The position numbers were made by a program, and so were the translations under genes. The notes below the pieces were generated by a model that made no database searches, had not been told where the DNA came from, and was given only the letters and a program-made list of their open reading frames with translations. Below are positions 1-64,000 of a stretch of DNA of 64,000 nt, piece after piece. Source of the stretch: an uncultured Gemmatimonadales bacterium (lineage in GTDB: Bacteria; Gemmatimonadota; Gemmatimonadetes; Gemmatimonadales; GWC2-71-9). Numbering within the stretch: position 1 is the stretch's first letter; each line of letters opens with the position of its first letter. Location of the stretch: contig CAWCFX010000001.1 of the NCBI GenBank assembly GCA_963795085.1, positions 832,001 through 896,000 on the forward strand, in the 5' to 3' direction.

Positions 1-700
1 GCTGGTCATGACCATGATCGCGTTCGACTTCATCATGGCGCTGCAGCCCCACTGGTTCAGCAACCTGCTGGGCGGGTTCTTCTTCGCGGGGGCGTTCCTG
101 AGCGGGCACATGCTGCTGGCCCTGACCTCGATGTACGGGGGCCGGGCCACCGGGGTGGCCGACCTCATCTCGCCCAAGCAGCGCCACGACCTGGGCAAGC
201 TCTGCTTCGGCTTCACCGTCTTCTGGGCCTACCTGATGTGGGCCCAGTTCCTGGTGATCTGGTACGGCAACCTGCCCGAGGAAACCGGGTTCGTCTTTGC
301 CCGGCTCTGGGGCCCCTGGCTGCCGGTGGGGCGGGCCGTCTTCCTCGGCATGTTCGTGCTGCCCTTCATCGGGCTCCTCGGCGTGAGCCCCAAGAAGTTC
401 AAGCCCAGCCTGGCGCTGTTCGCGGTGATCAGCCTGACCGCGCTCTGGCTGGAGCGCTACCTGCTGGTGATGCCGTCAGTGACCGCCGCGGAAGGGCCCC
501 TGTTCGGAATGCCGGAACTGGGCGCCACCCTGCTGCTCGCCGGCCTCTTCCTGCTGGCGTATTGGAGCTTTGCCCAGCGCTATCCCATGGTCTCGCCCCG
601 GCTCGCGACGATCACGATTGACGGTGAGCGGCACCACGCCGAGACGCCGTTCGAGCACGAGGAGGCGGAATCGGATTACGCGCCGGAGGCGCAGCACTAG
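1..700 (+). CDS. actF: Polytopic membrane protein, ActF/NrfD-like subunit of alternative complex III (5' truncated by window)
   Basis: Multiple TM helices; motifs DFIMALQPHWFS, HDLGKLCFGF, YLMWAQFLVIWYGNLPEE typical of ActF. Confidence 0.75.
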   Translation, partial: LVMTMIAFDFIMALQPHWFSNLLGGFFFAGAFLSGHMLLALTSMYGGRATGVADLISPKQRHDLGKLCFGFTVFWAYLMWAQFLVIWYGNLPEETGFVFARLWGPWLPVGRAVFLGMFVLPFIGLLGVSPKKFKPSLALFAVISLTALWLERYLLVMPSVTAAEGPLFGMPELGATLLLAGLFLLAYWSFAQRYPMVSPRLATITIDGERHHAETPFEHEEAESDYAPEAQH

Positions 701-765
701 ACAAAGGGGGCAAAGAGGGCAAGGGGGCAAGAGGGCAAGAGGCTGACCCGCCAGGCTAAGACACC

Positions 766-808
766 AAAGCGAAGGATCTCTTCCCATCCGGGTGAGATCC
801 TTCGCTTT
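766..808. terminator. Bidirectional intrinsic terminator-like hairpin
   Basis: 15-bp arms AAAGCGAAGGATCTC / GAGATCCTTCGCTTT between convergent genes. Confidence 0.75.
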
Positions 809-810
809 TG

Positions 811-925
811 CCCACTGACCCACTGACCCACTGGCCCACTGATCCACTAACCCACTGACCCACTGGCCCACTGACCCACTGACCCACTGACCCCCTGACC
901 CACTGACCCACTGACCCACTGACCC
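811..925. repeat. Octamer tandem repeat (CCCACTGA)n, about 14 copies
   Basis: Directly visible; intergenic. Confidence 0.95.
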
Positions 926-932
926 CCTTTAC

Positions 933-1946
933 CTACTGCTTCTTCGGCATCGCCAGCCGGTTCATGAGGGCGCGGACCGAGTCGGCGGGACCCCGGATGG
1001 CGACCATCCGGTCGCCGAAGCGCATGGTCATAAGCGCGTCGAGAGCGCTGCTGGCCGAGAGTCCCAGGCTGCTGCGCTGGCCATCCCGGGCCAGCAGGTT
1101 GCTCATCTGGGCGGCGGGGCCTTCCATGGTGCGGATGACTTCGCCGGTGGAAAGCTGCTGTTCGACCGCCACGATGCGTTCCGCCGGCTGCACCCCCTGC
1201 ACCTTGACCTGGACCACCGGCAGTCCGGGCACCGACGCCACCGGGGCTCCCGATTCCTGCTCGGCATCGCCCATGGTGACGATCCGCCACATGCTCTCCG
1301 TCGCCAGCTCGCCCAGGCCCTGCCCGGGCGAGAGCATGGCGCTGTTGGAGGCTGCGAACTCGCTGGTATCCTGGGCGGGCGGAAGGGCATCCACCGCCAC
1401 CGTGAGGTTGAGCGAGGCGAGGGAGTCGGCCACGACGCGCTCCGCCGCCGGCGGGGCGGCCATCGCCGGGCGCGGGGCCGCGGGGCGGGGCGCCGGGGTG
1501 GTGATGACCGTCGCGAGGGGCGAGGATGGCGCCCGGGAACTATCCGGAACGGACAGCAACTGGGCCGCAGCTGTGTCCGGGCCTCGTACCGAGACCAGAT
1601 TCCCCCCGGACGCCTCCCCGCTACCCAGCAACCAGTTGGCCGACCAGCCGAGGCCCAAGGCCCCCAGCAGGCTGGCGGCCCAGATTCCCGCCCGCATGGC
1701 CCGTTGCCGGCTGTGGACCACGCCCCGGGCGCGGGCCCGGATGGTTTCGATTCCTGGAGGTAACGTGACCGGCGGAGCCAGCACCGACAGCAGCGCCGTG
1801 GTCCGGTCCCGCAGGGCGGCGATGCCGTCCCGGTGGGCCTGACAGCGGGCGCAGCCGGCCAGGTGGCTCTCGATTTCCACGCACTGCGACCGGCTCAGGG
1901 CCTGGTCGAGATAGGCGTGCAGTTCGTCCTCAGGAATGTGCGGCAT
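933..1946 (-). CDS. Anti-sigma factor with zf-HC2 zinc finger and one TM helix
   Basis: N-terminal HLAGCARC (HxxxCxxC), TM segment, overlaps ECF sigma gene. Confidence 0.85.
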   Translation of the reverse strand: MPHIPEDELHAYLDQALSRSQCVEIESHLAGCARCQAHRDGIAALRDRTTALLSVLAPPVTLPPGIETIRARARGVVHSRQRAMRAGIWAASLLGALGLGWSANWLLGSGEASGGNLVSVRGPDTAAAQLLSVPDSSRAPSSPLATVITTPAPRPAAPRPAMAAPPAAERVVADSLASLNLTVAVDALPPAQDTSEFAASNSAMLSPGQGLGELATESMWRIVTMGDAEQESGAPVASVPGLPVVQVKVQGVQPAERIVAVEQQLSTGEVIRTMEGPAAQMSNLLARDGQRSSLGLSASSALDALMTMRFGDRMVAIRGPADSVRALMNRLAMPKKQ

Positions 1947-2511
1947 TGTCCGTGTGCTCTCTGGCTTCTTCCCGGTCGTGCGCTTCGACCAATCGGCGGC
2001 GGGCCCGCGCCAGGGTGGTGCCCACGGCCCCCACGGCCAGCCCGGTCTGCTGGGCGATCTCCGGGTAGCTCAATCCCGAGTCCCAGAGCAGCAGGACCTC
2101 CCGGTCCCGCGGGGTCATCAGGTTCAGCGCCCGCTGGACCTTGGCCATCTGTTCATCGTGCTCCACCGCGTCGTCCGCCGCCGGTTCCCGGGTCGGCATG
2201 ATCACCGGGTCGGAGGTCAGCAGGGTCAGGTGCCGCTTCCGGCGCACCGCGGCCCGGGCCTCGTCCCGCGCCAGGTTGGCCGCCACCGCGAAGACCCAGG
2301 CCCGCGGTTTTTCCGGCCGGTGCGCCATCGCGCGAACGAAGACCTCCTGGGCCAGGTCCTGCGCGCGGTCCGCGTCCCATACCTTGCGGTAGAGGAAACG
2401 CACGACGGCGTTATAGGTTGTCCGGTACAGGGACTCCAGTTCGTCGTCCAAGACGGCTCCTTGAAGTGGCGCGGCTGGTTCTAGGACGCCTGAGGGGACA
2501 ATGGGATGCAC
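1930..2511 (-). CDS. ECF RNA polymerase sigma-70 factor
   Basis: Region 2 (AQDLAQEVFVRA, WVFAVAANLARD) and region 4 (LSYPEIAQQTGLAVGAVGTTLARAR). Confidence 0.92.
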   Translation of the reverse strand: MHPIVPSGVLEPAAPLQGAVLDDELESLYRTTYNAVVRFLYRKVWDADRAQDLAQEVFVRAMAHRPEKPRAWVFAVAANLARDEARAAVRRKRHLTLLTSDPVIMPTREPAADDAVEHDEQMAKVQRALNLMTPRDREVLLLWDSGLSYPEIAQQTGLAVGAVGTTLARARRRLVEAHDREEAREHTDNAAHS

Positions 2512-2522
2512 AAGTAAAGGGG

Positions 2523-2777
2523 GTCAGTGGGCAAGTGGGCAAGTGGGACGGACCCCTGACCCCCTGACCCCCTGTCCCACTGTCCCACTGTCCCCCTGAC
2601 CCACTGACCCACTGTCCCACTGTCCCACTGTCCCACTGACCCACTGTCCCACTGTCCCACTGTCCCACTGTCCCACTGACCCACTGTCCCACTGTCCCAC
2701 TGTCCCACTGCCCACTGCCCACTGACCCACTGACCCACTGTCCCACTGACCCACTGACCCACTGTCCCACTGTCCCC
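2523..2777. repeat. Octamer tandem repeat (CCCACTGW)n, about 27 copies, with a short inverted head (xAGTGGG)
   Basis: Directly visible; same unit as 811-925. Confidence 0.95.
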
Positions 2778-3524
2778 TTATCCCTTCGCAAACACACACC
2801 CCGGGTGCAGCCCCCGCCCCTTGTGGGGCCATTCGCTGCACAGGTCCGGTTTGGCGGGCCTCCCGTCCGGGCGGACTCGGCCATGGAGCGTACAGGCCAC
2901 CCCGTCGTCGGCCAGGAAGTCGCAGGCAGAGATCAGCTCGGCCTCGATGGAAAAGGGGCCGGCCCGCTCGATCTTGCACAGATAAGGCGACTGGCGGGCC
3001 CGGATCCAGCTCTCCAGCCGGGTTTCGTGGGCCTCGCACATGATCTCGATTTCCAGGTCCCGGCAGCAGGCGGCCTTCCGCGTGTGGTCCGCGGTGCGGC
3101 AGGGGGCGCTGGCGCAGGGATTGGGACCGGCGAACACCGGGAGGCTGCGGGCCGGCTGGGGCAGTCGTGCCGGGCTCAACCGGGCGCCGGTGACCACCCG
3201 GAACCGGTCGCCGTCGAGCCGGCGAGGCTGCGCCGGCCGCCGGGTGGGGCGGGGGGTCCGGGACCGGTACCCATACATGGAGCACTCCGCTGTCGCCCCC
3301 TTTTCCTTTAGATGCCGGCAGGGGACATGGAGCACCGCATCCACGAACATGTCCTCCCCGTCATCCCAGGGGTCGCCGAAGTCCACCCGCTGGGTATGAC
3401 CCAGCAGCCAGGTCGCCTCGTGGTCCAGCGAGGCGGCTCCGTTCTCGAATGTTCCGATCCGGAGGGTGACTTTGAGGCGGCGGCACTGCGACCCCATACT
3501 GGGGCAGAGCGGGGGGATGTTCAC
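2778..3524 (-). CDS. Cysteine-rich protein, YkgJ/zinc-iron-chelating-like
   Basis: CASAPC..ACC, CDFL..ACTLH..KPDLC clusters; GTG at 3524 chosen to avoid overlap with the cupredoxin gene. Confidence 0.6.
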   Translation of the reverse strand: MNIPPLCPSMGSQCRRLKVTLRIGTFENGAASLDHEATWLLGHTQRVDFGDPWDDGEDMFVDAVLHVPCRHLKEKGATAECSMYGYRSRTPRPTRRPAQPRRLDGDRFRVVTGARLSPARLPQPARSLPVFAGPNPCASAPCRTADHTRKAACCRDLEIEIMCEAHETRLESWIRARQSPYLCKIERAGPFSIEAELISACDFLADDGVACTLHGRVRPDGRPAKPDLCSEWPHKGRGLHPGCVFAKG

Positions 3525-3651
3525 CGGGGAGAACTGGTGTATCTTGGACCGTCCGAGTATACTTGTGAAAGCATTCACAAGCTCGGTTTTGGGGGGGTAG
3601 GTTTCGATCGTTTCATCAGCACATACTAATGTTACCGGAGGCCTGACAGCA

Positions 3652-4113
3652 ATGCGTGCGAATTTCCTTCTGGCGGGGTTGGTAGTGGTTCTGGCGGGGT
3701 GTGGCGGCGAGAAAAACCATGATACGGCGGCGGACACGACGGGGGCGATGGCCCCGGCGCCCGCCCCGGCGACCGGCGTCGGCACCACCCACGATGTGAA
3801 CATGGTGCTCGAAGGGTCGGACTACAAGTTCGTCCCCGCGTCGCTGACCATCAAGGCGGGGGACCAGGTGCGGTTCCACGACATGAGCGGCGGCCCGCAC
3901 AACGTGCAGTTCTATCCGGACAGCATCCCGGCCGGCGCCGCGGCGGCGATCGATGCCGGCATGCCGGACAAGATGGGCCCGCTGGCGAGCCCGATGGTCG
4001 AGACCGGGGGCGCCTATACGATCAGCTTCGCCGGCGCGCCCACCGGCGAGTACAAGTACTTCTGCCTGCCGCACCAGGCGATGGGCATGAAGGCGATGAT
4101 CACCGTCCAGTAA
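3652..4113 (+). CDS. Plastocyanin/azurin-family blue copper lipoprotein
   Basis: Lipobox LAGC; type-1 Cu ligands PHNV and CLPHQAMGM. Confidence 0.92.
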   Translation: MRANFLLAGLVVVLAGCGGEKNHDTAADTTGAMAPAPAPATGVGTTHDVNMVLEGSDYKFVPASLTIKAGDQVRFHDMSGGPHNVQFYPDSIPAGAAAAIDAGMPDKMGPLASPMVETGGAYTISFAGAPTGEYKYFCLPHQAMGMKAMITVQ

Positions 4114-4136
4114 GTCCGGACGTTCCGCGCCGCACG

Positions 4137-4168
4137 ACGACCCCCTCACGGGGGTCGTTTTGTTTTTC
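4137..4168 (+). terminator. Intrinsic terminator
   Basis: ACGACCCCC-tcac-GGGGGTCGT followed by T-rich tract. Confidence 0.8.
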
Positions 4169-4220
4169 TGCCCGCCACCGGCCGATTGCATCCCGGTCCG
4201 CATCGGGCCACATTGCGAAG

Positions 4221-6230
4221 GTGATGAGACTACTGCGCATCCTCCGCGGGTCCTCCGCCAAGTGGTACGTCCTCGGCATCGCCAGCGCGGTGGCGGCCGG
4301 GTGGATCATGCGCGCGCCAGACCCGCTCCCCCCTCAGCTCGAAGACCGTCACGGCGAGGAGGAAGCCGACCAGCCGCCGGACCCCGAGGCCATCGAGCTG
4401 GTCCTTGCGGCGCGCGCCTTCGACCGGGCGCACGACTCGGTGCGGGCCCGGCAGGCGTACCTCGAGGCCGGAACGGCCCTCTCACCCATCGAGGACTACC
4501 TGCGCCTCCGCGCCGCCCAGCTCTTTCCCGATAGTGCCGATCGCTGGCCGCTGTATCGGCGGGTCCGCACCAGCCCGGCCCGCGAACAGGTCGAACTGGT
4601 CGAGGCCCGGGTGCTCGAAAAACGGCAGGACCTGGCCGGGGCCATCCGCCTCCGCCAGTCCCTGGGGCAGCCGGCCGAGGTGTTCCGGTTGCGCCTGCAG
4701 GCGGAGAGCCCCTCGGGGCGGCGCGGCGTGCTGCGGGACCTGGTGCAGTGGGTGGAGGACTCGGCACAGGCCCCGCCCCGCAGTGCGGTGGCCGGCGCAG
4801 CCTTCTCCTATCGGCAGGACCTTTCCGCCGCTTCCCTCCTCACGCTGGCCCGGGCGGCCTCCCCGGCCACGTCCTCGACCTACTATGCCCTGGCTGAAAC
4901 GCGGGGAGCCCGGCTGGCTACCGCGGACCACGCCGCGTGGGGCGAGGCACTCTTCAACGCCGGAAAGTACCGGGACGCGGCCGGCCGCCTCCGCCGTGTC
5001 TCGGGAGGACCGGCGGAGCCGAAGAGCCTCCTGTTGCGAAGCCGGGCCATGCTCCGGGCCGCGATGCCCGGAGGAAAACCGCTGCTGGCAGAACTCCTTC
5101 GCCGGTTTCCCCGTGATACCACCGCCGTCCCCACCGCGCTCTTCCTGCTGGGCGACCTGGCGCGGGACACCGACGACTACACCGCCGCCCGCCGCTACTG
5201 GAAAGACCTGGGAGTGCGCTTTCCCACCAGCGGCCCGGCGCCCCGTGCCCGTTTTCTCGCCGCCCTGATCCTCTATACCCAGGGAAACCGCTTCGCCGCC
5301 GCCGCCGAGTGGGACTCGCTGTTCACGACGGGGCAGGGCGAGGAGGAAGCCCTGGCCGCCGGGTACTGGGCGGGGCGGGCGTACCAGGAATCGGGCGATT
5401 CGGCCCGGGCCGCGGACCTCTGGCAGCGGGTGCTCACCCGGAGCCGGCTGTCCTACTACAGCCGGCTGGCGCACCGCCGCTTAGGCCGGCGGGATTCCAC
5501 CCTGCAGCGCGGCGACGACAGCTTCGAGAGCACCCGGGAGCTGCGCGCCGCGCGGACCCGGGTGAGCCTGCTGGCGGTCACCGGGCTGGCGCCGGAGCTC
5601 GCCGGCGAGATCACCTGGCTGGCCGCCCGGGCCGGAGACGACCCGACCGACGTGCTGGGTACCGCGGCGATTCTCCGCGACCACAACCGGGCCGCGCTCA
5701 CCGCCCAGCTGGGGTGGCGCGCCCTGGCCAACGGCGCCGCCGACAGCCGGACCTACCGCCTGATCTTTCCGTTGATGTTCGAGGAACCGCTTAGCGCCGC
5801 ATCGAAAGCCGCCGGAGTGGAGCCGGCGCTTTCCGCGGCGCTGATCCGGCAGGAATCATTGTTCGACAGCGCCGCGACTTCCCGTGCCGGTGCCCGGGGC
5901 CTCATGCAGCTGATGCCCTCGGTGGGCAAGGAGCTGGCCCGGCAGGCCCGGATCGGCCGGTGGGACGCCGACTCCCTCTACCAGCCGCGCCGGAACCTCC
6001 AGCTCGGCACCACTCACCTCGCCTGGGCGATCAACCGCTACGGCGGACTGGAGCGGACCCTCGCCGCCTACAACGCGGGGGGCAGCCGGGTGACCCGCTG
6101 GTCGCGGTTCCCCGGCAGCAACGATCCAGAGTTGTTCGTGGAGTGGATTCCGTTTCCCGAGACCCGGACCTACGTGCGCACCGTGCTCCGGAACCTGGAG
6201 TTCTATCGAGGGCTATACGCCTGGAACTGA
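4221..6230 (+). CDS. slt: Soluble lytic transglycosylase with TPR repeats
   Basis: SLT motifs ALIRQES, GARGLMQLMP, LAAYNAG, ETRTYV; N-terminal anchor. Confidence 0.9.
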   Translation: MMRLLRILRGSSAKWYVLGIASAVAAGWIMRAPDPLPPQLEDRHGEEEADQPPDPEAIELVLAARAFDRAHDSVRARQAYLEAGTALSPIEDYLRLRAAQLFPDSADRWPLYRRVRTSPAREQVELVEARVLEKRQDLAGAIRLRQSLGQPAEVFRLRLQAESPSGRRGVLRDLVQWVEDSAQAPPRSAVAGAAFSYRQDLSAASLLTLARAASPATSSTYYALAETRGARLATADHAAWGEALFNAGKYRDAAGRLRRVSGGPAEPKSLLLRSRAMLRAAMPGGKPLLAELLRRFPRDTTAVPTALFLLGDLARDTDDYTAARRYWKDLGVRFPTSGPAPRARFLAALILYTQGNRFAAAAEWDSLFTTGQGEEEALAAGYWAGRAYQESGDSARAADLWQRVLTRSRLSYYSRLAHRRLGRRDSTLQRGDDSFESTRELRAARTRVSLLAVTGLAPELAGEITWLAARAGDDPTDVLGTAAILRDHNRAALTAQLGWRALANGAADSRTYRLIFPLMFEEPLSAASKAAGVEPALSAALIRQESLFDSAATSRAGARGLMQLMPSVGKELARQARIGRWDADSLYQPRRNLQLGTTHLAWAINRYGGLERTLAAYNAGGSRVTRWSRFPGSNDPELFVEWIPFPETRTYVRTVLRNLEFYRGLYAWN

Positions 6231-7131
6231 AACCACCGCGGGCTCCCGGCCGGCCCGCTCCTCCAGCCTTCGATCCTGGGTCCGGCGCCCCAGCGCCCAT
6301 GCGACGAGCATGCCCAGCAGCACCCCGGCCAGCGCATCCACCGCATAGTGCATCTGGGTATAGACCACTCCGACCGTCAGCAGCACCGTGGGCGCCAGCA
6401 GGATCCAGCCCAGCCGCCGCGACCCCATCCAGCCACTGATCGCCGCCGCGACCGTCCCCGCCACGTGGGAGGATGGAAAGGCGGCGCCATACGAACTCCC
6501 GCTCGACAGCGTCGCGTACACCAGGCGGGCCGGCGGGTTATCGAGGAACCAGGCTTCGGGCCGCGCGAATTCGTAGTAGGGACCCGCCACCGGAAAGAGA
6601 ATGAACCAGAGATAGCAGGCCAGGAAGGTGGCGAAGATGATGAGCACCGACCGGCGCAGGCTGGCCGCGTCCCGGGTGAGCGCGAACCAGGCCAGCGGCA
6701 GCGGGACGATGATGTAGTACGAGAAATACGAGAGGTGAAACAGGGTGGAGAGCAACCCCGCTGGGCCGGGCCTGCCACCAGGCGCGGCTGACCTGGCCGC
6801 CGAAGAGGGCGGTCTCCCACTGCTGCACCAGGGAGTCATACACCCGCACCTGGCCCACCCCGTTCAGCAGGTCGAGGGAGCTGTAGAGCGGAACCAGCAG
6901 CAGCAGCGGATAGACTTCGCGCAGGGCCCGGCCGGTGACGCCGAGCCCGGGGCGCGCCAGCAGCAGCACCATCAGGGCGATCAGCGCATAGGCGGCCAGC
7001 GCCCACCAGGCGGCGGGCCGCTCCGGCGCCCGGACCATCGCCACGATCCCCGCGATCAGCAGGAATCCCAGGAAGAGACGATCCACCAGCCGCAACCCGT
7101 GCCGCCGGTGGGGAGCGGTGGCGGCGGTCAT
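6213..7131 (-). CDS. PAP2-superfamily membrane protein, Aur1/IPC-synthase-like; split by a 1-bp frameshift at about 6756-6759
   Basis: Motifs FPVAGP, AAFPSSH, HYAVD; removing one base of a G4 run joins the two ORFs (WWQARPSG-LLSTLFHLSY). Confidence 0.75.
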
Positions 7132-7136
7132 CGGGG

Positions 7137-8105
7137 TTACATCCACTGCTGGGCCCGGTACCAGTCCAGGGTGCGGGCGGCGCCGGCGGCGAAATCGTGC
7201 GCCGCCCGCCAGCCGCTGTCCCGGGTGAGCGGCGCCGGATCCGCCGTCCACGCCGGAGCGAAGAACTCGTTGGCCTTGTCGGGGGTGAGCAGAGTGGGCT
7301 TGCCGGTGATCCGCGCGCCGGCCGCGGTCACCGCCAGGAGGCTCCGGGCGACGACCGATGGAAGCGGGAGAATGGTCACGCCCTTTCCCATGGCGCGGCC
7401 GATGGCCTGGATCATCTCCGCGCTGGTGAGCACCTCGGGGTGGCAGGGGTAGTAGATGTTGCCGGTGGTCTTTTCCGCATGGCCCGCCGCGGCCAGCGCC
7501 TCGCCCAGGTCGGGCCCATAGACCAGGGACAATTCCTGCCGGCCGCCGCCGAACACCGGCGCCACGCCCAGCCGCGCAATCTTGAAGACCTTGAGGATCT
7601 CCCGGTCGCCGGGACCGTACACGGCGGGCGGACGCAGAATGATCCAGGGCAGGGCACCTGCCTTCACGACCGCTTCGCCGGCCAGCTTGCTTCGGCCATA
7701 GGCGGTGACCGGAGCCGGGGTCTCTTCACCGGTGAGCGGCCGACCCGATGCGCTGGGCCCGCCGGCCGCCATGGAACTCACCAGCAGAAACCGGGGCCGC
7801 CCGGCGGCGGCGGCCGCTGCCAGCAGCCGGGCCGTCCCGTCCCGGTTCACCGCCAGGAACCCGGCCTCGTTCCGCGCCGCGACCAGCCCCGCCACGTGAT
7901 AGACGATGTCCTGGTCCCGGACGGCCTCGGCGAGCGCCGCCTGGTCATCCAGGTCGCCCTGGACCAGGCGGACCCCGAGCCCCTCGAGCGACCGGGCCTT
8001 GGTGGGAGAGCGGACCAGCGCCGTGACCTGGTCACCCCGGCGCACCAGCGCATCGACCAGGTGGCGGCCGACGAAACCGGTGCCGCCGGTGACCAGCGCC
8101 TTCAT
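7137..8105 (-). CDS. NAD-dependent epimerase/dehydratase (extended SDR), candidate ceramide reductase
   Basis: TGGTGFVG, YGRSK; position in spt operon. Confidence 0.85.
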   Translation of the reverse strand: MKALVTGGTGFVGRHLVDALVRRGDQVTALVRSPTKARSLEGLGVRLVQGDLDDQAALAEAVRDQDIVYHVAGLVAARNEAGFLAVNRDGTARLLAAAAAAGRPRFLLVSSMAAGGPSASGRPLTGEETPAPVTAYGRSKLAGEAVVKAGALPWIILRPPAVYGPGDREILKVFKIARLGVAPVFGGGRQELSLVYGPDLGEALAAAGHAEKTTGNIYYPCHPEVLTSAEMIQAIGRAMGKGVTILPLPSVVARSLLAVTAAGARITGKPTLLTPDKANEFFAPAWTADPAPLTRDSGWRAAHDFAAGAARTLDWYRAQQWM

Positions 8106-8111
8106 GGGCGC

Positions 8112-9248
8112 CTACAGCGCCCGGTCATACAACCGGTACGTCTTGTAGTGCGTGAAGTTCATCTTCTCCAGCCCCAGCTTCATCGCCGCATTGTCCTCCA
8201 GCACCCAGCCGCCCTCCGCCCAGTAGATCTTGTGATCGCCCGACTTGGTCCAGATCCAGTGGTAGAGCGCGGAGTCGATTCCCTTGCCGCGGAACTCCGG
8301 CAGCACGCCGAGGAGCAGGACGCGGGAGCGGGTGATCTTCTGGCGCTTGAGGCTCCAGAGCAGGTCGAGCGCGGCGGGCAGCATCCTTCCCGACCGGTAC
8401 TTCCGGAAGACGACGTTGAAATCCGGCAGGGCCAGCGCGAACCCCACCGGCCGGCCGTCCTTCATCGCGAACACCACCTGGTCGGGGATGACCACCGGCT
8501 TGAACTGCACGGCCAGGTGGTCGATCTCCGCGTCGGTCATCGGAATGAATCCCCAGTTCTTCTCCCAGCACGCGTTGTACAGCACCTTGACCCGGTCCAC
8601 CTCGGCCTGGAAATGCTTCTTGTTGAGCGGCCGCAGGGTGACGCCGGCCCGTTTCATCATCACTTCCACCGCGCGGGTAAGGCGATCGGGCACCGGGACG
8701 TAGGCCACTTCGCTGCCGCCCTGGTACATCAGCAGGTCTTTCGCCTTGGCGAAACCGGCCCGCTCCAGCAGAGTGGCGTAGTAGGGCGGATTGTGCGGGG
8801 TCATGATGGCGGGGTAGTACTCGAACCCCTGCACCAGGAGGCCGCACTCGTCGTTGACGCTGAAGGAGGCGGGGCCCCGCAGGGTATCGTGACCCTTCTC
8901 GCGGCACCACTCGGCGGCGCGGTCCAGCAGGGCATCGGCGACCGCCTGGTCGTCAATGCACTCGAAGAACCCGAAGAACCCGACCCGGTCCTGGTGGGTC
9001 TCGTTGTGCAGGCGGTTGCTGATGGCGGCGATCCGGCCCACGACCCGGCCCTCCCGCTCGGCCAGGAAGTATTCGGCTTCGGCGTGCTCGAAGAAGGGGT
9101 TTTTGTCGCGGGAGAGGAGCAGCTTCACGTCCCGACGCAACGGCGGGACCCAGATCGGGTCCCGCTGGTGGAGCTGATAGGGCAGGTCGATGAATTGCCG
9201 GAGCGGCCGGCCCTCGTTGGCCGGCCGGATGCTGACCGGTGCCGTCAG
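8112..9248 (-). CDS. GNAT-fold acyltransferase, candidate bacterial ceramide synthase (start uncertain)
   Basis: VVGRIAAI, GFFGFFECIDD, HNPPYY, LLGVLPEFRGKG, WVLEDN; coupled to spt stop codon. Confidence 0.75.
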   Translation of the reverse strand: MTAPVSIRPANEGRPLRQFIDLPYQLHQRDPIWVPPLRRDVKLLLSRDKNPFFEHAEAEYFLAEREGRVVGRIAAISNRLHNETHQDRVGFFGFFECIDDQAVADALLDRAAEWCREKGHDTLRGPASFSVNDECGLLVQGFEYYPAIMTPHNPPYYATLLERAGFAKAKDLLMYQGGSEVAYVPVPDRLTRAVEVMMKRAGVTLRPLNKKHFQAEVDRVKVLYNACWEKNWGFIPMTDAEIDHLAVQFKPVVIPDQVVFAMKDGRPVGFALALPDFNVVFRKYRSGRMLPAALDLLWSLKRQKITRSRVLLLGVLPEFRGKGIDSALYHWIWTKSGDHKIYWAEGGWVLEDNAAMKLGLEKMNFTHYKTYRLYDRAL

Positions 9249-10456
9249 ATGACCCCCAGCTCCCGTCCGATCCGGGCGAAGGTCTCCAGGCAGTAGTCGA
9301 TCTGGTCGAAGCTGTGCGTGGCCATCAGGCTGGTGCGGAGCCGGCACTGGGTGATGGGCACGGCCGGGGCGGTCACCGGGTTGGTGAAGACGCCGGCGTC
9401 GAACAGCTTCCGCCACATGAGGAAGGTGCGGTCCAGCGGGCCGATCAGCACCGGGACGATGGGGGTCTCGGTGGGGCCGATCTCGAAGCCCAGGCTCCGG
9501 AAGCCCTCGTGCAGCCGCCGGGTGTTGGCCCACAGCTGTTCCCGCCGCTCCGGCTCCTGCTGCAGGACTTCCAGCGCCGCCAGCACCCCGGCGGTGTTGG
9601 CCGGCGGCAGGGACGCGGTGAAGATGAGCGGCCGGCTGTGGTGGCGCAGGTAGTGAATGACGTTCTCGGACCCGGCCACGAACCCGCCGATCGAGGCGAG
9701 GGACTTGGAGAATGTCCCGGCGATGATGTCCACCTCGTCGATCATGCCGAAGTGGGCGGCGGTGCCGTCGCCCCTGGGGCCGAGGACGCCGAGCGAGTGG
9801 GCGTCGTCGATGGCGAGGGCGGCGCCGTACTTCCGGGCCACCTTGACCAGCCCGGGCACGTCCGCGATGTCTCCTTCCATGGAGTACACGCCGTCCACGA
9901 TGATCATGGCGCCGTTGGCGCCCTTCGCCATGTTGCGTTCCAGCTTGCGCTGCAGCCCCCCCAGGTCGCCGTGGTTGAAGCGCTCGGTGTCGCCGTAGGA
10001 CATCTTGGCGCCATCCACGATGGAGGCGTGGTCCAGCTTGTCGAGATAGACGACGTCGTTCCGGGTCACCAGGCCGGTGATCAGGCCCAGGTTGGCGGAA
10101 TAGCCGGTCGAGAAGACCAGGCAGTCTTCCTTGCCCAGGAACTCCGCGATGGCCTGCTCCAGCTGGCCGTGCAGGTCGAGGGTGCCGTTCAGGAACCGGC
10201 TCCCGGTGCAGCCCGATCCGTAGCGGTGCAGCGCGCGGGAGGCGGCTTCGAGCACCTTCGGGTGGTGGGTCAACCCAAGGTAGTTATTGGACCCCAGCAT
10301 GATGCGCTTCTTGCCTTCAATGACCACCACCGTGTCCTCGGACTCGGAGATGGGCTTGAAGTAGGGATACATGCCGGCGGCCTGGATCTCCTTGGCCTTG
10401 GTGAACTGCCGGCACTTTTCGAAGAGCGCAACCTGCTGGAGCGTTTGGGTATCCAT
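9245..10456 (-). CDS. spt: PLP-dependent alpha-oxoamine synthase, likely serine palmitoyltransferase
   Basis: GSNNYLGL, GSRFLNGT, DGVYSMEGD, DDAH, GTFSKS; MYPYF N-terminus; GNAT and SDR neighbours, no bio genes. Confidence 0.78.
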   Translation of the reverse strand: MDTQTLQQVALFEKCRQFTKAKEIQAAGMYPYFKPISESEDTVVVIEGKKRIMLGSNNYLGLTHHPKVLEAASRALHRYGSGCTGSRFLNGTLDLHGQLEQAIAEFLGKEDCLVFSTGYSANLGLITGLVTRNDVVYLDKLDHASIVDGAKMSYGDTERFNHGDLGGLQRKLERNMAKGANGAMIIVDGVYSMEGDIADVPGLVKVARKYGAALAIDDAHSLGVLGPRGDGTAAHFGMIDEVDIIAGTFSKSLASIGGFVAGSENVIHYLRHHSRPLIFTASLPPANTAGVLAALEVLQQEPERREQLWANTRRLHEGFRSLGFEIGPTETPIVPVLIGPLDRTFLMWRKLFDAGVFTNPVTAPAVPITQCRLRTSLMATHSFDQIDYCLETFARIGRELGVI

Positions 10457-10768
10457 CGGACCTCGGCGCTTGGACTGGTAATAAAATCGGCCTGTTTCAG
10501 CCCCAACATTTTAGTGGCTTGGCCGTGGTGGCACAAGGCTTTACGCGATTTCCGGGCCCGTTACAACCAGGGCCGGGCAGGGGCCGCCCGGGAGGCCTGG
10601 CAACGGGGGTCTTGCCCTTCGCGCCAATTCTGCCACAATACATCGGCACCCCGTGGCTCAATCCGTATCTGGCTCGTCCTAACACCGGTGCATGGCAGCC
10701 TTGACCGCCCCGGCCGGGAGTACGATTTTTGCATTTGGTGCCCCCACCTTCTTCTACTGGAATAATCC

Positions 10769-13066
10769 ATGGTTCGGAATATTCGCCTGCTCGCGGCGGC
10801 CGCGGCCGCGTCCTGGGCCCTGTTTGCGCCGGACAGCGCCGAGGCCCAGCGTCCGGGGGCCCGGTTGGGCCGGTTCGAGGTGCCCGGGTTCGATTTCGCG
10901 CCCGATGGGGCCTGGCGCAAGCGGGCCGGGCAGATCCGGCTGGCCCGGCAGGCGATGCTCCGGACCGGGGCCCTCCGGGCCCTCAACGCTTCCGGGCCCA
11001 GCGCGACCCGGCTCACCGGCAACGTGAACGTCCCGGTGCTCCTGATCAGCTATACCAACCAGGCGATGCCGTTCCCCACGGCGGACTACCAGGACGTGCT
11101 GTTCAATGCCGCGCCGACGCTCCGGCCCTACAGCGTCAAGAGCTATTACGAGCAGATATCCAACGGTAACATCACCATGAACGGCACCGTGTTCGATCCG
11201 GTGCTCACCGACCAGGCCAGTTCGTACTACGAGGACGGATGCCGCGGGATCATCACTGCCCCTACTCCCTGCGGCAACCCCATCAACGGCAACTCCGGGA
11301 ATGTATCGGCCCGCTTCCGGGACCTGCTGGTCGAAGTGCTCACGAAGGCAAATAATCTCGGCACCATCAACTGGGGCCAGTTCGATAACGACGGCCCGGA
11401 CGGCAACCCCAACTCGGGCGATGACGACGGCCGGGTGGATTTCATCACCTTCATCCAGCCGGGGGTGGACGGAGCCTGCGGGGCCCCCGGCATCTGGGCC
11501 CACCGCTGGAATATCGCTTCCCTGCGGCAGTCCACGCCCTTCCAGACCAGCACGCCCCGGACGGGGGGCGGGTTCATCCAGATCAACGACTACACCATCC
11601 AGAGCGGCCAGGGCGGCAACGGGGCCTGCACCGCGGGCCAGATCATGCCGATCGGCACCATCGCCCACGAGACCGGCCATGCGTTCGGTCTTCCCGACCT
11701 CTATGACACCAGCCTCAACACCGAGGGCATCGGGGAATGGGGCATCATGGGCAGCGGCAATTATTCCCGGGCCTACAGCCCGTCCACTTATGAAGCCTGG
11801 TCCCTGACCGAGCTCGGCTGGGTCACGGTGGATACCCTCAGCACCAGCCGGACCGTCACGATTAACCCGATCCAGACCTCGGATACCGTTTTTTATGTTT
11901 CGCTGGCGGGCACCGATGAATACCTTCTGCTGGAAAACCGGGATTCGCTGCTCAGCGACACGGCGCAGATGAACCCTGCATTCGGATCCCGGAAGAAGTC
12001 CCCCGGCCTGCTGATCTGGCACATGGACCGGAGCGTGATCACGGGAGGGACGGGCAGCAACTCGGTCAATTCCGGATCGGTGCACGGAGTCGCCCTTGAG
12101 CAGGCCGATGGGCTCAACCACCTGAGAATCAGCAATGGGGGCAACCGCGGCGATGCCGGTGATTCCTATCCGGGGACATCGCTCAACCGCAAATGGTCCA
12201 CGACGTCAAACCCTGCGTCCCGCAACAATGCCAGCGGGTACGCCGGCTTCGTGCTCGACTCCATCCACCGCAACGCTTCCGGCGTTCCCGGCGTCCCCAG
12301 CCCCATCGTGCTCCGCTACATCAGGCGGAACCAGTCGGTCTTCACCACCAACCGTACCGGCGCCAATATCAAGGTCAACGCGGTGACCATCCAGCGGTTC
12401 GATGATGTCGTCGCCGAGGGAGACAACGTGATGCTGGAGGCCGTTTCGCCCCAGACCATCACCGCGGGCCGCACCCAGCTCGCCTTCGCCAGCTGGAGCG
12501 ACGGCGGGGCCGCGACCCACACGGTCGTGTCCGGCGCGACCCCCGACACGGTCGTGGCCAGCTTCAGCGCCAGCCACAAGCTCAACCTGGTCAGCGCGCC
12601 CAGCGGCGGCACCGTCACCTCCGATATTGCCGGCAGCCCCAACCTGGTCGCCGGCACCTTCGTGGCCGAGGGCACCCCGGTCACTCTTACCGCGACGGCC
12701 GACGTCGGCGCCAGCTTCGTGCGCTTCCAGGGCGACACCATGACCACCAACGCCACCCTGGTGCTGCCGATGGGCCGCCCCTATAGCCTGACGGCGGTGT
12801 TCAGCGGCGCCGTCGCCATCGTCACCCAGGACGCGGTGAACCAGCTGCTCGGCACCGCCTGCGCCACCAGTCCCTGCCTGTCCACGCAGCAGATGACCTA
12901 CATGGACCAGACCGGCAACAACGACGGATCCTACAACCTCGGCGATTTCCTGGCCTATGCCGACCGGACCGGCCTCAACCCGTCCAGCCCATTGATGCAG
13001 CGCCTGCTGTCGGCGCCCACCGTCTCGGTGCCGCTCAGCGCACCGACCCCAGCGAAGGAGCGATAA
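10769..13066 (+). CDS. Secreted M6-family (immune inhibitor A-like) metalloprotease with C-terminal beta-repeat and dockerin-like segment
   Basis: Signal peptide; HETGHAFGLPDLY; GEWGIMGSG; YLLLENR; LEQADG. Confidence 0.88.
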   Translation: MVRNIRLLAAAAAASWALFAPDSAEAQRPGARLGRFEVPGFDFAPDGAWRKRAGQIRLARQAMLRTGALRALNASGPSATRLTGNVNVPVLLISYTNQAMPFPTADYQDVLFNAAPTLRPYSVKSYYEQISNGNITMNGTVFDPVLTDQASSYYEDGCRGIITAPTPCGNPINGNSGNVSARFRDLLVEVLTKANNLGTINWGQFDNDGPDGNPNSGDDDGRVDFITFIQPGVDGACGAPGIWAHRWNIASLRQSTPFQTSTPRTGGGFIQINDYTIQSGQGGNGACTAGQIMPIGTIAHETGHAFGLPDLYDTSLNTEGIGEWGIMGSGNYSRAYSPSTYEAWSLTELGWVTVDTLSTSRTVTINPIQTSDTVFYVSLAGTDEYLLLENRDSLLSDTAQMNPAFGSRKKSPGLLIWHMDRSVITGGTGSNSVNSGSVHGVALEQADGLNHLRISNGGNRGDAGDSYPGTSLNRKWSTTSNPASRNNASGYAGFVLDSIHRNASGVPGVPSPIVLRYIRRNQSVFTTNRTGANIKVNAVTIQRFDDVVAEGDNVMLEAVSPQTITAGRTQLAFASWSDGGAATHTVVSGATPDTVVASFSASHKLNLVSAPSGGTVTSDIAGSPNLVAGTFVAEGTPVTLTATADVGASFVRFQGDTMTTNATLVLPMGRPYSLTAVFSGAVAIVTQDAVNQLLGTACATSPCLSTQQMTYMDQTGNNDGSYNLGDFLAYADRTGLNPSSPLMQRLLSAPTVSVPLSAPTPAKER

Positions 13067-13069
13067 CCC

Positions 13070-13477
13070 ATGCAAGTCCGATCCATCCTGGCCATGGCCG
13101 CCCTGGGGACGGGGCTCTGGGCCTGTGGCGGCGGTGACGGCGGCGGCGGCGGCCCCAGCCCCACGCCCGGTTCGCTGGACGTGGTGCTGACCACGGCCCC
13201 GACCGCCCCCGGCGCCCTGATGTTCACCGTCTCCGGCGGGCCCATCACCGGGGTGACATCCAGCCACACCAGGTACGAGCAGACCACCGCGCCCAACTCG
13301 CGGAAGGTGTTGCTGACCGGAAACCTGGTCGCCGGCACCGTGGTGCAGATCCAGGTGCCGGACGTCGGCGCCGTGGACAACTACGTCGTGCAGGTGCTCC
13401 AGGTCGCGGCCCGGAGCAACGCCGCGGTGCCCTACCAGAACCTGGCCACGGCCGGATTCAATATGGATGTCCAATGA
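13070..13477 (+). CDS. Small beta-rich lipoprotein
   Basis: Lipobox LWAC, Gly/Pro linker; 3 bp after protease stop, RBS AAGGAG. Confidence 0.8.
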   Translation: MQVRSILAMAALGTGLWACGGGDGGGGGPSPTPGSLDVVLTTAPTAPGALMFTVSGGPITGVTSSHTRYEQTTAPNSRKVLLTGNLVAGTVVQIQVPDVGAVDNYVVQVLQVAARSNAAVPYQNLATAGFNMDVQ

Positions 13478-13507
13478 TCCGGCCCTCCACCCGCTGAACC
13501 AGCGACG

Positions 13508-13537
13508 GCCCTCCCCCCGGGGAGGGCTGTTGTCTTC
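13508..13537 (+). terminator. Possible terminator
   Basis: GCCCTCCCC-cc-GGGGAGGGC followed by TGTTGTCTT. Confidence 0.5.
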
Positions 13538-13540
13538 TCC

Positions 13541-14014
13541 ATGCCGCGTCCCGCCGTGGGCTGCATCGCGCTCGCCGTCGCCTGGGCCGTCGTGGTGGCG
13601 GTGGGGCGGGGCCTGGCGTTGGACGATCCCGCCTGGTACCAGGCCCTTCGGAAGCCGGCCTTTCAGCCCCCGCTCTGGCTCTACCACGTGGCGTGGCCGC
13701 TGCTGCTCTGCCTCGCCGCGGCGGCGGCGGTGGTGGCCGCCAGTGCCCTGGCCGCCGACCGCCGCGACCGGGTCCGGCTGGCATTTCTCTACCTGTTGAA
13801 CGGGGTGCTCAACATCGGATGGGCGTGGCTCTACTTCCGGTGCCAGCGTCCCGACTGGGCCATGCTGGAGTGGTGGGGCCTGCTCGCGTCGGTGGGGGGA
13901 ATGATCTGGGCCGCCTCGCGCACCAGCCGGGCCGCGGCCGGGCTGCTGGCGCCTTACCTTGCGTGGATCCTGTTTGCGGGGGCCGTCAACTGGAGCACGG
14001 TGCGGCTGAACTGA
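13541..14014 (+). CDS. tspO: TspO/MBR tryptophan-rich sensory protein
   Basis: WYQALRKPAFQPP, LNIGWAWLYF, LLAPYLAWILFA. Confidence 0.9.
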   Translation: MPRPAVGCIALAVAWAVVVAVGRGLALDDPAWYQALRKPAFQPPLWLYHVAWPLLLCLAAAAAVVAASALAADRRDRVRLAFLYLLNGVLNIGWAWLYFRCQRPDWAMLEWWGLLASVGGMIWAASRTSRAAAGLLAPYLAWILFAGAVNWSTVRLN

Positions 14015-14019
14015 CCGGC

Positions 14020-15336
14020 TCAGCGATACCGCCGGGCCACTTCCGCGACGAGGCCGGCAAGCTCGGCACGGGGCATCCAGCGGCCCCGCGCCATCACGCC
14101 TTCCGGGGTGCGAAGCGCCGCCAGGTTTTCCAGCGGGTTCGCCGCGAGCAGCAGCAGGTCGGCGCGCGCCCCCGGGCGGATGCTGCCAAACTCCTCGGGT
14201 GTCCCCAGGTATTCCGCCGCCCGCATCGTCGCCATCGCGAGCACGGCGCGGCGGCTCACCCCCGCCTGTTCCAGTACCCGCAGCTCCTCGTGCAGGCTGG
14301 TGCCGGGCACCATCAGGGGGTTCGGGGTGTCGGTGCCCGCCAGCATTCGCACCTGCCGGTCCGCCAGTCCCCGCACCACCCGCTGCAGCATGGCCCAGTG
14401 TTGCCGGTTCCGGGGCGATGCGCCCGGCGCGGAGTCTCCCCGCCGGAGTGAGCGCCACCAGCTCCGGGTGTCCCGGTCCACCAGGGCAAGGTCGGGGCCG
14501 TCGAACCGGGCCCAGACCTCGGGGGAGCCGGTCAAGGTCAACGCTTCGAAGGCGGCGAGGGTGGGCGTGACCCAGACATTGGCGGCGGCCACCCGGTCCA
14601 GCGCCGCATCCAGTTGCAGGGTGTCGGCGCTGTGCCCGCCGGCCGCATCGAGAATGGTGGCCGCGTGCTCGATATCCTGGCGGGCGGCCAGGGCGCTGTC
14701 CAGTCCCACCGCGCGGGGGATGTGTCCGGTCACCGGCAGGCCAGCGGTCTTCGCCGTTCGCACGATGGCCTGGTACACCTCCAGGCCCAGGCCATCGTAC
14801 ACCTTGACGAGATCGTAGCCCTCCCGCGCCAGCCGGGCGACCTCCTGCTCCGCCTGGGGAACCCCGGTGACCTGGAGGTGCCGATAGCGCTGGGGCTGGC
14901 CCGCCATCAACGGCCCGCTCACGATCAGCGTGGGACCCGCCTGGCGGCCCGCCGCGAGATCGTCGCGCAGCCGGAGCCGGGTCGAGTCGCCGTTCAGTTC
15001 CCGCACCGTGGTAATGCCGCTGGCCAGGTAGAGCACCATTGCGTCCGGATCGACGTGCGCGTGCATGTCAGCCAGTCCCGGGGCCAGGAAGCGGCCGGTC
15101 CCGTCAATCCGCGTCGCCCCGGCGGGAATCCGCGCCTCTCGCGCGGGCCCGACCCACCGGATGCGGCCGCCTTCCACCACCACCGTCTGGCCCGGTACCA
15201 GCGTCCCCGACTCCACGGCCACGAGGGTCACATTCACAAACGCGGTGGCCCCGGCGGCGGAGGGCGGCCCCGGCGCCGGCCGGTCGCTCGCCAGCACGCC
15301 GGCCACGACCAGGCAGGCCATCCATGTATGGGTCAT
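14020..15336 (-). CDS. Amidohydrolase family protein (exported)
   Basis: PGLADMHAH, GTDTP, GSIRPGARADLLLL. Confidence 0.9.
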   Translation of the reverse strand: MTHTWMACLVVAGVLASDRPAPGPPSAAGATAFVNVTLVAVESGTLVPGQTVVVEGGRIRWVGPAREARIPAGATRIDGTGRFLAPGLADMHAHVDPDAMVLYLASGITTVRELNGDSTRLRLRDDLAAGRQAGPTLIVSGPLMAGQPQRYRHLQVTGVPQAEQEVARLAREGYDLVKVYDGLGLEVYQAIVRTAKTAGLPVTGHIPRAVGLDSALAARQDIEHAATILDAAGGHSADTLQLDAALDRVAAANVWVTPTLAAFEALTLTGSPEVWARFDGPDLALVDRDTRSWWRSLRRGDSAPGASPRNRQHWAMLQRVVRGLADRQVRMLAGTDTPNPLMVPGTSLHEELRVLEQAGVSRRAVLAMATMRAAEYLGTPEEFGSIRPGARADLLLLAANPLENLAALRTPEGVMARGRWMPRAELAGLVAEVARRYR

Positions 15337-15430
15337 GCCGATTCGCTCCGGTGGCCAGGGTGGGTGGGACGCATGGGGCGAGAGACGGCTGAACCAGCCT
15401 CGTCATGCACAACGAAAGTGCCGCATGGCA

Positions 15431-15464
15431 CAAAGCCCCCGCCGATAGTACGGCGGGGGCTTTG
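15431..15464 (-). terminator. Terminator hairpin
   Basis: CAAAGCCCCCGCCG / CGGCGGGGGCTTTG downstream of RCC1 gene. Confidence 0.7.
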
Positions 15465-15479
15465 CGGGCGTTTCGCCCG

Positions 15480-17159
15480 TCAGGGCTGGCCCAGGACCTT
15501 TACCGGCACGCTGCTGTTGTTGAAGGTGCCGTTGCCCAGCTGGCCGAAGGCGTTGTTGCCCCAGCAGTAGAGCGTGGGCGTGGTCGTCGTGCCGCAGGTA
15601 AAGTTGGAGCCGCTGCTGATCACGGTGAAGGTCATGCCGCCGGACACCGGCACCGGGATCTTGCGGTTGGTGGTAGACCCGTCGCCCAGCTCGCCGCTGG
15701 AGTTTTCACCCCAGCAGTACGCGGTGCCGTTCGACGTGAGACCGCAGGTGTGGTTGCCCCGGGCCCGGATCGAGGCGAATACGATGCCGCCCTGCACCGC
15801 CACCGGCGAGGTCCGGTCGGTGAAGGTGTTGTCGCCCAGTTCCCCGTGGGTGTTCATGCCCCAGCAGTACGCGGCGCCGCCCGAGGTGCGGCCGCAGCTG
15901 TGGGCGCCGCCGGTGGTGATCTCGACGAAGCTGAGGCCGCCGGTGACCGCCACCGGGGTGGACCGGTCCACCAGGGTGCCGTCTCCCACCTCGCCCTTGG
16001 AGTTGCTGCCCCAGCACCAGGCCGCGCCGGAGGACTCCAGTCCGCAGGCGTGGGCGCCCCGGGCGCTCAGCGTGGTGAAGGTATGGCCGCCGATGACGGC
16101 GACCGGAATGGTCCGCTTGGTGGTGGTGCCGTCGCCGACCGAGCCCTGCACGTTGCCGCCCCAGCAGTAGGCCGCCCCGGTCGAGACCAGCCCGCAGGTG
16201 TTGTTGAACCCGCCGGTGAGGCTGCTGAAGATCACTCCGCCCAGCACCGGGGTGGGCTTGGTGGCGCCTGGCGAGGCGCCGAGGCCGGCCTGGCCCTCGG
16301 CGTTCCGGCCCCAGCAGTAGGCGGTGCCGTTGGCGGTGAGCCCGCAGGTGTGGGAGGCACCGGGAATGAGCGAGGTGAAGCTCACGCCGGTGGAGACCAG
16401 GGTCGGCACCGCGCTGCTGGCCGACTGGCTTCCGCTGCCCAGCTGGCCGTCGGTGTTGAGGCCCCAGCAGTAGGCCTCGCCGGTGGCGGTGAGCGAACAG
16501 GTGTGGGAATAGCCGCCGTCCGGTGCCGGGAAGGCGAGGCTCAGCCCCACGTTGATGTCACCCTCTCCCGACACGCCCTCCGAGGTGGCGGTGATCTTGG
16601 TCTGGCCGCTCGACTGGCCGGTCACCAGCCCGTTGCCATCCACGGTCGCGATCGCCGTATTCAGGCTGGACCAGGTGACCACCCGGCCCCGCAGGGTGTC
16701 GCCGGTGGCGCTGAGCAGCACGGCGGTGAGCTGGCCGGCGAGGCCGGCGCCGATGGTGGCGTTGGGCGGGGTGACGTGGACGCTGGCCACCGGCAGCAGG
16801 GCCACGGTCACGGTGGTGCTGGCGCTCTTGCCCTCGCTGGTGGCGGTGACCTGGGTGCTGCCCACGCCCACCGCGGTCACCAGGCCCCGGGTGGACACGG
16901 TGGCGGCGCCGCCGTTGGTGCTGGCGAAGGTGACGATCCGGCCGGAGAGCACGTTGCCGTCGGCGTCCTTGGTGACCCAGGTCAGCTGCTGGGTGGCCCC
17001 GGGGGCCAGGTCCATGGCCGGGGGGCTGAGCTCGATCGAGGCCACCGCCACCGTGTTGGGGCCGGACCCGCCGTCGCCGCCGCCGCAGGCGCCGGCCGAC
17101 AGGATGAGAGCGAGCGCGATAACGCGCGAAGGGGAGACGACTGAGCCATGCGCCGCCAT
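15480..17159 (-). CDS. Lipoprotein with two Big_2 Ig domains and RCC1/BLIP-II repeats
   Basis: Lipobox AGAC; VTWSSLNTAIATVDGNGLVTG; seven HTCGL..AYCWG.N..G.LG repeats. Confidence 0.92.
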   Translation of the reverse strand: MAAHGSVVSPSRVIALALILSAGACGGGDGGSGPNTVAVASIELSPPAMDLAPGATQQLTWVTKDADGNVLSGRIVTFASTNGGAATVSTRGLVTAVGVGSTQVTATSEGKSASTTVTVALLPVASVHVTPPNATIGAGLAGQLTAVLLSATGDTLRGRVVTWSSLNTAIATVDGNGLVTGQSSGQTKITATSEGVSGEGDINVGLSLAFPAPDGGYSHTCSLTATGEAYCWGLNTDGQLGSGSQSASSAVPTLVSTGVSFTSLIPGASHTCGLTANGTAYCWGRNAEGQAGLGASPGATKPTPVLGGVIFSSLTGGFNNTCGLVSTGAAYCWGGNVQGSVGDGTTTKRTIPVAVIGGHTFTTLSARGAHACGLESSGAAWCWGSNSKGEVGDGTLVDRSTPVAVTGGLSFVEITTGGAHSCGRTSGGAAYCWGMNTHGELGDNTFTDRTSPVAVQGGIVFASIRARGNHTCGLTSNGTAYCWGENSSGELGDGSTTNRKIPVPVSGGMTFTVISSGSNFTCGTTTTPTLYCWGNNAFGQLGNGTFNNSSVPVKVLGQP

Positions 17160-17321
17160 GGGTCGAGTTCCTGGTCTGGAGTTGGGCCGTTCGTGGTTCG
17201 GGTTCTGAGACTGCCCCGATGATAGGGGCCGGGGGGGAAATCTCCGGTGGCGGCTGTCACAGGCGGGATGTGACCGGACGTGCCCCGCGGGCGCAACAGG
17301 TGGATGGCACGTCGCCGGACA

Positions 17322-18440
17322 GTCATTGCGAGGAGGCCGCAGGCCGACGAAGCAATCTGCTCACCAACTCACCCGAACCAGATTGCTTCGTCGCGCTACG
17401 CGCTCCTCGCAATGACTGGGTGGGGTCCAGGGGCCGAGGCAATCTGCTCACCTGATCTCGGACCATGGCAGTCATTGCGAGGAGGCCGCAGGCCGACGTG
17501 GCAATCGCCGTGAGGACAGACTAAAGTCTGCCCTCGGCCGTCCTGTCGCTGAAGCGACGCCGATCGTTGGTGGATGGCACGTCGCTGGACAGTCATTGCG
17601 AGGAGGCCGCAGGCCGACGTGGCAATCTGCTCACCAGGCCTCGTACCCAGGGCAGTCATTGCGAGGAGGCCGCAGGCCGACGTGGCAATCGCCGTGAGGA
17701 CAGACTAAAGTCTGCCCTCGGCCGTCCTGTCGCTGAAGCGACGCCGATCGCGGGTGGATGGCACGTCGCTGGACAGTCATTGCGAGGAGGCCGCAGGCCG
17801 ACGTGGCAATCGCCGTGAGGACAGACTAAAGTCTGCCCTCGGCCGTCCTGTCGCTGAAGCGACGCCGATCGTTGGTGGATGGCACGTCGCTGAACAGTCA
17901 TTGCGAGGAGGCCGCAGGCCGACGTGGCAATCGCCGTGAGCGGACAGACTAAAGTCTGCCCTCGGCCGTCCTGTCGCTGAAGCGACGCCGATCGTTGGTG
18001 GATGGCACGTCGCTGAACAGTCATTGCGAGGAGGCCGCAGGCCGACGTGGCAATCTGCTCACCAGGCCTCGGACACAAGGTAGTCATTGCGAGGAGGCCG
18101 CAGGCCGACGTGGCAATCTGCTCACCTTGGCCTGAAGCCGGCTTCCTGCCCACCCGAACCAGATTGCTTCGTCGCGCGACGCGCTCCTCGCAATGACTGG
18201 GTTGGGTCCCGGGGCCGAGGCCATCAGCTCACCTATCTCGGGACACAGGCAGTCATTGCGAGGAGGCCGCAGGCCGACGTGGCAATCTGCTCACCAGGCC
18301 TCGGACACAGGGTAGTCATTGCGAGGCGGCCGCAGGCCGACGAGGCAATCTGCTCACCAACTCACCCGAACCAGATTGCTTCGTCGCGCTCCGCGCTCCT
18401 CGCAATGACTGGGTGGGGTCCCGGGGCCGAGGCAATCTGC
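17322..18440. repeat. REP/BIME-like array: 10 direct and 3 inverted copies of a 36-bp palindromic unit GTCATTGCGAGGAGGCCGCAGGCCGACGTGGCAATC
   Basis: Direct copies at about 17322, 17471, 17592, 17655, 17776, 17897, 18020, 18083, 18252, 18315; inverted at 17381, 18162, 18374; linkers are themselves repeated. Confidence 0.92.
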
Positions 18441-18503
18441 CGGACGGGGCCGGCTCGGTCACCGGTGGTTACTCCTGCACTTCACTCCTGCACCGGGATA
18501 TTT

Positions 18504-18540
18504 CTGCTGCACCAGCATGACCGTCATGCTGGTGCAGCAG
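18504..18540. repeat. Perfect 18-bp inverted repeat with 1-nt centre
   Basis: CTGCTGCACCAGCATGAC-C-GTCATGCTGGTGCAGCAG. Confidence 0.95.
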
Positions 18541-18777
18541 TACGGTACCGGTGGTGCAGCGGTACGGTTACGCTGGCACTACGGTATAGTGAGGGCCAGA
18601 ATCGGGACCGGCAGCCGGCCGGTCCATCTCCACACCTTGCCAGTCCCCTCCTGCACCCGGGCTGCTCCGCCCTGGCATGGTGAAACGCCACGGTAGTGTG
18701 ACAGCCGGGATCGGATGGTTACGGGGCACCTTGTGGTTGCGAGCGGAGGTATCCGGCCCGGCACCATCCTGGGCACT

Positions 18778-18846
18778 GATCGGCAATCGGCAGTTGGCAA
18801 TCGGCAATGGCGTAGTTGGCAGGTGGCAGTCGGCAGTCTGCAGTCG
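18778..18846. repeat. Degenerate heptamer tandem repeat (RTCGGCA)n
   Basis: Directly visible. Confidence 0.8.
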
Positions 18847-19010
18847 GAAATTGAACCGGCTCGCCCTCGGGCCCATATCCTCCTAGCGCAACGCAGGCCC
18901 CGCGATAGATTGTTCCACCCCCACCCCAGATTCAGACGGGAATGCGATCAGCCGGCCGAAGACGCTTCGTCCCCGTGCGGCAGGGATGACGGGCGGGGAG
19001 TTCCAGCGAA

Positions 19011-20012
19011 GTGATACCACCTCCTCCATCGAGCCCCATGGGCAGCATCGACGCAGCCGGTTCCACCGGCCCCGGGGTCATCGCGGCCTCCGAGACCATG
19101 CAGGCCGTGCTGCGGCAGTGCCGTCACATTGCCGTCACCCGGTATCCGGTCGCGCTGATCGGGCCGACGGGGGTGGGTAAGGGGCTACTGGCCCAGGCAA
19201 TGCACGCCATGAGCGGCTCGGCGCGGGGCCCCTTCCATATAGTGGGGGGCGGGGAGCTGACGCCTTCCCTGCTCCAGAGCGAGCTGTATGGCCACGAAGA
19301 AGGCGCCTTTACCGGGGCCAAGGGTAGGCGGCGCGGGCACTTCGAGCTGGCGGCCGGGGGCACCATCTTTCTCGATGAGATGCACCTGTGGAAACCCCGG
19401 GTCCAGGCGGCCATGCTCCGCGCCCTGGGAGAACGGGCCGTGATCCCGCTCGGGGCCGCCCGTTCCCTCCCCCTCACCTGCCGGTTCATCTTCGCCGCCA
19501 ACCAGCCGCTCGACGACCTGGTCAACGCCGGGATCCTGGTGAAGGATCTTCGTCACCGGATCGGCGAGTTCGAGATCCGGGTTCCGGGGCTGGCCGAGCG
19601 GCCGGGCGATATCATGCCGCTGGCCTATGCCCACCTCGCGCGGGTTGCGTCGGAGAATGGCTATTCCCCCGGTCTCCGGCTGGAGCCGCAGGTGGCGTGG
19701 CAGCTGATCTGGTACGCATGGCCGGGGAATGTCCGGGAGCTGCACAACGTGATCACCCACGCGGCCGTCAGCAGCGGAGGCGAGCCGGTGATACGGTTGC
19801 ATCACCTGCCGGCCAGGCTGCAGAGACCGCTGGTCCAGTTCGATGCGCTGGACAAGTCGGTGCGTCGGGAGATGGTGGGGTGGGCCTACCGGTTTGCCCA
19901 TGGCAGCCGGTTGGCGGCGGCTGACCTGGTGGGAGTGCATCCCCATACGATTGATTACCACGTCCGGCGGCATGGAGCCGGAGCCAGGGTTCCTGGAGCG
20001 GATGCCTGCTGA
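19011..20012 (+). CDS. Sigma-54 enhancer-binding protein lacking a sensory domain (bEBP1)
   Basis: GPTGVGKG, ELYGHEEGAFTGA, GGTIFLDE, WPGNVRELHN, C-terminal HTH. Confidence 0.9.
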   Translation: MIPPPPSSPMGSIDAAGSTGPGVIAASETMQAVLRQCRHIAVTRYPVALIGPTGVGKGLLAQAMHAMSGSARGPFHIVGGGELTPSLLQSELYGHEEGAFTGAKGRRRGHFELAAGGTIFLDEMHLWKPRVQAAMLRALGERAVIPLGAARSLPLTCRFIFAANQPLDDLVNAGILVKDLRHRIGEFEIRVPGLAERPGDIMPLAYAHLARVASENGYSPGLRLEPQVAWQLIWYAWPGNVRELHNVITHAAVSSGGEPVIRLHHLPARLQRPLVQFDALDKSVRREMVGWAYRFAHGSRLAAADLVGVHPHTIDYHVRRHGAGARVPGADAC

Positions 20013-20186
20013 CTTGCGTCACAAAGCCCGCTCCCTGGCCCCTTCACCAACCTCCACGCTGCCAACCACTTGCCCCGCTGCCAATCCGGCATTGTGATGG
20101 CAGGGCGACTCCTCTCCGCTGGCGAATCCGAGATACGAGGATCGGACGCAACAGGTTAGCGCTCCGTGGCGGGACCGCGCCCAATC

Positions 20187-20202
20187 CGGCATGTCCCCTG
20201 CT
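20187..20202 (+). promoter_or_regulatory. Sigma-54 -24/-12 promoter of rhs1
   Basis: cGGCATGtcccCTGCT (GG-N10-GC); GC 38 nt before ATG 20238. Confidence 0.7.
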
Positions 20203-20237
20203 TTTCCCCGGCCATCTCCTCCCATCCAGGATTGGCC

Positions 20238-23200
20238 ATGTTCCCTTCCCGCCGCTGGTTCGCGCTGGCCCTGCTGCCGCTCATGTTCTTTCTGCTCCCG
20301 TCGGAACCGGACGTGGAGGAGGAAACTGAAGAGGTGCCGGGCGGAGTGGAGGTAACCCCGGACGCGGGCGGGCCCATCTGACCCTGAGGCAAATACAAGC
20401 GGGCTGGCAGCCGGGTTCTGGGTGAAGAACACCCGAACAGTCACAACCACGTACACTCTGGCCTGCGGAACCGGCGGCGCAGCCACGTCCTGCGAAGTCG
20501 AGCCTACACAGGTAACGTTGGGCTATAATGAACTCACCGACATCAGTGTTACCTACGCAACCGGGGCGGCGGGGTCAGGTTCTCTGGTTCTGCGTGCGAC
20601 CGGAGCAGCGTCGGATACCGGGTACTATAACGTTGTATCCCTGGGGCAAGGATATCCCGGCGTGGTGCTGAAGAATCACAACGACACCAACCGGGACCGA
20701 TCGGGGTGCCTAATCGCAGGAGCGGGAGAAGGTGCGTGGCAATGTGGCGACCTGCTGGTGAGCCACAGCCTGCCGGGCTACACGACCATGGGCCGGGAGC
20801 GATCCTTGACCATGGTCTATACCTCAGCACAGGCAGTTCCCAAGCCCCTGGTTGCGGCCAGTGTCACCAACGGCGATATCTCCCTGCCGGTCAACGTATA
20901 TGCCGAGCTTCGTGTGGGGACAACCGGCGGCACACAGACGGTTCGTGCTACAGGGACGTTCACGGGCTGGAACTTCGATCCGAGCCCTCGGCAGATCGCC
21001 CTTACTTATGACGCCAGCGCCGACCCAACGGGTGCCTATCCGTTCACGCTGGTGATTCAGAATCAGTATCCGGGGACCTACAGTACGACCCGCACCGGCA
21101 CCTTGCTGGTCATCAATCGAAGCCAGAGCGAGTTCGGCGCCGGCTGGGCTCTCGCGGGGGTCGAGCGGCTCCACTTCGGGCAGCCGGTTGGCACCAGCAA
21201 CGGAGACATTTTGTGGGTCGGGGGAGACGGCTCGGCAAAGCTGTATGCCAAGCTAAACGCCACCACATGGGTAGCTCCGCTCGGCGCGTACCGCGATACC
21301 ATTGCCTACAACGCCGGCACCACCGAGTACACCCGGACGCTGCGGCACAAGATCCAGGTGGTTTACGACGCGATGGGGCGCCATGTCCGGACCATCAACC
21401 GCATGGAGCAGCCCACATACTTCTACTGGAACACCTCGACGGGGAAGCTCGACAGCGTCGTCGTTCCGCCGACCGGGCAGACGGGGACGCGCTATGCGCT
21501 CACGTATGACGGGAATGGGAACATTGACAGTATTGCCGATCCCGGCGGGCGAGCGCTCAATGTCACGGTAACGAGTGGCAATACGCTGGCGATCCGGGAT
21601 CCCGACCTGGTCACCACAACATTTACCTACGCGGGGACCTCCGGCAGAATGCTCACCAGGACCAACCGGCGCGGCTACCGAACCCGGTTCGAGTACGCCA
21701 ACAATCTGCGACTCACCAAGGTCCATGTTCCGGGTGGCGTTACTGGCGCGGATACCTCGGTCACGGAATTCAAGCCCTGGGATGAGAAGGGGCTGCCTGG
21801 CCAAGCTGCGGTCCAGGATTCTGCAGTGTACACCAAGATCTTCGGGCCGCGACTCAACGTGGCGGACGATGCCCGGTTCTGGGTGGATAAGTGGGGGGCG
21901 CCCACGAAGATCGTCAATGCGATCGGGGCCACTACACTTCTGGTGCGAGGTGATACCACGGTCCCCCAGCTGGTGACGAAAGTCACCTTCCCAAATGGGC
22001 GTATAGGGATCATGACCTATGACGCGCGCGGGAACCTGCTCGAGGGTCGGGACAGTACCTGGCACCTCGGCGCCACTGCCCGGGACTCTACACGACTCAC
22101 GACGTATCAGTACCTGGACGGGAACGCGCCAGATTCTCCGAGCCGGGTGGGTGACAGCTACAATCGGTATTCATACTACTGGTACAATAGCCTGGGACTT
22201 ACTGATTCCGTGAAGGACACCCGTAATCTCGTAACCGTTTTCGCTTACACGGGATCCGGTGCATTCCAGGGCCTGCTGAACAGCGTCACAGAGAAGGGCG
22301 TTACCGTGTGGCAGGAGAGCACCAGCGATACCATCGTTACCGACCTTGTCAATTCATTCACTTACCATCCGTTGGGAAATATCAAGACCGCCACCAGTCC
22401 CTCAGGCAATGTGACAGCATACGTGACCGACGGCTATGGCCGTACCGCCGAGATCTATGACCCCCTGGGAGGGAAGTCAAACTACGTGTATGACGCGTTG
22501 AACCGGACAGTGCGCAGCTATCAGCACACGCCGGTCCGCACGCCGCCCTTCACCGTGACCCAGAGTTGCCAGGCAAACCAACTGTTGTGCGCCGATTCGA
22601 CCTGGCCGTTCTCTCCGGCCCTTCCGGACTCTTTGGGCTCGATCTATAAGCTGGGGGCCATGACTCTGGATACCGTAATCGATCCCCGCAACGTCAAGCG
22701 GGCATTCGGCTACGATGCCCAGGGTCGGCAGCGGATCGAGCAGGATGAATTCGGATACCAGAAGATCGCGTTCTACGACCGTGCGGGGCTTCTCGATTCC
22801 ATTCTGACGCGGGACAGCATCAAGGTCCGGTTCAAGTACGACACCATTGGCCGCCGTACCTTCATGAGCTTCCCCCAGCGTGCCAGCCCCTTCACGAGCA
22901 GCGGAGACCAGACCGTCGTCCTGGGAGATACGGTCAGATATACCTATGACATCATGGGGAATGTCCTGACCGCCCAGAACCGCTGGAACAATGCGGCCCC
23001 GATTACCCGTACGTATTATGCGACAGGAGCTCTCAAGACTCAGCGCACCTCCTACGATTCACTCTACTTCGAATACGACCGCAACGGCCAACGCCGGCGG
23101 ATGATCATGAACTGGGGGAAGGATACGGTGGACTACAGTTACGGGACCACCGGGGACCTCCAGACCATTACCGCCCGGCTCGACACGATGACCACGGCCA

Positions 23201-24840
23201 GCACCACCCGGGTCTTCACCTTTTCCTGGGACAAACTGGGCCGGAGGACGAAGGTCGTTTACCCCGGCAGTATTGTGGTGACCCTGGCCTATGACAAGAA
23301 CGGCTCCCTGAGGCAAGTGAAGTCGGTAAACCCGGCAACGTCGCCCGCTACCGATAATCTGGACTTCGTCTGGCGGAACCGGGATGTTGATCCGGTGGGT
23401 CGCGTACTGCGGCAATCGGTGGTCTGTACCCAGTACAATCCCGATGCGGCGGTCGAAGCCCCGTGCGGCGACGGCACAACCTGGACGATCAACCGGTACA
23501 ACCGCCTCGGCATGCTGGTCTGGCAGTGGGCGGACAGCACGAGTGCCACACCGGCGGATTCCTTCGCCTATGATGCATCAGGCAACCGTCTCTTTCGGAA
23601 GGAGGGGTCCACCGGGGCCAGGACATGGTTCACCATGGTGGCGAACAGCAACCGGCTGGCCTACGACTCGACGGGTTCTACTCAACGGGTGGTGACCCAG
23701 TATCACAACAAGGAGGGGGCCCGGATCCTGGAGTGGCCCTCCGACAACACCCAGGCTGCGGTGGCCTTCTACAAGGGGTACTACTATGACGGGTTGGGCC
23801 GGATGAGCGGCTCGTTCTACGCCACCTGGAGCGGTTCCGACTTCTTCGAGCACTGGTCCGGCAACGACTGCACCTACGATGCCGACGGCCAGCTGGTGCT
23901 TCCCTGCGACAATGGATCGCCCCTGCTCTACTTTGACGGCAATAACGTGGTGGGCAACAGCCACGACTGGCGGTTCATCCAGGGCCCGGGTGTGGACGAT
24001 GTGTTGATGGCGGTCAAGCGGGACCCCGCCGGTGCATATTCCGGCTATTTCCGGCGTCTCCTGTTCATGGTAACTGATGGGACCGGCCGCCGCTACGCGG
24101 TTGGCGCTGCCGATGGGAGTCTGTCGACCGATGATGTCCAGACTTCAGGCTTGGGGGCTTGGCGCTTTAGCGGGGCGGTAACCAAGTCAAACACTTTCGG
24201 GGCTGCCCGGATGGAGAATGCGGACCTCCCGACGGTTTCCTATTTCCGGAACCGGTCGTACGACTCGCGCACCGGCCGCTGGATGCAGGAGGACCCCATA
24301 GGGCTGGCGGGGGGGATGAATTTGTATCAGTTTAATGGGAATAATCCGGTAGCCTACACCGATCCCTTCGGTCTGTGTCCTCCAAAGATGGATCCCAATA
24401 GTGCGAAGTGCTATGCATGGAACCAGCAACAGGTACATGAGGCCGAGAATATAATCGCGCATCAGAAAGCTCTTAAGAATCAACATGCTCTTGGCCGGGG
24501 CAGTATTGAGCCTATCGGAATTAATGCCTCTGAAATGGCTGACAGATGTCCAGCAGCCGATCCCAGGGCCGGTTGCACCGTGTTAAATAAAAATACAGGG
24601 ATAAGCTATCATCTGATAAACGCTGATCGTCACCCGGAGGCAATCAGTGGCATTCTAGTGCATGAGCGGCAGCACGAGCGCACAGGAGCTCTGAATGAAC
24701 CGTGTGCAGTTGCACGAGAAGCCAGCTACATGTACACAATGGCCCGGAAGGATCCAGCGGCTTTCAGGAACTACACTGGTTCACCCCAAAGTCGACAGCC
24801 AGCAACGCACACACAGAAAGTGAAAGGATGCGGCTTCTAA
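20238..24840 (+). CDS. Rhs/YD-repeat protein 1 with signal peptide and HExxH C-terminal tip; +1 frameshift near 20365-20378
   Basis: MFPSRRWFALALLP leader in another frame aligns with Rhs2 N-terminus; YD repeats; RSYDSRTGRWMQEDPIG..NPVAYTDPFGL; tip LVHERQH. Confidence 0.9.
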
Positions 24841-24860
24841 GGTGGTAATAGACCATAACA

Positions 24861-25526
24861 ATGCCACTGCTGGCCATTAGGAGGATGGAAATGCAATTCC
24901 AGAATGCCTTACGCGCGACTCTTGTGATGCAGCTGATATCCCTCGGAGCAACAAAGGCGCAGGAGCCAAGTGAGATCCAGTTACACGCGCTCACGGCTCA
25001 GCTCAGGGTCCACAATACTTGCATCGGCTCACCGAGCGTACACGATTCCACTATTGAGTTCTTTCCTAGTGTCCGATTCCTCGTTGGGACCTGTGTTGGC
25101 CAACACGGCAACATGTACAGTGTTCTCCTGGGAGAAGATGCAACAGCACTTTACCTGTTGGATTCTCCAAGTGGCTTCAGTTTTCTCATCAAAAGGCATA
25201 CTCCAATTGGTCTCGACAACAGCACTGTCGTGACTTATGCCCGCCTTGCGCTCACTATGCAGGGCGTCATGTCGGCCCGTGGACGGGTTGTACAGTCAGC
25301 CAGAGACTTGCCGGATTCCATAAGGTCAAGTCTGGTTCAGCGAGGGTTCCGGATATCGCCAAGTCATATTGTAGAGTTGGCACCCGGTCTCCTCAATGTC
25401 GGCCTGACCGTGGCCAATGACAATACAGTGGCGACTTTCTCGGTAGCGGTGAGCCTTCCCTCTGGGGAGGCGTGGGTGACAGAAAGATGGCGATCTACTT
25501 TCTGGCTCCCCGAGAAGTCACACTGA
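24861..25526 (+). CDS. Exported protein, putative immunity protein for Rhs1
   Basis: Immediately downstream of toxin tip, lower GC, signal-peptide-like N-terminus (TKA/QEP). Confidence 0.65.
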   Translation: MPLLAIRRMEMQFQNALRATLVMQLISLGATKAQEPSEIQLHALTAQLRVHNTCIGSPSVHDSTIEFFPSVRFLVGTCVGQHGNMYSVLLGEDATALYLLDSPSGFSFLIKRHTPIGLDNSTVVTYARLALTMQGVMSARGRVVQSARDLPDSIRSSLVQRGFRISPSHIVELAPGLLNVGLTVANDNTVATFSVAVSLPSGEAWVTERWRSTFWLPEKSH

Positions 25527-25924
25527 CCAGCCTTTCGTGGCGCTTGTGGGACATGGGCGAATTACCCGCCCCCAGACATACTTACTATAACGTCCGAGGT
25601 CGCGGCGAACTTAGAAGCTCTGAAGGATCTCAGATCAATAGGAGCAGCAACAGAGTTGGCGATGTCTGTCATGAATGCCACCGGATCTCGCAAGGACTCC
25701 CTTAGAAGAAACGGAGAGGCCCGCGGGATTGTGAGAGTCCGGGCAGGTCGGCGAAGAGGGGCGGCGGCTCGGTTCCTGGCGGACCGGGAACACGCCGACG
25801 GCCTACACGTTGAGCGCGGTGTTCTCGACAAAGGGCCTGCGGGTCCCGCGGGTCCAAGGTCCATACCGCCGAGGGGCCGAGCGGCTGCAACAATGTGGTG
25901 GACGCGCTTCTATATGGCGCCACG

Positions 25925-26075
25925 ACAACTTAGCTGGCTGGTTCCGTGGACGGTGAGTCAAGCTGCAGTTACGGTCCGGTTAAGACCCAGGATCCGGCGG
26001 TTACCGAGCGCCGAGTGCCGGCGCATGGGATTGTAAGACCGCTGGTTGTAGTCAAAGACGTCGGCTCGGACCACA
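25925..26075 (-). mobile_element. IS3-family remnant (transposase C-terminus and end)
   Basis: Minus-strand RADVFDYNQRSYNPMRRHSALG resembles IS3 OrfB end; TTCCGTGGAC end-like motif. Confidence 0.65.
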
Positions 26076-26506
26076 GTGCGGTCAGAATGGCGTTTACCAT
26101 TGGTCCACCCCGTCGTGAGGATCGAGAAGCCCTGCAGCCGCGGACGGAGTAATGGAACAGCGCCTCGGCCGGTCCCCGGCGTGTATCTCCACTGACCAGA
26201 ACTCTCGGTGTCGCGATGAGCCAAACCTTTCGTCGGCTCCTTTGCGCAGCAGGCTGAGGCTTTTCTTGGATGTTCCATGATCCCTGGCACAACTTGGGTT
26301 GCCCGGGGCGACTTGATACCCGGAATTGATCGGCGGATCATCACAAACACTCCTTCCCCCACCTCCCGCTAACCCCCACCACCTCAACCACTTCTACCCC
26401 TGCCATTTCGGCTTTGTGACGCACCCGGACCTACCCGCCTTCCGAATCACCACCTAACCCACCATCTCATACCGCTTTAACCGCCACCGCCGAATCCCGC
26501 CTCCCG

Positions 26507-26522
26507 GGGCACGGCCCCTGCC
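26507..26522 (+). promoter_or_regulatory. Sigma-54 -24/-12 promoter of T2SS operon
   Basis: gGGCACGgcccCTGCc (GG-N10-GC); GC 37 nt before gspE ATG. Confidence 0.75.
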
Positions 26523-26556
26523 ATACCCTGCCGCGGCCACCACAAGGATCTCCCCC

Positions 26557-28068
26557 ATGACCACCCCCGGCCTCGAGACCCGGCTCCCGCTCGCCGAGTC
26601 CTTTGCCGCCGAGTACCTGAGCTACTATCGCATCCTGCCGCTGGAGATCGTGGACCAGCGGCTCCGGGTCGCCGTGGCCGGGGAGTCCAACCCCGATGCC
26701 CTGGAAGACCTGGAGCTGAGCTTCGGGCTTCCGCTCGAGCTGGTCCCGGTGGGCGACGACGAGATCCAGGACGCCATCCGGCGCACCTTCGCCGCCTCCG
26801 AAACGGTGGTCGAGCTGGTGCGGGACCTCGATGCCACGGCCGGCGTGACCGAGGCGGGCGAAGACTTCTTGACCGACGCCCGCGACCTGGCCAACCAGCC
26901 CCCGGTCATCCGCTTCGTCAACCTCCTGATTCGGGAAGCCCACGACGCCGCAGCCAGCGACGTCCACCTGGAAGCCACCCGCGACGGCCTCCGCGTCCGA
27001 CTCCGCCTGGACGGGGTGCTGACCGAGCTGCCCTCACCCCCACGAGGGCTCCAGGCGGCGGTCGTCTCCCGGATCAAGCTCCTCGCCGAGCTGGATATCG
27101 CCGAGCGAAGGCTGCCGCAGGACGGGCGGATCCGGATGCGGCTGGAAAGCCGGGAGCTGGACCTCCGGGTCTCCTCGGTGCCCACCCTCTTCGGGGAATC
27201 CGTCGTCCTCCGGCTGCTCGACCGGGGCGGCCGCCCCGTCACCCTCCCCGAGCTGGGAATGCCGGCGGCCATGCTGGAGCTGTTCACCCGGCTCTGCTCC
27301 AGGGCCCACGGGATCATCCTCTCCACCGGGCCCACCGGCAGCGGCAAGACCACCACCCTCTATACCGCCCTGGGACTACGCCACCCTGCCGCAGAGAAGA
27401 TCATCACGGTCGAGGACCCGGTGGAGTATCACTTGGCCGGCATCACCCAGGTCCCGGTGCACGCCCGGTCCGGGATGACCTTCGCCGCCTCGCTCCGGAG
27501 CATCCTGCGGCAGGATCCCGACGTGCTGATGGTGGGGGAGATGCGGGACGCCGAAACCGCGGCGATCGCGGTGCAGGCGGCAATGACGGGACACCTGGTC
27601 TTCTCCACCCTCCATACCAACGACGCGGTGAGTGCGCTGACCCGGCTGCTGGATCTGAAGGTCGAATCCTACATGATCGCCGCCACGCTGGAAGCGGTGC
27701 TGGCCCAGCGGCTGGTCCGGCGGATCTGCACGCAGTGCGTGGAGGAGTACCAGCCCGATCCGGCCATGGTCGCGCTGATCGCGGACGCAGGCCTGGCCCT
27801 GGCCACTCGTGGCACTCCCCCCCCGAGGCTGGTCCGGGGATCCGGCTGCGCGCACTGCCGCCAGACCGGGTACAGAGGCCGGGTCGGCATCTTCGAGCTG
27901 CTGGTGCTGAACGATGCCATCCGGCAGCAGCTCCTCGCCTCGGCCAGTCACGCCGATCTTCGGCGTCTATCCCAGAAGGAAGGACTGGTGACCCTCAAGC
28001 AGGACGGGTGGCTCAAGGTGAAGGCGGGGATCACGACCATCGAGGAGGTGCTGCGTGTCGCGGACTGA
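26557..28068 (+). CDS. gspE: Type II secretion ATPase
   Basis: GPTGSGKTT, TVEDPVE, LRQDPD, STLHTND, CxxC..CxxC zinc motif. Confidence 0.95.
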   Translation: MTTPGLETRLPLAESFAAEYLSYYRILPLEIVDQRLRVAVAGESNPDALEDLELSFGLPLELVPVGDDEIQDAIRRTFAASETVVELVRDLDATAGVTEAGEDFLTDARDLANQPPVIRFVNLLIREAHDAAASDVHLEATRDGLRVRLRLDGVLTELPSPPRGLQAAVVSRIKLLAELDIAERRLPQDGRIRMRLESRELDLRVSSVPTLFGESVVLRLLDRGGRPVTLPELGMPAAMLELFTRLCSRAHGIILSTGPTGSGKTTTLYTALGLRHPAAEKIITVEDPVEYHLAGITQVPVHARSGMTFAASLRSILRQDPDVLMVGEMRDAETAAIAVQAAMTGHLVFSTLHTNDAVSALTRLLDLKVESYMIAATLEAVLAQRLVRRICTQCVEEYQPDPAMVALIADAGLALATRGTPPPRLVRGSGCAHCRQTGYRGRVGIFELLVLNDAIRQQLLASASHADLRRLSQKEGLVTLKQDGWLKVKAGITTIEEVLRVAD

Positions 28069-28534
28069 AGCGGGGCAGCGGGGCAGCGGGGCAGCGGGGC
28101 GGAACAACAGACGCGGATTCACCCTGATCGAGATCCTCGTTGTCATCGCCGTGATTGCGATCCTGGCCAGCATCGTGACCCCACTGGTCTTTCGCAACGT
28201 GGGCGATGCGAAGGTGGCATCGGCCCGGGCCCAGATCGAGATCCTGGCTACCGCCCTCGACTCCTACCGGCTCGACAACGACTACTACCCCTCCACGGCC
28301 CAGGGTCTGGCTGCGCTCCGCTTCAAGCCCCCAGGCCCGCCGGCGGCCGCCAACTGGCGCGGCCCCTATATAAGGAAGGACGTGCCGGACGATCCGTGGA
28401 ACCAGCCGTACCAGTACCTGAGCCCCGGGAAGGTGAATGCCGACTCGTACGACCTGTTGAGCCTGGGGCGGGACGGGCGGCCGGGCGGGGAAGGGGAGGA
28501 CGCCGATATCACCTCCTGGGGTTCCGCCCCGTGA
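28055..28534 (+). CDS. gspG: Major pseudopilin
   Basis: RRG/FTLIE; YRLDNDYYP; WRGPY..DPWNQPYQY; SLGRDG..ADI; RBS GAGGAGG. Confidence 0.95.
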   Translation: MSRTEAGQRGSGAAGRNNRRGFTLIEILVVIAVIAILASIVTPLVFRNVGDAKVASARAQIEILATALDSYRLDNDYYPSTAQGLAALRFKPPGPPAAANWRGPYIRKDVPDDPWNQPYQYLSPGKVNADSYDLLSLGRDGRPGGEGEDADITSWGSAP

Positions 28535-29712
28535 CCGCCTACCGCTACCGCGCGGCCCGGTCGGACGGGCGCATAGTCACCGGGACCATGGATTCGTCCC
28601 GCGCGGCGGACCTCAACGAGGTTCTCTTCAGCCGGGGGCTCTACCCGATCGAGGTCGAGGCGGCCGGCCTAGAGTCCGATAACCGGCCTGCCCCGCGGCG
28701 GGACCTTGCACTCGTGTTCCGGAGCCTGGCCTCGCTGGTTGCCGCCGGCGTGCCGCTGGAGAAAGCGGTTGCCGCGACCGGCGGGGTCGCGCGGGGCAGG
28801 CTGGCCCCGCTCCTCCAGGCAGCGCGCAGCGCCCTCCGGGAGGGGCGGAGCCTGGCGCAGGCGCTGGAGTCGGGGTCGGGCCTGGTGCCCCGGCTGGCCA
28901 TCGGCATGGTCCGGGCCGGTGAACGCGGCGGCAGGCTCGGCACCGCCCTCGAGGAAGCCGCGACCCACCTGGAGCAGGAGGCGGAGCTGGTGGCCAGGGT
29001 GCGGCAGGCGCTCGCCTATCCGGTCCTGCTCGCCGCGGTGGGAACCGCGACGGTGCTGGTGATTGCCACCGTCGTGGTCCCCCGTTTCGCCGAGCTGCTG
29101 GAAGACTCCGGCCAGGCCCTCCCTCCGGCCACCACGGTACTGCTCGCCATCTCCGCTCTCCTCACACGGCACTGGATCCCGATGCTGCTGGTTGCCGTGG
29201 GCGGCATCTTCGCTCTCCGTGAGTGGCTCAAGCGCCCGTCCGCCCGGCGGGCGCTCCACCGCGGGTTGCTCACGATTCCGGCGCTGGGGCCGTTGCGCCT
29301 GTCGCTGGCGTCGGCCCGGTGCTGCCGTGCGCTGGGGGGGATGCTCGAAGCCGGGATGCCGCTGCTCCCGGCGCTGGATGCCTCGGAGGATGCCGTTGGG
29401 GACCAGGCGGTGATTGAACGGCTCCGGCGGGTGCGTGAGATGGTGGCCCAGGGGGCACCGGTGGCCCAGTCACTGGAGCGGGAGCGGGCTCTCACCCCGA
29501 TGGCCCATCAGCTCATCGCGGTGGGAGAATCGAGCGGCCAGCTCGGGACGATGGCGGCCCGGGCCGGCGATCTCGCCGCGCGGGAATCCGAACGCCAGCT
29601 CCGCGCCCTGGTCGGAATGATCGAGCCCGCGCTGATCGTGCTGTTCGGCGGAGTGGTCGCGTTCGTCGCCGCTGCGCTGCTCCAGGCGATGTATGGGCTG
29701 AGGGCACTGTGA
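28531..29712 (+). CDS. gspF: T2SS inner-membrane platform protein
   Basis: Two GspF domains, ALAYP, GESSGQL, MIEP. Confidence 0.93.
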   Translation: MTAYRYRAARSDGRIVTGTMDSSRAADLNEVLFSRGLYPIEVEAAGLESDNRPAPRRDLALVFRSLASLVAAGVPLEKAVAATGGVARGRLAPLLQAARSALREGRSLAQALESGSGLVPRLAIGMVRAGERGGRLGTALEEAATHLEQEAELVARVRQALAYPVLLAAVGTATVLVIATVVVPRFAELLEDSGQALPPATTVLLAISALLTRHWIPMLLVAVGGIFALREWLKRPSARRALHRGLLTIPALGPLRLSLASARCCRALGGMLEAGMPLLPALDASEDAVGDQAVIERLRRVREMVAQGAPVAQSLERERALTPMAHQLIAVGESSGQLGTMAARAGDLAARESERQLRALVGMIEPALIVLFGGVVAFVAAALLQAMYGLRAL

Positions 29713-29978
29713 GCCGGGGAACGACGCTGGTGGAACTGGTCGTTGCCCTCGCCATTCTCGGGCTGATGGCCGGAATGACCGGCTTCGCGATCCACAGCCT
29801 GGCGCCGCGGGAGGAATCGCCCACCCGGCGGGCCATCGTCCGGGCCAGGGCCGAAGCCCTCGAGAAGGGGAGGCCGATTCGCCTCGTGATTGACACCGCC
29901 GGTTCCGCGGCCCCGCGGGCGCTGCTCTTTCTGCCGGACGGCCGGGTGTTGGGCGATACCGAGGCAGGCGCCCGGTGA
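29709..29978 (+). CDS. gspH: Minor pseudopilin, GspH-like (short)
   Basis: RG/TTLVE prepilin motif; FLPDG; operon order. Confidence 0.7.
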   Translation: MSRGTTLVELVVALAILGLMAGMTGFAIHSLAPREESPTRRAIVRARAEALEKGRPIRLVIDTAGSAAPRALLFLPDGRVLGDTEAGAR

Positions 29979-30328
29979 GGGGCACACCCCGCCACCGCTC
30001 CCGCAGCGGGGTCGCTCTGCTGGAAGCGCTGATCGCGCTGGCGATCCTGAGCGTGGCGGGGCTGTCGGTTGTCGCCCTGGTGGATTCCCTGGTTCGGGCC
30101 CAGGCCGCGGCGATGCACCGGGAACGGACCCTGACCTCCGCCGGCCGGGTCCTCGCGGCGGCCACCCTGCTCCGCCGGGAGGAACTGGACCAGCGGCTGG
30201 GCACCCGGGAAGTGGGCGAGTTCGTGCTCGACGTGCAACGTCCGGAAAAGTCGCTCTATCGCATCGCGATTGGCGAAACGGCGGTTCCCGCCGTCGAGCT
30301 CCTCGTCACCGTGGTCCACCGGCCATGA
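29975..30328 (+). CDS. gspI: Minor pseudopilin, GspI-like
   Basis: SG/VALLE prepilin motif; operon order. Confidence 0.7.
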   Translation: MRGTPRHRSRSGVALLEALIALAILSVAGLSVVALVDSLVRAQAAAMHRERTLTSAGRVLAAATLLRREELDQRLGTREVGEFVLDVQRPEKSLYRIAIGETAVPAVELLVTVVHRP

Positions 30329-30852
30329 GCCGGCCGGCCGGGTTCACCCTGGTGGAACTCCTCGTGGCGTTGACCGTGGCCGGCGTGGTCGCCCTGCTCA
30401 CTCACCAGATCTTCGGGGCCGCCACGGGAGGGATGCAGCAGGTGGAAGCCGCCCGGCGCCAGTTCGAGCCGGAGCAGCTGGGGATTCGCTGGCTGGACGC
30501 CGCGTTCCTCTCGCTGGAGGCCGGCAACGGGGGCGCGGGGTTCGAAGGGCACGGCGACCGGATGGCGTTCTCCAGCTGGCTCGTCACCACCAACGGATGG
30601 CTGGAGCGTTCGCCGGTGGCGCTGCGGCTCGACCGGGGCCGGCTGGTAGCGGGCACCGCCCACGGTGACCTGGAGATCCTGTCCGGAGTCACCGCGCTCG
30701 CCTGTGATTACCTGCTCGACCCCGGACTCGACAGCCGCTGGGTGTCCGCCTGGGTTTCACCGCTGACCGCGCCGCTGGGGGTTCGGCTCCGGCTGGAGCG
30801 GCCTGGCGGGGAAGTGGACACGTTGCTCTTTCTGATCAAGGGACGCGGATGA
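30325..30852 (+). CDS. gspJ: Minor pseudopilin, GspJ-like
   Basis: AG/FTLVE motif; PLGVRLRL C-terminus. Confidence 0.75.
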   Translation: MSRPAGFTLVELLVALTVAGVVALLTHQIFGAATGGMQQVEAARRQFEPEQLGIRWLDAAFLSLEAGNGGAGFEGHGDRMAFSSWLVTTNGWLERSPVALRLDRGRLVAGTAHGDLEILSGVTALACDYLLDPGLDSRWVSAWVSPLTAPLGVRLRLERPGGEVDTLLFLIKGRG

Positions 30853-31724
30853 ACCGCCGTGGATTCGCCCTGCTCGCCGTACTCTGGCTGATCACGATGC
30901 TGTCGGTGCTCATGGCGGCCGGGCTGGTCGCGGTACGCCACGGCCTCAAGGCCAGCGGCAACCGGGTCGTACTCACCCGGGCGGCCTGGGCCCGGGAGGC
31001 CTGCATCGAGATCATGCTCGCCCGGGGATTCACCACGGCGAGAAGCAGCCAGGTCGCGGTCACTGGCGTAAACGGCCGAGTTGATCTTGGCCGGGAGGCC
31101 TGGTGCGAGCTGCGGGTCGAGGATCCCTCGGCCGCGCTCAACCTGAACCTGGCCCCGGAAAGCGCGCTCCGGTCGTTCCTGGCCGACGACTCCCTGACCG
31201 ATGCCCTGCTTGACTGGCGGGACAAGGATGACCTGGCCCGGGTCGCGGGGGCGGAATCGGACTGGTACCGCCAACACCGCCGACCCACTCCGAGGAATGG
31301 CCCCCTCGTGTCGCTCCGGGAGCTTGCCCTGGTGCGCGGATTCGAGAACCTCGATTCGGCCCGACTGGCCGAGACCCTTACGGTGCGCGGGCGGGGGCAG
31401 GTCAACCTCAACCGGGCGGCTCCCGCGGTTCTCCGGGCCGTACTCGACGTCCCCGAGGAACTGGCCCGACTGATCCGCGAGCGCAACCAGCGGGGCCTCC
31501 CGGTGGAGAATCTCGACCATCTGATCGGGCTCGCGTCCCCCAGCCTGCGGCCGGTGCTGGCGGCCCGATACAAGGAGCTGATCCAGTCGGTGAGCTTTGC
31601 GCCGTCGGAACTGGTGGTGATCGCGACGGCCGGGGTGGGCGAGTCGCCGCTCCGTGCCACCGGTACGCTGACCGTAGTTCCCCTCTCTGGCCGGGTGGCG
31701 GTAATCCGCCGCCAGGTGGAATGA
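30849..31724 (+). CDS. gspK: Minor pseudopilin GspK
   Basis: RRG/FALLAVLW (no E5); LNLN; DALLDWRDKD; GAE..Y; ELALVRG. Confidence 0.9.
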   Translation: MNRRGFALLAVLWLITMLSVLMAAGLVAVRHGLKASGNRVVLTRAAWAREACIEIMLARGFTTARSSQVAVTGVNGRVDLGREAWCELRVEDPSAALNLNLAPESALRSFLADDSLTDALLDWRDKDDLARVAGAESDWYRQHRRPTPRNGPLVSLRELALVRGFENLDSARLAETLTVRGRGQVNLNRAAPAVLRAVLDVPEELARLIRERNQRGLPVENLDHLIGLASPSLRPVLAARYKELIQSVSFAPSELVVIATAGVGESPLRATGTLTVVPLSGRVAVIRRQVE

Positions 31725-31730
31725 ACGCCT

Positions 31731-32708
31731 ATGCCGCGTGAGGTGCTCCGGCTCATGGTGAACGGGACGCGCGTGTCGGCGGACCTGGTCCGGGGCGCCC
31801 GAACCCTCTGGTCGGGCGAAGCCGGCTATTCCGGCATGGAGGACCTCGCGGAAGTGATCGCGCGGATCGCGGTGGAACCGCAGCTGGTGCGGCCCCGGAC
31901 CGCCGTGCGGGTCCAGGTGGAACGGCCGGTGATGCAAAGCCGGGTTCTCCACGATCTGCCGCCGGTCTCGAAGGCGGCACTGCGGCCGATGGTCGAGCGG
32001 CAGGCGCACCGGTATTTCCGCAGGAACGGCAAGCCGCTGGTGGTAGATGCCTGTTACCTGGGCGGCGGGAAACCAGCCAGGGCCGTGCAGCTGGTGGCCA
32101 TCGAGGAGCCGGTGATCACCGCGATTGTGGCCGGGGTGCGCGCGGCGGGGCTGACCCTGGAGCGGGTGGCGCCGGCCGGGTTGTCCCCGGCGCTGTCGCT
32201 CCTCCCTCCAGACGAGCGGGATCGCCGGAGGCGGGAACGCCGGCTTTCGCTCCGGCGGCTTGGCGCCGCGGCTCTGGGTATGTGGATCCTTGTCGCGGGC
32301 CTCTCCGCCGCGTCCGCGGTCCGCCAGACGAAGGCGGCGGAACGCGAGCTGGCCCTCCTGGCGGAGCCGGTCGCGGCGCTGGCCAGGGTGAAGCGGGAGA
32401 CGGCGCGGGCCGATGCGGTGGCCGGCCAGCTCGCCGCCGACGCAGCTCGGCGCGGTGAACTGTCCGTCCTGCTGGCCGGGATCACGGCGGCCCTTCCCGA
32501 CTCGGCTTTTCTCACCTCGCTGACCGTGCCCGAACGGCACCGTGGCTATCTCGGCGGCTACGCCCGCCGAACCTCTGAGGTGGTCGCGCGGCTGGAACGG
32601 TCCGGCCTGGTGCGGGAGCCCCGGATTGACGGTTCCCTGGGCCGGGAGGTCATCGCCGGCATCGAGTGGGAGCGCTTCAACATCACCTTCGGCGAGGCCA
32701 CCGAATGA
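31731..32708 (+). CDS. gspL: GspL/PilN-like assembly protein
   Basis: Cytoplasmic domain, LSLLP, TM, coiled coil, ALPDSAFLTSL; position after gspK. Confidence 0.7.
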   Translation: MPREVLRLMVNGTRVSADLVRGARTLWSGEAGYSGMEDLAEVIARIAVEPQLVRPRTAVRVQVERPVMQSRVLHDLPPVSKAALRPMVERQAHRYFRRNGKPLVVDACYLGGGKPARAVQLVAIEEPVITAIVAGVRAAGLTLERVAPAGLSPALSLLPPDERDRRRRERRLSLRRLGAAALGMWILVAGLSAASAVRQTKAAERELALLAEPVAALARVKRETARADAVAGQLAADAARRGELSVLLAGITAALPDSAFLTSLTVPERHRGYLGGYARRTSEVVARLERSGLVREPRIDGSLGREVIAGIEWERFNITFGEATE

Positions 32709-33283
32709 CGCGACTCTCGCGGGCCCGGTTGCGGCTGGGCATCGGCGCCATCCTGGCCTGCTGGGTGGCGATCCGGGTTCTGCCCGCGATGGTGGACGGG
32801 ATCCGCGACGTCCGATGGGAGGCCGCCGACCGGACCCGCAGGCTGGAGCAGAGCCGCCGCGAGATCGGGCGGGAACCGGAGATCCTCGCGGCCGCCGCGG
32901 CCGCCCGGGAACAGCTGGTGGCCGCGTCGGCTCAGCTCCTTCCCGGCGAGTCGGCTGCCCAGGCGAATGACGCGCTTTCCGGCCTGGTCAACCTGGCGGC
33001 GGACCGGGCCAGCGCCCGGCTCTCCGGCTCCAGCCCGGAAGTGGATTCGGCAGCGGTGGGGAGTCTCCGCCGGGTGTCTCTTCGCGCGGCCTTCGACTGC
33101 GACATCCGCGGCCTGGTAACACTGCTCCATACCCTCGCCGAGGAGGAAGTGGTGCTGGTCGCCGATGGCCTGCGGGTGCTCGCGGCGGAAGCCGGGGGGA
33201 ACCCGGCGGGACCCGAGGTGCTGCGCGTGGAGCTGACCGTTCGCGGCTGGTACCAGGAGGGAAACACGGGGTCTCCGCCATGA
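32705..33283 (+). CDS. gspM: GspM/PilO-like protein
   Basis: N-terminal TM, coiled coil, ferredoxin-like C-terminus; position. Confidence 0.72.
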   Translation: MTRLSRARLRLGIGAILACWVAIRVLPAMVDGIRDVRWEAADRTRRLEQSRREIGREPEILAAAAAAREQLVAASAQLLPGESAAQANDALSGLVNLAADRASARLSGSSPEVDSAAVGSLRRVSLRAAFDCDIRGLVTLLHTLAEEEVVLVADGLRVLAAEAGGNPAGPEVLRVELTVRGWYQEGNTGSPP

Positions 33284-33756
33284 GCCCGACCCCCTGGTTG
33301 CGCGTCGGCCTGGTGCTGCTCGGCGGCTCCGCCATCCCCGCGGCCATCGCCTGGAACCGGCCGCCCGCCGTAGAGGCCGAAGAGATGGGTGCGACCGCGC
33401 CAGTGCCGGCCGACACGCTCCCGCCGCCGCCTTTCGATTCTCTCGGCCAGGTGGTTATCCAGCGAAACCCGTTTCGCCTGGGCCGGGTTCCCGCGGACAT
33501 TCCCTTTACCCCTATTCCCCCCGAGGCGGTGTACGTCGAACCGCCACCGCCCAAGCCGCAGCTGGTGCTGAGCGGAATCGTCTGGGGTGAAGAGCCCAGC
33601 GCGCTGGTTGAAGGCTTGCCTGGGGTCGAAGGTGTCCGGCTGATGCGGGTGGGTGACTCGATCGGAACTATACGATTGCGGCGAGTCACCCGAACCGAGG
33701 CAACGCTGGCGGGCATGGACACAACCTGGGTGTTACAAGTGAGGAAACCATGGTAG
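33280..33756 (+). CDS. GspC/PilP-like protein
   Basis: TM, RNPF, Pro-rich linker, LVLSGIVWG..ALV..VGD HR-like domain. Confidence 0.6.
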   Translation: MSPTPWLRVGLVLLGGSAIPAAIAWNRPPAVEAEEMGATAPVPADTLPPPPFDSLGQVVIQRNPFRLGRVPADIPFTPIPPEAVYVEPPPPKPQLVLSGIVWGEEPSALVEGLPGVEGVRLMRVGDSIGTIRLRRVTRTEATLAGMDTTWVLQVRKPW

Positions 33757-35258
33757 CGGATCCGACGATGCTGGGAGTCGTTCCCCCTTCCCATACAGGG
33801 AAGGGGGTTAGGGGGTTAGGTCTGACCTGGCTGGTGATGCTTATCGGTTTCGGAGTCGCCCGGGCCCAGGACACCGCCTCCGTCCGCCCGGTCCAGGACA
33901 GCGTCATAATCCGGCTGGTGGATACCGACCTCCGGGCCGCCGTCCAGGCGCTGAGCCGGTACCTGCCCAAAACGGTACTGGCGGTGAACATCCCGGCCGT
34001 TCGCATCACCCTGGAGCCTCCCGGCCCCATCGCCAGTTCGGCGGTCGCGCCGCTCCTGCGGGGGCTGGTGGAGGCGTATGGTCTCCAGATGGTAGAGGAC
34101 TCGGCGTACTATCGGGTCGAGCCGCGGCCGCCGGTTGCGGCCCCGGCCGGCGGCCAGCCGGGGAGGCCGGCAGGGGCGGATGAGGTCCGGCTGTTTGTCC
34201 TGCGGCTCAAGCACGCGCGCGCGCCGGATGTTGCCGCCACGGTCAATCTTCTCTTCGGGGGCAGTGGTGAGTTCTCCGGCCGCCCGGGGCTGGCCAGCGG
34301 TACCCTGTCCGATGAGCTGCGCCGGCAGGGCGTGCGGCCGGAAGGAGCCCGGCCGGCTCCGCCGGGGGATGCCGCCGCCCGCCGGGCCGCCCTGACCGGC
34401 GCCGTGACCATCGTGCCCGATGAACTCACCAACTCTCTCCTGGTGCGGGCCTCCCGGGAGGACTTCGACGTGATGTCCCAGGCGGTGGAGCTGCTCGATA
34501 TTCGTCCCCTCCAGGTGCTGATCGAGGTGCTGATCGTCGAGTTCCGCAGCGACCGGACCTTCTCGCTGGGCAACAGCGTCCATGTCCCCCCGCAGCCGCT
34601 GGGGCGGGGGACCGGGGGAGGGGACCTTGTCAGTGGAGGGCTGGGCGATCTCATCATCCGGCTGATGAACCTGGGCAAGGCCGAGGTGGACGCCACCATC
34701 CGGATCGCGGCCACCCGGGGCGATGCCCAGATCGTCTCCCGTCCCGTGCTGCTGGCCTCCAATAACACAGAGGCCAGCTTCCTGGTCGGGTCGCAGCGGC
34801 CCTTCGTGCAGGTGAGCCGGTCGCTGCCGACCGATGCGCCGAGCCGGGACCAGGTGGTGCAGTACCGGGACGTGGGGACCAAGCTGACGGTCCTGCCGAC
34901 CATCAACCAGGACGGATATGTCTCGCTCCTGATCCAGCAGGAGATCAACCAGGCCACGGCGGAGCTGCAGTTCGATGCCCCGGTGATCTCCACCCGGGAA
35001 GCGCGGACCCAGGTCCTGGTACGGGACGGGCAGACCATCGTGATCGGGGGACTCCGGGACCGGCAACAGGACCGCAGCCGCTCCGGGATTCCGCTGCTCT
35101 CCGGGTTGCCGCTGATCGGCGGGCTCTTCGGCACCTCGAGCCGGCGGAACAACGAAACCGAGCTGTACATCTTCATCACGCCCCGGATCATTGCCTCGGA
35201 CGACGACGCCGACCGGCTGACGGAAGTCCGGATGCCGGACCCGGGGAGGCTCCGGTGA
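33750..35258 (+). CDS. gspD: T2SS secretin (short form)
   Basis: N domain LKHARA, PDELTNSLLV, QVLIEVLIVE, VRDGQTIVIGGL, IPLLSGLPLIGGLF, ELYIFITPRII. Confidence 0.93.
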   Translation: MVADPTMLGVVPPSHTGKGVRGLGLTWLVMLIGFGVARAQDTASVRPVQDSVIIRLVDTDLRAAVQALSRYLPKTVLAVNIPAVRITLEPPGPIASSAVAPLLRGLVEAYGLQMVEDSAYYRVEPRPPVAAPAGGQPGRPAGADEVRLFVLRLKHARAPDVAATVNLLFGGSGEFSGRPGLASGTLSDELRRQGVRPEGARPAPPGDAAARRAALTGAVTIVPDELTNSLLVRASREDFDVMSQAVELLDIRPLQVLIEVLIVEFRSDRTFSLGNSVHVPPQPLGRGTGGGDLVSGGLGDLIIRLMNLGKAEVDATIRIAATRGDAQIVSRPVLLASNNTEASFLVGSQRPFVQVSRSLPTDAPSRDQVVQYRDVGTKLTVLPTINQDGYVSLLIQQEINQATAELQFDAPVISTREARTQVLVRDGQTIVIGGLRDRQQDRSRSGIPLLSGLPLIGGLFGTSSRRNNETELYIFITPRIIASDDDADRLTEVRMPDPGRLR

Positions 35259-36241
35259 CGGCCCACGCTGTGGGAGATCAGGGGGAAACCATCATCGTCG
35301 GCGAGTCTCCCGCGATCCGCCGGGCGGTGCAGGTGGCCCGGATGTTTGCCCGGACGGCGCTGCCGGTCCTCATCACCGGCGAGACCGGGACCGGCAAGGA
35401 ACTGTTCGCGCAGGAGATCCACCGGTGGAGCGGCCGGCGGGGACCGCTGGTGGACGTGAACTGCGGGGCGTTGCCGCGGGACCTGGTGGAGGGGGAGCTG
35501 TTCGGGCACCGGCGGGGGGCGTACACCGGGGCCGCAACTGACACCAGCGGCCTGATTGCCCACTCCGATGGCGGCACCCTCTTCCTGGACGAGCTCTCCA
35601 GCCTCCCGGTGGAGGGGCAGGTAAAGTTGCTTCGGGCGATTGAGACGAGGGAAATCCGTCGGCTGGGCGATACTCTCAAGCGGCGGGTGGACTTCCGGCT
35701 CGTGTCAGCGGTGCATCACGGCCTGGCCGGCGAAGTTGCCTCTGGCCGGCTCCGGGCGGACCTCCTTCAGCGCCTGGCCGGTGTAGTCATCCACCTTCCA
35801 CCGCTGGTCGATCGCATTGGTGACATGGCGCTCCTGGCTCGCCATTTTCTTCGCCAGTTCCGGTGTACCCTCGGTTGCGGAGCCGATCTGGTGTTAGGTC
35901 AGTACGCCTGGCCTGGGAATGTCCGCGAGCTCAGGTCAGTGATCGAGCGGGCGATCGTGCTCTCATCGTCCACCACGGTCAGTTCGGAAGTACTCGTGGA
36001 AGCCATTGAACTGGGACCGGCTGGAACGCATTCAACGCGAGGGGGAGAGAGGAGTGTACGGAGTGCCCTGGCGCGAAAGCAACTCCTGGGTGCAGCCGAA
36101 CAGAATGGGTGGGATCCCCGCCGGCTGGCCGCCTCCCTGGGCGTAAGCCGTGCTACCCTCTATCGTCGCCTCCGGGCGCTGGGGGTTTCTCTGACACAAT
36201 GCCAGGCTCAAGGTCTCACCGAGTCTCACGAGACACGGTAG
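35255..36241 (+). CDS. Sigma-54 enhancer-binding protein lacking a sensory domain (bEBP2)
   Basis: GETGTGKE, ELFGHRRGAYTGA, GGTLFLDE, RADLLQRL, WPGNVREL, Fis-type HTH LGVSRATLYRRL; coupled to gspD. Confidence 0.93.
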   Translation: MTAHAVGDQGETIIVGESPAIRRAVQVARMFARTALPVLITGETGTGKELFAQEIHRWSGRRGPLVDVNCGALPRDLVEGELFGHRRGAYTGAATDTSGLIAHSDGGTLFLDELSSLPVEGQVKLLRAIETREIRRLGDTLKRRVDFRLVSAVHHGLAGEVASGRLRADLLQRLAGVVIHLPPLVDRIGDMALLARHFLRQFRCTLGCGADLVLGQYAWPGNVRELRSVIERAIVLSSSTTVSSEVLVEAIELGPAGTHSTRGGERSVRSALARKQLLGAAEQNGWDPRRLAASLGVSRATLYRRLRALGVSLTQCQAQGLTESHETR

Positions 36242-36316
36242 AAAATGAGACCACAGCCGACCCGCACGGGGTCGCCAAACTCGTTCGGTGTAACCGCTTA
36301 GGATGAGCCGTTCCAG

Positions 36317-36332
36317 GGGCCTATGTCGTGCA
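36317..36332 (+). promoter_or_regulatory. Sigma-54 -24/-12 promoter of rhs2
   Basis: gGGCCTAtgtcGTGCA (GG-N10-GC); GC 37 nt before ATG 36367. Confidence 0.6.
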
Positions 36333-36366
36333 ATGGAGGGGTCAACTTCCTCCGGATTACCGTCAT

Positions 36367-39300
36367 ATGTTTCTTTTCCGCCGTTGGACTGCGCTAATCG
36401 CACTTCCCCTGCTTTTCCTCGCCAGGGATCATCGTCTCTCGTTCCCGCCAGGCGCTGCTTCCGTGGCCGTAACCCCGGACAACAAGCCTCGAAGCGCGAC
36501 CGCCCACTCGACCGGGTGGAGCGAGGTGTTCACCGTCAAGAATACCGGAACTGTATCTGGCTCCTGGGACTTGTCCTGTACTTCTACGGGGCAGGTCACC
36601 TGCGGCACGGTGATCCCCGATGCGGTGGACCTTGATCCGAGCCAGACCACTAACGTCACCGTCAACTATTCCACGGGCAACCTGGACGCGACCGCGAAAG
36701 TAAAGCTGGTCGCGACCGGCCCTGCCGTGGACACCGGAAGCATAGCGCTCAATGTGGGCACTTCGGTGGTACGGATCGTCTCCCCTGGTGTCGACACGGT
36801 CACCAGCCGCATCGTGATCTCCAACCGGCAGCCGGTGGTGCGGGCCTTGTTTCTCCGGACTGCCGGTGCGGCGGCGGATACGACAGCGACAGTGCTCAAA
36901 TGGCGCGATGTGGATATCACGAATCTGGCCCGCCACAACCGGGGGTTGCTGGAGTGGGAGGTTGACTCGACTCGCTGGCTCGGGGTCGGGGATTCGGCGA
37001 AGATCACGATTATCTACAAAGCCGGGGGCATCACGACTACCGAGAACCGGTGGGCGGTGCTCTTAAATGACGACAAGCCGGTGATCGGATTCCAGGGAAT
37101 GCCGCTGGCGACGCTGAATGGCGGGTTCAGCTCCGGCTTTGGGCCGGGGTTCAGCGTGCAAGGCGCGGAGGTGGAAACCGGGATCGGCGCCATCCCCTAC
37201 GTGAGTATGGGTGTGTCGCGATCGGCGGGCCTGGTGTACTCCACCCGGACTTCCTATCCCCGGGCGCTGGTCAATGTGGATCTGGAAACACCCTGGCCGG
37301 CCGGCACGCCGACCCAGATCAAGCTCTACCTCTGGGATGCCGGGGTGAAAGTGGATTCCCTGGTCCTGGCCAGCACCAGTTGCGTGACCGGCGCGGTGAA
37401 GCGCTGTCGGGCGACGCTGCAAGGTGATTTCTCCGGCAGCACGTTCAGCACGCCGACCCGGAAGCGATTGGCGGTGGAGGCGCTGGTGACGTCCGGCGGG
37501 ACCACCAAGAGTGCCATGGACACCGTCGAGGTGATGCTGGTGGATCGGCGAGCCACCCAGTACGGCAGCGGCTGGTGGCCGAGCGGGATCTCGAAGCTGG
37601 TGGCCGCGGGGCAGGACCGCATTCTGGTGGGACCGTCGGGCAGCGCCACCATCTTCCGGGGCAACGGGGACAGCCTCTACCTTGCCCCGCCGGGGAGTTT
37701 CACAACCCTGGTCAAGACGGGCACCGGCTGGGAGATCCGGCCCCGGGGCAGCACGGCGCGGGTCTACTTTGACACCAATGGCCGGCTGGTCGCGACGGCG
37801 GATAACAACGGCAATCGGGACTCAGTCTTCTACGCCAGTACCACGGACACGGTCACGTCACTCAAGGATCCGATCGGGAAGACCATCACCTTCACCTACA
37901 CCAGCGGCCGGTTGAGCAAGATCACCACCCTGACCGGCGGGGCGGCGCGGGATGTCTTCGTCAACATCGATGGGACCAGTAACCAGCTGACTTACGCCCG
38001 GCTGCCCTATACCGTCAGCTCCAATACGGCGCTTCGCGACACAGTCCGCTTTACCTATCAGAGCTACCCCGGCACCAAAACCCAGCTGATCACCCACCGC
38101 ATCGGGCTGATCGGCGATACCACCCGTTTGGTCTATGACTCGACGTTCAAGCGCCGGCCGGTCCAGGTCTTCCTGCCCCGGGTCCAGGACGAAACCGGCA
38201 GCAATGTCACGCCGGACCTCGAGTATTTTGCCTACGAGCGGCAGGGGTGGGGGACGCTGCGCTCGCTGGACAGCGTCTATGTCGAAGTGAAAGATCCGCG
38301 GGATCACTGGACCCGATCATTGCTCAACCGCTGGGCCCAGGCCCGGACGACCTGGGACGCCTTGGGGACTCTCGGCCGGACGGAGTACGATGCCGATGGC
38401 TTCGTGCTCTGGTCGGAGGGGGCGGTGGCGGACTCCGGGCGCGTATACACTCGCTATGACACCCTCAAAAGAGTGGTGCGGACCTACACCATTCTCACCG
38501 GCGGTACCATCGTCAACGGCGACAGCCTGATCTACGACAGCAATCACCGGGTGATCAAGAGAATCAACCCGTGGGCCGAGCGGGACACCATGGGGTACAC
38601 CGCCAACGGCAATCTGACCTACCACATGGATGCCGACAACAAGATCACCACAACGCTGTACAACTCCACCGGCACTGTCGATAAGATCATCCTGTCCGGG
38701 GACACCAGTTTTATCCAGCACACCTACGACAACCCCTTCGGGAACCGAAGCAGGGTAGAGCGGATCTCAGGCGACTCGACACTCCTTCTGTCCGCATTCT
38801 ATTATGACCAGTACGGACGGGACTCGGTGAGCGAAAGTAAGATCGTGTCTCAGGTCTCGAGTGGTACCACCAACTGGCAATGGCGACGGAGCCTGGTGTT
38901 TCTCTCTCCCCTCAACCAGGTGGATTCCACTATCCTGTTGCGGACCGACAACTGTGCCGACCCCTGCCTCACCCCGCCGAGCTGGCCGTCGCTGCCGGAC
39001 ACTACAAAGGCCCAGCATGTGCGCTATCGTCGGGACCGCGGCGGCCGGGATTCCCTCCGGCTCAATGACCGGAACCAGGCGACCCGCTACGTTCACGACC
39101 GGCTGGGGCGGCTACTGGCTCGCTATCCCGATTCCACCAGCGTTCGCGATTCGATGGTGTATGACGTGGCGGGGAACCTCAAGAAGACCATCACCCGCCG
39201 CGGGCACACCATTGAGAATACCTACGATTCACGAAACCGCACCACTCTGACTACCCTCCCCGGCATCGGGGACCGGACCCGGGTCTACGGCGGGCCCGCG

Positions 39301-41304
39301 GGCCAGCTGACCCGGATCTACGATGCCAGTCCGGTGGACTCGATCGGCGGGGTCAACCGGGAGATGCGCTGGGGTTATGACAACCGGGGCTTCCTCACGG
39401 CTGACACCAGCTATACCAGCACGACCGCTCGATCAACTACCTACGCCTATGACAGGTATGGCCGCGACACCTCGATGACCGATCCGTCCGGGATATGGCG
39501 GACATCCTATTCCCAAAAGTTCGGCGGCCTCCCGATCATGCAGGTGACGCCATTCGGCGATAGTGTCATATACCTTTATGACGAACAGCGGCGCCCCCAA
39601 AGCGTCACCGTTCGCAGCTCGGGGCCTGCCCAGGTGAACCGGTACGCCTTCAACGACCGGGGCCGGCTGGACAGTGTGGCGCATTCGGTCGCCACATCGC
39701 CCAATGCCTTTACACCCCTGACCTACTTCGCCGGGACGGCGGGCGATCCCTCGCTTCCCGGCGTGGCGCCGAGCTACGCAGAGCAGCATGGCGCGGCGGC
39801 GAGCGTGGAGACCTTGACGGACTCCGTTGGCTATGATGGATGGGGGCGGGTCTTGAGCTGGGTCGGGAAGCGGGGTGGGACTGTCGTCGGGCGAGATACC
39901 TTTGCCTTTGACCGGATGGGCAATATCAAGACCACGGCCGGTGCGGAGACCTACAACGCCTTGGGCCGTCTGACGTCGCGTACCGCTGGCGGGTGGACGT
40001 ACACCTACTATTATGATGCTGCGGGCAATCCGGATAGCGTCAACCAGGTCAGCGGAGGCACGACGCATCGCTGGCGCTATGGGTGGGACGTCCTGAACCG
40101 GCTGGAGAGTGTCCGGCGGAACGGGACCCTGATCGCCCGGTACAGCTACGACGTCCTGGGCCGGCGGATCGCCAAGCGGGTGTACAGCAGTGCGACCGGC
40201 GGTGCGGCGGACTACACCCGGTTCGTCTATCATGGCAGCCATGTCGCCTTCGAGGCCGATTCGGGGAGCGGGTCGGGGATCAAGATCACCCGGCGCTACG
40301 TCTGGGGCATGGGAACCGACGACCTGGTTGCGGTGCGGGACTCGACCTCGGGCACGGCGGTGCACTACTACGCGGTCAAGGACAAGCTGGGCAGCGTCCG
40401 CGGCCTGGTAAAGCGAGACGGGACCTGGCAGTACTCGGAGCGGTTCGGGCCCTACGGGGCGTCGGTGGAGCTCTCGGGGACGGACCCGGGGCACCGCTAC
40501 CGGTGGACCGGGCGGGAGTATGACGCGGAGACGGGGTTCTACTACTTCCGGGCGCGGTACTACGAGCCCGCGGCGCGGCGGTTTATCAGCGAGGATCCGA
40601 TCGGGTATGCGGGGGGCGGGAATCTGTATGCGTATGTCCGCGGCGCGGTCTTGGAAGCGCGCGATCCGTCGGGATTGATGATGCAATACGACCAAGCTGC
40701 CTGGTCGCAGTACTATGGATGGATGATGGGTCTCTTGGGGCGGGATAAAGGAGATGGGTGGTGGGACCAAGTTCAGGCAGACATCAGCATGATGGATAAA
40801 CTGGCCGCCGGTGAGGTCGAGTGGATTGCAACAATCCAGAACGCGGATGGCTCAACATCTGAGGTGAATTGCCGCAGTATGCAAGGCGCCTGCGATGACT
40901 GGCTGGACAACCAGACCCAACCACTTTCAGAGGAGGAGCGCAAAGGAATGGGAAATATGTGTACCTCGCGCCCCGATTCCTGCGACAAGATTCGTGTGTA
41001 CCGCCACACTGGGAACGTTTCCATAACACTCGGCCATCTCATTGCACTCCGGCCGGATCATCATAACGATCGCTTCACCCTGGTGCACGAAACGTATCAT
41101 GTCTTTCAGTTTGAGGACTGGGGCGGCTTCAAGTACTATGCGCGCGGGCTGTGGACGCAGTTCAAGAATCTCTTTGCTGATCAGTATCACTGGACACCCG
41201 GAAAGGCATTTAGCCGGTACGGTATGGAACAGCAAGCAGAGATCGTTGCCTTCTGCGTTGTCCGCCGAGATTCGGAGGCCTGCGCAATTTCCCCCTTCTT
41301 CTAG
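36367..41304 (+). CDS. Rhs/YD-repeat protein 2 with signal peptide and HExxH C-terminal tip
   Basis: MFLFRRWTALIALPLLFLA leader; YD repeats; WTGREYDAETGFYYFRARYY..EDPIG..DPSGL; tip LVHETYHVFQ..MEQQAE. Confidence 0.93.
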   Translation: MFLFRRWTALIALPLLFLARDHRLSFPPGAASVAVTPDNKPRSATAHSTGWSEVFTVKNTGTVSGSWDLSCTSTGQVTCGTVIPDAVDLDPSQTTNVTVNYSTGNLDATAKVKLVATGPAVDTGSIALNVGTSVVRIVSPGVDTVTSRIVISNRQPVVRALFLRTAGAAADTTATVLKWRDVDITNLARHNRGLLEWEVDSTRWLGVGDSAKITIIYKAGGITTTENRWAVLLNDDKPVIGFQGMPLATLNGGFSSGFGPGFSVQGAEVETGIGAIPYVSMGVSRSAGLVYSTRTSYPRALVNVDLETPWPAGTPTQIKLYLWDAGVKVDSLVLASTSCVTGAVKRCRATLQGDFSGSTFSTPTRKRLAVEALVTSGGTTKSAMDTVEVMLVDRRATQYGSGWWPSGISKLVAAGQDRILVGPSGSATIFRGNGDSLYLAPPGSFTTLVKTGTGWEIRPRGSTARVYFDTNGRLVATADNNGNRDSVFYASTTDTVTSLKDPIGKTITFTYTSGRLSKITTLTGGAARDVFVNIDGTSNQLTYARLPYTVSSNTALRDTVRFTYQSYPGTKTQLITHRIGLIGDTTRLVYDSTFKRRPVQVFLPRVQDETGSNVTPDLEYFAYERQGWGTLRSLDSVYVEVKDPRDHWTRSLLNRWAQARTTWDALGTLGRTEYDADGFVLWSEGAVADSGRVYTRYDTLKRVVRTYTILTGGTIVNGDSLIYDSNHRVIKRINPWAERDTMGYTANGNLTYHMDADNKITTTLYNSTGTVDKIILSGDTSFIQHTYDNPFGNRSRVERISGDSTLLLSAFYYDQYGRDSVSESKIVSQVSSGTTNWQWRRSLVFLSPLNQVDSTILLRTDNCADPCLTPPSWPSLPDTTKAQHVRYRRDRGGRDSLRLNDRNQATRYVHDRLGRLLARYPDSTSVRDSMVYDVAGNLKKTITRRGHTIENTYDSRNRTTLTTLPGIGDRTRVYGGPAGQLTRIYDASPVDSIGGVNREMRWGYDNRGFLTADTSYTSTTARSTTYAYDRYGRDTSMTDPSGIWRTSYSQKFGGLPIMQVTPFGDSVIYLYDEQRRPQSVTVRSSGPAQVNRYAFNDRGRLDSVAHSVATSPNAFTPLTYFAGTAGDPSLPGVAPSYAEQHGAAASVETLTDSVGYDGWGRVLSWVGKRGGTVVGRDTFAFDRMGNIKTTAGAETYNALGRLTSRTAGGWTYTYYYDAAGNPDSVNQVSGGTTHRWRYGWDVLNRLESVRRNGTLIARYSYDVLGRRIAKRVYSSATGGAADYTRFVYHGSHVAFEADSGSGSGIKITRRYVWGMGTDDLVAVRDSTSGTAVHYYAVKDKLGSVRGLVKRDGTWQYSERFGPYGASVELSGTDPGHRYRWTGREYDAETGFYYFRARYYEPAARRFISEDPIGYAGGGNLYAYVRGAVLEARDPSGLMMQYDQAAWSQYYGWMMGLLGRDKGDGWWDQVQADISMMDKLAAGEVEWIATIQNADGSTSEVNCRSMQGACDDWLDNQTQPLSEEERKGMGNMCTSRPDSCDKIRVYRHTGNVSITLGHLIALRPDHHNDRFTLVHETYHVFQFEDWGGFKYYARGLWTQFKNLFADQYHWTPGKAFSRYGMEQQAEIVAFCVVRRDSEACAISPFF

Positions 41305-41312
41305 GAGGGAAT

Positions 41313-41717
41313 ATGGTGAGAGTAGAATGGTTGAATCTCAGACTTCTTGTGATGGTTCTGCTGATCGGCTGCCCTAAACCACTCGCGGTGTGGGTGCCAC
41401 CGGATTCGACGAGGTCGCATCTCGTGTTTCGAATCGGCAACCATGTCGGTAGCAACAAGGTGCGACAATTCACTACATTCCTTGTGCGTGAGTGCACGAC
41501 CGAGGACACCCCCGACAATGCCCTATGGCTCCTCTACCTGGACGACTTTGAGCGCCGATCTTATCCAACATCAATTGTGTACGGACTCGTTCCCCCTGGA
41601 TACCGTGAAAGGGCACCAGCCCGGACACTGGGCACGGGCTGCCATATAGCATCTGCTGATGGGGCTTCGGCCAAGTTCACTATTGGCCGTGATGGCCAGG
41701 TTTCGGGGGCGCCGTAG
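41313..41717 (+). CDS. Lipoprotein, putative immunity protein for Rhs2
   Basis: RBS GGAGG, lipobox LIGC, 8 bp after toxin stop. Confidence 0.72.
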   Translation: MVRVEWLNLRLLVMVLLIGCPKPLAVWVPPDSTRSHLVFRIGNHVGSNKVRQFTTFLVRECTTEDTPDNALWLLYLDDFERRSYPTSIVYGLVPPGYRERAPARTLGTGCHIASADGASAKFTIGRDGQVSGAP

Positions 41718-41795
41718 AGCGGGCGGTCAGATCTGCCGAAGCCTGTGTTGAAAAGTCTGGAGAGGCATCCTCTCGCCGGACGTCCTCCGGAAAGG

Positions 41796-41999
41796 TGGTC
41801 TGGCCCCGATTTCGTGGACACGCGGGGTTAGTCGGCGCGGCCGGCCAGCCGCCTCGAAAGCCACGGGCTAAGAAAGCCCAGGGCGGAATGCTGCCGCTCG
41901 TGATTGTACCACCTCAGCTAGTCCGGGAACGCGGAATCGGCCGCTGTCCGAGTGCGCCAGCGCCTCTGATCCACCAGTTCCCGCTTGAGCGTGGCGAAG
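41796..41999 (-). mobile_element. IS3-family right-end remnant, copy A
   Basis: TG..CCCCGATTTCGTGGACAC end; minus-strand [21 protein letters not shown] with internal stop. Confidence 0.8.
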
Positions 42000-42115
42000 C
42001 TTGTCCCAAAGTCGCCACGGCGGCCCATGCTTGCGGTGACCCGTGGGCGCCAGCGCCGCCAGCCTGATCCAAAGAGAGACTCGAATCGCCACATCCACAC
42101 TCATCAGCGGAATCT

Positions 42116-42971
42116 GGAGTATGACGCGGAGACGGGGTTCTATTACTTCCGGGCGCGGTACTACGAGCCCGCGGCGCGGCGGTTTATCAGCGAGGATCCG
42201 ATCGGGTATGCGGGGGCCGCGAATCTCTATGCTTACGTGGACGGCGATGTAATGGAGGCGCGGGATCCGAGTGGGTTGTTGAAGGATGTCGCGCATTTTG
42301 GGGCGGCTGGACCGGATAATTGGTGGGATCCGAATGCCTGGTTGAACTTCGTGTCAAACGGAGGACATGGTCTACGCGAACTGACATCGTGGCTGAACAG
42401 CGGATTTGCCGCTGCCGCCGATCTCGGTGAATCGTCTACTCATTCTACTGTTGTTACAATTACGAGGGGAGACGGCACCTCGACTGTAATAACCCTCCCG
42501 GGCTCCGTGACGGGTTGCCCCGGTGGGCGTTGTCCTGGCGGGTTAAGCCTTGATCAATACGCTGCCGTGTTGGGCAGCTTCAAGCACATGACGGCCCGGG
42601 CCGCGACTATGGTGGGGAGTCTCCTTAACGAGGGGCAGATTCGGAGCGGGTATTCCTCCGCCTATGTGAACGGGAATAAGGGCGCGGATGGATGGGTCAG
42701 CAATGCCAAGCCAGGGACGGTGTATGTAAATCGAAACCAGGTTACAAGCACATATGTCGGCGATGTCTTCTCTAAAACACCACAGGAGCTGGCACAAATA
42801 CTAATGCACGAAAGCTACCACGTGAATCAATTTAGGAGGCATGGGATCACGTCTTCAAGCAGCCTGAGCGATGCTGTCGGCGCCCGGGGCGCTTACGGGG
42901 CATACTGGGAAGACGACGCTGACGTATTCGCATGTGCTAATCTCGTCGGTGGGTTTGATTGGCAATGCTAA
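42116..42971 (+). pseudogene. Orphan Rhs C-terminal module with HExxH tip
   Basis: Begins abruptly at EYDAETGFYYFRARYY; DPSGL; LMHESYHVNQ..WEDDAD; no credible start. Confidence 0.85.
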
Positions 42972-43447
42972 TACGGCCTCGTAGGCACTTATCACAGTGT
43001 GTTGCCGTCTGGATGGTCGTCCTCGTTGCAGCCTCCTGCTTCCGTAACGCAGATGTGAAGGAAGTTAAAGATCCTGCCGAAGTTGTCTGCGACTCGATTG
43101 GTGTCGAATGGGCTGAACAGCATACCCCCGGGTTATCACCGCGCAGGTCGGTGCCGCGGGAGGTATGGAGAACGGAATTGCGAATGATAGGTCTTCGGCA
43201 CTGGATAGATATTTATCGCTCCCGGCATCAGTGTCGTTTGCCTGATCATATCGCTGAACTGGGGCCGGAGGATCCCGCCGAGCCCACCCTTGCCCCCTTC
43301 GAGCGCTTCTACCTGGATGGATGGGGAAGGCAGTTTCTCTACAAGCGGGTGGGGACTGGAATGGAGCTCAGGTCTGCCGGGGCGGACGGCCAGATGGAGA
43401 CGCCCGATGACATGATATTCTCCTGGGCGCCACAAGACGGGCGGTGA
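42959..43447 (+). CDS. Lipoprotein, putative immunity protein with GspG-like C-terminal domain
   Basis: Lipobox AASC; DGWGRQFLY..ELRSAGADGQMETPDDM; overlaps orphan stop. Confidence 0.7.
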   Translation: MAMLIRPRRHLSQCVAVWMVVLVAASCFRNADVKEVKDPAEVVCDSIGVEWAEQHTPGLSPRRSVPREVWRTELRMIGLRHWIDIYRSRHQCRLPDHIAELGPEDPAEPTLAPFERFYLDGWGRQFLYKRVGTGMELRSAGADGQMETPDDMIFSWAPQDGR

Positions 43448-43462
43448 TGCAGCGTGCGATAG

Positions 43463-43700
43463 TGGTCTTGCCCCGATTTCGTGGACACCTGGGGTTAGGC
43501 GGCGCGACCGGCGAGCCGCGCCTCGAAGGTCACCGGGCTGAGGTAGCCCAAGGCGGAATGCTGCTCGTGGTTGTACCACCTCAGCTAGTCCGGGAACGCT
43601 AACTCGGTCGCTGTCCGAGTGCGCCAGCGCCTCTGGCCCACCAGTTCCCGCTTGAGCGTGGCGAAGAAGCTTTCCACCACCGCGTTGTCCCAGCAGTCGT
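43463..43700 (-). mobile_element. IS3-family right-end remnant, copy B
   Basis: Same end motif as copy A; minus-strand [28 protein letters not shown]. Confidence 0.85.
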
Positions 43701-43830
43701 ACCTCCAGCCCGTGCTGACGTGGCCCCTCCTATTCCAAGTATATCGCGCTCGGAGGATGTGTCGAATCCTGAGCCGTTATGGTCGAGGTGCCTTTTACGG
43801 CGTACGTCTAACCTGAGTTGCTGACACCAT

Positions 43831-44322
43831 ATGTCAACGTCGCACGGCAACAACACCAGAGCACAGCTGACCATGCTGATTCTTCTGAAAGTGGCAGGGC
43901 AAAGCGGCTTTTCTGGTCGTGTGGACATTGTGGCAGATGGCAAGCACCACAGTGGGACCGTGCACGACGCGATAGGCTTCCTGACGGCCTTGCCAAAGCC
44001 GATTAAGTGTCGGAGCGAAGCACATGCCGGTACCTTGCTGCTGTATGTGGAAGCTCCAGGCATCGTCGCATCACCGAGCAGTGTTATAGCGCAGTTGCTT
44101 GCAACGTATTGTAACGGGGTTGCTGGCGGCGATATCATGATTGAGTCAGGAACTGATTCGATGCGGATGTCCATCGCCGATCTCATCAAGTGGACCGAAG
44201 AGTACGTGCTCTCTCGTTACTCGTTTGCAACGACACGACCAACGCTCCCACAAGCGGCATCTGGCATTGTGGCAAATCTTGTAATTGGTCGGCCAGAATG
44301 GGTACCGTCTACCCACCCTTAG
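43831..44322 (+). CDS. Hypothetical protein (lower GC), possibly orphan immunity
   Basis: Open frame in low-GC segment; no recognised motif. Confidence 0.4.
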   Translation: MSTSHGNNTRAQLTMLILLKVAGQSGFSGRVDIVADGKHHSGTVHDAIGFLTALPKPIKCRSEAHAGTLLLYVEAPGIVASPSSVIAQLLATYCNGVAGGDIMIESGTDSMRMSIADLIKWTEEYVLSRYSFATTRPTLPQAASGIVANLVIGRPEWVPSTHP

Positions 44323-44710
44323 ATGAGGATCAACAGGTGAACACAGCCTGAGGGAGAAGCATCCTGGCAAAATGCATGGGATGCAGCCGATATGGAGCAA
44401 CTTGAAGCTCAGGGCCAGACCACGTCGTGAGTGACCCGCCACGCCCCACCCGGGGCAAGTGTCCCCCCGCGCCTTTGGTTTCGGAAAGTTTTCGCTGTCA
44501 CCTGTTCTCTGGCGAGGACAGGTCCCGCGGCCCCGCGGGTCGGAGAACGACCGGCCACCGGAGAAATTGGCCTTGAACGCAGGGGAGGCTCGGGTGAGCT
44601 GACAGGAAGGCGCCGTTGACCGGAGAGAAGGCTGCCAGGGGCTCCGGGAACCCGGCGTTGATGGCCGGGACGGCGGTATGGAGCTGCCGGTGAACCCGCC
44701 TTCGGGGGGC

Positions 44711-44962
44711 GGAAGGCGATCTGTATGCGGCGGGAGGCAACCTTTAACCAGGGGAAGGCAACCTTCAGCTCACGGGAAGGCGACCTTCAGATGTGGGGAA
44801 GGCAATCTGTATCGGCGGGACGGCAACCTTTACCCGGGGGGAAGGCCAGCTATACCTGGCGGGAAGGCAACCTGTACCTGGCGGGAAGGCAACCTCCAGC
44901 TGACGGGAAGGCGACCTTGAGCCGAGGGGAAGGCGGGCTGGGGCCCCGGGAAGGCATTCTAC
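44711..44962. repeat. 12 direct repeats of GGGAAGGCRACCT at a 21-22 bp period
   Basis: GGC cores at 44715, 44736, 44757, 44779, 44801, 44822, 44844, 44866, 44888, 44910, 44932, 44953. Confidence 0.9.
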
Positions 44963-45153
44963 CAGTCCCGGTCACCCATCCTCGCAGCAGGGGGAAGCTT
45001 TACGCGAGACTCGGCGCAGGCAAGCTCCAACGTATCGAATGACCAGCCGGATCCGGCCGGCCGCACCCGGGGACCAGCGGGCCGGATGCCTCCCTTCCGC
45101 ATTCCGGTAGCGGCTGCATACTGGAGCGATACCCTTTCCCCAGGCTTCCGGCC

Positions 45154-45780
45154 ATGGCGTTCATCCCGTCACCCCGGGTCGTGGCGGTGGAGTGGCTTGG
45201 CGGGGCCAGCGGTGCGGAGCAGAAGATACGGCTGGCGGAGTTCCGGGAACCTGGCACGCAGTGCCGGCTACCGTGCGGGAGGACGCGGGAGCAGTTGTTG
45301 GCCCACCGGCTCGACCTGGCGGAACGGGACCCATGCTTCTCGGTGGGGCTCGACTTTGCCTTCTCGTTCCCCCAGTGGTACATGGCGACCCGGGGGTTCG
45401 ACGGTCCCTACCCCCTCTGGTGCGAGACCGTGAAACAGGGCAAGAGCTGGCTGCGGGAATGCCGGTGCCCTGGCGGGGAATGGAGTGGGCCCGTTCGGAA
45501 GGTCATCGGGGCCTTCCGGCGCACCAAGATCGAAATCGCCTCACAGCACCGGATGCGGGTGCGGTCAGCCTTCCAGCTCGCCGGGGCCGGCGCCGCCGGT
45601 ACCACCGCACTCCTGGGCATGCCCCATCTCAAGCGGCTCCGGGACGCCGGGTGCAGATCTGGGCGTTCGAACGAGCCGGGAGGGCCCCTGGTGGTGGAGG
45701 TCTATCGGCGACTCCTGATCGGTGCCGTTGGAAGTGCGGAAAACGCAGTTGATAATGCTGGGTCTGCGGCAGTGGACAGA
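45154..45780 (+). pseudogene. Degraded DUF429-like (RNase H-fold) gene
   Basis: VGLDFAFSFP, SAFQLAGAG, PLVVEVY recognisable, N-terminal motif degenerate, reads into repeats. Confidence 0.45.
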
Positions 45781-45791
45781 TATTCATCCCA

Positions 45792-46078
45792 CCGATTGCC
45801 GATTGCCGATTGCCGATTGCTGACTGCCGACTGCAGAAATCCGCGCCGCAGCGCGCGGCACCTTCCCTTCGGGAAGGATGTACATGTCGTGGTGCGACCG
45901 TCACCGGGGGCTGACGCCCCGACCGGGGGCTGCGCTCCGACCGGGGGCTGCGCTCCGACCGGGGGCTACGCTCCGACCGGGGGCTACGCCCCGACCGGGG
46001 GCTACGCCCCCGGCTCAGGAATAACGGCTCCTTCGGAGCCTGCTTCACGAGGATTGCTGATTGCTGATTGCCGATTGC
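45792..46078. repeat. Heptamer repeats (CCGATTG)n flanking five 18-bp tandem units CTCCGACCGGGGGCTRCG
   Basis: Directly visible at 45792-45833, 45915-46008, 46051-46078. Confidence 0.85.
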
Positions 46079-46185
46079 ACCGAATCCCCGGCAGACCCGT
46101 GCTGGTTGCGCCCGAATCGGGACAATCTTCCTGCTTCCCGAACCCGTCTGGAGGTCTTAAATTGTAGCCAACCCAGGAGGCACCC

Positions 46186-46401
46186 ATGACCCCCTCCCTT
46201 CCCGATGATATCGCGGCTCGCGTCCGGCGACTAGCGACCGCCCAGCAGCAACAGGCACTCGCCTACGTGCGAGCCCTGGAGCAGTCCGCCGATGCTCCGG
46301 GACTCCTCCAGTTCGCTGGCACGATCCCGACGGCCGACCTGCGGGTGATGGCGGAGGCCATCGAAGCGGACTGCGAACGGATCGATGCCGCCGGCTGGTA
46401 A
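46186..46401 (+). CDS. Putative antitoxin (VapB-like)
   Basis: RBS AGGAGG, 71 aa, overlaps PIN gene, acidic C-terminus. Confidence 0.75.
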   Translation: MTPSLPDDIAARVRRLATAQQQQALAYVRALEQSADAPGLLQFAGTIPTADLRVMAEAIEADCERIDAAGW

Positions 46402-46783
46402 GGTTCTCCTCGACACCAATATTCTCATCGCTCTCCTCGCGGGTGAAACATCCGTGCTGGCCGCCATCCGCTTGGCGCCTGGTGTCTTTGTGTCAGTGAT
46501 CGCGCTGGGCGAGCTCTATTACGGGGCGCAGAAGTCCGGGCGATCAAAGGAGAACACAGAGCGAGTGGAGGCATTGGCCGCTTCGGCCGCCGTGCTGCCA
46601 TGTGGGAGCGAAACCGCGCATCACTATGGACGACTGAAAGCCGAGCTTCGGACCCGCGGCACCCCGATTCCGGAGAACGATATCTGGATAGCGGCGGTGG
46701 CCTTGGAGCACAATCTCATCCTCGTCACACGGGACACTCATTTCCAGGCGTTACCCTCGCTGACCCTCACCGACTGGATGTAA
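46385..46783 (+). CDS. vapC: PIN-domain toxin
   Basis: LLDTN, GELYYGA, IPENDIWIAA, LVTRD.HF. Confidence 0.92.
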   Translation: MPPAGKVLLDTNILIALLAGETSVLAAIRLAPGVFVSVIALGELYYGAQKSGRSKENTERVEALAASAAVLPCGSETAHHYGRLKAELRTRGTPIPENDIWIAAVALEHNLILVTRDTHFQALPSLTLTDWM

Positions 46784-46944
46784 ATCGAGTCCCGCGGGTA
46801 AGGAATGACGGCTCCTTCGGAGCCTGTCCCCAGGAGACTTGCCGATTCCGATCGTGGATTGTCGGATGCCGTGCCGAGTGCCGAGGGATGACGAGGAGAG
46901 TGGCGCTCATCCGCGCATGGTACCAGCCGCAATCCCAGCCGCCG

Positions 46945-47382
46945 CTACCCCTCCAGGTCGGCCAGGTCGGCGAGATCCCGGGGCCGGCCCACCGCGCGCT
47001 TGTTCCGGATCAGCATCTCCCGCCCGAGGACGGGGACCTCCAGCGGTCCAATCCCAACCGTGATCCGGCCGGGCCAGGCCTCGGCGAAATCGACGCCGGA
47101 AATCGTGGTCAGGATATCAATCCGGGCCGGCGGAAGGCCGATCTGGAAGACCAGGTCCACGGCCGTGAGATCCGCTTCCCGGAGATCGTGGAGCGGGGCG
47201 CCGAACTCCCGAAGGGCGGTATAGACGCGAGCCGCGTTCTCCGGAGTGGCGTGAACCCAGATGTCGAGGTCCCCGGTAGCGCGCGGACGTCCATGGGCCG
47301 CCAGGGCATGGGCCCCGACGACGAGATATTCAGCCTTCGCGCCGGCTAAGGCGGACAACATCTCGACGAAGTCGGGGTTCAT
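46945..47382 (-). CDS. Nucleotidyltransferase (DUF6036-like)
   Basis: LVVGAHA..HGRPRATGDLD; NKRAVGRPRDLAD. Confidence 0.8.
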   Translation of the reverse strand: MNPDFVEMLSALAGAKAEYLVVGAHALAAHGRPRATGDLDIWVHATPENAARVYTALREFGAPLHDLREADLTAVDLVFQIGLPPARIDILTTISGVDFAEAWPGRITVGIGPLEVPVLGREMLIRNKRAVGRPRDLADLADLEG

Positions 47383-47530
47383 GGTCGAGTCCCTCGAAGA
47401 AGGCCCAGGCCTGAAGCGTCATCGGCCACACCAGCGCTACCCGGGCCGACGGTGAGAGTGACTCCAGGTCCCGCGCATCGTCCGCGTCGCCGAGACGCAG
47501 TTTGCGCGTGGGGTAGTGGCTCCGGTCCAT
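47330..47530 (-). CDS. Small partner protein of nucleotidyltransferase
   Basis: 66 aa, LSPSARVALVW..PRLRRDVVR; overlaps NTase start. Confidence 0.6.
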   Translation of the reverse strand: MDRSHYPTRKLRLGDADDARDLESLSPSARVALVWPMTLQAWAFFEGLDHEPRLRRDVVRLSRREG

Positions 47531-47548
47531 GCGGGAATCTAACCAGGG

Positions 47549-47643
47549 GAGTGCAGAGTGCAGAGTGCAGAGTGCAGAGTACAGGGTACTGAGTGCTGAG
47601 TACTGAGTACTGAGTGCTGAGTACTGAGTACTGAGTACTGAGT
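47549..47643. repeat. Heptamer tandem repeats (GAGTGCA)n then (GAGTACT)n
   Basis: Directly visible. Confidence 0.93.
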
Positions 47644-47721
47644 CGATCGAGGCACCGGTTAGCCACCGACAGGCCCTCCCATCCATGCTATATTCACCTC
47701 ACCTTTTCCTCCCGGCTACTC

Positions 47722-48546
47722 GTGAGCACTACCCCGCGTCCTGGCGTCCAGGATACCTCCCCCGCGGCCCTGGATGCCCAGGTCGAGGTGTACCGCCGGC
47801 TTTCGCCCGCCAGGCGGCTGGAGATCGCCATCGAGATGAGCCTGCTGGCCCGCGCCCTCCTCCGGGCGCGGGTCGCAGGCGAGCACCCGGACTGGTCGGA
47901 TCGGCAGCTGACGCTCGAGGTGCTCCGGCATACCCTGCCCGGCGGCCGGCTTCCCGCCTGCGCTGGCATGACCGCCCGCGATCTCCTCCGGCGGATCCTC
48001 GGTAAGCTGGAGGACGCGGGCATTGCCTCGATGCTGACCGGGTCGTTCGCCAGCTCGTATCACGGAATTCCCCGGGCAACCCAGGACATTGACCTCGTGA
48101 TCACCGCCACGGCGGAGCAGGTCAGCCGCCTGGTCCGGGCACTTCCTCCGGCCGACTACTATGTGGATGAACAGGCGGCCCTCGACGCGCACCACCATCA
48201 AACCCAGTTCAACATCATCGACCTGGCCACCGGATGGAAGATTGACCTGATCGTCCGCAAGGATCGGCCCTTCAGCCGGACCGAGTTCGAGCGCCGGATC
48301 CGGACCGAGGTCGAGGGGGTTTCCCTGCATGTGGCGACCGCCGAAGATATCGTGCTGGCCAAACTGGAATGGGCACGGATGAGCGGCTCGAGCCGGCAGC
48401 TTGAAGACGTCATTGGGCTCCTCCGGGTCCGGGGCCCACTCGACCAGGCGTACCTCGCGCGCTGGGTCGGCAGGCTCGGCGTTGACGCCGAATGGGAGAC
48501 GGTGCAGGCCAGCCTTCGCCAGGGGCAGGGCCACCGCGGGGAATAG
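47722..48546 (+). CDS. Small partner fused in frame to nucleotidyltransferase (DUF6036-like; internal ATG 47968)
   Basis: DTSPAA..RRLSPARRLE..HPDWS followed by TGSFAS..PRATQDID, EDIVLAKLEW. Confidence 0.75.
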   Translation: MSTTPRPGVQDTSPAALDAQVEVYRRLSPARRLEIAIEMSLLARALLRARVAGEHPDWSDRQLTLEVLRHTLPGGRLPACAGMTARDLLRRILGKLEDAGIASMLTGSFASSYHGIPRATQDIDLVITATAEQVSRLVRALPPADYYVDEQAALDAHHHQTQFNIIDLATGWKIDLIVRKDRPFSRTEFERRIRTEVEGVSLHVATAEDIVLAKLEWARMSGSSRQLEDVIGLLRVRGPLDQAYLARWVGRLGVDAEWETVQASLRQGQGHRGE

Positions 48547-48617
48547 TGCAGCGTGCAGCGTGCAGCGTGCAGCGTGCAGAGTGCAGCGTGCAGCGTGCAG
48601 CGTGCAGAGTGCAGAGT
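48546..48617. repeat. Heptamer tandem repeat (GTGCAGC)n
   Basis: Directly visible. Confidence 0.93.
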
Positions 48618-48674
48618 GATTGGAGATGGAAGCTGGATCGGGGCGGGCGGTAAGCATTCCGAGCGATTCACGCA

Positions 48675-48711
48675 GATTGCTTCGCTCGCCTGGCGGCTCG
48701 CTCGCGATGAC
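48675..48711 (-). repeat. Solo REP-like element related to the 17.3-18.4 kb array
   Basis: GATTGCTTCG..CTCGCGATGAC. Confidence 0.65.
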
Positions 48712-48801
48712 TCTGGTGTGGATGCCAGGTTCGATCGGCCGACGTCGCCGCCAGTCTGAAATCCGAAATCTGCGATCTGAATCGATTATATTTCCCCTCG
48801 C

Positions 48802-48874
48802 GGGGCGGTAGCTCAGTTGGGAGAGCACCTGGTTTGCAACCAGGGGGTCGTGGGTTCGATTCCCATCCGCTCCA
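48802..48874 (+). tRNA. tRNA-Ala (TGC), CCA not encoded
   Basis: Acceptor stem GGGGCGG/CCGCTCC with G3:U70, D-arm AGCTCAGTTGGGAGAGC, anticodon CCTGG-TTTGCAA-CCAGG, GTTCGATTC. Confidence 0.97.
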
Positions 48875-48926
48875 TCCGGGTTCCAGCGCCGTCCCTCTTC
48901 CACCGGGACTCCGCCCTCCCGCTCTC

Positions 48927-50261
48927 ATGACACTTTCCTTTCTCCTGCTCGCCGCCGGCGCCCTCCTCACCACCGGCCGCTCCCAGCGCCTCGGCCTCGC
49001 CGGCCTGGTGCCCCTCGGGCTCGGCATCGCCGCGACCCGGGTCCGGCTCGGCACCGACGACGCCAGCCTCGCCCTCCGCGCCGCCGAACGGGGAGCGCCG
49101 CTCCCCTTCCTCCAGGTCAATACCGGGCTCATCCTCCTCGGGCTGGCCCTGCTGCTCTGGGCCGCCCTGGCTCCCCTGTTCCCGGGACGCCGCCCACCCG
49201 CGGCCATTGAAAGCCGGGAGGAGAACTCCGGCCTGTTCCGATGGCTCGCCGCTCTCCTGGCCGCCGCCGGGACCGCCCTGATGGTGGCGGCCCATCTCCC
49301 CCTCCTCGCCCTCATCGGCTGGTTTCCCAGCGTCCTCGGCGGGCTCGCGGTCGGGGCGGGAGCGATGGTCCTGTTTCAGGCCGGCCGCTTCGCCCGCCTG
49401 GGGTCGGCGGTGCGCTGGCTGGATACCCGCCTGCTCGAGCGCTACCCGCCGCCGCTGCTTCCGCTTCTTTCCACCACCTTCGACCTGGTGTGGGTCGGCG
49501 GCTTCTACGTCGCTGGGGCCGTGATGGTCGTGGCGCCTTCGCTCCGGGGGTTCGCCCTGGCCGCCGTCGTCGCCGGCACGGTGAGCCACGTCCTGATGCG
49601 CCGAGCCGGGAGCGGCAGCCCCATCCCGGTGAGCGCGCTGTTGCTGCTCCTGCTGGTCCCCGTGCACGGCCACCTGGTGTCCATCGCCGGCGTCGCCGCC
49701 CCGGCCATCCCGGCGCTCTCCTCCGGCCCGTTCAGCATCGCGCTGGAAAACCAGGTGGTGCCCTGGATCGGGATCGCCGTCCTGGGTCTCGCCGCGATGT
49801 GGCCGCTGCACGGAATGATTCTCCCGCTGGCGGCCCCGCTGGCCGGCATCCTGCTGCTCCGGCTGGGAGGCGCGTTTCCCAACGGCATGGCGCACTGGGC
49901 TCCCCTCTTCATGCCGCTGGCGCTGCTCGGCGTCTGGCATGCCGCCGCGCGCCCCGCCCACCCTTCCGCGCACCCCCGCCGCCTGATCGAAGCCCTGGCC
50001 GGACTCTCCCTCATCGGGATCTTCGCCGGCGGCGAGGGCATTCACGGCGCCTGGTGGCTGCTCGGTGCGGCGGCGCTGGTCCCCTGGCTCTGGCGGGGCG
50101 GCCGCCTCGTCGCGCACCCCGCCGCCCGGCTGGTCTGGCTGCCGGTCGCCTGGGGCGCGCTGCTGGTGGTGGCGGGAGGCCTGGCGGCCCAGGTGACCTA
50201 TACCGTCATCGCCGCGGGAGGCATCGCGGCCGCACTCTGGGTGTATCACACTCCCGAATGA
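48927..50261 (+). CDS. Polytopic membrane protein of unknown function
   Basis: Many hydrophobic helices; high GC3. Confidence 0.7.
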
Positions 50262-50322
50262 GTGCTGTATATTGCCCCACCTGAGTCCTGTCGGTCCTTC
50301 TTCGCTTCTTCGAGGAGCCAGT

Positions 50323-50930
<608 letters not shown>

Positions 50931-50934
<4 letters not shown>

Positions 50935-51392
50935 GCATTCTTCCCCCGGTTGGCGAGCCCGCCCCCGACTTCACCCTGCCGTCCACCGCGGGCGGCACGG
51001 TGACCCTGTCGGCCCTGCGCGGCTCCAACGTCCTGCTCGCGTTCTTCCCCTCGGCCTTCAGCAGCGTCTGCACCGCCGAGATGGGTGCCTTCTCGGACGA
51101 CTTTGACCAGTTCCGGGGTTTCGACACCGTCGTCCTGCCGATCAGCGTTGACCACGTGGATTCGCTCCAGGCATTCAGGGAGAAGGAGGGCATCCGGGTG
51201 GACCTGCTCAGCGATTTCAAGCGCGAGGTCTCCCGCCGCTACGGTACGCTCATCGAGGAGGCCTTCCTCTCCAACCGCGCCTACGTGCTGGTTGACCGCC
51301 AGGGCATCATCCGGTGGGCGTTCGCGGAGCCGAACCCCGGGAGCCGCCGTGAGAACGCGGAACTCACCGGGCAGATCCGGAAACTCCCCTAG
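50931..51392 (+). CDS. Peroxiredoxin (AhpC/TSA, AhpE-like); start codon unclear
   Basis: [35 protein letters not shown]. Confidence 0.88.
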
Positions 51393-51477
51393 CCTTGGCC
51401 ACCACGTCCCCCGAGCTCATCGCGCGTACCGATCGGTACCCGGGCTCGGGGGACGCTCGCGTCCCGCCGGTCCACCG

Positions 51478-54081
51478 GTGAGACGGGTGCTGCTCGGGTG
51501 CACCACCCCGGACCGCGACGCGGCCTGGGAATGCCTGGGCACGATCCCGGATATCTCTCCCGAAATGCTGGACGCCGGCTCGCTGGCTGTGGACCCGCCG
51601 GACGTGCTGTGGCTGCACGGGCCGGGGGCCCCGCTCGACGGGGTGCGGGAATGGCTGGAGCGGGGCGGCCGGATGCTCGCCACCCTGGAAGCCGCCGCGG
51701 TGCCGGCGCGCCTGGGACTGGAGCGGGTGTCTCCCGATGAACGCATCCGGGGAACCTGGCAGGAGAAGGACGCGGTGCGCGGGCTGGCGGCCTTCGGCGC
51801 CCATCCGCTCTTCGCCGGGATGGGACAGGGCGCCTTCACCTGGGCGCCCGCCGTGGGCGAGACCTTCTCCTGGCTGGTCTATCGCAGCACCCGCCCCAAC
51901 TCCGCTGCCGTCATCGCGGTCGAGCGCCATTCGCGGGAGTTGAACCCGGAGCGGGTCGTCGCCTGGGAGTACCAGGTCGGGGACGGCGGCATCCTCTGTA
52001 TCGGCGCCTTCGTGCACCCCGGCGCATCCAGCCGGCGCTTCTCCCGCCACCTCGCCGCCCTGCTGGCCAACGCCATCGCCGGCGATGCCATCCCCCATCG
52101 CGACCGGGCGGTGCCGGTCGCCACCTGGCCGGAGCCGGGCCGCTACGCGCAGCGGAATACCGCCGTGCCGGTGCCGGAGATCTCCCCCCTCGAAGGCCCC
52201 TGGATTCCCTCCAGCTCGGACCTGGTGCTCGAAGGCGACTACGATGGCCCCCGTCCCTGGACGCTGGCCGGCCGGCGCATGCTGCTCACCGGCACTGAAG
52301 AAACCGGACTGGTCGAGGCCTGGTCTCATCCCTTCCGGCTGATGCACCAGGTGGACCTGCAGATAAACGGGACGGCGCCGGTTCCCCAGTCGGTCCGGGT
52401 GGCCCCGGACCAGGTTTCCCGGACATTCAGGGCCGGCGCGCTGTCCGGCGAGGAACGCTGGACCACCGGGCTGGAACGGCCGGTGCTGATCTGGGAAATC
52501 GAATCGAGTCCCATGGCCGCCATCCGGGCGGCATGGTCGGTGGACCTGCGGCGGATGTGGCCCTATCCCGATGGTGCCTGCGGCGACCTGCGCTGGAACC
52601 TGAGCGAGGATGGGACGAGGCTCTGGATCGGCGCGGCCGGTGCCTCGCTGCAGATCGTGTTTCTGGTGCAGGGCGGCCGGCTGCTCCCGCCGGAGGGGAT
52701 CGCCAGCGCGGCGCCCCGCGTGGAGGTGCGGGTGGCGGGGCAGGGGTCGCTCCGGATCGTGGCGGTCGCCGGAGTGGACAGCGACGATCTCGCGGCCAGC
52801 GTTCGCGCGGTCGCCCGGAAACAATTCGATGGACTCCAGCGCCAGCGGGCCCAGCATGCCGAGCAGGTTCGGGCCTACGGGGTGGCGATCGAAACCCCGG
52901 ACCCCGACCTGGCCCGGGCGTTCGAATGGGCCAAGGTGCGGACCGACAGTTTCGTGGCCGACACGCCGGGGCTGGGCCGCTCGCTGCTCGCGGGGTATGC
53001 TGCGTCCCGTCCCGGCGAAGGCGATGGGCGCCCGGGGCTGGCCTGGTATTTCGGGCCCGACGCCTGCCGGACCGCCCTGGCCCAGCTGGCCGCCGGCCAG
53101 CGGGAGCCGGTGCGCGACGTGATCCGCTTTCTTTCCCGCCACCAGGACGTGACCGGCCAGGTGCTGTCCCAGTACTCCACCAGCGGGCTGGCGCAGTTCG
53201 ACGATGCCGAGAGCACGCCGCTCTACCTGCTTCTGGTGGCCCGCTATGCGGCATGGACCGGCGACCTGGATTTTCTCGGGAAGCAGTGGGACCGGGTGGA
53301 GCGGGCCTGGCGGTTCTGCCTCGAGGCTGAATGTGACCTGAGCGGGATGGACGAGCTGGCGCCGGTCGCCGATGCGCTGGGCCGGGGTGAAATGGCGGAC
53401 CGCCTCAGGCAGCGCGGTGACGGCAGCGGCCCGGCGCCGGGCCGCGCCCGGCTCGCCTCCATGGCGGGCGCCACCTTCTCCACGCCCTGGGGTGTCCGGA
53501 CCCTCGCGGCGGACGATCCGCGCTTCGACCCCGCGGACGCGTACCACGGCGCGGTCTCGCCCTGGCTCACCGGCCGGGCCAGCCTCGCCGAGTGGCGGGC
53601 CGGGGACTACGCCGCGGCACTGGATCACCTGCTCATCAATGCCCGGATCTACCGCGACCGGCAGCGGGGCGCGTACGACCAGCTGCTCCATGGCCTCGCG
53701 TACCGGGGGGCCGGCGGCTGTCCCGACTCCGCCACTTCCGCGGCGATGGTGATCTCGCCGGTCATCGAGGGGCTGTGGGGCATCGTCCCCAGCGCCCTGG
53801 ATGACGAAGTCGCCATCGCGCCCTGGCTGCCGCCGGACTGGCCCCGGATGAGCCTGCGCCGTCTCCGGGTGGGACGCACCGTGCTGGACCTCGAGGTGCG
53901 CAGGCGCCCGGCCCAGCTGGCGGTGCGCATCGCCCGGAGCTTCGGTCCCGGCATCCTGGTCACCCTATCCCCCCGGCTGGACCGGGAGCCGGAGAGCGTG
54001 GCGGTGGACGACGTGGTGATGGCGGGCGCGAGCGTCCGGTTCCAGGTCCGCGACCGGCATGAGGCGATCTTCACCCTGTGA
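51478..54081 (+). CDS. Amylo-alpha-1,6-glucosidase/six-hairpin glycosidase-like protein
   Basis: LLAGY..GRPGLAWYFGPD, STPLYL, WGVRTL, YHGAVSPWLTG; catalytic region looks shortened. Confidence 0.7.
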   Translation: MRRVLLGCTTPDRDAAWECLGTIPDISPEMLDAGSLAVDPPDVLWLHGPGAPLDGVREWLERGGRMLATLEAAAVPARLGLERVSPDERIRGTWQEKDAVRGLAAFGAHPLFAGMGQGAFTWAPAVGETFSWLVYRSTRPNSAAVIAVERHSRELNPERVVAWEYQVGDGGILCIGAFVHPGASSRRFSRHLAALLANAIAGDAIPHRDRAVPVATWPEPGRYAQRNTAVPVPEISPLEGPWIPSSSDLVLEGDYDGPRPWTLAGRRMLLTGTEETGLVEAWSHPFRLMHQVDLQINGTAPVPQSVRVAPDQVSRTFRAGALSGEERWTTGLERPVLIWEIESSPMAAIRAAWSVDLRRMWPYPDGACGDLRWNLSEDGTRLWIGAAGASLQIVFLVQGGRLLPPEGIASAAPRVEVRVAGQGSLRIVAVAGVDSDDLAASVRAVARKQFDGLQRQRAQHAEQVRAYGVAIETPDPDLARAFEWAKVRTDSFVADTPGLGRSLLAGYAASRPGEGDGRPGLAWYFGPDACRTALAQLAAGQREPVRDVIRFLSRHQDVTGQVLSQYSTSGLAQFDDAESTPLYLLLVARYAAWTGDLDFLGKQWDRVERAWRFCLEAECDLSGMDELAPVADALGRGEMADRLRQRGDGSGPAPGRARLASMAGATFSTPWGVRTLAADDPRFDPADAYHGAVSPWLTGRASLAEWRAGDYAAALDHLLINARIYRDRQRGAYDQLLHGLAYRGAGGCPDSATSAAMVISPVIEGLWGIVPSALDDEVAIAPWLPPDWPRMSLRRLRVGRTVLDLEVRRRPAQLAVRIARSFGPGILVTLSPRLDREPESVAVDDVVMAGASVRFQVRDRHEAIFTL

Positions 54082-54125
54082 ATGGTATATTGGGGTCCAT
54101 CCGCTTCGTTCTTCCCGTGAGGCCC

Positions 54126-54632
54126 ATGCTCTTCACTCGCCTGCTGGCCGCCGGATGCCTCGTGCTGCTTCCGGCCTGTACCCTGGAGGATCATACGCCG
54201 GCCGGCAGCCGGCGGGACGAGGCGCAGATCCGCGAGGTGATCGTCGAGTTCTATCGCGGGATCGCCGCGCAGGACTGGGACCAGGTGCGGGGCTTCTTCG
54301 CGCCGGAGGGGAAGGTGAGCCTTGAGCGCGCGGCGGCCCCGGACACCGCGCCGGTCCTCTCCGTGGTGCCCGCTGACTCGGCGCTGGCTCTCTGGGCCCG
54401 GCTGGCGGAATCCGATTCGGCCACCGGTCCGGGCGAGGCCCGGGTCATTCGCGCCGACCTGCGCCAGGCGGACGGGGTGGCGGCCGTCTGGGTCTCGGTC
54501 CGGCTGGACGCACCCCTCCGCCGCCGGGCCGCCGCGGGCGGCTCCACCGAAACCGAGGAACACCTGGTGCTGCACCGGACCGCCGACGGGTGGCGCATCG
54601 TGCTCCTCGCCCTGCCCTGGACCCACCGATGA
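54126..54632 (+). CDS. NTF2/SnoaL-like lipoprotein
   Basis: Lipobox LPAC; LVLHRTADGWRIV. Confidence 0.7.
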   Translation: MLFTRLLAAGCLVLLPACTLEDHTPAGSRRDEAQIREVIVEFYRGIAAQDWDQVRGFFAPEGKVSLERAAAPDTAPVLSVVPADSALALWARLAESDSATGPGEARVIRADLRQADGVAAVWVSVRLDAPLRRRAAAGGSTETEEHLVLHRTADGWRIVLLALPWTHR

Positions 54633-56145
54633 CCCCGCCGTCGCCCGCGCCGACCGCCCTCGAGCTGATCGGGACGGTGGCCAAGCTGCTCAAGGCGGGG
54701 AACGCCGCGGACCTCACGGTGTCCGCGGTGGCCGCCGTGCTGCGGGACGGCGTGCGGGCGGACGAGATCGCCATCTGGTTCCGGGAGGCGCACGCCACCA
54801 CCTTCTGCCGGATCGTGGCGGGGGGGAGGAAGGGGAACCGGTCCAGGGCCAGGTCGAGGTACCCGCCCGCAACCCGCTGGCCGACCGCATTCACCTGGTC
54901 CACGAGGGCGAGTGGCTGGGGGTGCTCGACGCCATCCGGCGGGAGCCCCATACCCCGGACGATCTCCAGGTCCTCACCGTCACCGGGGACCTGCTGGCGC
55001 CGTTCCTTGGCACCCTCGAGCTGTCGGAGGACCTCGCCTACGAAGTGGCGATGCGGTCCCATGAAATCGAAGAGCAGCGGCGGTTCACCACCCTGGTCAT
55101 CGACTCCCTGCCGGTGGGGCTCTACGTGGTGGACCGGGGCTACCGGATCCAGATCTGGAACCGGAAGCGGGAGATGGGGACCCAGGGCCTCAAGCGGGAC
55201 GAGGTGGTGGGCCGGCCGGTCTTCGACGTCCTGACCCGGCAGCCGCCCGAGGAGTTGCGGGCCGAGTTCGAGCAGGTCTTCGAGACCGGCGAGATCCAGC
55301 AGATCGAGCTGGAGGTGGGCGAGGGCGACGACCGGCGCAGCTACCGGATCAGCAAGATCCCCATGCGGCTGGACGGCGACGAGATCACCCACGTGATCAC
55401 CATCGGCGAAGACGTCACCCTCTGGCACACCGTGCAGCAGCAGATCCTGCAGAGCGAGAAGCTGGCGGCCATCGGCCAGCTGGCGGCGGGGATCATGCAC
55501 GAGATCAACAACCCGCTGGCGACCATCAGCGCCTGCGTCGCGGCGCTGGAGAACTCGGTCGCGGACGCGGCCGCCCCGGTGCGGGCCGGGGCCCAGGAAT
55601 ACCTGGATATCATCGACAAGGAAGTCCAGCGCTGCACCAACATCGTGGACGGCCTGCTCGATTTCAGCCGGCCCAAGGGCAAGGCCAAACGCAAGATCCG
55701 GATCGGCTCGCTGCTGGAGGATGCCCTCTTCCTCCTCAAGCATCACAAGGGCTTTCGCAAGCTCGAGGTCCGGCTGGAGGTGGATCCCGCCCTGCCCGAT
55801 GTCTTCGCCAACGCCGAGCAGCTGATCCAGGCGTTCATGGCCATCATGCTGAACGCGGTGGACGCGATGGAGGACGGCGGCGAGCTGCAGGTGCGGAACG
55901 CCCGCAATCCGCACCGGGAGGACGAGATCGTCATCGAGTTCCAGGACAGCGGCATGGGCATCCCCCGGGCGGAACTGTCCAAGATCTTCGAGCCGTTCTA
56001 CACCACCAAGCCGCAGGGGCGGGGGACCGGGCTCGGCCTCTCCATCTGCTACGGGATCGTGGAACAGCATGGCGGCCGGCTGGAAGCGGAGAGCCAGCCG
56101 GGGCGGGGGTCCACGTTTCGGATGTTTTTGCCGATCGGGGAATGA
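54629..56145 (+). CDS. PAS-domain sensor histidine kinase (NtrB-like); frameshift at G7 run 54820-54826
   Basis: PAS, HEINNPL, N/G1/F/G2 boxes; one extra G joins the N-terminal ORF to the kinase ORF. Confidence 0.85.
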
Positions 56146-56146
56146 C

Positions 56147-56297
56147 GTGCGGCGTGCGGTGTGCGGCGTGCAGCGTGCAGCGTGCAGCGTGCAGCGTGAA
56201 GCGTGCAGCGTGCAGCGTGCAGCGTGAAGCGTGCGGCGTGCAGCGTGCGTGAAGCGTGCAGCGTGAGGCGTGCAGCGTGAGTGCGGTGCAGAGTGCA
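56147..56297. repeat. Heptamer tandem repeat (GTGCAGC)n, about 20 copies
   Basis: Directly visible. Confidence 0.93.
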
Positions 56298-56332
56298 GAG
56301 GAATTCCTGATCCCTTTAAATGGGCCCGTGCC

Positions 56333-57004
<672 letters not shown>

Positions 57005-57007
<3 letters not shown>

Positions 57008-57179
57008 GGGAATTGAGGGAATTGAGGGAATTGAGGGAATTGAGGGAATTGAGGGAATGAGTGATGAGGGAATTGATGGAATTGATGGAATTGAGGGAAA
57101 TGAGGGAATTGATGGAATTGACGGAATTGAAGGAATTGATCAATTACAAATTCCCTCAATTCCCTCAATTCCCTCAATT
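57005..57179. repeat. Nonamer tandem repeat (GAGGGAATT)n with inverted tail (AATTCCCTC)3
   Basis: Directly visible between regulator and kinase genes. Confidence 0.93.
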
Positions 57180-57182
57180 ACC

Positions 57183-58703
57183 ATGACTACTATCCGCGGC
57201 CGTCTCACCGTCTGGTACACGGTGGCCATGATGGTGGTCCTGCTCGGTTTCGGGGCCGCCATCGTGATCGAGCGGCGGCATCCCAGCTATCCGGAGCTGG
57301 ACGACCGGCTGTCGCTGGAGGCGGACTTTGCCGGCGGCTGGCTGCTGGAGCAGGCCCGGGTGCTGGGCGGCGATATCACCGTCATGGACTCGGTGCCGGA
57401 CCGGCGGGGTCTCTGGGTCCGGCGGCTGACGCTCACTGCTGACGTCAGCAGCTACCTGGAAGCGATGCGGGACCCGCTGATCGTGACCGACTCGGCCGGC
57501 AACCTGGTCTATGCCTCGCAGGAGGCTCGCCGCCTCCGCTATGAATCGCTGGAGGCCCTCCGCGTCCTCTTGAGCCCCCGGCCCGAGGCCCGGGTCGCCG
57601 GCCTTGCCGCGCTGGGCGACCCCGAGGGGGAGTACCGCTACCTCGCCGCGCCGATTGCCGCGCCCGGCTCCGGGATCGGGTCCCTGCTCATCGCGACGCC
57701 GACCCAGACCGTTTCCATCGAGCCGCGCCAGCTGATCCGCTCCATGCTGGTCGTCGCGCCCATCATTCTCCTGGGTTCCGTGGGCGTGGGGTACTGGCTG
57801 GCCGGGCGGGCGCTCCGCCCGGTCCAGGACATGATGGACGAGCTGGAGGCGATCCAGGACGGCCGCAGTCTGCACCGCCGGCTGATGGTGCCCCGGTCCG
57901 GCGACGAGCTGGCCCGCCTGGCCATGAAGGTGAACGGGATGATCGCCCGGCTGGAGCAGAGCTTCTCGGGGCTGCGGCGGTTCACCGCCGACGCGAGCCA
58001 CGAGCTCAAGACGCCGCTGATGGTGATCCGGGCCGGGGTGGAGCGGGCCCTCACCAATCCGAAGGCGCCCCCGGACAGCATCGAGATGCTGGACGATACC
58101 CTCAACCAGATCAACCTGATGAGCGAGCTGGTGGAGACGCTGCTCACCCTCGCCCGGGCCGATGAAGGCCGGGCCACGCTCGCGGTGGAGCAGCACGATG
58201 TCCGCGGCCTGGTGGGCGAGGCGGTCGAGACGGCCGGCATGCTGGGGGAGGCCGCCGACATCACGGTGCGGGCGGCGCTCCCCGAAGGGCCGGTGATCCT
58301 GCCGGTGGATGCGGGCCGCATCCGCCAGCTGCTCCTCAACCTCGTCACCAACGCGATCAAGTACACGCCGCCCGGCGGCTCGGTGTCCCTGGAACTGGCC
58401 GACACCGGCAGCCTCATCACCATCTCGGTCAGCGATACCGGCATCGGCATCGCCCCCGGCGACCTGCCCCACGTCTTCGACCGGTTCTGGAGAGCCGACC
58501 TGGCCCGCACCCGGACCGGCGACCGCCCGGGGTACGGCCTCGGCCTCGCCATCTCCCGGTGGATCGCCGAAGCGCATGGCGGCACGATCGTGGTGCAGAG
58601 CCGGCCCGGCCGGGGCAGCCTGTTCACCGTCACCCTCCCGCGGGGCACCCCGCCCGCCAGCGGCACTTCCGGAGACGCTCACCCGCCCGTTACCGATCTG
58701 TAA
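57183..58703 (+). CDS. HAMP-domain sensor histidine kinase
   Basis: Two TMs, HAMP, ADASHELKTP, NAIKYT, DTGIG, GLGLAI. Confidence 0.93.
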   Translation: MTTIRGRLTVWYTVAMMVVLLGFGAAIVIERRHPSYPELDDRLSLEADFAGGWLLEQARVLGGDITVMDSVPDRRGLWVRRLTLTADVSSYLEAMRDPLIVTDSAGNLVYASQEARRLRYESLEALRVLLSPRPEARVAGLAALGDPEGEYRYLAAPIAAPGSGIGSLLIATPTQTVSIEPRQLIRSMLVVAPIILLGSVGVGYWLAGRALRPVQDMMDELEAIQDGRSLHRRLMVPRSGDELARLAMKVNGMIARLEQSFSGLRRFTADASHELKTPLMVIRAGVERALTNPKAPPDSIEMLDDTLNQINLMSELVETLLTLARADEGRATLAVEQHDVRGLVGEAVETAGMLGEAADITVRAALPEGPVILPVDAGRIRQLLLNLVTNAIKYTPPGGSVSLELADTGSLITISVSDTGIGIAPGDLPHVFDRFWRADLARTRTGDRPGYGLGLAISRWIAEAHGGTIVVQSRPGRGSLFTVTLPRGTPPASGTSGDAHPPVTDL

Positions 58704-58769
58704 CCATTTGCCCGCGGGCCGGTTCATCCGCCGGGCATCTCTTATATCAACGACCTCACGGAGCGGATC

Positions 58770-59444
58770 ATGTTCGAGTCGTTGATGCAGCAGGCCCGGC
58801 CCCGGCGCCGGGTGGGGGCCCAGGCGGTATCCGTCGCCCTGCATGCGGGGGTGCTGTTTCTGCTGGTCCGGCCGTCTCCCGTTGGAAGAACTCTCGATCG
58901 CGGGGACCCCGTGTACCAGCCGCTGGTGACCTACGACCACGCCGCGGGGAGGACGCCGGCTCAGGTTGAAGGCAGTGACGGCGAGGTGATTCCCAGTCCG
59001 GTCTGCGATTGCCCGGTGTCGGCACCGGGTCCGCTGAGGGTGGACCTGCCCGGCCTGCCCGGGCCGCTGGCGCCGGGGATCCCGACACCCGGAGGAGTTC
59101 CTGGCATCGAGCCGATCCCGACATCGCCGGCTGGCGAGCCCGGGGTGTACCGGGTCCAGGATCTATCGGAAGGGCCAGCGGCGCTGCATGTTCCCCCGCC
59201 CGCGTACCCCCCGGCGCTCCGGGCCGCCGGCCTGGAAGGCACCGTGGTGGTGACCTACGTCGTCGGAGTCGATGGCAGGGTCGAGGCGGGCAGCCTATCA
59301 ATAGAGTCGGCCGGCCATGCGCTCTTTGGAACGGCCGTGGAGGCCGCGCTGATGGAGGCGCGGTTCCGGCCGGGCCGGCTTCGGGGAACCCCGGTCAGGT
59401 CGCTGGTGCGCCAGGTCATACGGTTTTCGCTAATGCCGCTGTAA
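58770..59444 (+). CDS. tonB: TonB family protein
   Basis: SVALH TM motif, Pro-rich linker, YPPALRAAGLEGTV..FRPG. Confidence 0.85.
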   Translation: MFESLMQQARPRRRVGAQAVSVALHAGVLFLLVRPSPVGRTLDRGDPVYQPLVTYDHAAGRTPAQVEGSDGEVIPSPVCDCPVSAPGPLRVDLPGLPGPLAPGIPTPGGVPGIEPIPTSPAGEPGVYRVQDLSEGPAALHVPPPAYPPALRAAGLEGTVVVTYVVGVDGRVEAGSLSIESAGHALFGTAVEAALMEARFRPGRLRGTPVRSLVRQVIRFSLMPL

Positions 59445-59529
59445 TGGAATTGTCATCTTTGGCTAGTGGACGGGAAATCGTCGGGGTGTACCTTACGGTT
59501 CCACTCTCTCTGGAAGCATGGGAGGCGCT

Positions 59530-60231
59530 GTGTTCGATACCCTGATTGAATCCAAACCGAAGAAGCAGCGAACGGCGGGACAGACCGTCTTCTCGGTCAT
59601 CATCCACGGGTTGCTCATCGTGGGGGCCCTCAAGGTCACCCAGGGGGCCGCCGAGCGGGTGGAGGAGATGTTGTCGGACACCACCATGGTGTTCCTGACT
59701 CCGCCGGAGGCCACGCCGCCGCCGCCGGAGGTGCCGCCGGAGGATGTCGTGGTCAGCGCCAATCCCCCGCCCAAGGGGTTCCAGACCATCGTCGCGCCCC
59801 AGGAAATCCCGACCGAGATACCGCCGGTCAACCTGAACGAGCGGGCGCTGGATCCCCGGGACTTCACCGGGAAGGGCATTGAAGGCGGCATCGCGGCGGG
59901 CGTGGTGGGCGGTACCGGTCCGGTCGAGATCGGGCAGACCTTCCTCGAGGCCCAGGTGGACGATCCGCCGCTGATGATCCAGCCGGGTCCCCAGGTCTTT
60001 CCCCCGGCCATGAAGACGGCCGGCATCCCCGGCAAGGTCACCATGCAGTACATCGTGGACGTGACCGGCCACGTGGAGGCGAGTTCCTTCAAGGTCCTGG
60101 CGACCACCCACCAGGCGTTCGTCGAGCCGGCCAAGCAGATGCTGCTCAAGAGCCTGTTCAAGCCGGGCAAGGTGAAAGGCACCCCGGTGCGGGTGCTGGT
60201 CCAGCAAGTCATCAATTTCACGATCCAGTAG
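59530..60231 (+). CDS. tonB: TonB family protein
   Basis: SVIIH TM motif, Pro-rich linker, TonB C-terminal domain. Confidence 0.88.
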   Translation: MFDTLIESKPKKQRTAGQTVFSVIIHGLLIVGALKVTQGAAERVEEMLSDTTMVFLTPPEATPPPPEVPPEDVVVSANPPPKGFQTIVAPQEIPTEIPPVNLNERALDPRDFTGKGIEGGIAAGVVGGTGPVEIGQTFLEAQVDDPPLMIQPGPQVFPPAMKTAGIPGKVTMQYIVDVTGHVEASSFKVLATTHQAFVEPAKQMLLKSLFKPGKVKGTPVRVLVQQVINFTIQ

Positions 60232-60280
60232 TCGGGAGCCTTTCGCTCATCACGCAGGAATCTTTTCTGGAGATTAGACC

Positions 60281-61030
60281 ATGCAATTGGACCTGATGCA
60301 CCTTTGGGCACAGATGGGCTGGTTCGCCAAGGGGGTCGTGTTCACCCTGGGGCTCATGTCGATCTATTCGCTGACGATCGTGTTTACCAAGGCCGTCATG
60401 TTTTCCCGGAGCGCGAAGGCGACCCGGAAGTTCATGCCCGAGTTCTCCCGCGCCATCCAGGAGGAGCAGCTCGAGCAGGCCATCAAGCTGGCCGAAACCC
60501 ACAAGAAGAGCCACGTCGCCCGGGTACTGGGCGAGGCGCTGGCGGAAGTGAAGCCGCTGCTGCGGGACCGGGCCACCATCACCTCGGCCGACATCAACTC
60601 GGCGGAGCGGGCGGTGGAACGGCAGATGCTGCTGGTGCTGAGCGAGCTGCGGCGCGGCCTGTCCGTGCTGGCCACCACCGGCGCCACGGCGCCGTTCGTC
60701 GGCCTGCTGGGCACCACCATGGGCATCGTGAACGCGTTCGTGGGCATGGCGGCGGCCGGTGCGTCCGGCGGTCTCGCCGGTATCTCGGCCGGTATCGCCG
60801 AGGCGCTGATCACCACCGCGTTCGGCCTCATGGTCGCGATCCCGGCGGTGTGGGCCTTCAATTACTTCACCACCAAGCTTGAGTACTTCACGGCGGAGAT
60901 GACCTTCACTTCGAAGGAGCTCATTGATTACCTGATCAAGAGCGTCGGCAGCGAGTTCGGCCGGTCCATCTTCACCAAGGAGTTCCAGGCCCAGAAAAGC
61001 GTGAGCGGCAGTGGCCATATCCACGGGTGA
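60281..61030 (+). CDS. exbB: MotA/TolQ/ExbB proton channel protein
   Basis: APFVGLLGTTMGI, GIAEALITTAFGLMVAIPA. Confidence 0.92.
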   Translation: MQLDLMHLWAQMGWFAKGVVFTLGLMSIYSLTIVFTKAVMFSRSAKATRKFMPEFSRAIQEEQLEQAIKLAETHKKSHVARVLGEALAEVKPLLRDRATITSADINSAERAVERQMLLVLSELRRGLSVLATTGATAPFVGLLGTTMGIVNAFVGMAAAGASGGLAGISAGIAEALITTAFGLMVAIPAVWAFNYFTTKLEYFTAEMTFTSKELIDYLIKSVGSEFGRSIFTKEFQAQKSVSGSGHIHG

Positions 61031-61451
61031 CAAAACCGGCGTGACCAGCGAGATCAACGTCACGCCCATGATCGACGTGATGCTGGTGCTGCTGATCATC
61101 TTCATGATCGTGACCCCGCTGATCGCGGCGGGGTTCAAGGCGACGCTGCCCCGGGGCGCCAACCTGGACAAGGACCCCGAAGGCAAGGACGAGGTGGTCC
61201 TGGGGATCGACGCCAGCGGCAACTTCTTCCTCGACGGGCGGTCCATTGACCCGGCGGTGCTCAAGGACCAGCTCACGGCGATCTACGCGACGCGCGACAC
61301 CAACAAGGTCCTGTACTTCAAGGCCGACAACCAGCTCATGTACGGGCGGGTGCAGGAGGCGGTCGAGATGGCCCGGGCCGCCGGCGTTCGTGTCCTTCAC
61401 ACGGTGACGGAGCCGGTCAACTCCGGCCTGTTCCAGACGGAAGAGAACTGA
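61011..61451 (+). CDS. exbD: ExbD/TolR protein
   Basis: EINVTPMIDVMLVLLIIFM. Confidence 0.92.
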   Translation: MAISTGDKTGVTSEINVTPMIDVMLVLLIIFMIVTPLIAAGFKATLPRGANLDKDPEGKDEVVLGIDASGNFFLDGRSIDPAVLKDQLTAIYATRDTNKVLYFKADNQLMYGRVQEAVEMARAAGVRVLHTVTEPVNSGLFQTEEN

Positions 61452-61453
61452 CC

Positions 61454-61897
61454 ATGGGCATGGCAACTTCGACCCAGGGCGCTCACAGTTCGGTGTCGGA
61501 TATCAACGTGACACCGATGATCGACGTGCTCCTGGTACTGCTGATCATCTTCATGATTACCCAGCCGCTTTCGCGGATGACTCTCCAGGTGCAGGTGCCG
61601 CCGCCGCCGCAGCCGAGCGCGACGCCCCCGGCGGCCTCCAACCAGATCGTGCTGGAGCTGCCCGATAACGGCAGCTACGCCATCAACGGCCAGCCGGTCC
61701 CCCGGGACCAGCTGGATGCCCAGCTGCACGCCATCTACGACCCTCGCCCGGCCAAGCTGCTGTTCGTGAAGCCAGGGCAGAACCGGGTCTTCCAGGACGT
61801 GATTGACGCGATGGACGTGGCCCGGGGCGCCGGGGTCCAGGTGATTGGATTCACGCCGAAGGAGGCGGATGCCGCCCCTGCCGCCACGGGTGGCTGA
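61454..61897 (+). CDS. exbD: ExbD/TolR protein
   Basis: DINVTPMIDVLLVLLIIFM. Confidence 0.92.
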   Translation: MGMATSTQGAHSSVSDINVTPMIDVLLVLLIIFMITQPLSRMTLQVQVPPPPQPSATPPAASNQIVLELPDNGSYAINGQPVPRDQLDAQLHAIYDPRPAKLLFVKPGQNRVFQDVIDAMDVARGAGVQVIGFTPKEADAAPAATGG

Positions 61898-61942
61898 GGC
61901 AACGCCGTAATCGGGGCGGGCCAGAGCCCGTCCCTCGCAAGG

Positions 61943-62368
61943 ATGCACATGGCTTCACGGAAAATGGGCGCCGCGCCGGACCTGGCTCCCACCCCATCAT
62001 CAGGCGGGGTGACGGATCTCAACGTCACTCCGCTTCTTGATGTCCTGCTGGTCCTCCTGCTCATCGGAATGGTCTCCGCCGGCCTCTCCCGCCGTTCGCT
62101 GCCGGTGACCCTGCCGGCCCCGGCGGCCGCGCCGGTCCCCCTGGTGCCCGTCCTGCTGGAACTGGATGGCCAGGGCGGATACCTGATCAACGCCCAGCCC
62201 ATCCCGGCCGCCGACCTGGGCACGGCGCTCGCCGCCATCTTCGCCGACCGGCCGGTCCGGATTCTCTTCATCAAGACCCATCCGGACCGGACTTATCAGG
62301 ATTTCATCACCGCGGCCGACCTGGCCCGCGGCGTGGGGGTCACCATGGTTGCCGCGGTAACCCATTAG
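61943..62368 (+). CDS. exbD: ExbD/TolR protein
   Basis: DLNVTPLLDVLLVLL. Confidence 0.85.
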   Translation: MHMASRKMGAAPDLAPTPSSGGVTDLNVTPLLDVLLVLLLIGMVSAGLSRRSLPVTLPAPAAAPVPLVPVLLELDGQGGYLINAQPIPAADLGTALAAIFADRPVRILFIKTHPDRTYQDFITAADLARGVGVTMVAAVTH

Positions 62369-62426
62369 ATTTGGAACCGCCGGGCTCCCCGGCCGCCGGC
62401 GAAGGACGTGCAGGGCCGAGCCCGCG

Positions 62427-63284
62427 TTGCGTCATCAGAGTAGGCGATCACCGGGCGCGAAGTGGCGCCCCTCCAGGGCGCCCCCGCCATCTCGAGCGCG
62501 GAATGGCGCCCTTTTCGTTGGAGGAATTACGAGACCACCGGCAGCCCCCTCCCTCTCCCTGACCAGCCCCTCCCGGGTGACCCGGCCGGGGAGCGTGGTG
62601 CTGTCCCTCCTCCTGCATGCGCTGGTGATCGGACTCATCCTCTGGCCGGCTACCCGGTTTCTCACCATCAACGATCCGGGGAATCCCCTGCTGGCCCCGG
62701 GGGGTGGCGGCGGGGGCGGAGGTGGCGGTGGAGAGACGGTCGCATATATTTCCCTGCCCGCGTTTACCCCCCCTCCGGAGGCTCCGGAGGTGGTTGACGT
62801 ACCAATAGTTGAGACCCCAGAGGTACCCGTCGTTCCCGAGCCCCAGCCGGTCCGGGATTCGGCCGTGCCGGACACCGTGGTGGTGGCCGCGAATATCGGG
62901 GCGACCCGGGGTGTGGGGACCGGTTCCGCCGGCACCGGGACGGGCGAAGGCCCGGGCGAAGGCGGCGGGACAGGCGAGGGCAGCGGGCCGGGTTCCGGCC
63001 CCGGCAGCGGCGGGGGCATGTCGCTGGCCCGTAACCCCTATTGGACCCAGGCTATTCTGCCGCCGGAAAACCCCCCGCGGGAACTCCGCGGCAAGACGAT
63101 CGAAATCCTGTTCTGGATCAAGGCCGACGGCCGGGTGGAGCGCGTTGAGTTTAACCCCGAAATCGAAAACCGCGGATTTGCGACCAAGTTTCGTGAACGT
63201 CTCCTCGATTTTGTCTTCTCCCCCGCCCGCTCGGCGACCGGGGCGGCGATCGCCGTTCAGTATCCCATCAGCATCACCTTCTGA
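62427..63284 (+). CDS. TonB-like protein with Gly-rich linker (start uncertain)
   Basis: SLLLH TM motif, Pro/Gly-rich spacer, TonB-C-like end. Confidence 0.7.
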   Translation: MRHQSRRSPGAKWRPSRAPPPSRARNGALFVGGITRPPAAPSLSLTSPSRVTRPGSVVLSLLLHALVIGLILWPATRFLTINDPGNPLLAPGGGGGGGGGGGETVAYISLPAFTPPPEAPEVVDVPIVETPEVPVVPEPQPVRDSAVPDTVVVAANIGATRGVGTGSAGTGTGEGPGEGGGTGEGSGPGSGPGSGGGMSLARNPYWTQAILPPENPPRELRGKTIEILFWIKADGRVERVEFNPEIENRGFATKFRERLLDFVFSPARSATGAAIAVQYPISITF

Positions 63285-63351
63285 ATTCATCCGCCAGGCG
63301 GGACGTATCCCGGCTGGCTCTTCTGTTCCAGCTCCCAGGAGTTTTTTCCCT

Positions 63352-64000
63352 ATGGCGTTCAGTACGCTCGTTCCCGCTTTCCTCCGGACCCGCGGCGGCC
63401 GTCAGGCCGCGCTCATCAAGGGGACCTTGCTCGCCCTGGCCCTGCTCTTTGTGGCCGGCACCCCGCTGGTGGCCCTGGCGCAGGACGCCGCGCCGGCCCA
63501 CCGTCCCGGCGGCGAGGTCAACCTCAGGCTCCCCGACCTGAACCAGGGCAACTTCCTGGGATTCACCGGCCACGAGATCCTGCTTTCCGGGCTGGTGGTG
63601 TGCGTCCTGGGGCTGCTCTTCGGGCTGATGAGCTACGCCAACGTGAAGAAGCTCCCGGTGCACCAGGCCATGGCCGACGTCTCGGAGCTGATCTACGAGA
63701 CCTGCAAGGCCTACCTGACCCAGCAGGGCAAGTTCCTGATGGTGCTCTGGCTCTTCATCAGCGCAGTGATCGTCGCCTACTTCCTGCTGACCGGGCTGGG
63801 GATTCCCAAGATCGGGCTGATCCTGCTCTTCAGCCTGATCGGCATGGCGGGCAGCTACGGGGTGGCCTGGTTCGGCATCCGGATCAATACCCTGGCCAAC
63901 AGCCGCACCGCCTTCGCCAGCCTCAAGGGGAAGGGCTGGCCGGTGTGCGATATTCCGCTCCGGGCCGGCATGAGCGTCGGCATGATGCTCATCTCGGTCG
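63352..64000 (+). CDS. hppA: Membrane-bound ion-translocating pyrophosphatase (3' truncated; absent from ORF track)
   Basis: Manual translation: GGEVNLRLPDL, LPVHQAMADVSELIYETCKAYL, GIRINTLANSRTAFA, PLRAGMSVGM. Confidence 0.88.
   Translation, partial: MAFSTLVPAFLRTRGGRQAALIKGTLLALALLFVAGTPLVALAQDAAPAHRPGGEVNLRLPDLNQGNFLGFTGHEILLSGLVVCVLGLLFGLMSYANVKKLPVHQAMADVSELIYETCKAYLTQQGKFLMVLWLFISAVIVAYFLLTGLGIPKIGLILLFSLIGMAGSYGVAWFGIRINTLANSRTAFASLKGKGWPVCDIPLRAGMSVGMMLISV

Follow-up and report, generated by a model that had tools for sequence, protein, structure and literature searches.

It is unproven by what route Rhs toxins with a signal peptide get across the diderm outer membrane, and a locus in a soil Gemmatimonadota bacterium (genome 93% complete) bears on this question. 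Within the window (the whole 64,000-nucleotide stretch of DNA that was analysed), genes of a type II secretion system (T2SS) are flanked by two rhs genes, and the original prediction held that both Rhs proteins fold in the periplasm and leave through this T2SS as an interbacterial weapon. An operon that ends in an activator gene of rhs, and is conserved across the phylum, would offer a compact genetic unit in which such a crossing could be tested.

Secretion genes, activators and promoters of the locus

All genes of the locus lie on the plus strand, in the order bEBP1, rhs1, an exported-protein gene, gspEGFHIJKLMCD, bEBP2, rhs2, a lipoprotein gene, an orphan rhs tip and a second lipoprotein gene (Table 1). 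Pfam searches, ORF lists and a fold search bore out this gene content and order, as first read from the window.

Table 1. Features of the rhs-gsp locus in order of their position in the window
Feature	Position	Strand	Evidence
bEBP1	19011..20012	+	Pfam Sigma54_activat 4.2e-44, AAA_lid_14
Candidate sigma-54 promoter of rhs1, GG-N10-GC type	20187..20202	+	Motif scan; -12 GC 37 nt before ATG 20238
rhs1 leader ORF	20238..20381	+	Signal-peptide-like start MFPSRRW..., terminated by stop, other frame than body
rhs1 body	20356/20422..24840	+	Pfam RHS_repeat; TIGR03696 core 1.1e-15
221-aa protein, signal-peptide-like N-terminus	24861..25526	+	Translation; Pfam search without family
Candidate sigma-54 promoter of gsp operon	26507..26522	+	Motif scan; -12 GC 36 nt before gspE ATG
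gspE, ATPase	26557..28068	+	Pfam T2SSE 3.2e-128, MshEN
gspG, major pseudopilin	28055..28534	+	Pfam T2SSG 9.3e-39, N_methyl prepilin motif
gspF, platform protein	28516..29712 (start approximate)	+	Pfam T2SSF 4.8e-46, two stretches
Minor pseudopilin gene, H-like	29709..29978	+	N_methyl motif
Minor pseudopilin gene, I-like	29975..30328	+	N_methyl motif
Minor pseudopilin gene, J-like	30325..30852	+	N_methyl motif
gspK	30849..31724	+	Pfam T2SSK_1st 3.3e-12
gspL-like gene	31731..32708	+	Weak PilN match 8.5e-4; between gspK and gspM
gspM	32666..33283	+	Pfam T2SSM_b 5.4e-12
Minimal gspC, 158 aa	33280..33756	+	AF2 model and Foldseek
Short gspD secretin, 502 aa	33750..35258	+	Pfam Secretin 1.8e-44, Secretin_N
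bEBP2	35255..36241	+	Pfam Sigma54_activat 9.5e-57, HTH_8
Candidate degenerate sigma-54 promoter of rhs2, GG-N10-GC	36318..36332	+	By eye; -12 GC 36 nt before ATG 36367
rhs2	36367..41304	+	Pfam RHS repeats PF05593; TIGR03696 1.2e-21
134-aa lipoprotein, lipobox LLIGC	41313..41717	+	Translation
Orphan rhs core end and HExxH tip	41985..42971	+	TIGR03696 2.3e-18
162-aa lipoprotein, C-terminus like GspG globular domain	42959..43447	+	Pfam T2SSG 0.0016, under curated cut-off

Judged from its sequence, the T2SS gene set appears complete, with E, F, G, three minor pseudopilins, K, an L-like gene, M, a minimal C and D. The minor pseudopilin genes overlap by 4 nt, and their naming as H-, I- and J-like follows from order and size only. 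Elsewhere in the genome, a single Peptidase_A24 gene (G000:C1:468661) provides the prepilin peptidase. The minimal GspC consists of a TM helix, a Pro-rich linker and an HR domain (AF2 model, pLDDT 86.9), and a PDZ domain is absent; its best Foldseek match was the HR domain of ETEC GspC (3oss_C: probability 1.00, TM score 0.74 on the target, rmsd 2.4), with PilP and LspC ranking next, and 3oss_C also ranked first when a GspC profile was compared with the PDB (E = 0.099). For the secretin, the best profile match in the PDB was T2SS GspD (5wq7, 4.1e-57) with PilQ behind (1.9e-41), and its N-terminus could be aligned to crystal structures of GspD N0-N2. No second T2SS was found in the host genome besides the rhs-flanked cluster, and because this is the sole T2SS there, it cannot be called Rhs-exclusive in that genome.

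Both sigma-54 activators are without an N-terminal sensory domain. In bEBP1 the AAA+ region begins at residue 24 and the GAFTGA loop is present; bEBP2, whose gene closes the gsp operon and overlaps gspD by 4 nt, has a GAYTGA loop instead, together with a Fis-type HTH. RpoN is encoded in the host genome. The three candidate promoters of the window are near-equally spaced (36-37 nt to the ATG), the rhs2 candidate failing the strict motif of the comparative scan. A plain consensus scan (TGGCAC-N5-TTGCW, at most 2 mismatches) was uninformative, with 18 matches against 25.4 expected, and a positioned comparative motif scan across related loci was used in its place. This placed a sigma-54 motif upstream of gspE in 16/42 related loci, mostly 42-52 nt before the gene (shuffled mean 0.2, maximum 1), and in 9/54 spacers between bEBP and rhs (shuffled mean 0.6). 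The activators, RpoN and the enriched and positioned motif together point to a putative sigma-54 regulon.

Rhs proteins and their linkage to the secretion operon in relatives

Sec-like leaders had been claimed for both Rhs proteins. In rhs2 the leader (MFLFRRW...) is in frame, and a hydrophobic stretch accompanies its basic n-region; the rhs1 leader had been read across a frameshift near 20362-20381 in the assembly (the body frame is open from 20356), which is due either to misassembly of a G/C run or to rhs1 being a pseudogene. Neither window leader has a canonical AxA cleavage site, n- and h-regions being present in both. Across the family, most N-termini resemble signal peptides: of 73 Rhs N-termini, 66 passed our own heuristic for Sec signal peptides, compared with 1 of 54 for GspE and 1 of 55 for GspF, and many of them end in an AxA-Q site, with Ig modules that contain a conserved Cys pair. 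Behind its leader, rhs2 encodes an Ig-like module, a low-confidence region, a plug-like beta domain, an RHS shell and a core ending in DPSGL, followed by a tip of ~205 aa, and the rhs1 body encodes a partial Ig module, a plug-like beta region, RHS repeats and a core ending in DPFGL, followed by a tip of ~170 aa. Residues 1-460 of rhs2 were modelled by AF2 (low confidence for residues 133-265); no function could be read from this N-terminal fold, for which Foldseek returned generic Ig/ASH-type matches only (HYDIN, RbmA, VesC; teneurin-4 at rank 42). Small shares of the window were found in three DNA runs from a single soil-metagenome study, and no RNA run containing it was listed; the public contigs aligned to the window did not extend over the rhs1 frameshift (bins 19911-20810).

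As had been claimed, Pfam searches found no PAAR or VgrG domain in either Rhs protein. The T6SS sheath gene TssC was not found in the host genome, and it is rare among the relatives searched (4 of 61 genomes, and 3 of the 28 with Rhs cores), so that both marks of a T6SS-dependent Rhs protein, linkage to PAAR/VgrG and a T6SS, are absent by these searches of the window and the genome. All three Rhs cores of the host genome lie within the window. The search for a TpsB route returned two weak ShlB matches only, in ~890-aa ORFs of BamA/TamA-like appearance far from the locus, and this candidate was rejected.

Synteny was surveyed in 80 loci from other species, many of which end at contig edges and which, as relatives, are not independent; Rhs was detected in them only by tblastn with the window proteins as queries. 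A bEBP gene starts at most 400 nt from the secretin in 56 of the 64 loci that extend at least 1.5 kb beyond it, and in 53 of these 56 it starts no more than 30 nt from the secretin stop (overlapping it in 37). Rhs lies downstream of the secretin in 33/44 loci with at least 6 kb downstream, and any Rhs signature was found in 36/39 related Gemmatimonadota loci of at least 15 kb. Where Rhs was missing downstream of the secretin, ORFs were scanned for alternative cargo, and 13 of the 15 were housekeeping genes, marking the island border, and two (L081 and L122) had no Pfam family. In the secretin tree, one clade (85 rows, SH-like support 99) contains all 59 Rhs-linked rows and stands apart from canonical GspD; none of the seven canonical rows has Rhs or a bEBP nearby, and one genome (G023) encodes both secretin types. 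The original prediction had staked itself on gsp operons adjoining rhs and bEBP genes in relatives, on a separate clade for the Rhs-linked secretins and on signal peptides, and the computational tests that it named all came out in its favour, for signal peptides at the level of the Rhs family. Recurrence in dozens of species puts the arrangement far outside what chance would produce.

On balance, we think it probable that the locus encodes a polymorphic Rhs toxin system using its own T2SS, and we infer that the rhs-flanked T2SS is the likely export route of the signal-peptide Rhs toxins. The alternative that survives best, though we consider it unlikely, is a co-inherited island in which Rhs crosses the inner membrane by Sec and then either remains in the envelope or is released (through vesicles, lysis or a different outer-membrane route), the T2SS exports other exoproteins, and the link between the two is only transcriptional. 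Six relatives without a detected in-clade secretin nevertheless have full-length Rhs ORFs (G013, G030, G031, G044, G049 and G057), and such Rhs of the signal-peptide type, including those of the near-complete G044 (98%) and G049 (100%), where a weak secretin match only was seen (E ~1e-19 to 1e-20, frame of 730-780 aa), would fit an island, as would G031, which keeps an intact rhs and two bEBP genes beside a gspE remnant. The sole T2SS of the host genome presumably serves other substrates too, and lysis-type release is reported for large Rhs-containing Tc toxins (PMC10847048). A merely transcriptional link sits less well with an interleaved order that survives while secretins have diverged to 50-70% identity and Rhs N-domains to 20-55%, or with an rhs activator that is the last gsp cistron in 53/56 loci. 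It is also at odds with the distribution of Rhs: cores are found in 13/13 genomes with the in-clade secretin against 15/48 other genomes, and Rhs lies at 0/7 canonical T2SS loci from the same bacterial order.

Proposed export pathway, immunity candidates and tips

If Rhs does leave through the linked T2SS, the upstream sensor-less activator would turn on the gsp operon from its -24/-12 promoter, and the second activator would in turn act on the downstream rhs promoter; since this activator of rhs is the last gsp cistron, we propose that the machine is made before its cargo. The Rhs precursor would pass the inner membrane by Sec and, once in the periplasm, fold so as to enclose a metallopeptidase-like tip in a closed shell, its N-terminal end formed by disulfide-bonded Ig-like modules, and exported immunity proteins (lipoproteins or signal-peptide proteins) would shield the envelope of the producer. 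The pseudopilus would drive the shell out via the short secretin; outside, the Ig-like modules would probably bind target cells and the freed tip would attack the target envelope. We infer each of these transport and killing steps, and the order of the cascade from gene order only. Whether the machine is in addition a distinct Gemmatimonadota T2SS subtype (short secretin, minimal GspC, operon-fused activator), specialised for Rhs shells of 160-200 kDa and forming a second dedicated outer-membrane route for Rhs beside the T6SS, with a sigma-54 cascade that puts machine first and cargo second, we regard as evenly poised.

The three small proteins encoded beside the tips all appear to carry export signals, either a signal-peptide-like start or a lipoprotein leader. 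From its position, the 221-aa protein is a candidate immunity protein for the rhs1 tip, and the 134-aa lipoprotein is a candidate for the rhs2 tip. At one locus (L127), a tip 38% identical to that of rhs2 is followed by a homologue of the 134-aa lipoprotein (29% identical), which suggests that tip and immunity gene co-vary there; complex prediction for the rhs2 tip with the 134-aa lipoprotein returned a score of 0.00, without a verdict. The 162-aa lipoprotein is a candidate immunity or accessory protein. Its GspG-like gene follows the orphan tip, homologues come after Rhs tips in two further loci (L125 and L126), and L125 has a gspG gene ahead of an orphan tip and the 162-aa-like gene behind that tip.

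The recurrence of GspG-like genes by Rhs tips (the 162-aa lipoprotein and L125), along with a reported linkage of Rhs to gspG in Xanthomonas and Ralstonia (10.1101/2025.05.08.652813), would be expected of a type IV filament device, in which the pseudopilus would carry Rhs or pass it on for delivery by contact, or Rhs would modulate filament dynamics as proposed for Bd0109 of Bdellovibrio, a YD-repeat protein that has been tied to pilus extrusion (PMC3818213). We hold such a device to be improbable: the Rhs leaders are not of prepilin type, since the N-termini of homologues show no G-F/M-x-x-x-E motif; polymorphic tips, orphan arrays and adjacent exported proteins are typical of toxins; and the gene set and the nearest solved relatives of the secretin are of T2SS type.

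All three tips in the window contain HExxH in translation. Their family leads are weak (eCIS_core in Pfam at 0.15 and Atlas at 0.93 for the rhs2 tip; DUF6782 at 0.11 among the window tips), and Pfam gave no significant family for tips or small proteins. Tips vary between loci, only the first ~30 residues of a tip query matching elsewhere, and relatives contain orphan tip arrays (for example, 21 core matches in G037 and 23 in G045). The shared HExxH and the weak family matches would allow that there is no interbacterial weapon here, the tips being secreted peptidases that serve to release nutrients or to attack prey, eukaryotic or other, and the small exported neighbours being chaperones or inhibitors that prevent self-damage in transit, a reading made very doubtful by the variable tips behind a conserved DPxGL core (a polymorphic-toxin architecture), by the orphan arrays and by the co-variation in L127.

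Relation to known Rhs toxins and secretion systems

As used by Zhang et al. in 2012, the label "T2SS" reportedly denotes signal-peptide-dependent general secretion. The label appears as an export route in rows for toxin domains where RHS repeats are listed as well (PMC3482391), and these toxins, like WapA of Bacillus subtilis (PMC10433427), resemble the window proteins as Rhs-repeat toxins with a start of signal-peptide type; they differ in that the descriptions in those two sources do not include a linked outer-membrane machine. Closer to the present case is Bcn-A of Xanthomonas perforans, a Rhs-family bacteriocin of 1398 aa whose activity is lost in an xpsD T2SS mutant (PMC7259588), and by analogy its dependence on XpsD may be taken as a precedent for Rhs export via a T2SS. 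Bcn-A is likewise a large Rhs/YD-repeat protein with an immunity gene downstream, whereas, compared by description, it relies on a general Xps system encoded elsewhere, and the account of its locus reports no dedicated gsp operon or sigma-54 activators (PMC7259588). A 2025 preprint predicts T2SS rather than T6SS export for the gspG-linked XRhs F VIII of Xanthomonas and RRhs F II of Ralstonia, and states that T2SS export of Rhs "has not been functionally confirmed" (10.1101/2025.05.08.652813). The likeness is one of gene linkage, GspG-like genes lying beside Rhs in both cases; as described there, gspG alone is linked, whereas here the whole E-to-D operon and two activators are interleaved with rhs, in another phylum. 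The original prediction knew of no characterised example, and on this point it was wrong, given the need of Bcn-A for XpsD (PMC7259588), the prediction of T2SS export in the preprint (10.1101/2025.05.08.652813) and the listing of T2SS in 2012 (PMC3482391), as these sources describe them. No published description of an Rhs-dedicated T2SS subtype coupled to activators was found. With T6SS Rhs effectors that carry PAAR/VgrG, such as Tse5 as described (PMC10684867), the window proteins share the RHS shell, the DPxGL core end, the polymorphic tip, an adjacent candidate immunity gene and the orphan tips; they differ in that neither PAAR/VgrG nor, in the 93%-complete genome, a T6SS sheath gene was found, in their Sec-like leader and Cys-containing Ig-like modules, and in immunity candidates that appear to be exported.

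If it is true that Rhs leaves through the linked machine, the T2SS would be extended from enzyme export to interbacterial antagonism. PspF and HrpR/HrpS are sensor-less bEBPs, and a secretion system is under control of this kind. The window shares with them this type of activator, an AAA+ protein acting on sigma-54 that has no regulatory domain at its N-terminus, here as two paralogues in a locus of secretion machine and cargo, and differs in that no partner regulator was identified for bEBP1 or bEBP2. Canonical T2SSs (Gsp/Xcp/Pul) have the same components, and the GspD structures 5wq7 and 5wq8 are the closest solved relatives of the secretin; by contrast, GspC here is a TM helix and HR domain only, the operon has a bEBP gene fused to it, and the secretin, at 502 aa against 627-650 aa for canonical GspD, is ~130-150 aa shorter. 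How a closed shell of ~160 kDa would pass a secretin shorter than those studied is the structural question that this raises. In the related genomes, canonical T2SS loci have another gene order and no Rhs.

An island carrying an apparently complete type II secretion system

The studied genome (G000; 3.89 Mb in 6 contigs, 93% complete), in which the window spans G000:C1:832001-896000, has relatives titled as metagenome-assembled genomes (MAGs) of Gemmatimonadota or Gemmatimonadales. The gene order described in the original prediction, all on the plus strand, was confirmed by Pfam matches, open reading frame (ORF) maps and translations. From gspF to bEBP2 most genes overlap by 4 nt, the gspD/bEBP2 junction included, and G+C content falls from ~0.70 to 0.56-0.60 across the rhs tips (the variable C-terminal parts, candidate toxins) and the small genes after them. 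Since most relatives have a sigma-54 activator gene (bEBP) immediately upstream of gspE, the pair formed by rhs1 and its partner gene has the look of an insertion separating bEBP1 from gspE. The two repeat-bearing proteins upstream of the island (M6 peptidase and Big_2/RCC1) are possibly ordinary type II secretion system (T2SS) substrates.

The window T2SS appears complete and is T2SS-type. Pfam clearly recognized GspE, F, G, K, M and D; prepilin methylation motifs were found in three small genes, and a single prepilin peptidase gene lies elsewhere in the genome. The 158-aa protein was modeled with 68 homologues (pLDDT 86.9) as a transmembrane helix, then a Pro-rich linker, then a beta domain. 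Structurally, that domain best matched the HR domain of GspC from the GspC-GspD complex 3oss (probability 1.00; TM score 0.74 on the target), with PilP and LspC next; the sequence profile of the protein also ranked 3oss_C first, weakly (E = 0.099). The secretin profile matched solved T2SS GspD 5wq7 best (4.1e-57), with PilQ behind (1.9e-41), and its N-terminus aligned to GspD N0-N2 crystals; at 502 aa, the protein is shorter than these solved chains (627-650 aa). The genome has just this one T2SS-type cluster; other GspE-like ATPases occur beside PilT/PilC-type genes or alone, and a second secretin shares only 31% identity, across its C-terminal part.

Features of the island, its surroundings and related loci (window coordinates unless a genome, G, or locus, L, is named)
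Feature	Position	Strand	Remarks
M6 (InhA-like) peptidase	10766-13066	-	B-repeat domain; just upstream of island
Big_2/RCC1-repeat protein	15480-17360	-	Just upstream of island
bEBP1		+	Upstream of rhs1
Candidate sigma-54 promoter, rhs1 leader	20187		Motif YGGCAY-N5-YTGCH
rhs1 leader ORF	20238-20381	+	Separate ORF, closed by stop
rhs1 body	open from 20356	+	Other frame than leader
rhs1 one-base shift	20362-20381		In G/C run just past first VTPD motif
221-aa protein		+	Signal-peptide-like start
221-aa gene to gspE	25527-26556		~1 kb; no convincing ORF; G+C lower at start
Candidate sigma-54 promoter, gspE	26507		Motif YGGCAY-N5-YTGCH
gspE, gspG, gspF, three small prepilin-type genes, gspK		+	gsp part
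gspL-like gene, gspM, 158-aa gene, 502-aa secretin gene		+	gsp part, continued
bEBP2	35255-36241	+	4-nt overlap with gspD
Degenerate GG-N10-GC element before rhs2	36318		Found by eye
rhs2	ATG 36367	+
134-aa lipoprotein		+	Lipobox LLIGC
Orphan rhs core and tip		+	Island end
162-aa lipoprotein	42959-43447	+	Island end
Small ORF	46385-46783		Past island; start LLDTNILIALL...; PIN/VapC-type toxin look, by eye
Neighbor of PIN/VapC-like ORF	47635-48546		Weak Rv0078B-antitoxin match
Stand-alone ORF	G000:C1:338797-339267		29% identity to rhs2 HExxH tip
Orphan array (L025)	G037:C2:578345-591778		21 core matches in G037
Orphan array	G045:C2:1243175-1294973		23 core matches in G045
Second secretin and bEBP pair	L054:19005-21224
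Rhs with tandem Ig-like modules	L111:16529 onward		Longimicrobiales-titled MAG
gspG, orphan HExxH tip, 162-aa-like gene	L125:2-1533	-	gspG is a true gspG
162-aa lipoprotein relative	L126:15263-15532		After Rhs tip

Rhs proteins, their leaders and the genes behind their tips

Both large Rhs proteins, rhs1 and rhs2, have RHS repeats and a Rhs-associated core; together with the orphan (a core end and tip) they account for the three Rhs core matches in the genome, all within the window. Core ends read DPFGL or DPSGL, an HExxH motif is present in each of the three tips, and Pfam showed neither a PAAR nor a VgrG domain on the window Rhs proteins. Family leads for the tips were weak (eCIS_core, 0.15; DUF6782, 0.11), as were their Atlas neighbors (0.93), with eCIS_core in 11-16% of members of those clusters.

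Sec-like leaders had been predicted on both Rhs proteins: rhs2 is intact from its ATG, and the leader of rhs1 is out of frame with the body owing to a one-base shift relative to intact homologues, which is either an assembly error or the mark of a pseudogene. A clear cleavage site was seen in neither window leader. The Rhs homologues examined have a basic and then hydrophobic N-terminal stretch, often closing with AxA-Q, and after it Ig-like modules, from one to many in number, in which a Cys pair is conserved; one such protein, at L111, bears >10 tandem 'VTPDG...NTG...C...C' modules before the shell. A model of the rhs2 N-terminus (61 sequences, pLDDT 72) comprised an Ig-like domain (30-130) and, from residue 270, a beta region, both predicted with confidence, with a stretch of poor prediction between them; Foldseek returned generic Ig-type matches only. 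By a signal-peptide heuristic of our own, 66 of 73 Rhs N-termini passed (duplicates included, as some contigs were taken twice), alongside 69/81 secretins and 57/59 GspK proteins as positive controls and 1/54 GspE, 1/55 GspF and 15/111 bEBPs as negative controls.

The genes behind the three tips all encode exported proteins, which are candidate immunity proteins. At L127, a tip with 38% identity to that of rhs2 precedes a protein homologous to the 134-aa lipoprotein (29% identity). The C-terminus of the 162-aa lipoprotein resembles the GspG globular domain (Pfam 0.0016, under the cut-off) and its relatives come after Rhs tips at L125 and L126. This family is a candidate immunity protein or adaptor. 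L125 lacks gspG in its usual slot between gspE and gspF.

Conserved linkage and proposed export

The arrangement originally described is genuine, and relatives strongly conserve the linkage. Among 61 genomes (G000 and 60 relatives), Rhs N-domain and secretin matches lay close together on the same contigs in G009, G022, G023, G037 (twice) and G052, and region maps gave the recurrent order bEBP, gspE...D, bEBP, rhs; another rhs frequently lay upstream. A secretin-alignment scan of one genome per species found 280 relatives, of which the best 80 loci were retained, nearly all Gemmatimonadota by title, with three titled otherwise. In this set, a bEBP started within 400 nt of the secretin at 56 of 64 loci having at least 1.5 kb downstream, and Rhs lay downstream of it at 33 of 44 having at least 6 kb; upstream of gspE, where at least 2.5 kb was present (30 loci), bEBP was found at 19 and Rhs at 12. 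An Rhs signature of any kind occurred at 55/80 loci and at 36/39 of those of at least 15 kb, the linkage in relatives that the original prediction required. The exceptions were L067, L081 and L125, the last with an orphan tip scoring slightly below our cut-off. At loci without downstream Rhs, 13 of 15 ORFs scanned downstream were housekeeping genes and two matched no Pfam family. In G037 and G045, arrays of orphan Rhs core ends at ~1-1.5 kb spacing lie directly downstream of the secretin.

Whether a distinct secretin clade co-occurs with Rhs had also been named as a check, and a FastTree phylogeny of 93 secretins recovered such a clade: all 59 Rhs-linked rows (Rhs within 20 kb) fell in a single clade of 85 (SH-like support 99), of which the remaining 26 were mostly from short or split loci. 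Outside it were seven longer canonical GspD rows and a PilQ-like row, with no Rhs or bEBP nearby. Five canonical control loci had gene orders G-F-K-D-E or D-E-F-G, and neither bEBP nor Rhs was present in the 12-20 kb examined per locus; G023 has both kinds of T2SS. In-clade secretins occurred in 13 of 61 genomes, all 13 with Rhs cores, compared to 15 of the 48 others (among them G018, an unpublished genome on which no claim depends), although these counts overstate independence because the genomes are kin. TssC turned up in 4/61 genomes; of the 28 that carry Rhs cores, 3 had it.

However, six relatives with full-length Rhs ORFs, including the near-complete G044 and G049, yielded no in-clade secretin, and G031 keeps rhs and two bEBPs next to a gspE fragment; both findings count against export of the Rhs toxins by their own T2SS. 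Judged from sequence, export through the linked T2SS is a plausible mechanism. The concept already has precedent, in spite of the original statement that no characterized example was known: Bcn-A, a 1398-aa Rhs-like bacteriocin of Xanthomonas perforans, lost activity in an xpsD mutant (PMC7259588), and a 2025 preprint describes gspG-linked Rhs families in Xanthomonas and Ralstonia with predicted T2SS export, by its own statement functionally unconfirmed (10.1101/2025.05.08.652813). Zhang et al. 2012 name 'T2SS' as one of the export pathways for toxin domains in rows also listing RHS repeats (PMC3482391), and Bd0109 of Bdellovibrio is a YD-repeat protein linked to pilus dynamics (PMC3818213). 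In literature largely outside subscription journals, we found no publication in which rhs and bEBP genes are interleaved with a gsp operon, or on such an Rhs-T2SS system in Gemmatimonadota.

Sigma-54 regulation

RpoN is encoded in the genome. The AAA+ domain begins almost at the very start of both bEBPs, which thus have no sensory domain; the sigma-54 contact loop is the canonical GAFTGA in bEBP1 and GAYTGA in bEBP2. A positioned scan for the promoter motif YGGCAY-N5-YTGCH found it before gspE at 16 of the 42 loci, usually 42-52 nt ahead of the start (shuffled control: mean 0.2, maximum 1), and in the bEBP-to-rhs spacer at 9 of 54 (shuffled: mean 0.6, maximum 4). Within the window, the -12 GC lies 36-37 nt from the ATG in each of three promoter candidates. 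Where a bEBP adjoins the secretin, its start is no more than 30 nt from where the secretin gene stops at 53/56 loci, and the two genes overlap at 37/56, so the gsp operon ends with the putative rhs activator. This position suggests a cascade, in which the gsp operon would be expressed first and its last-gene activator would then drive rhs, placing machine before cargo. At L054, the second secretin and bEBP pair lies ~8 kb past the first, behind an rhs gene.
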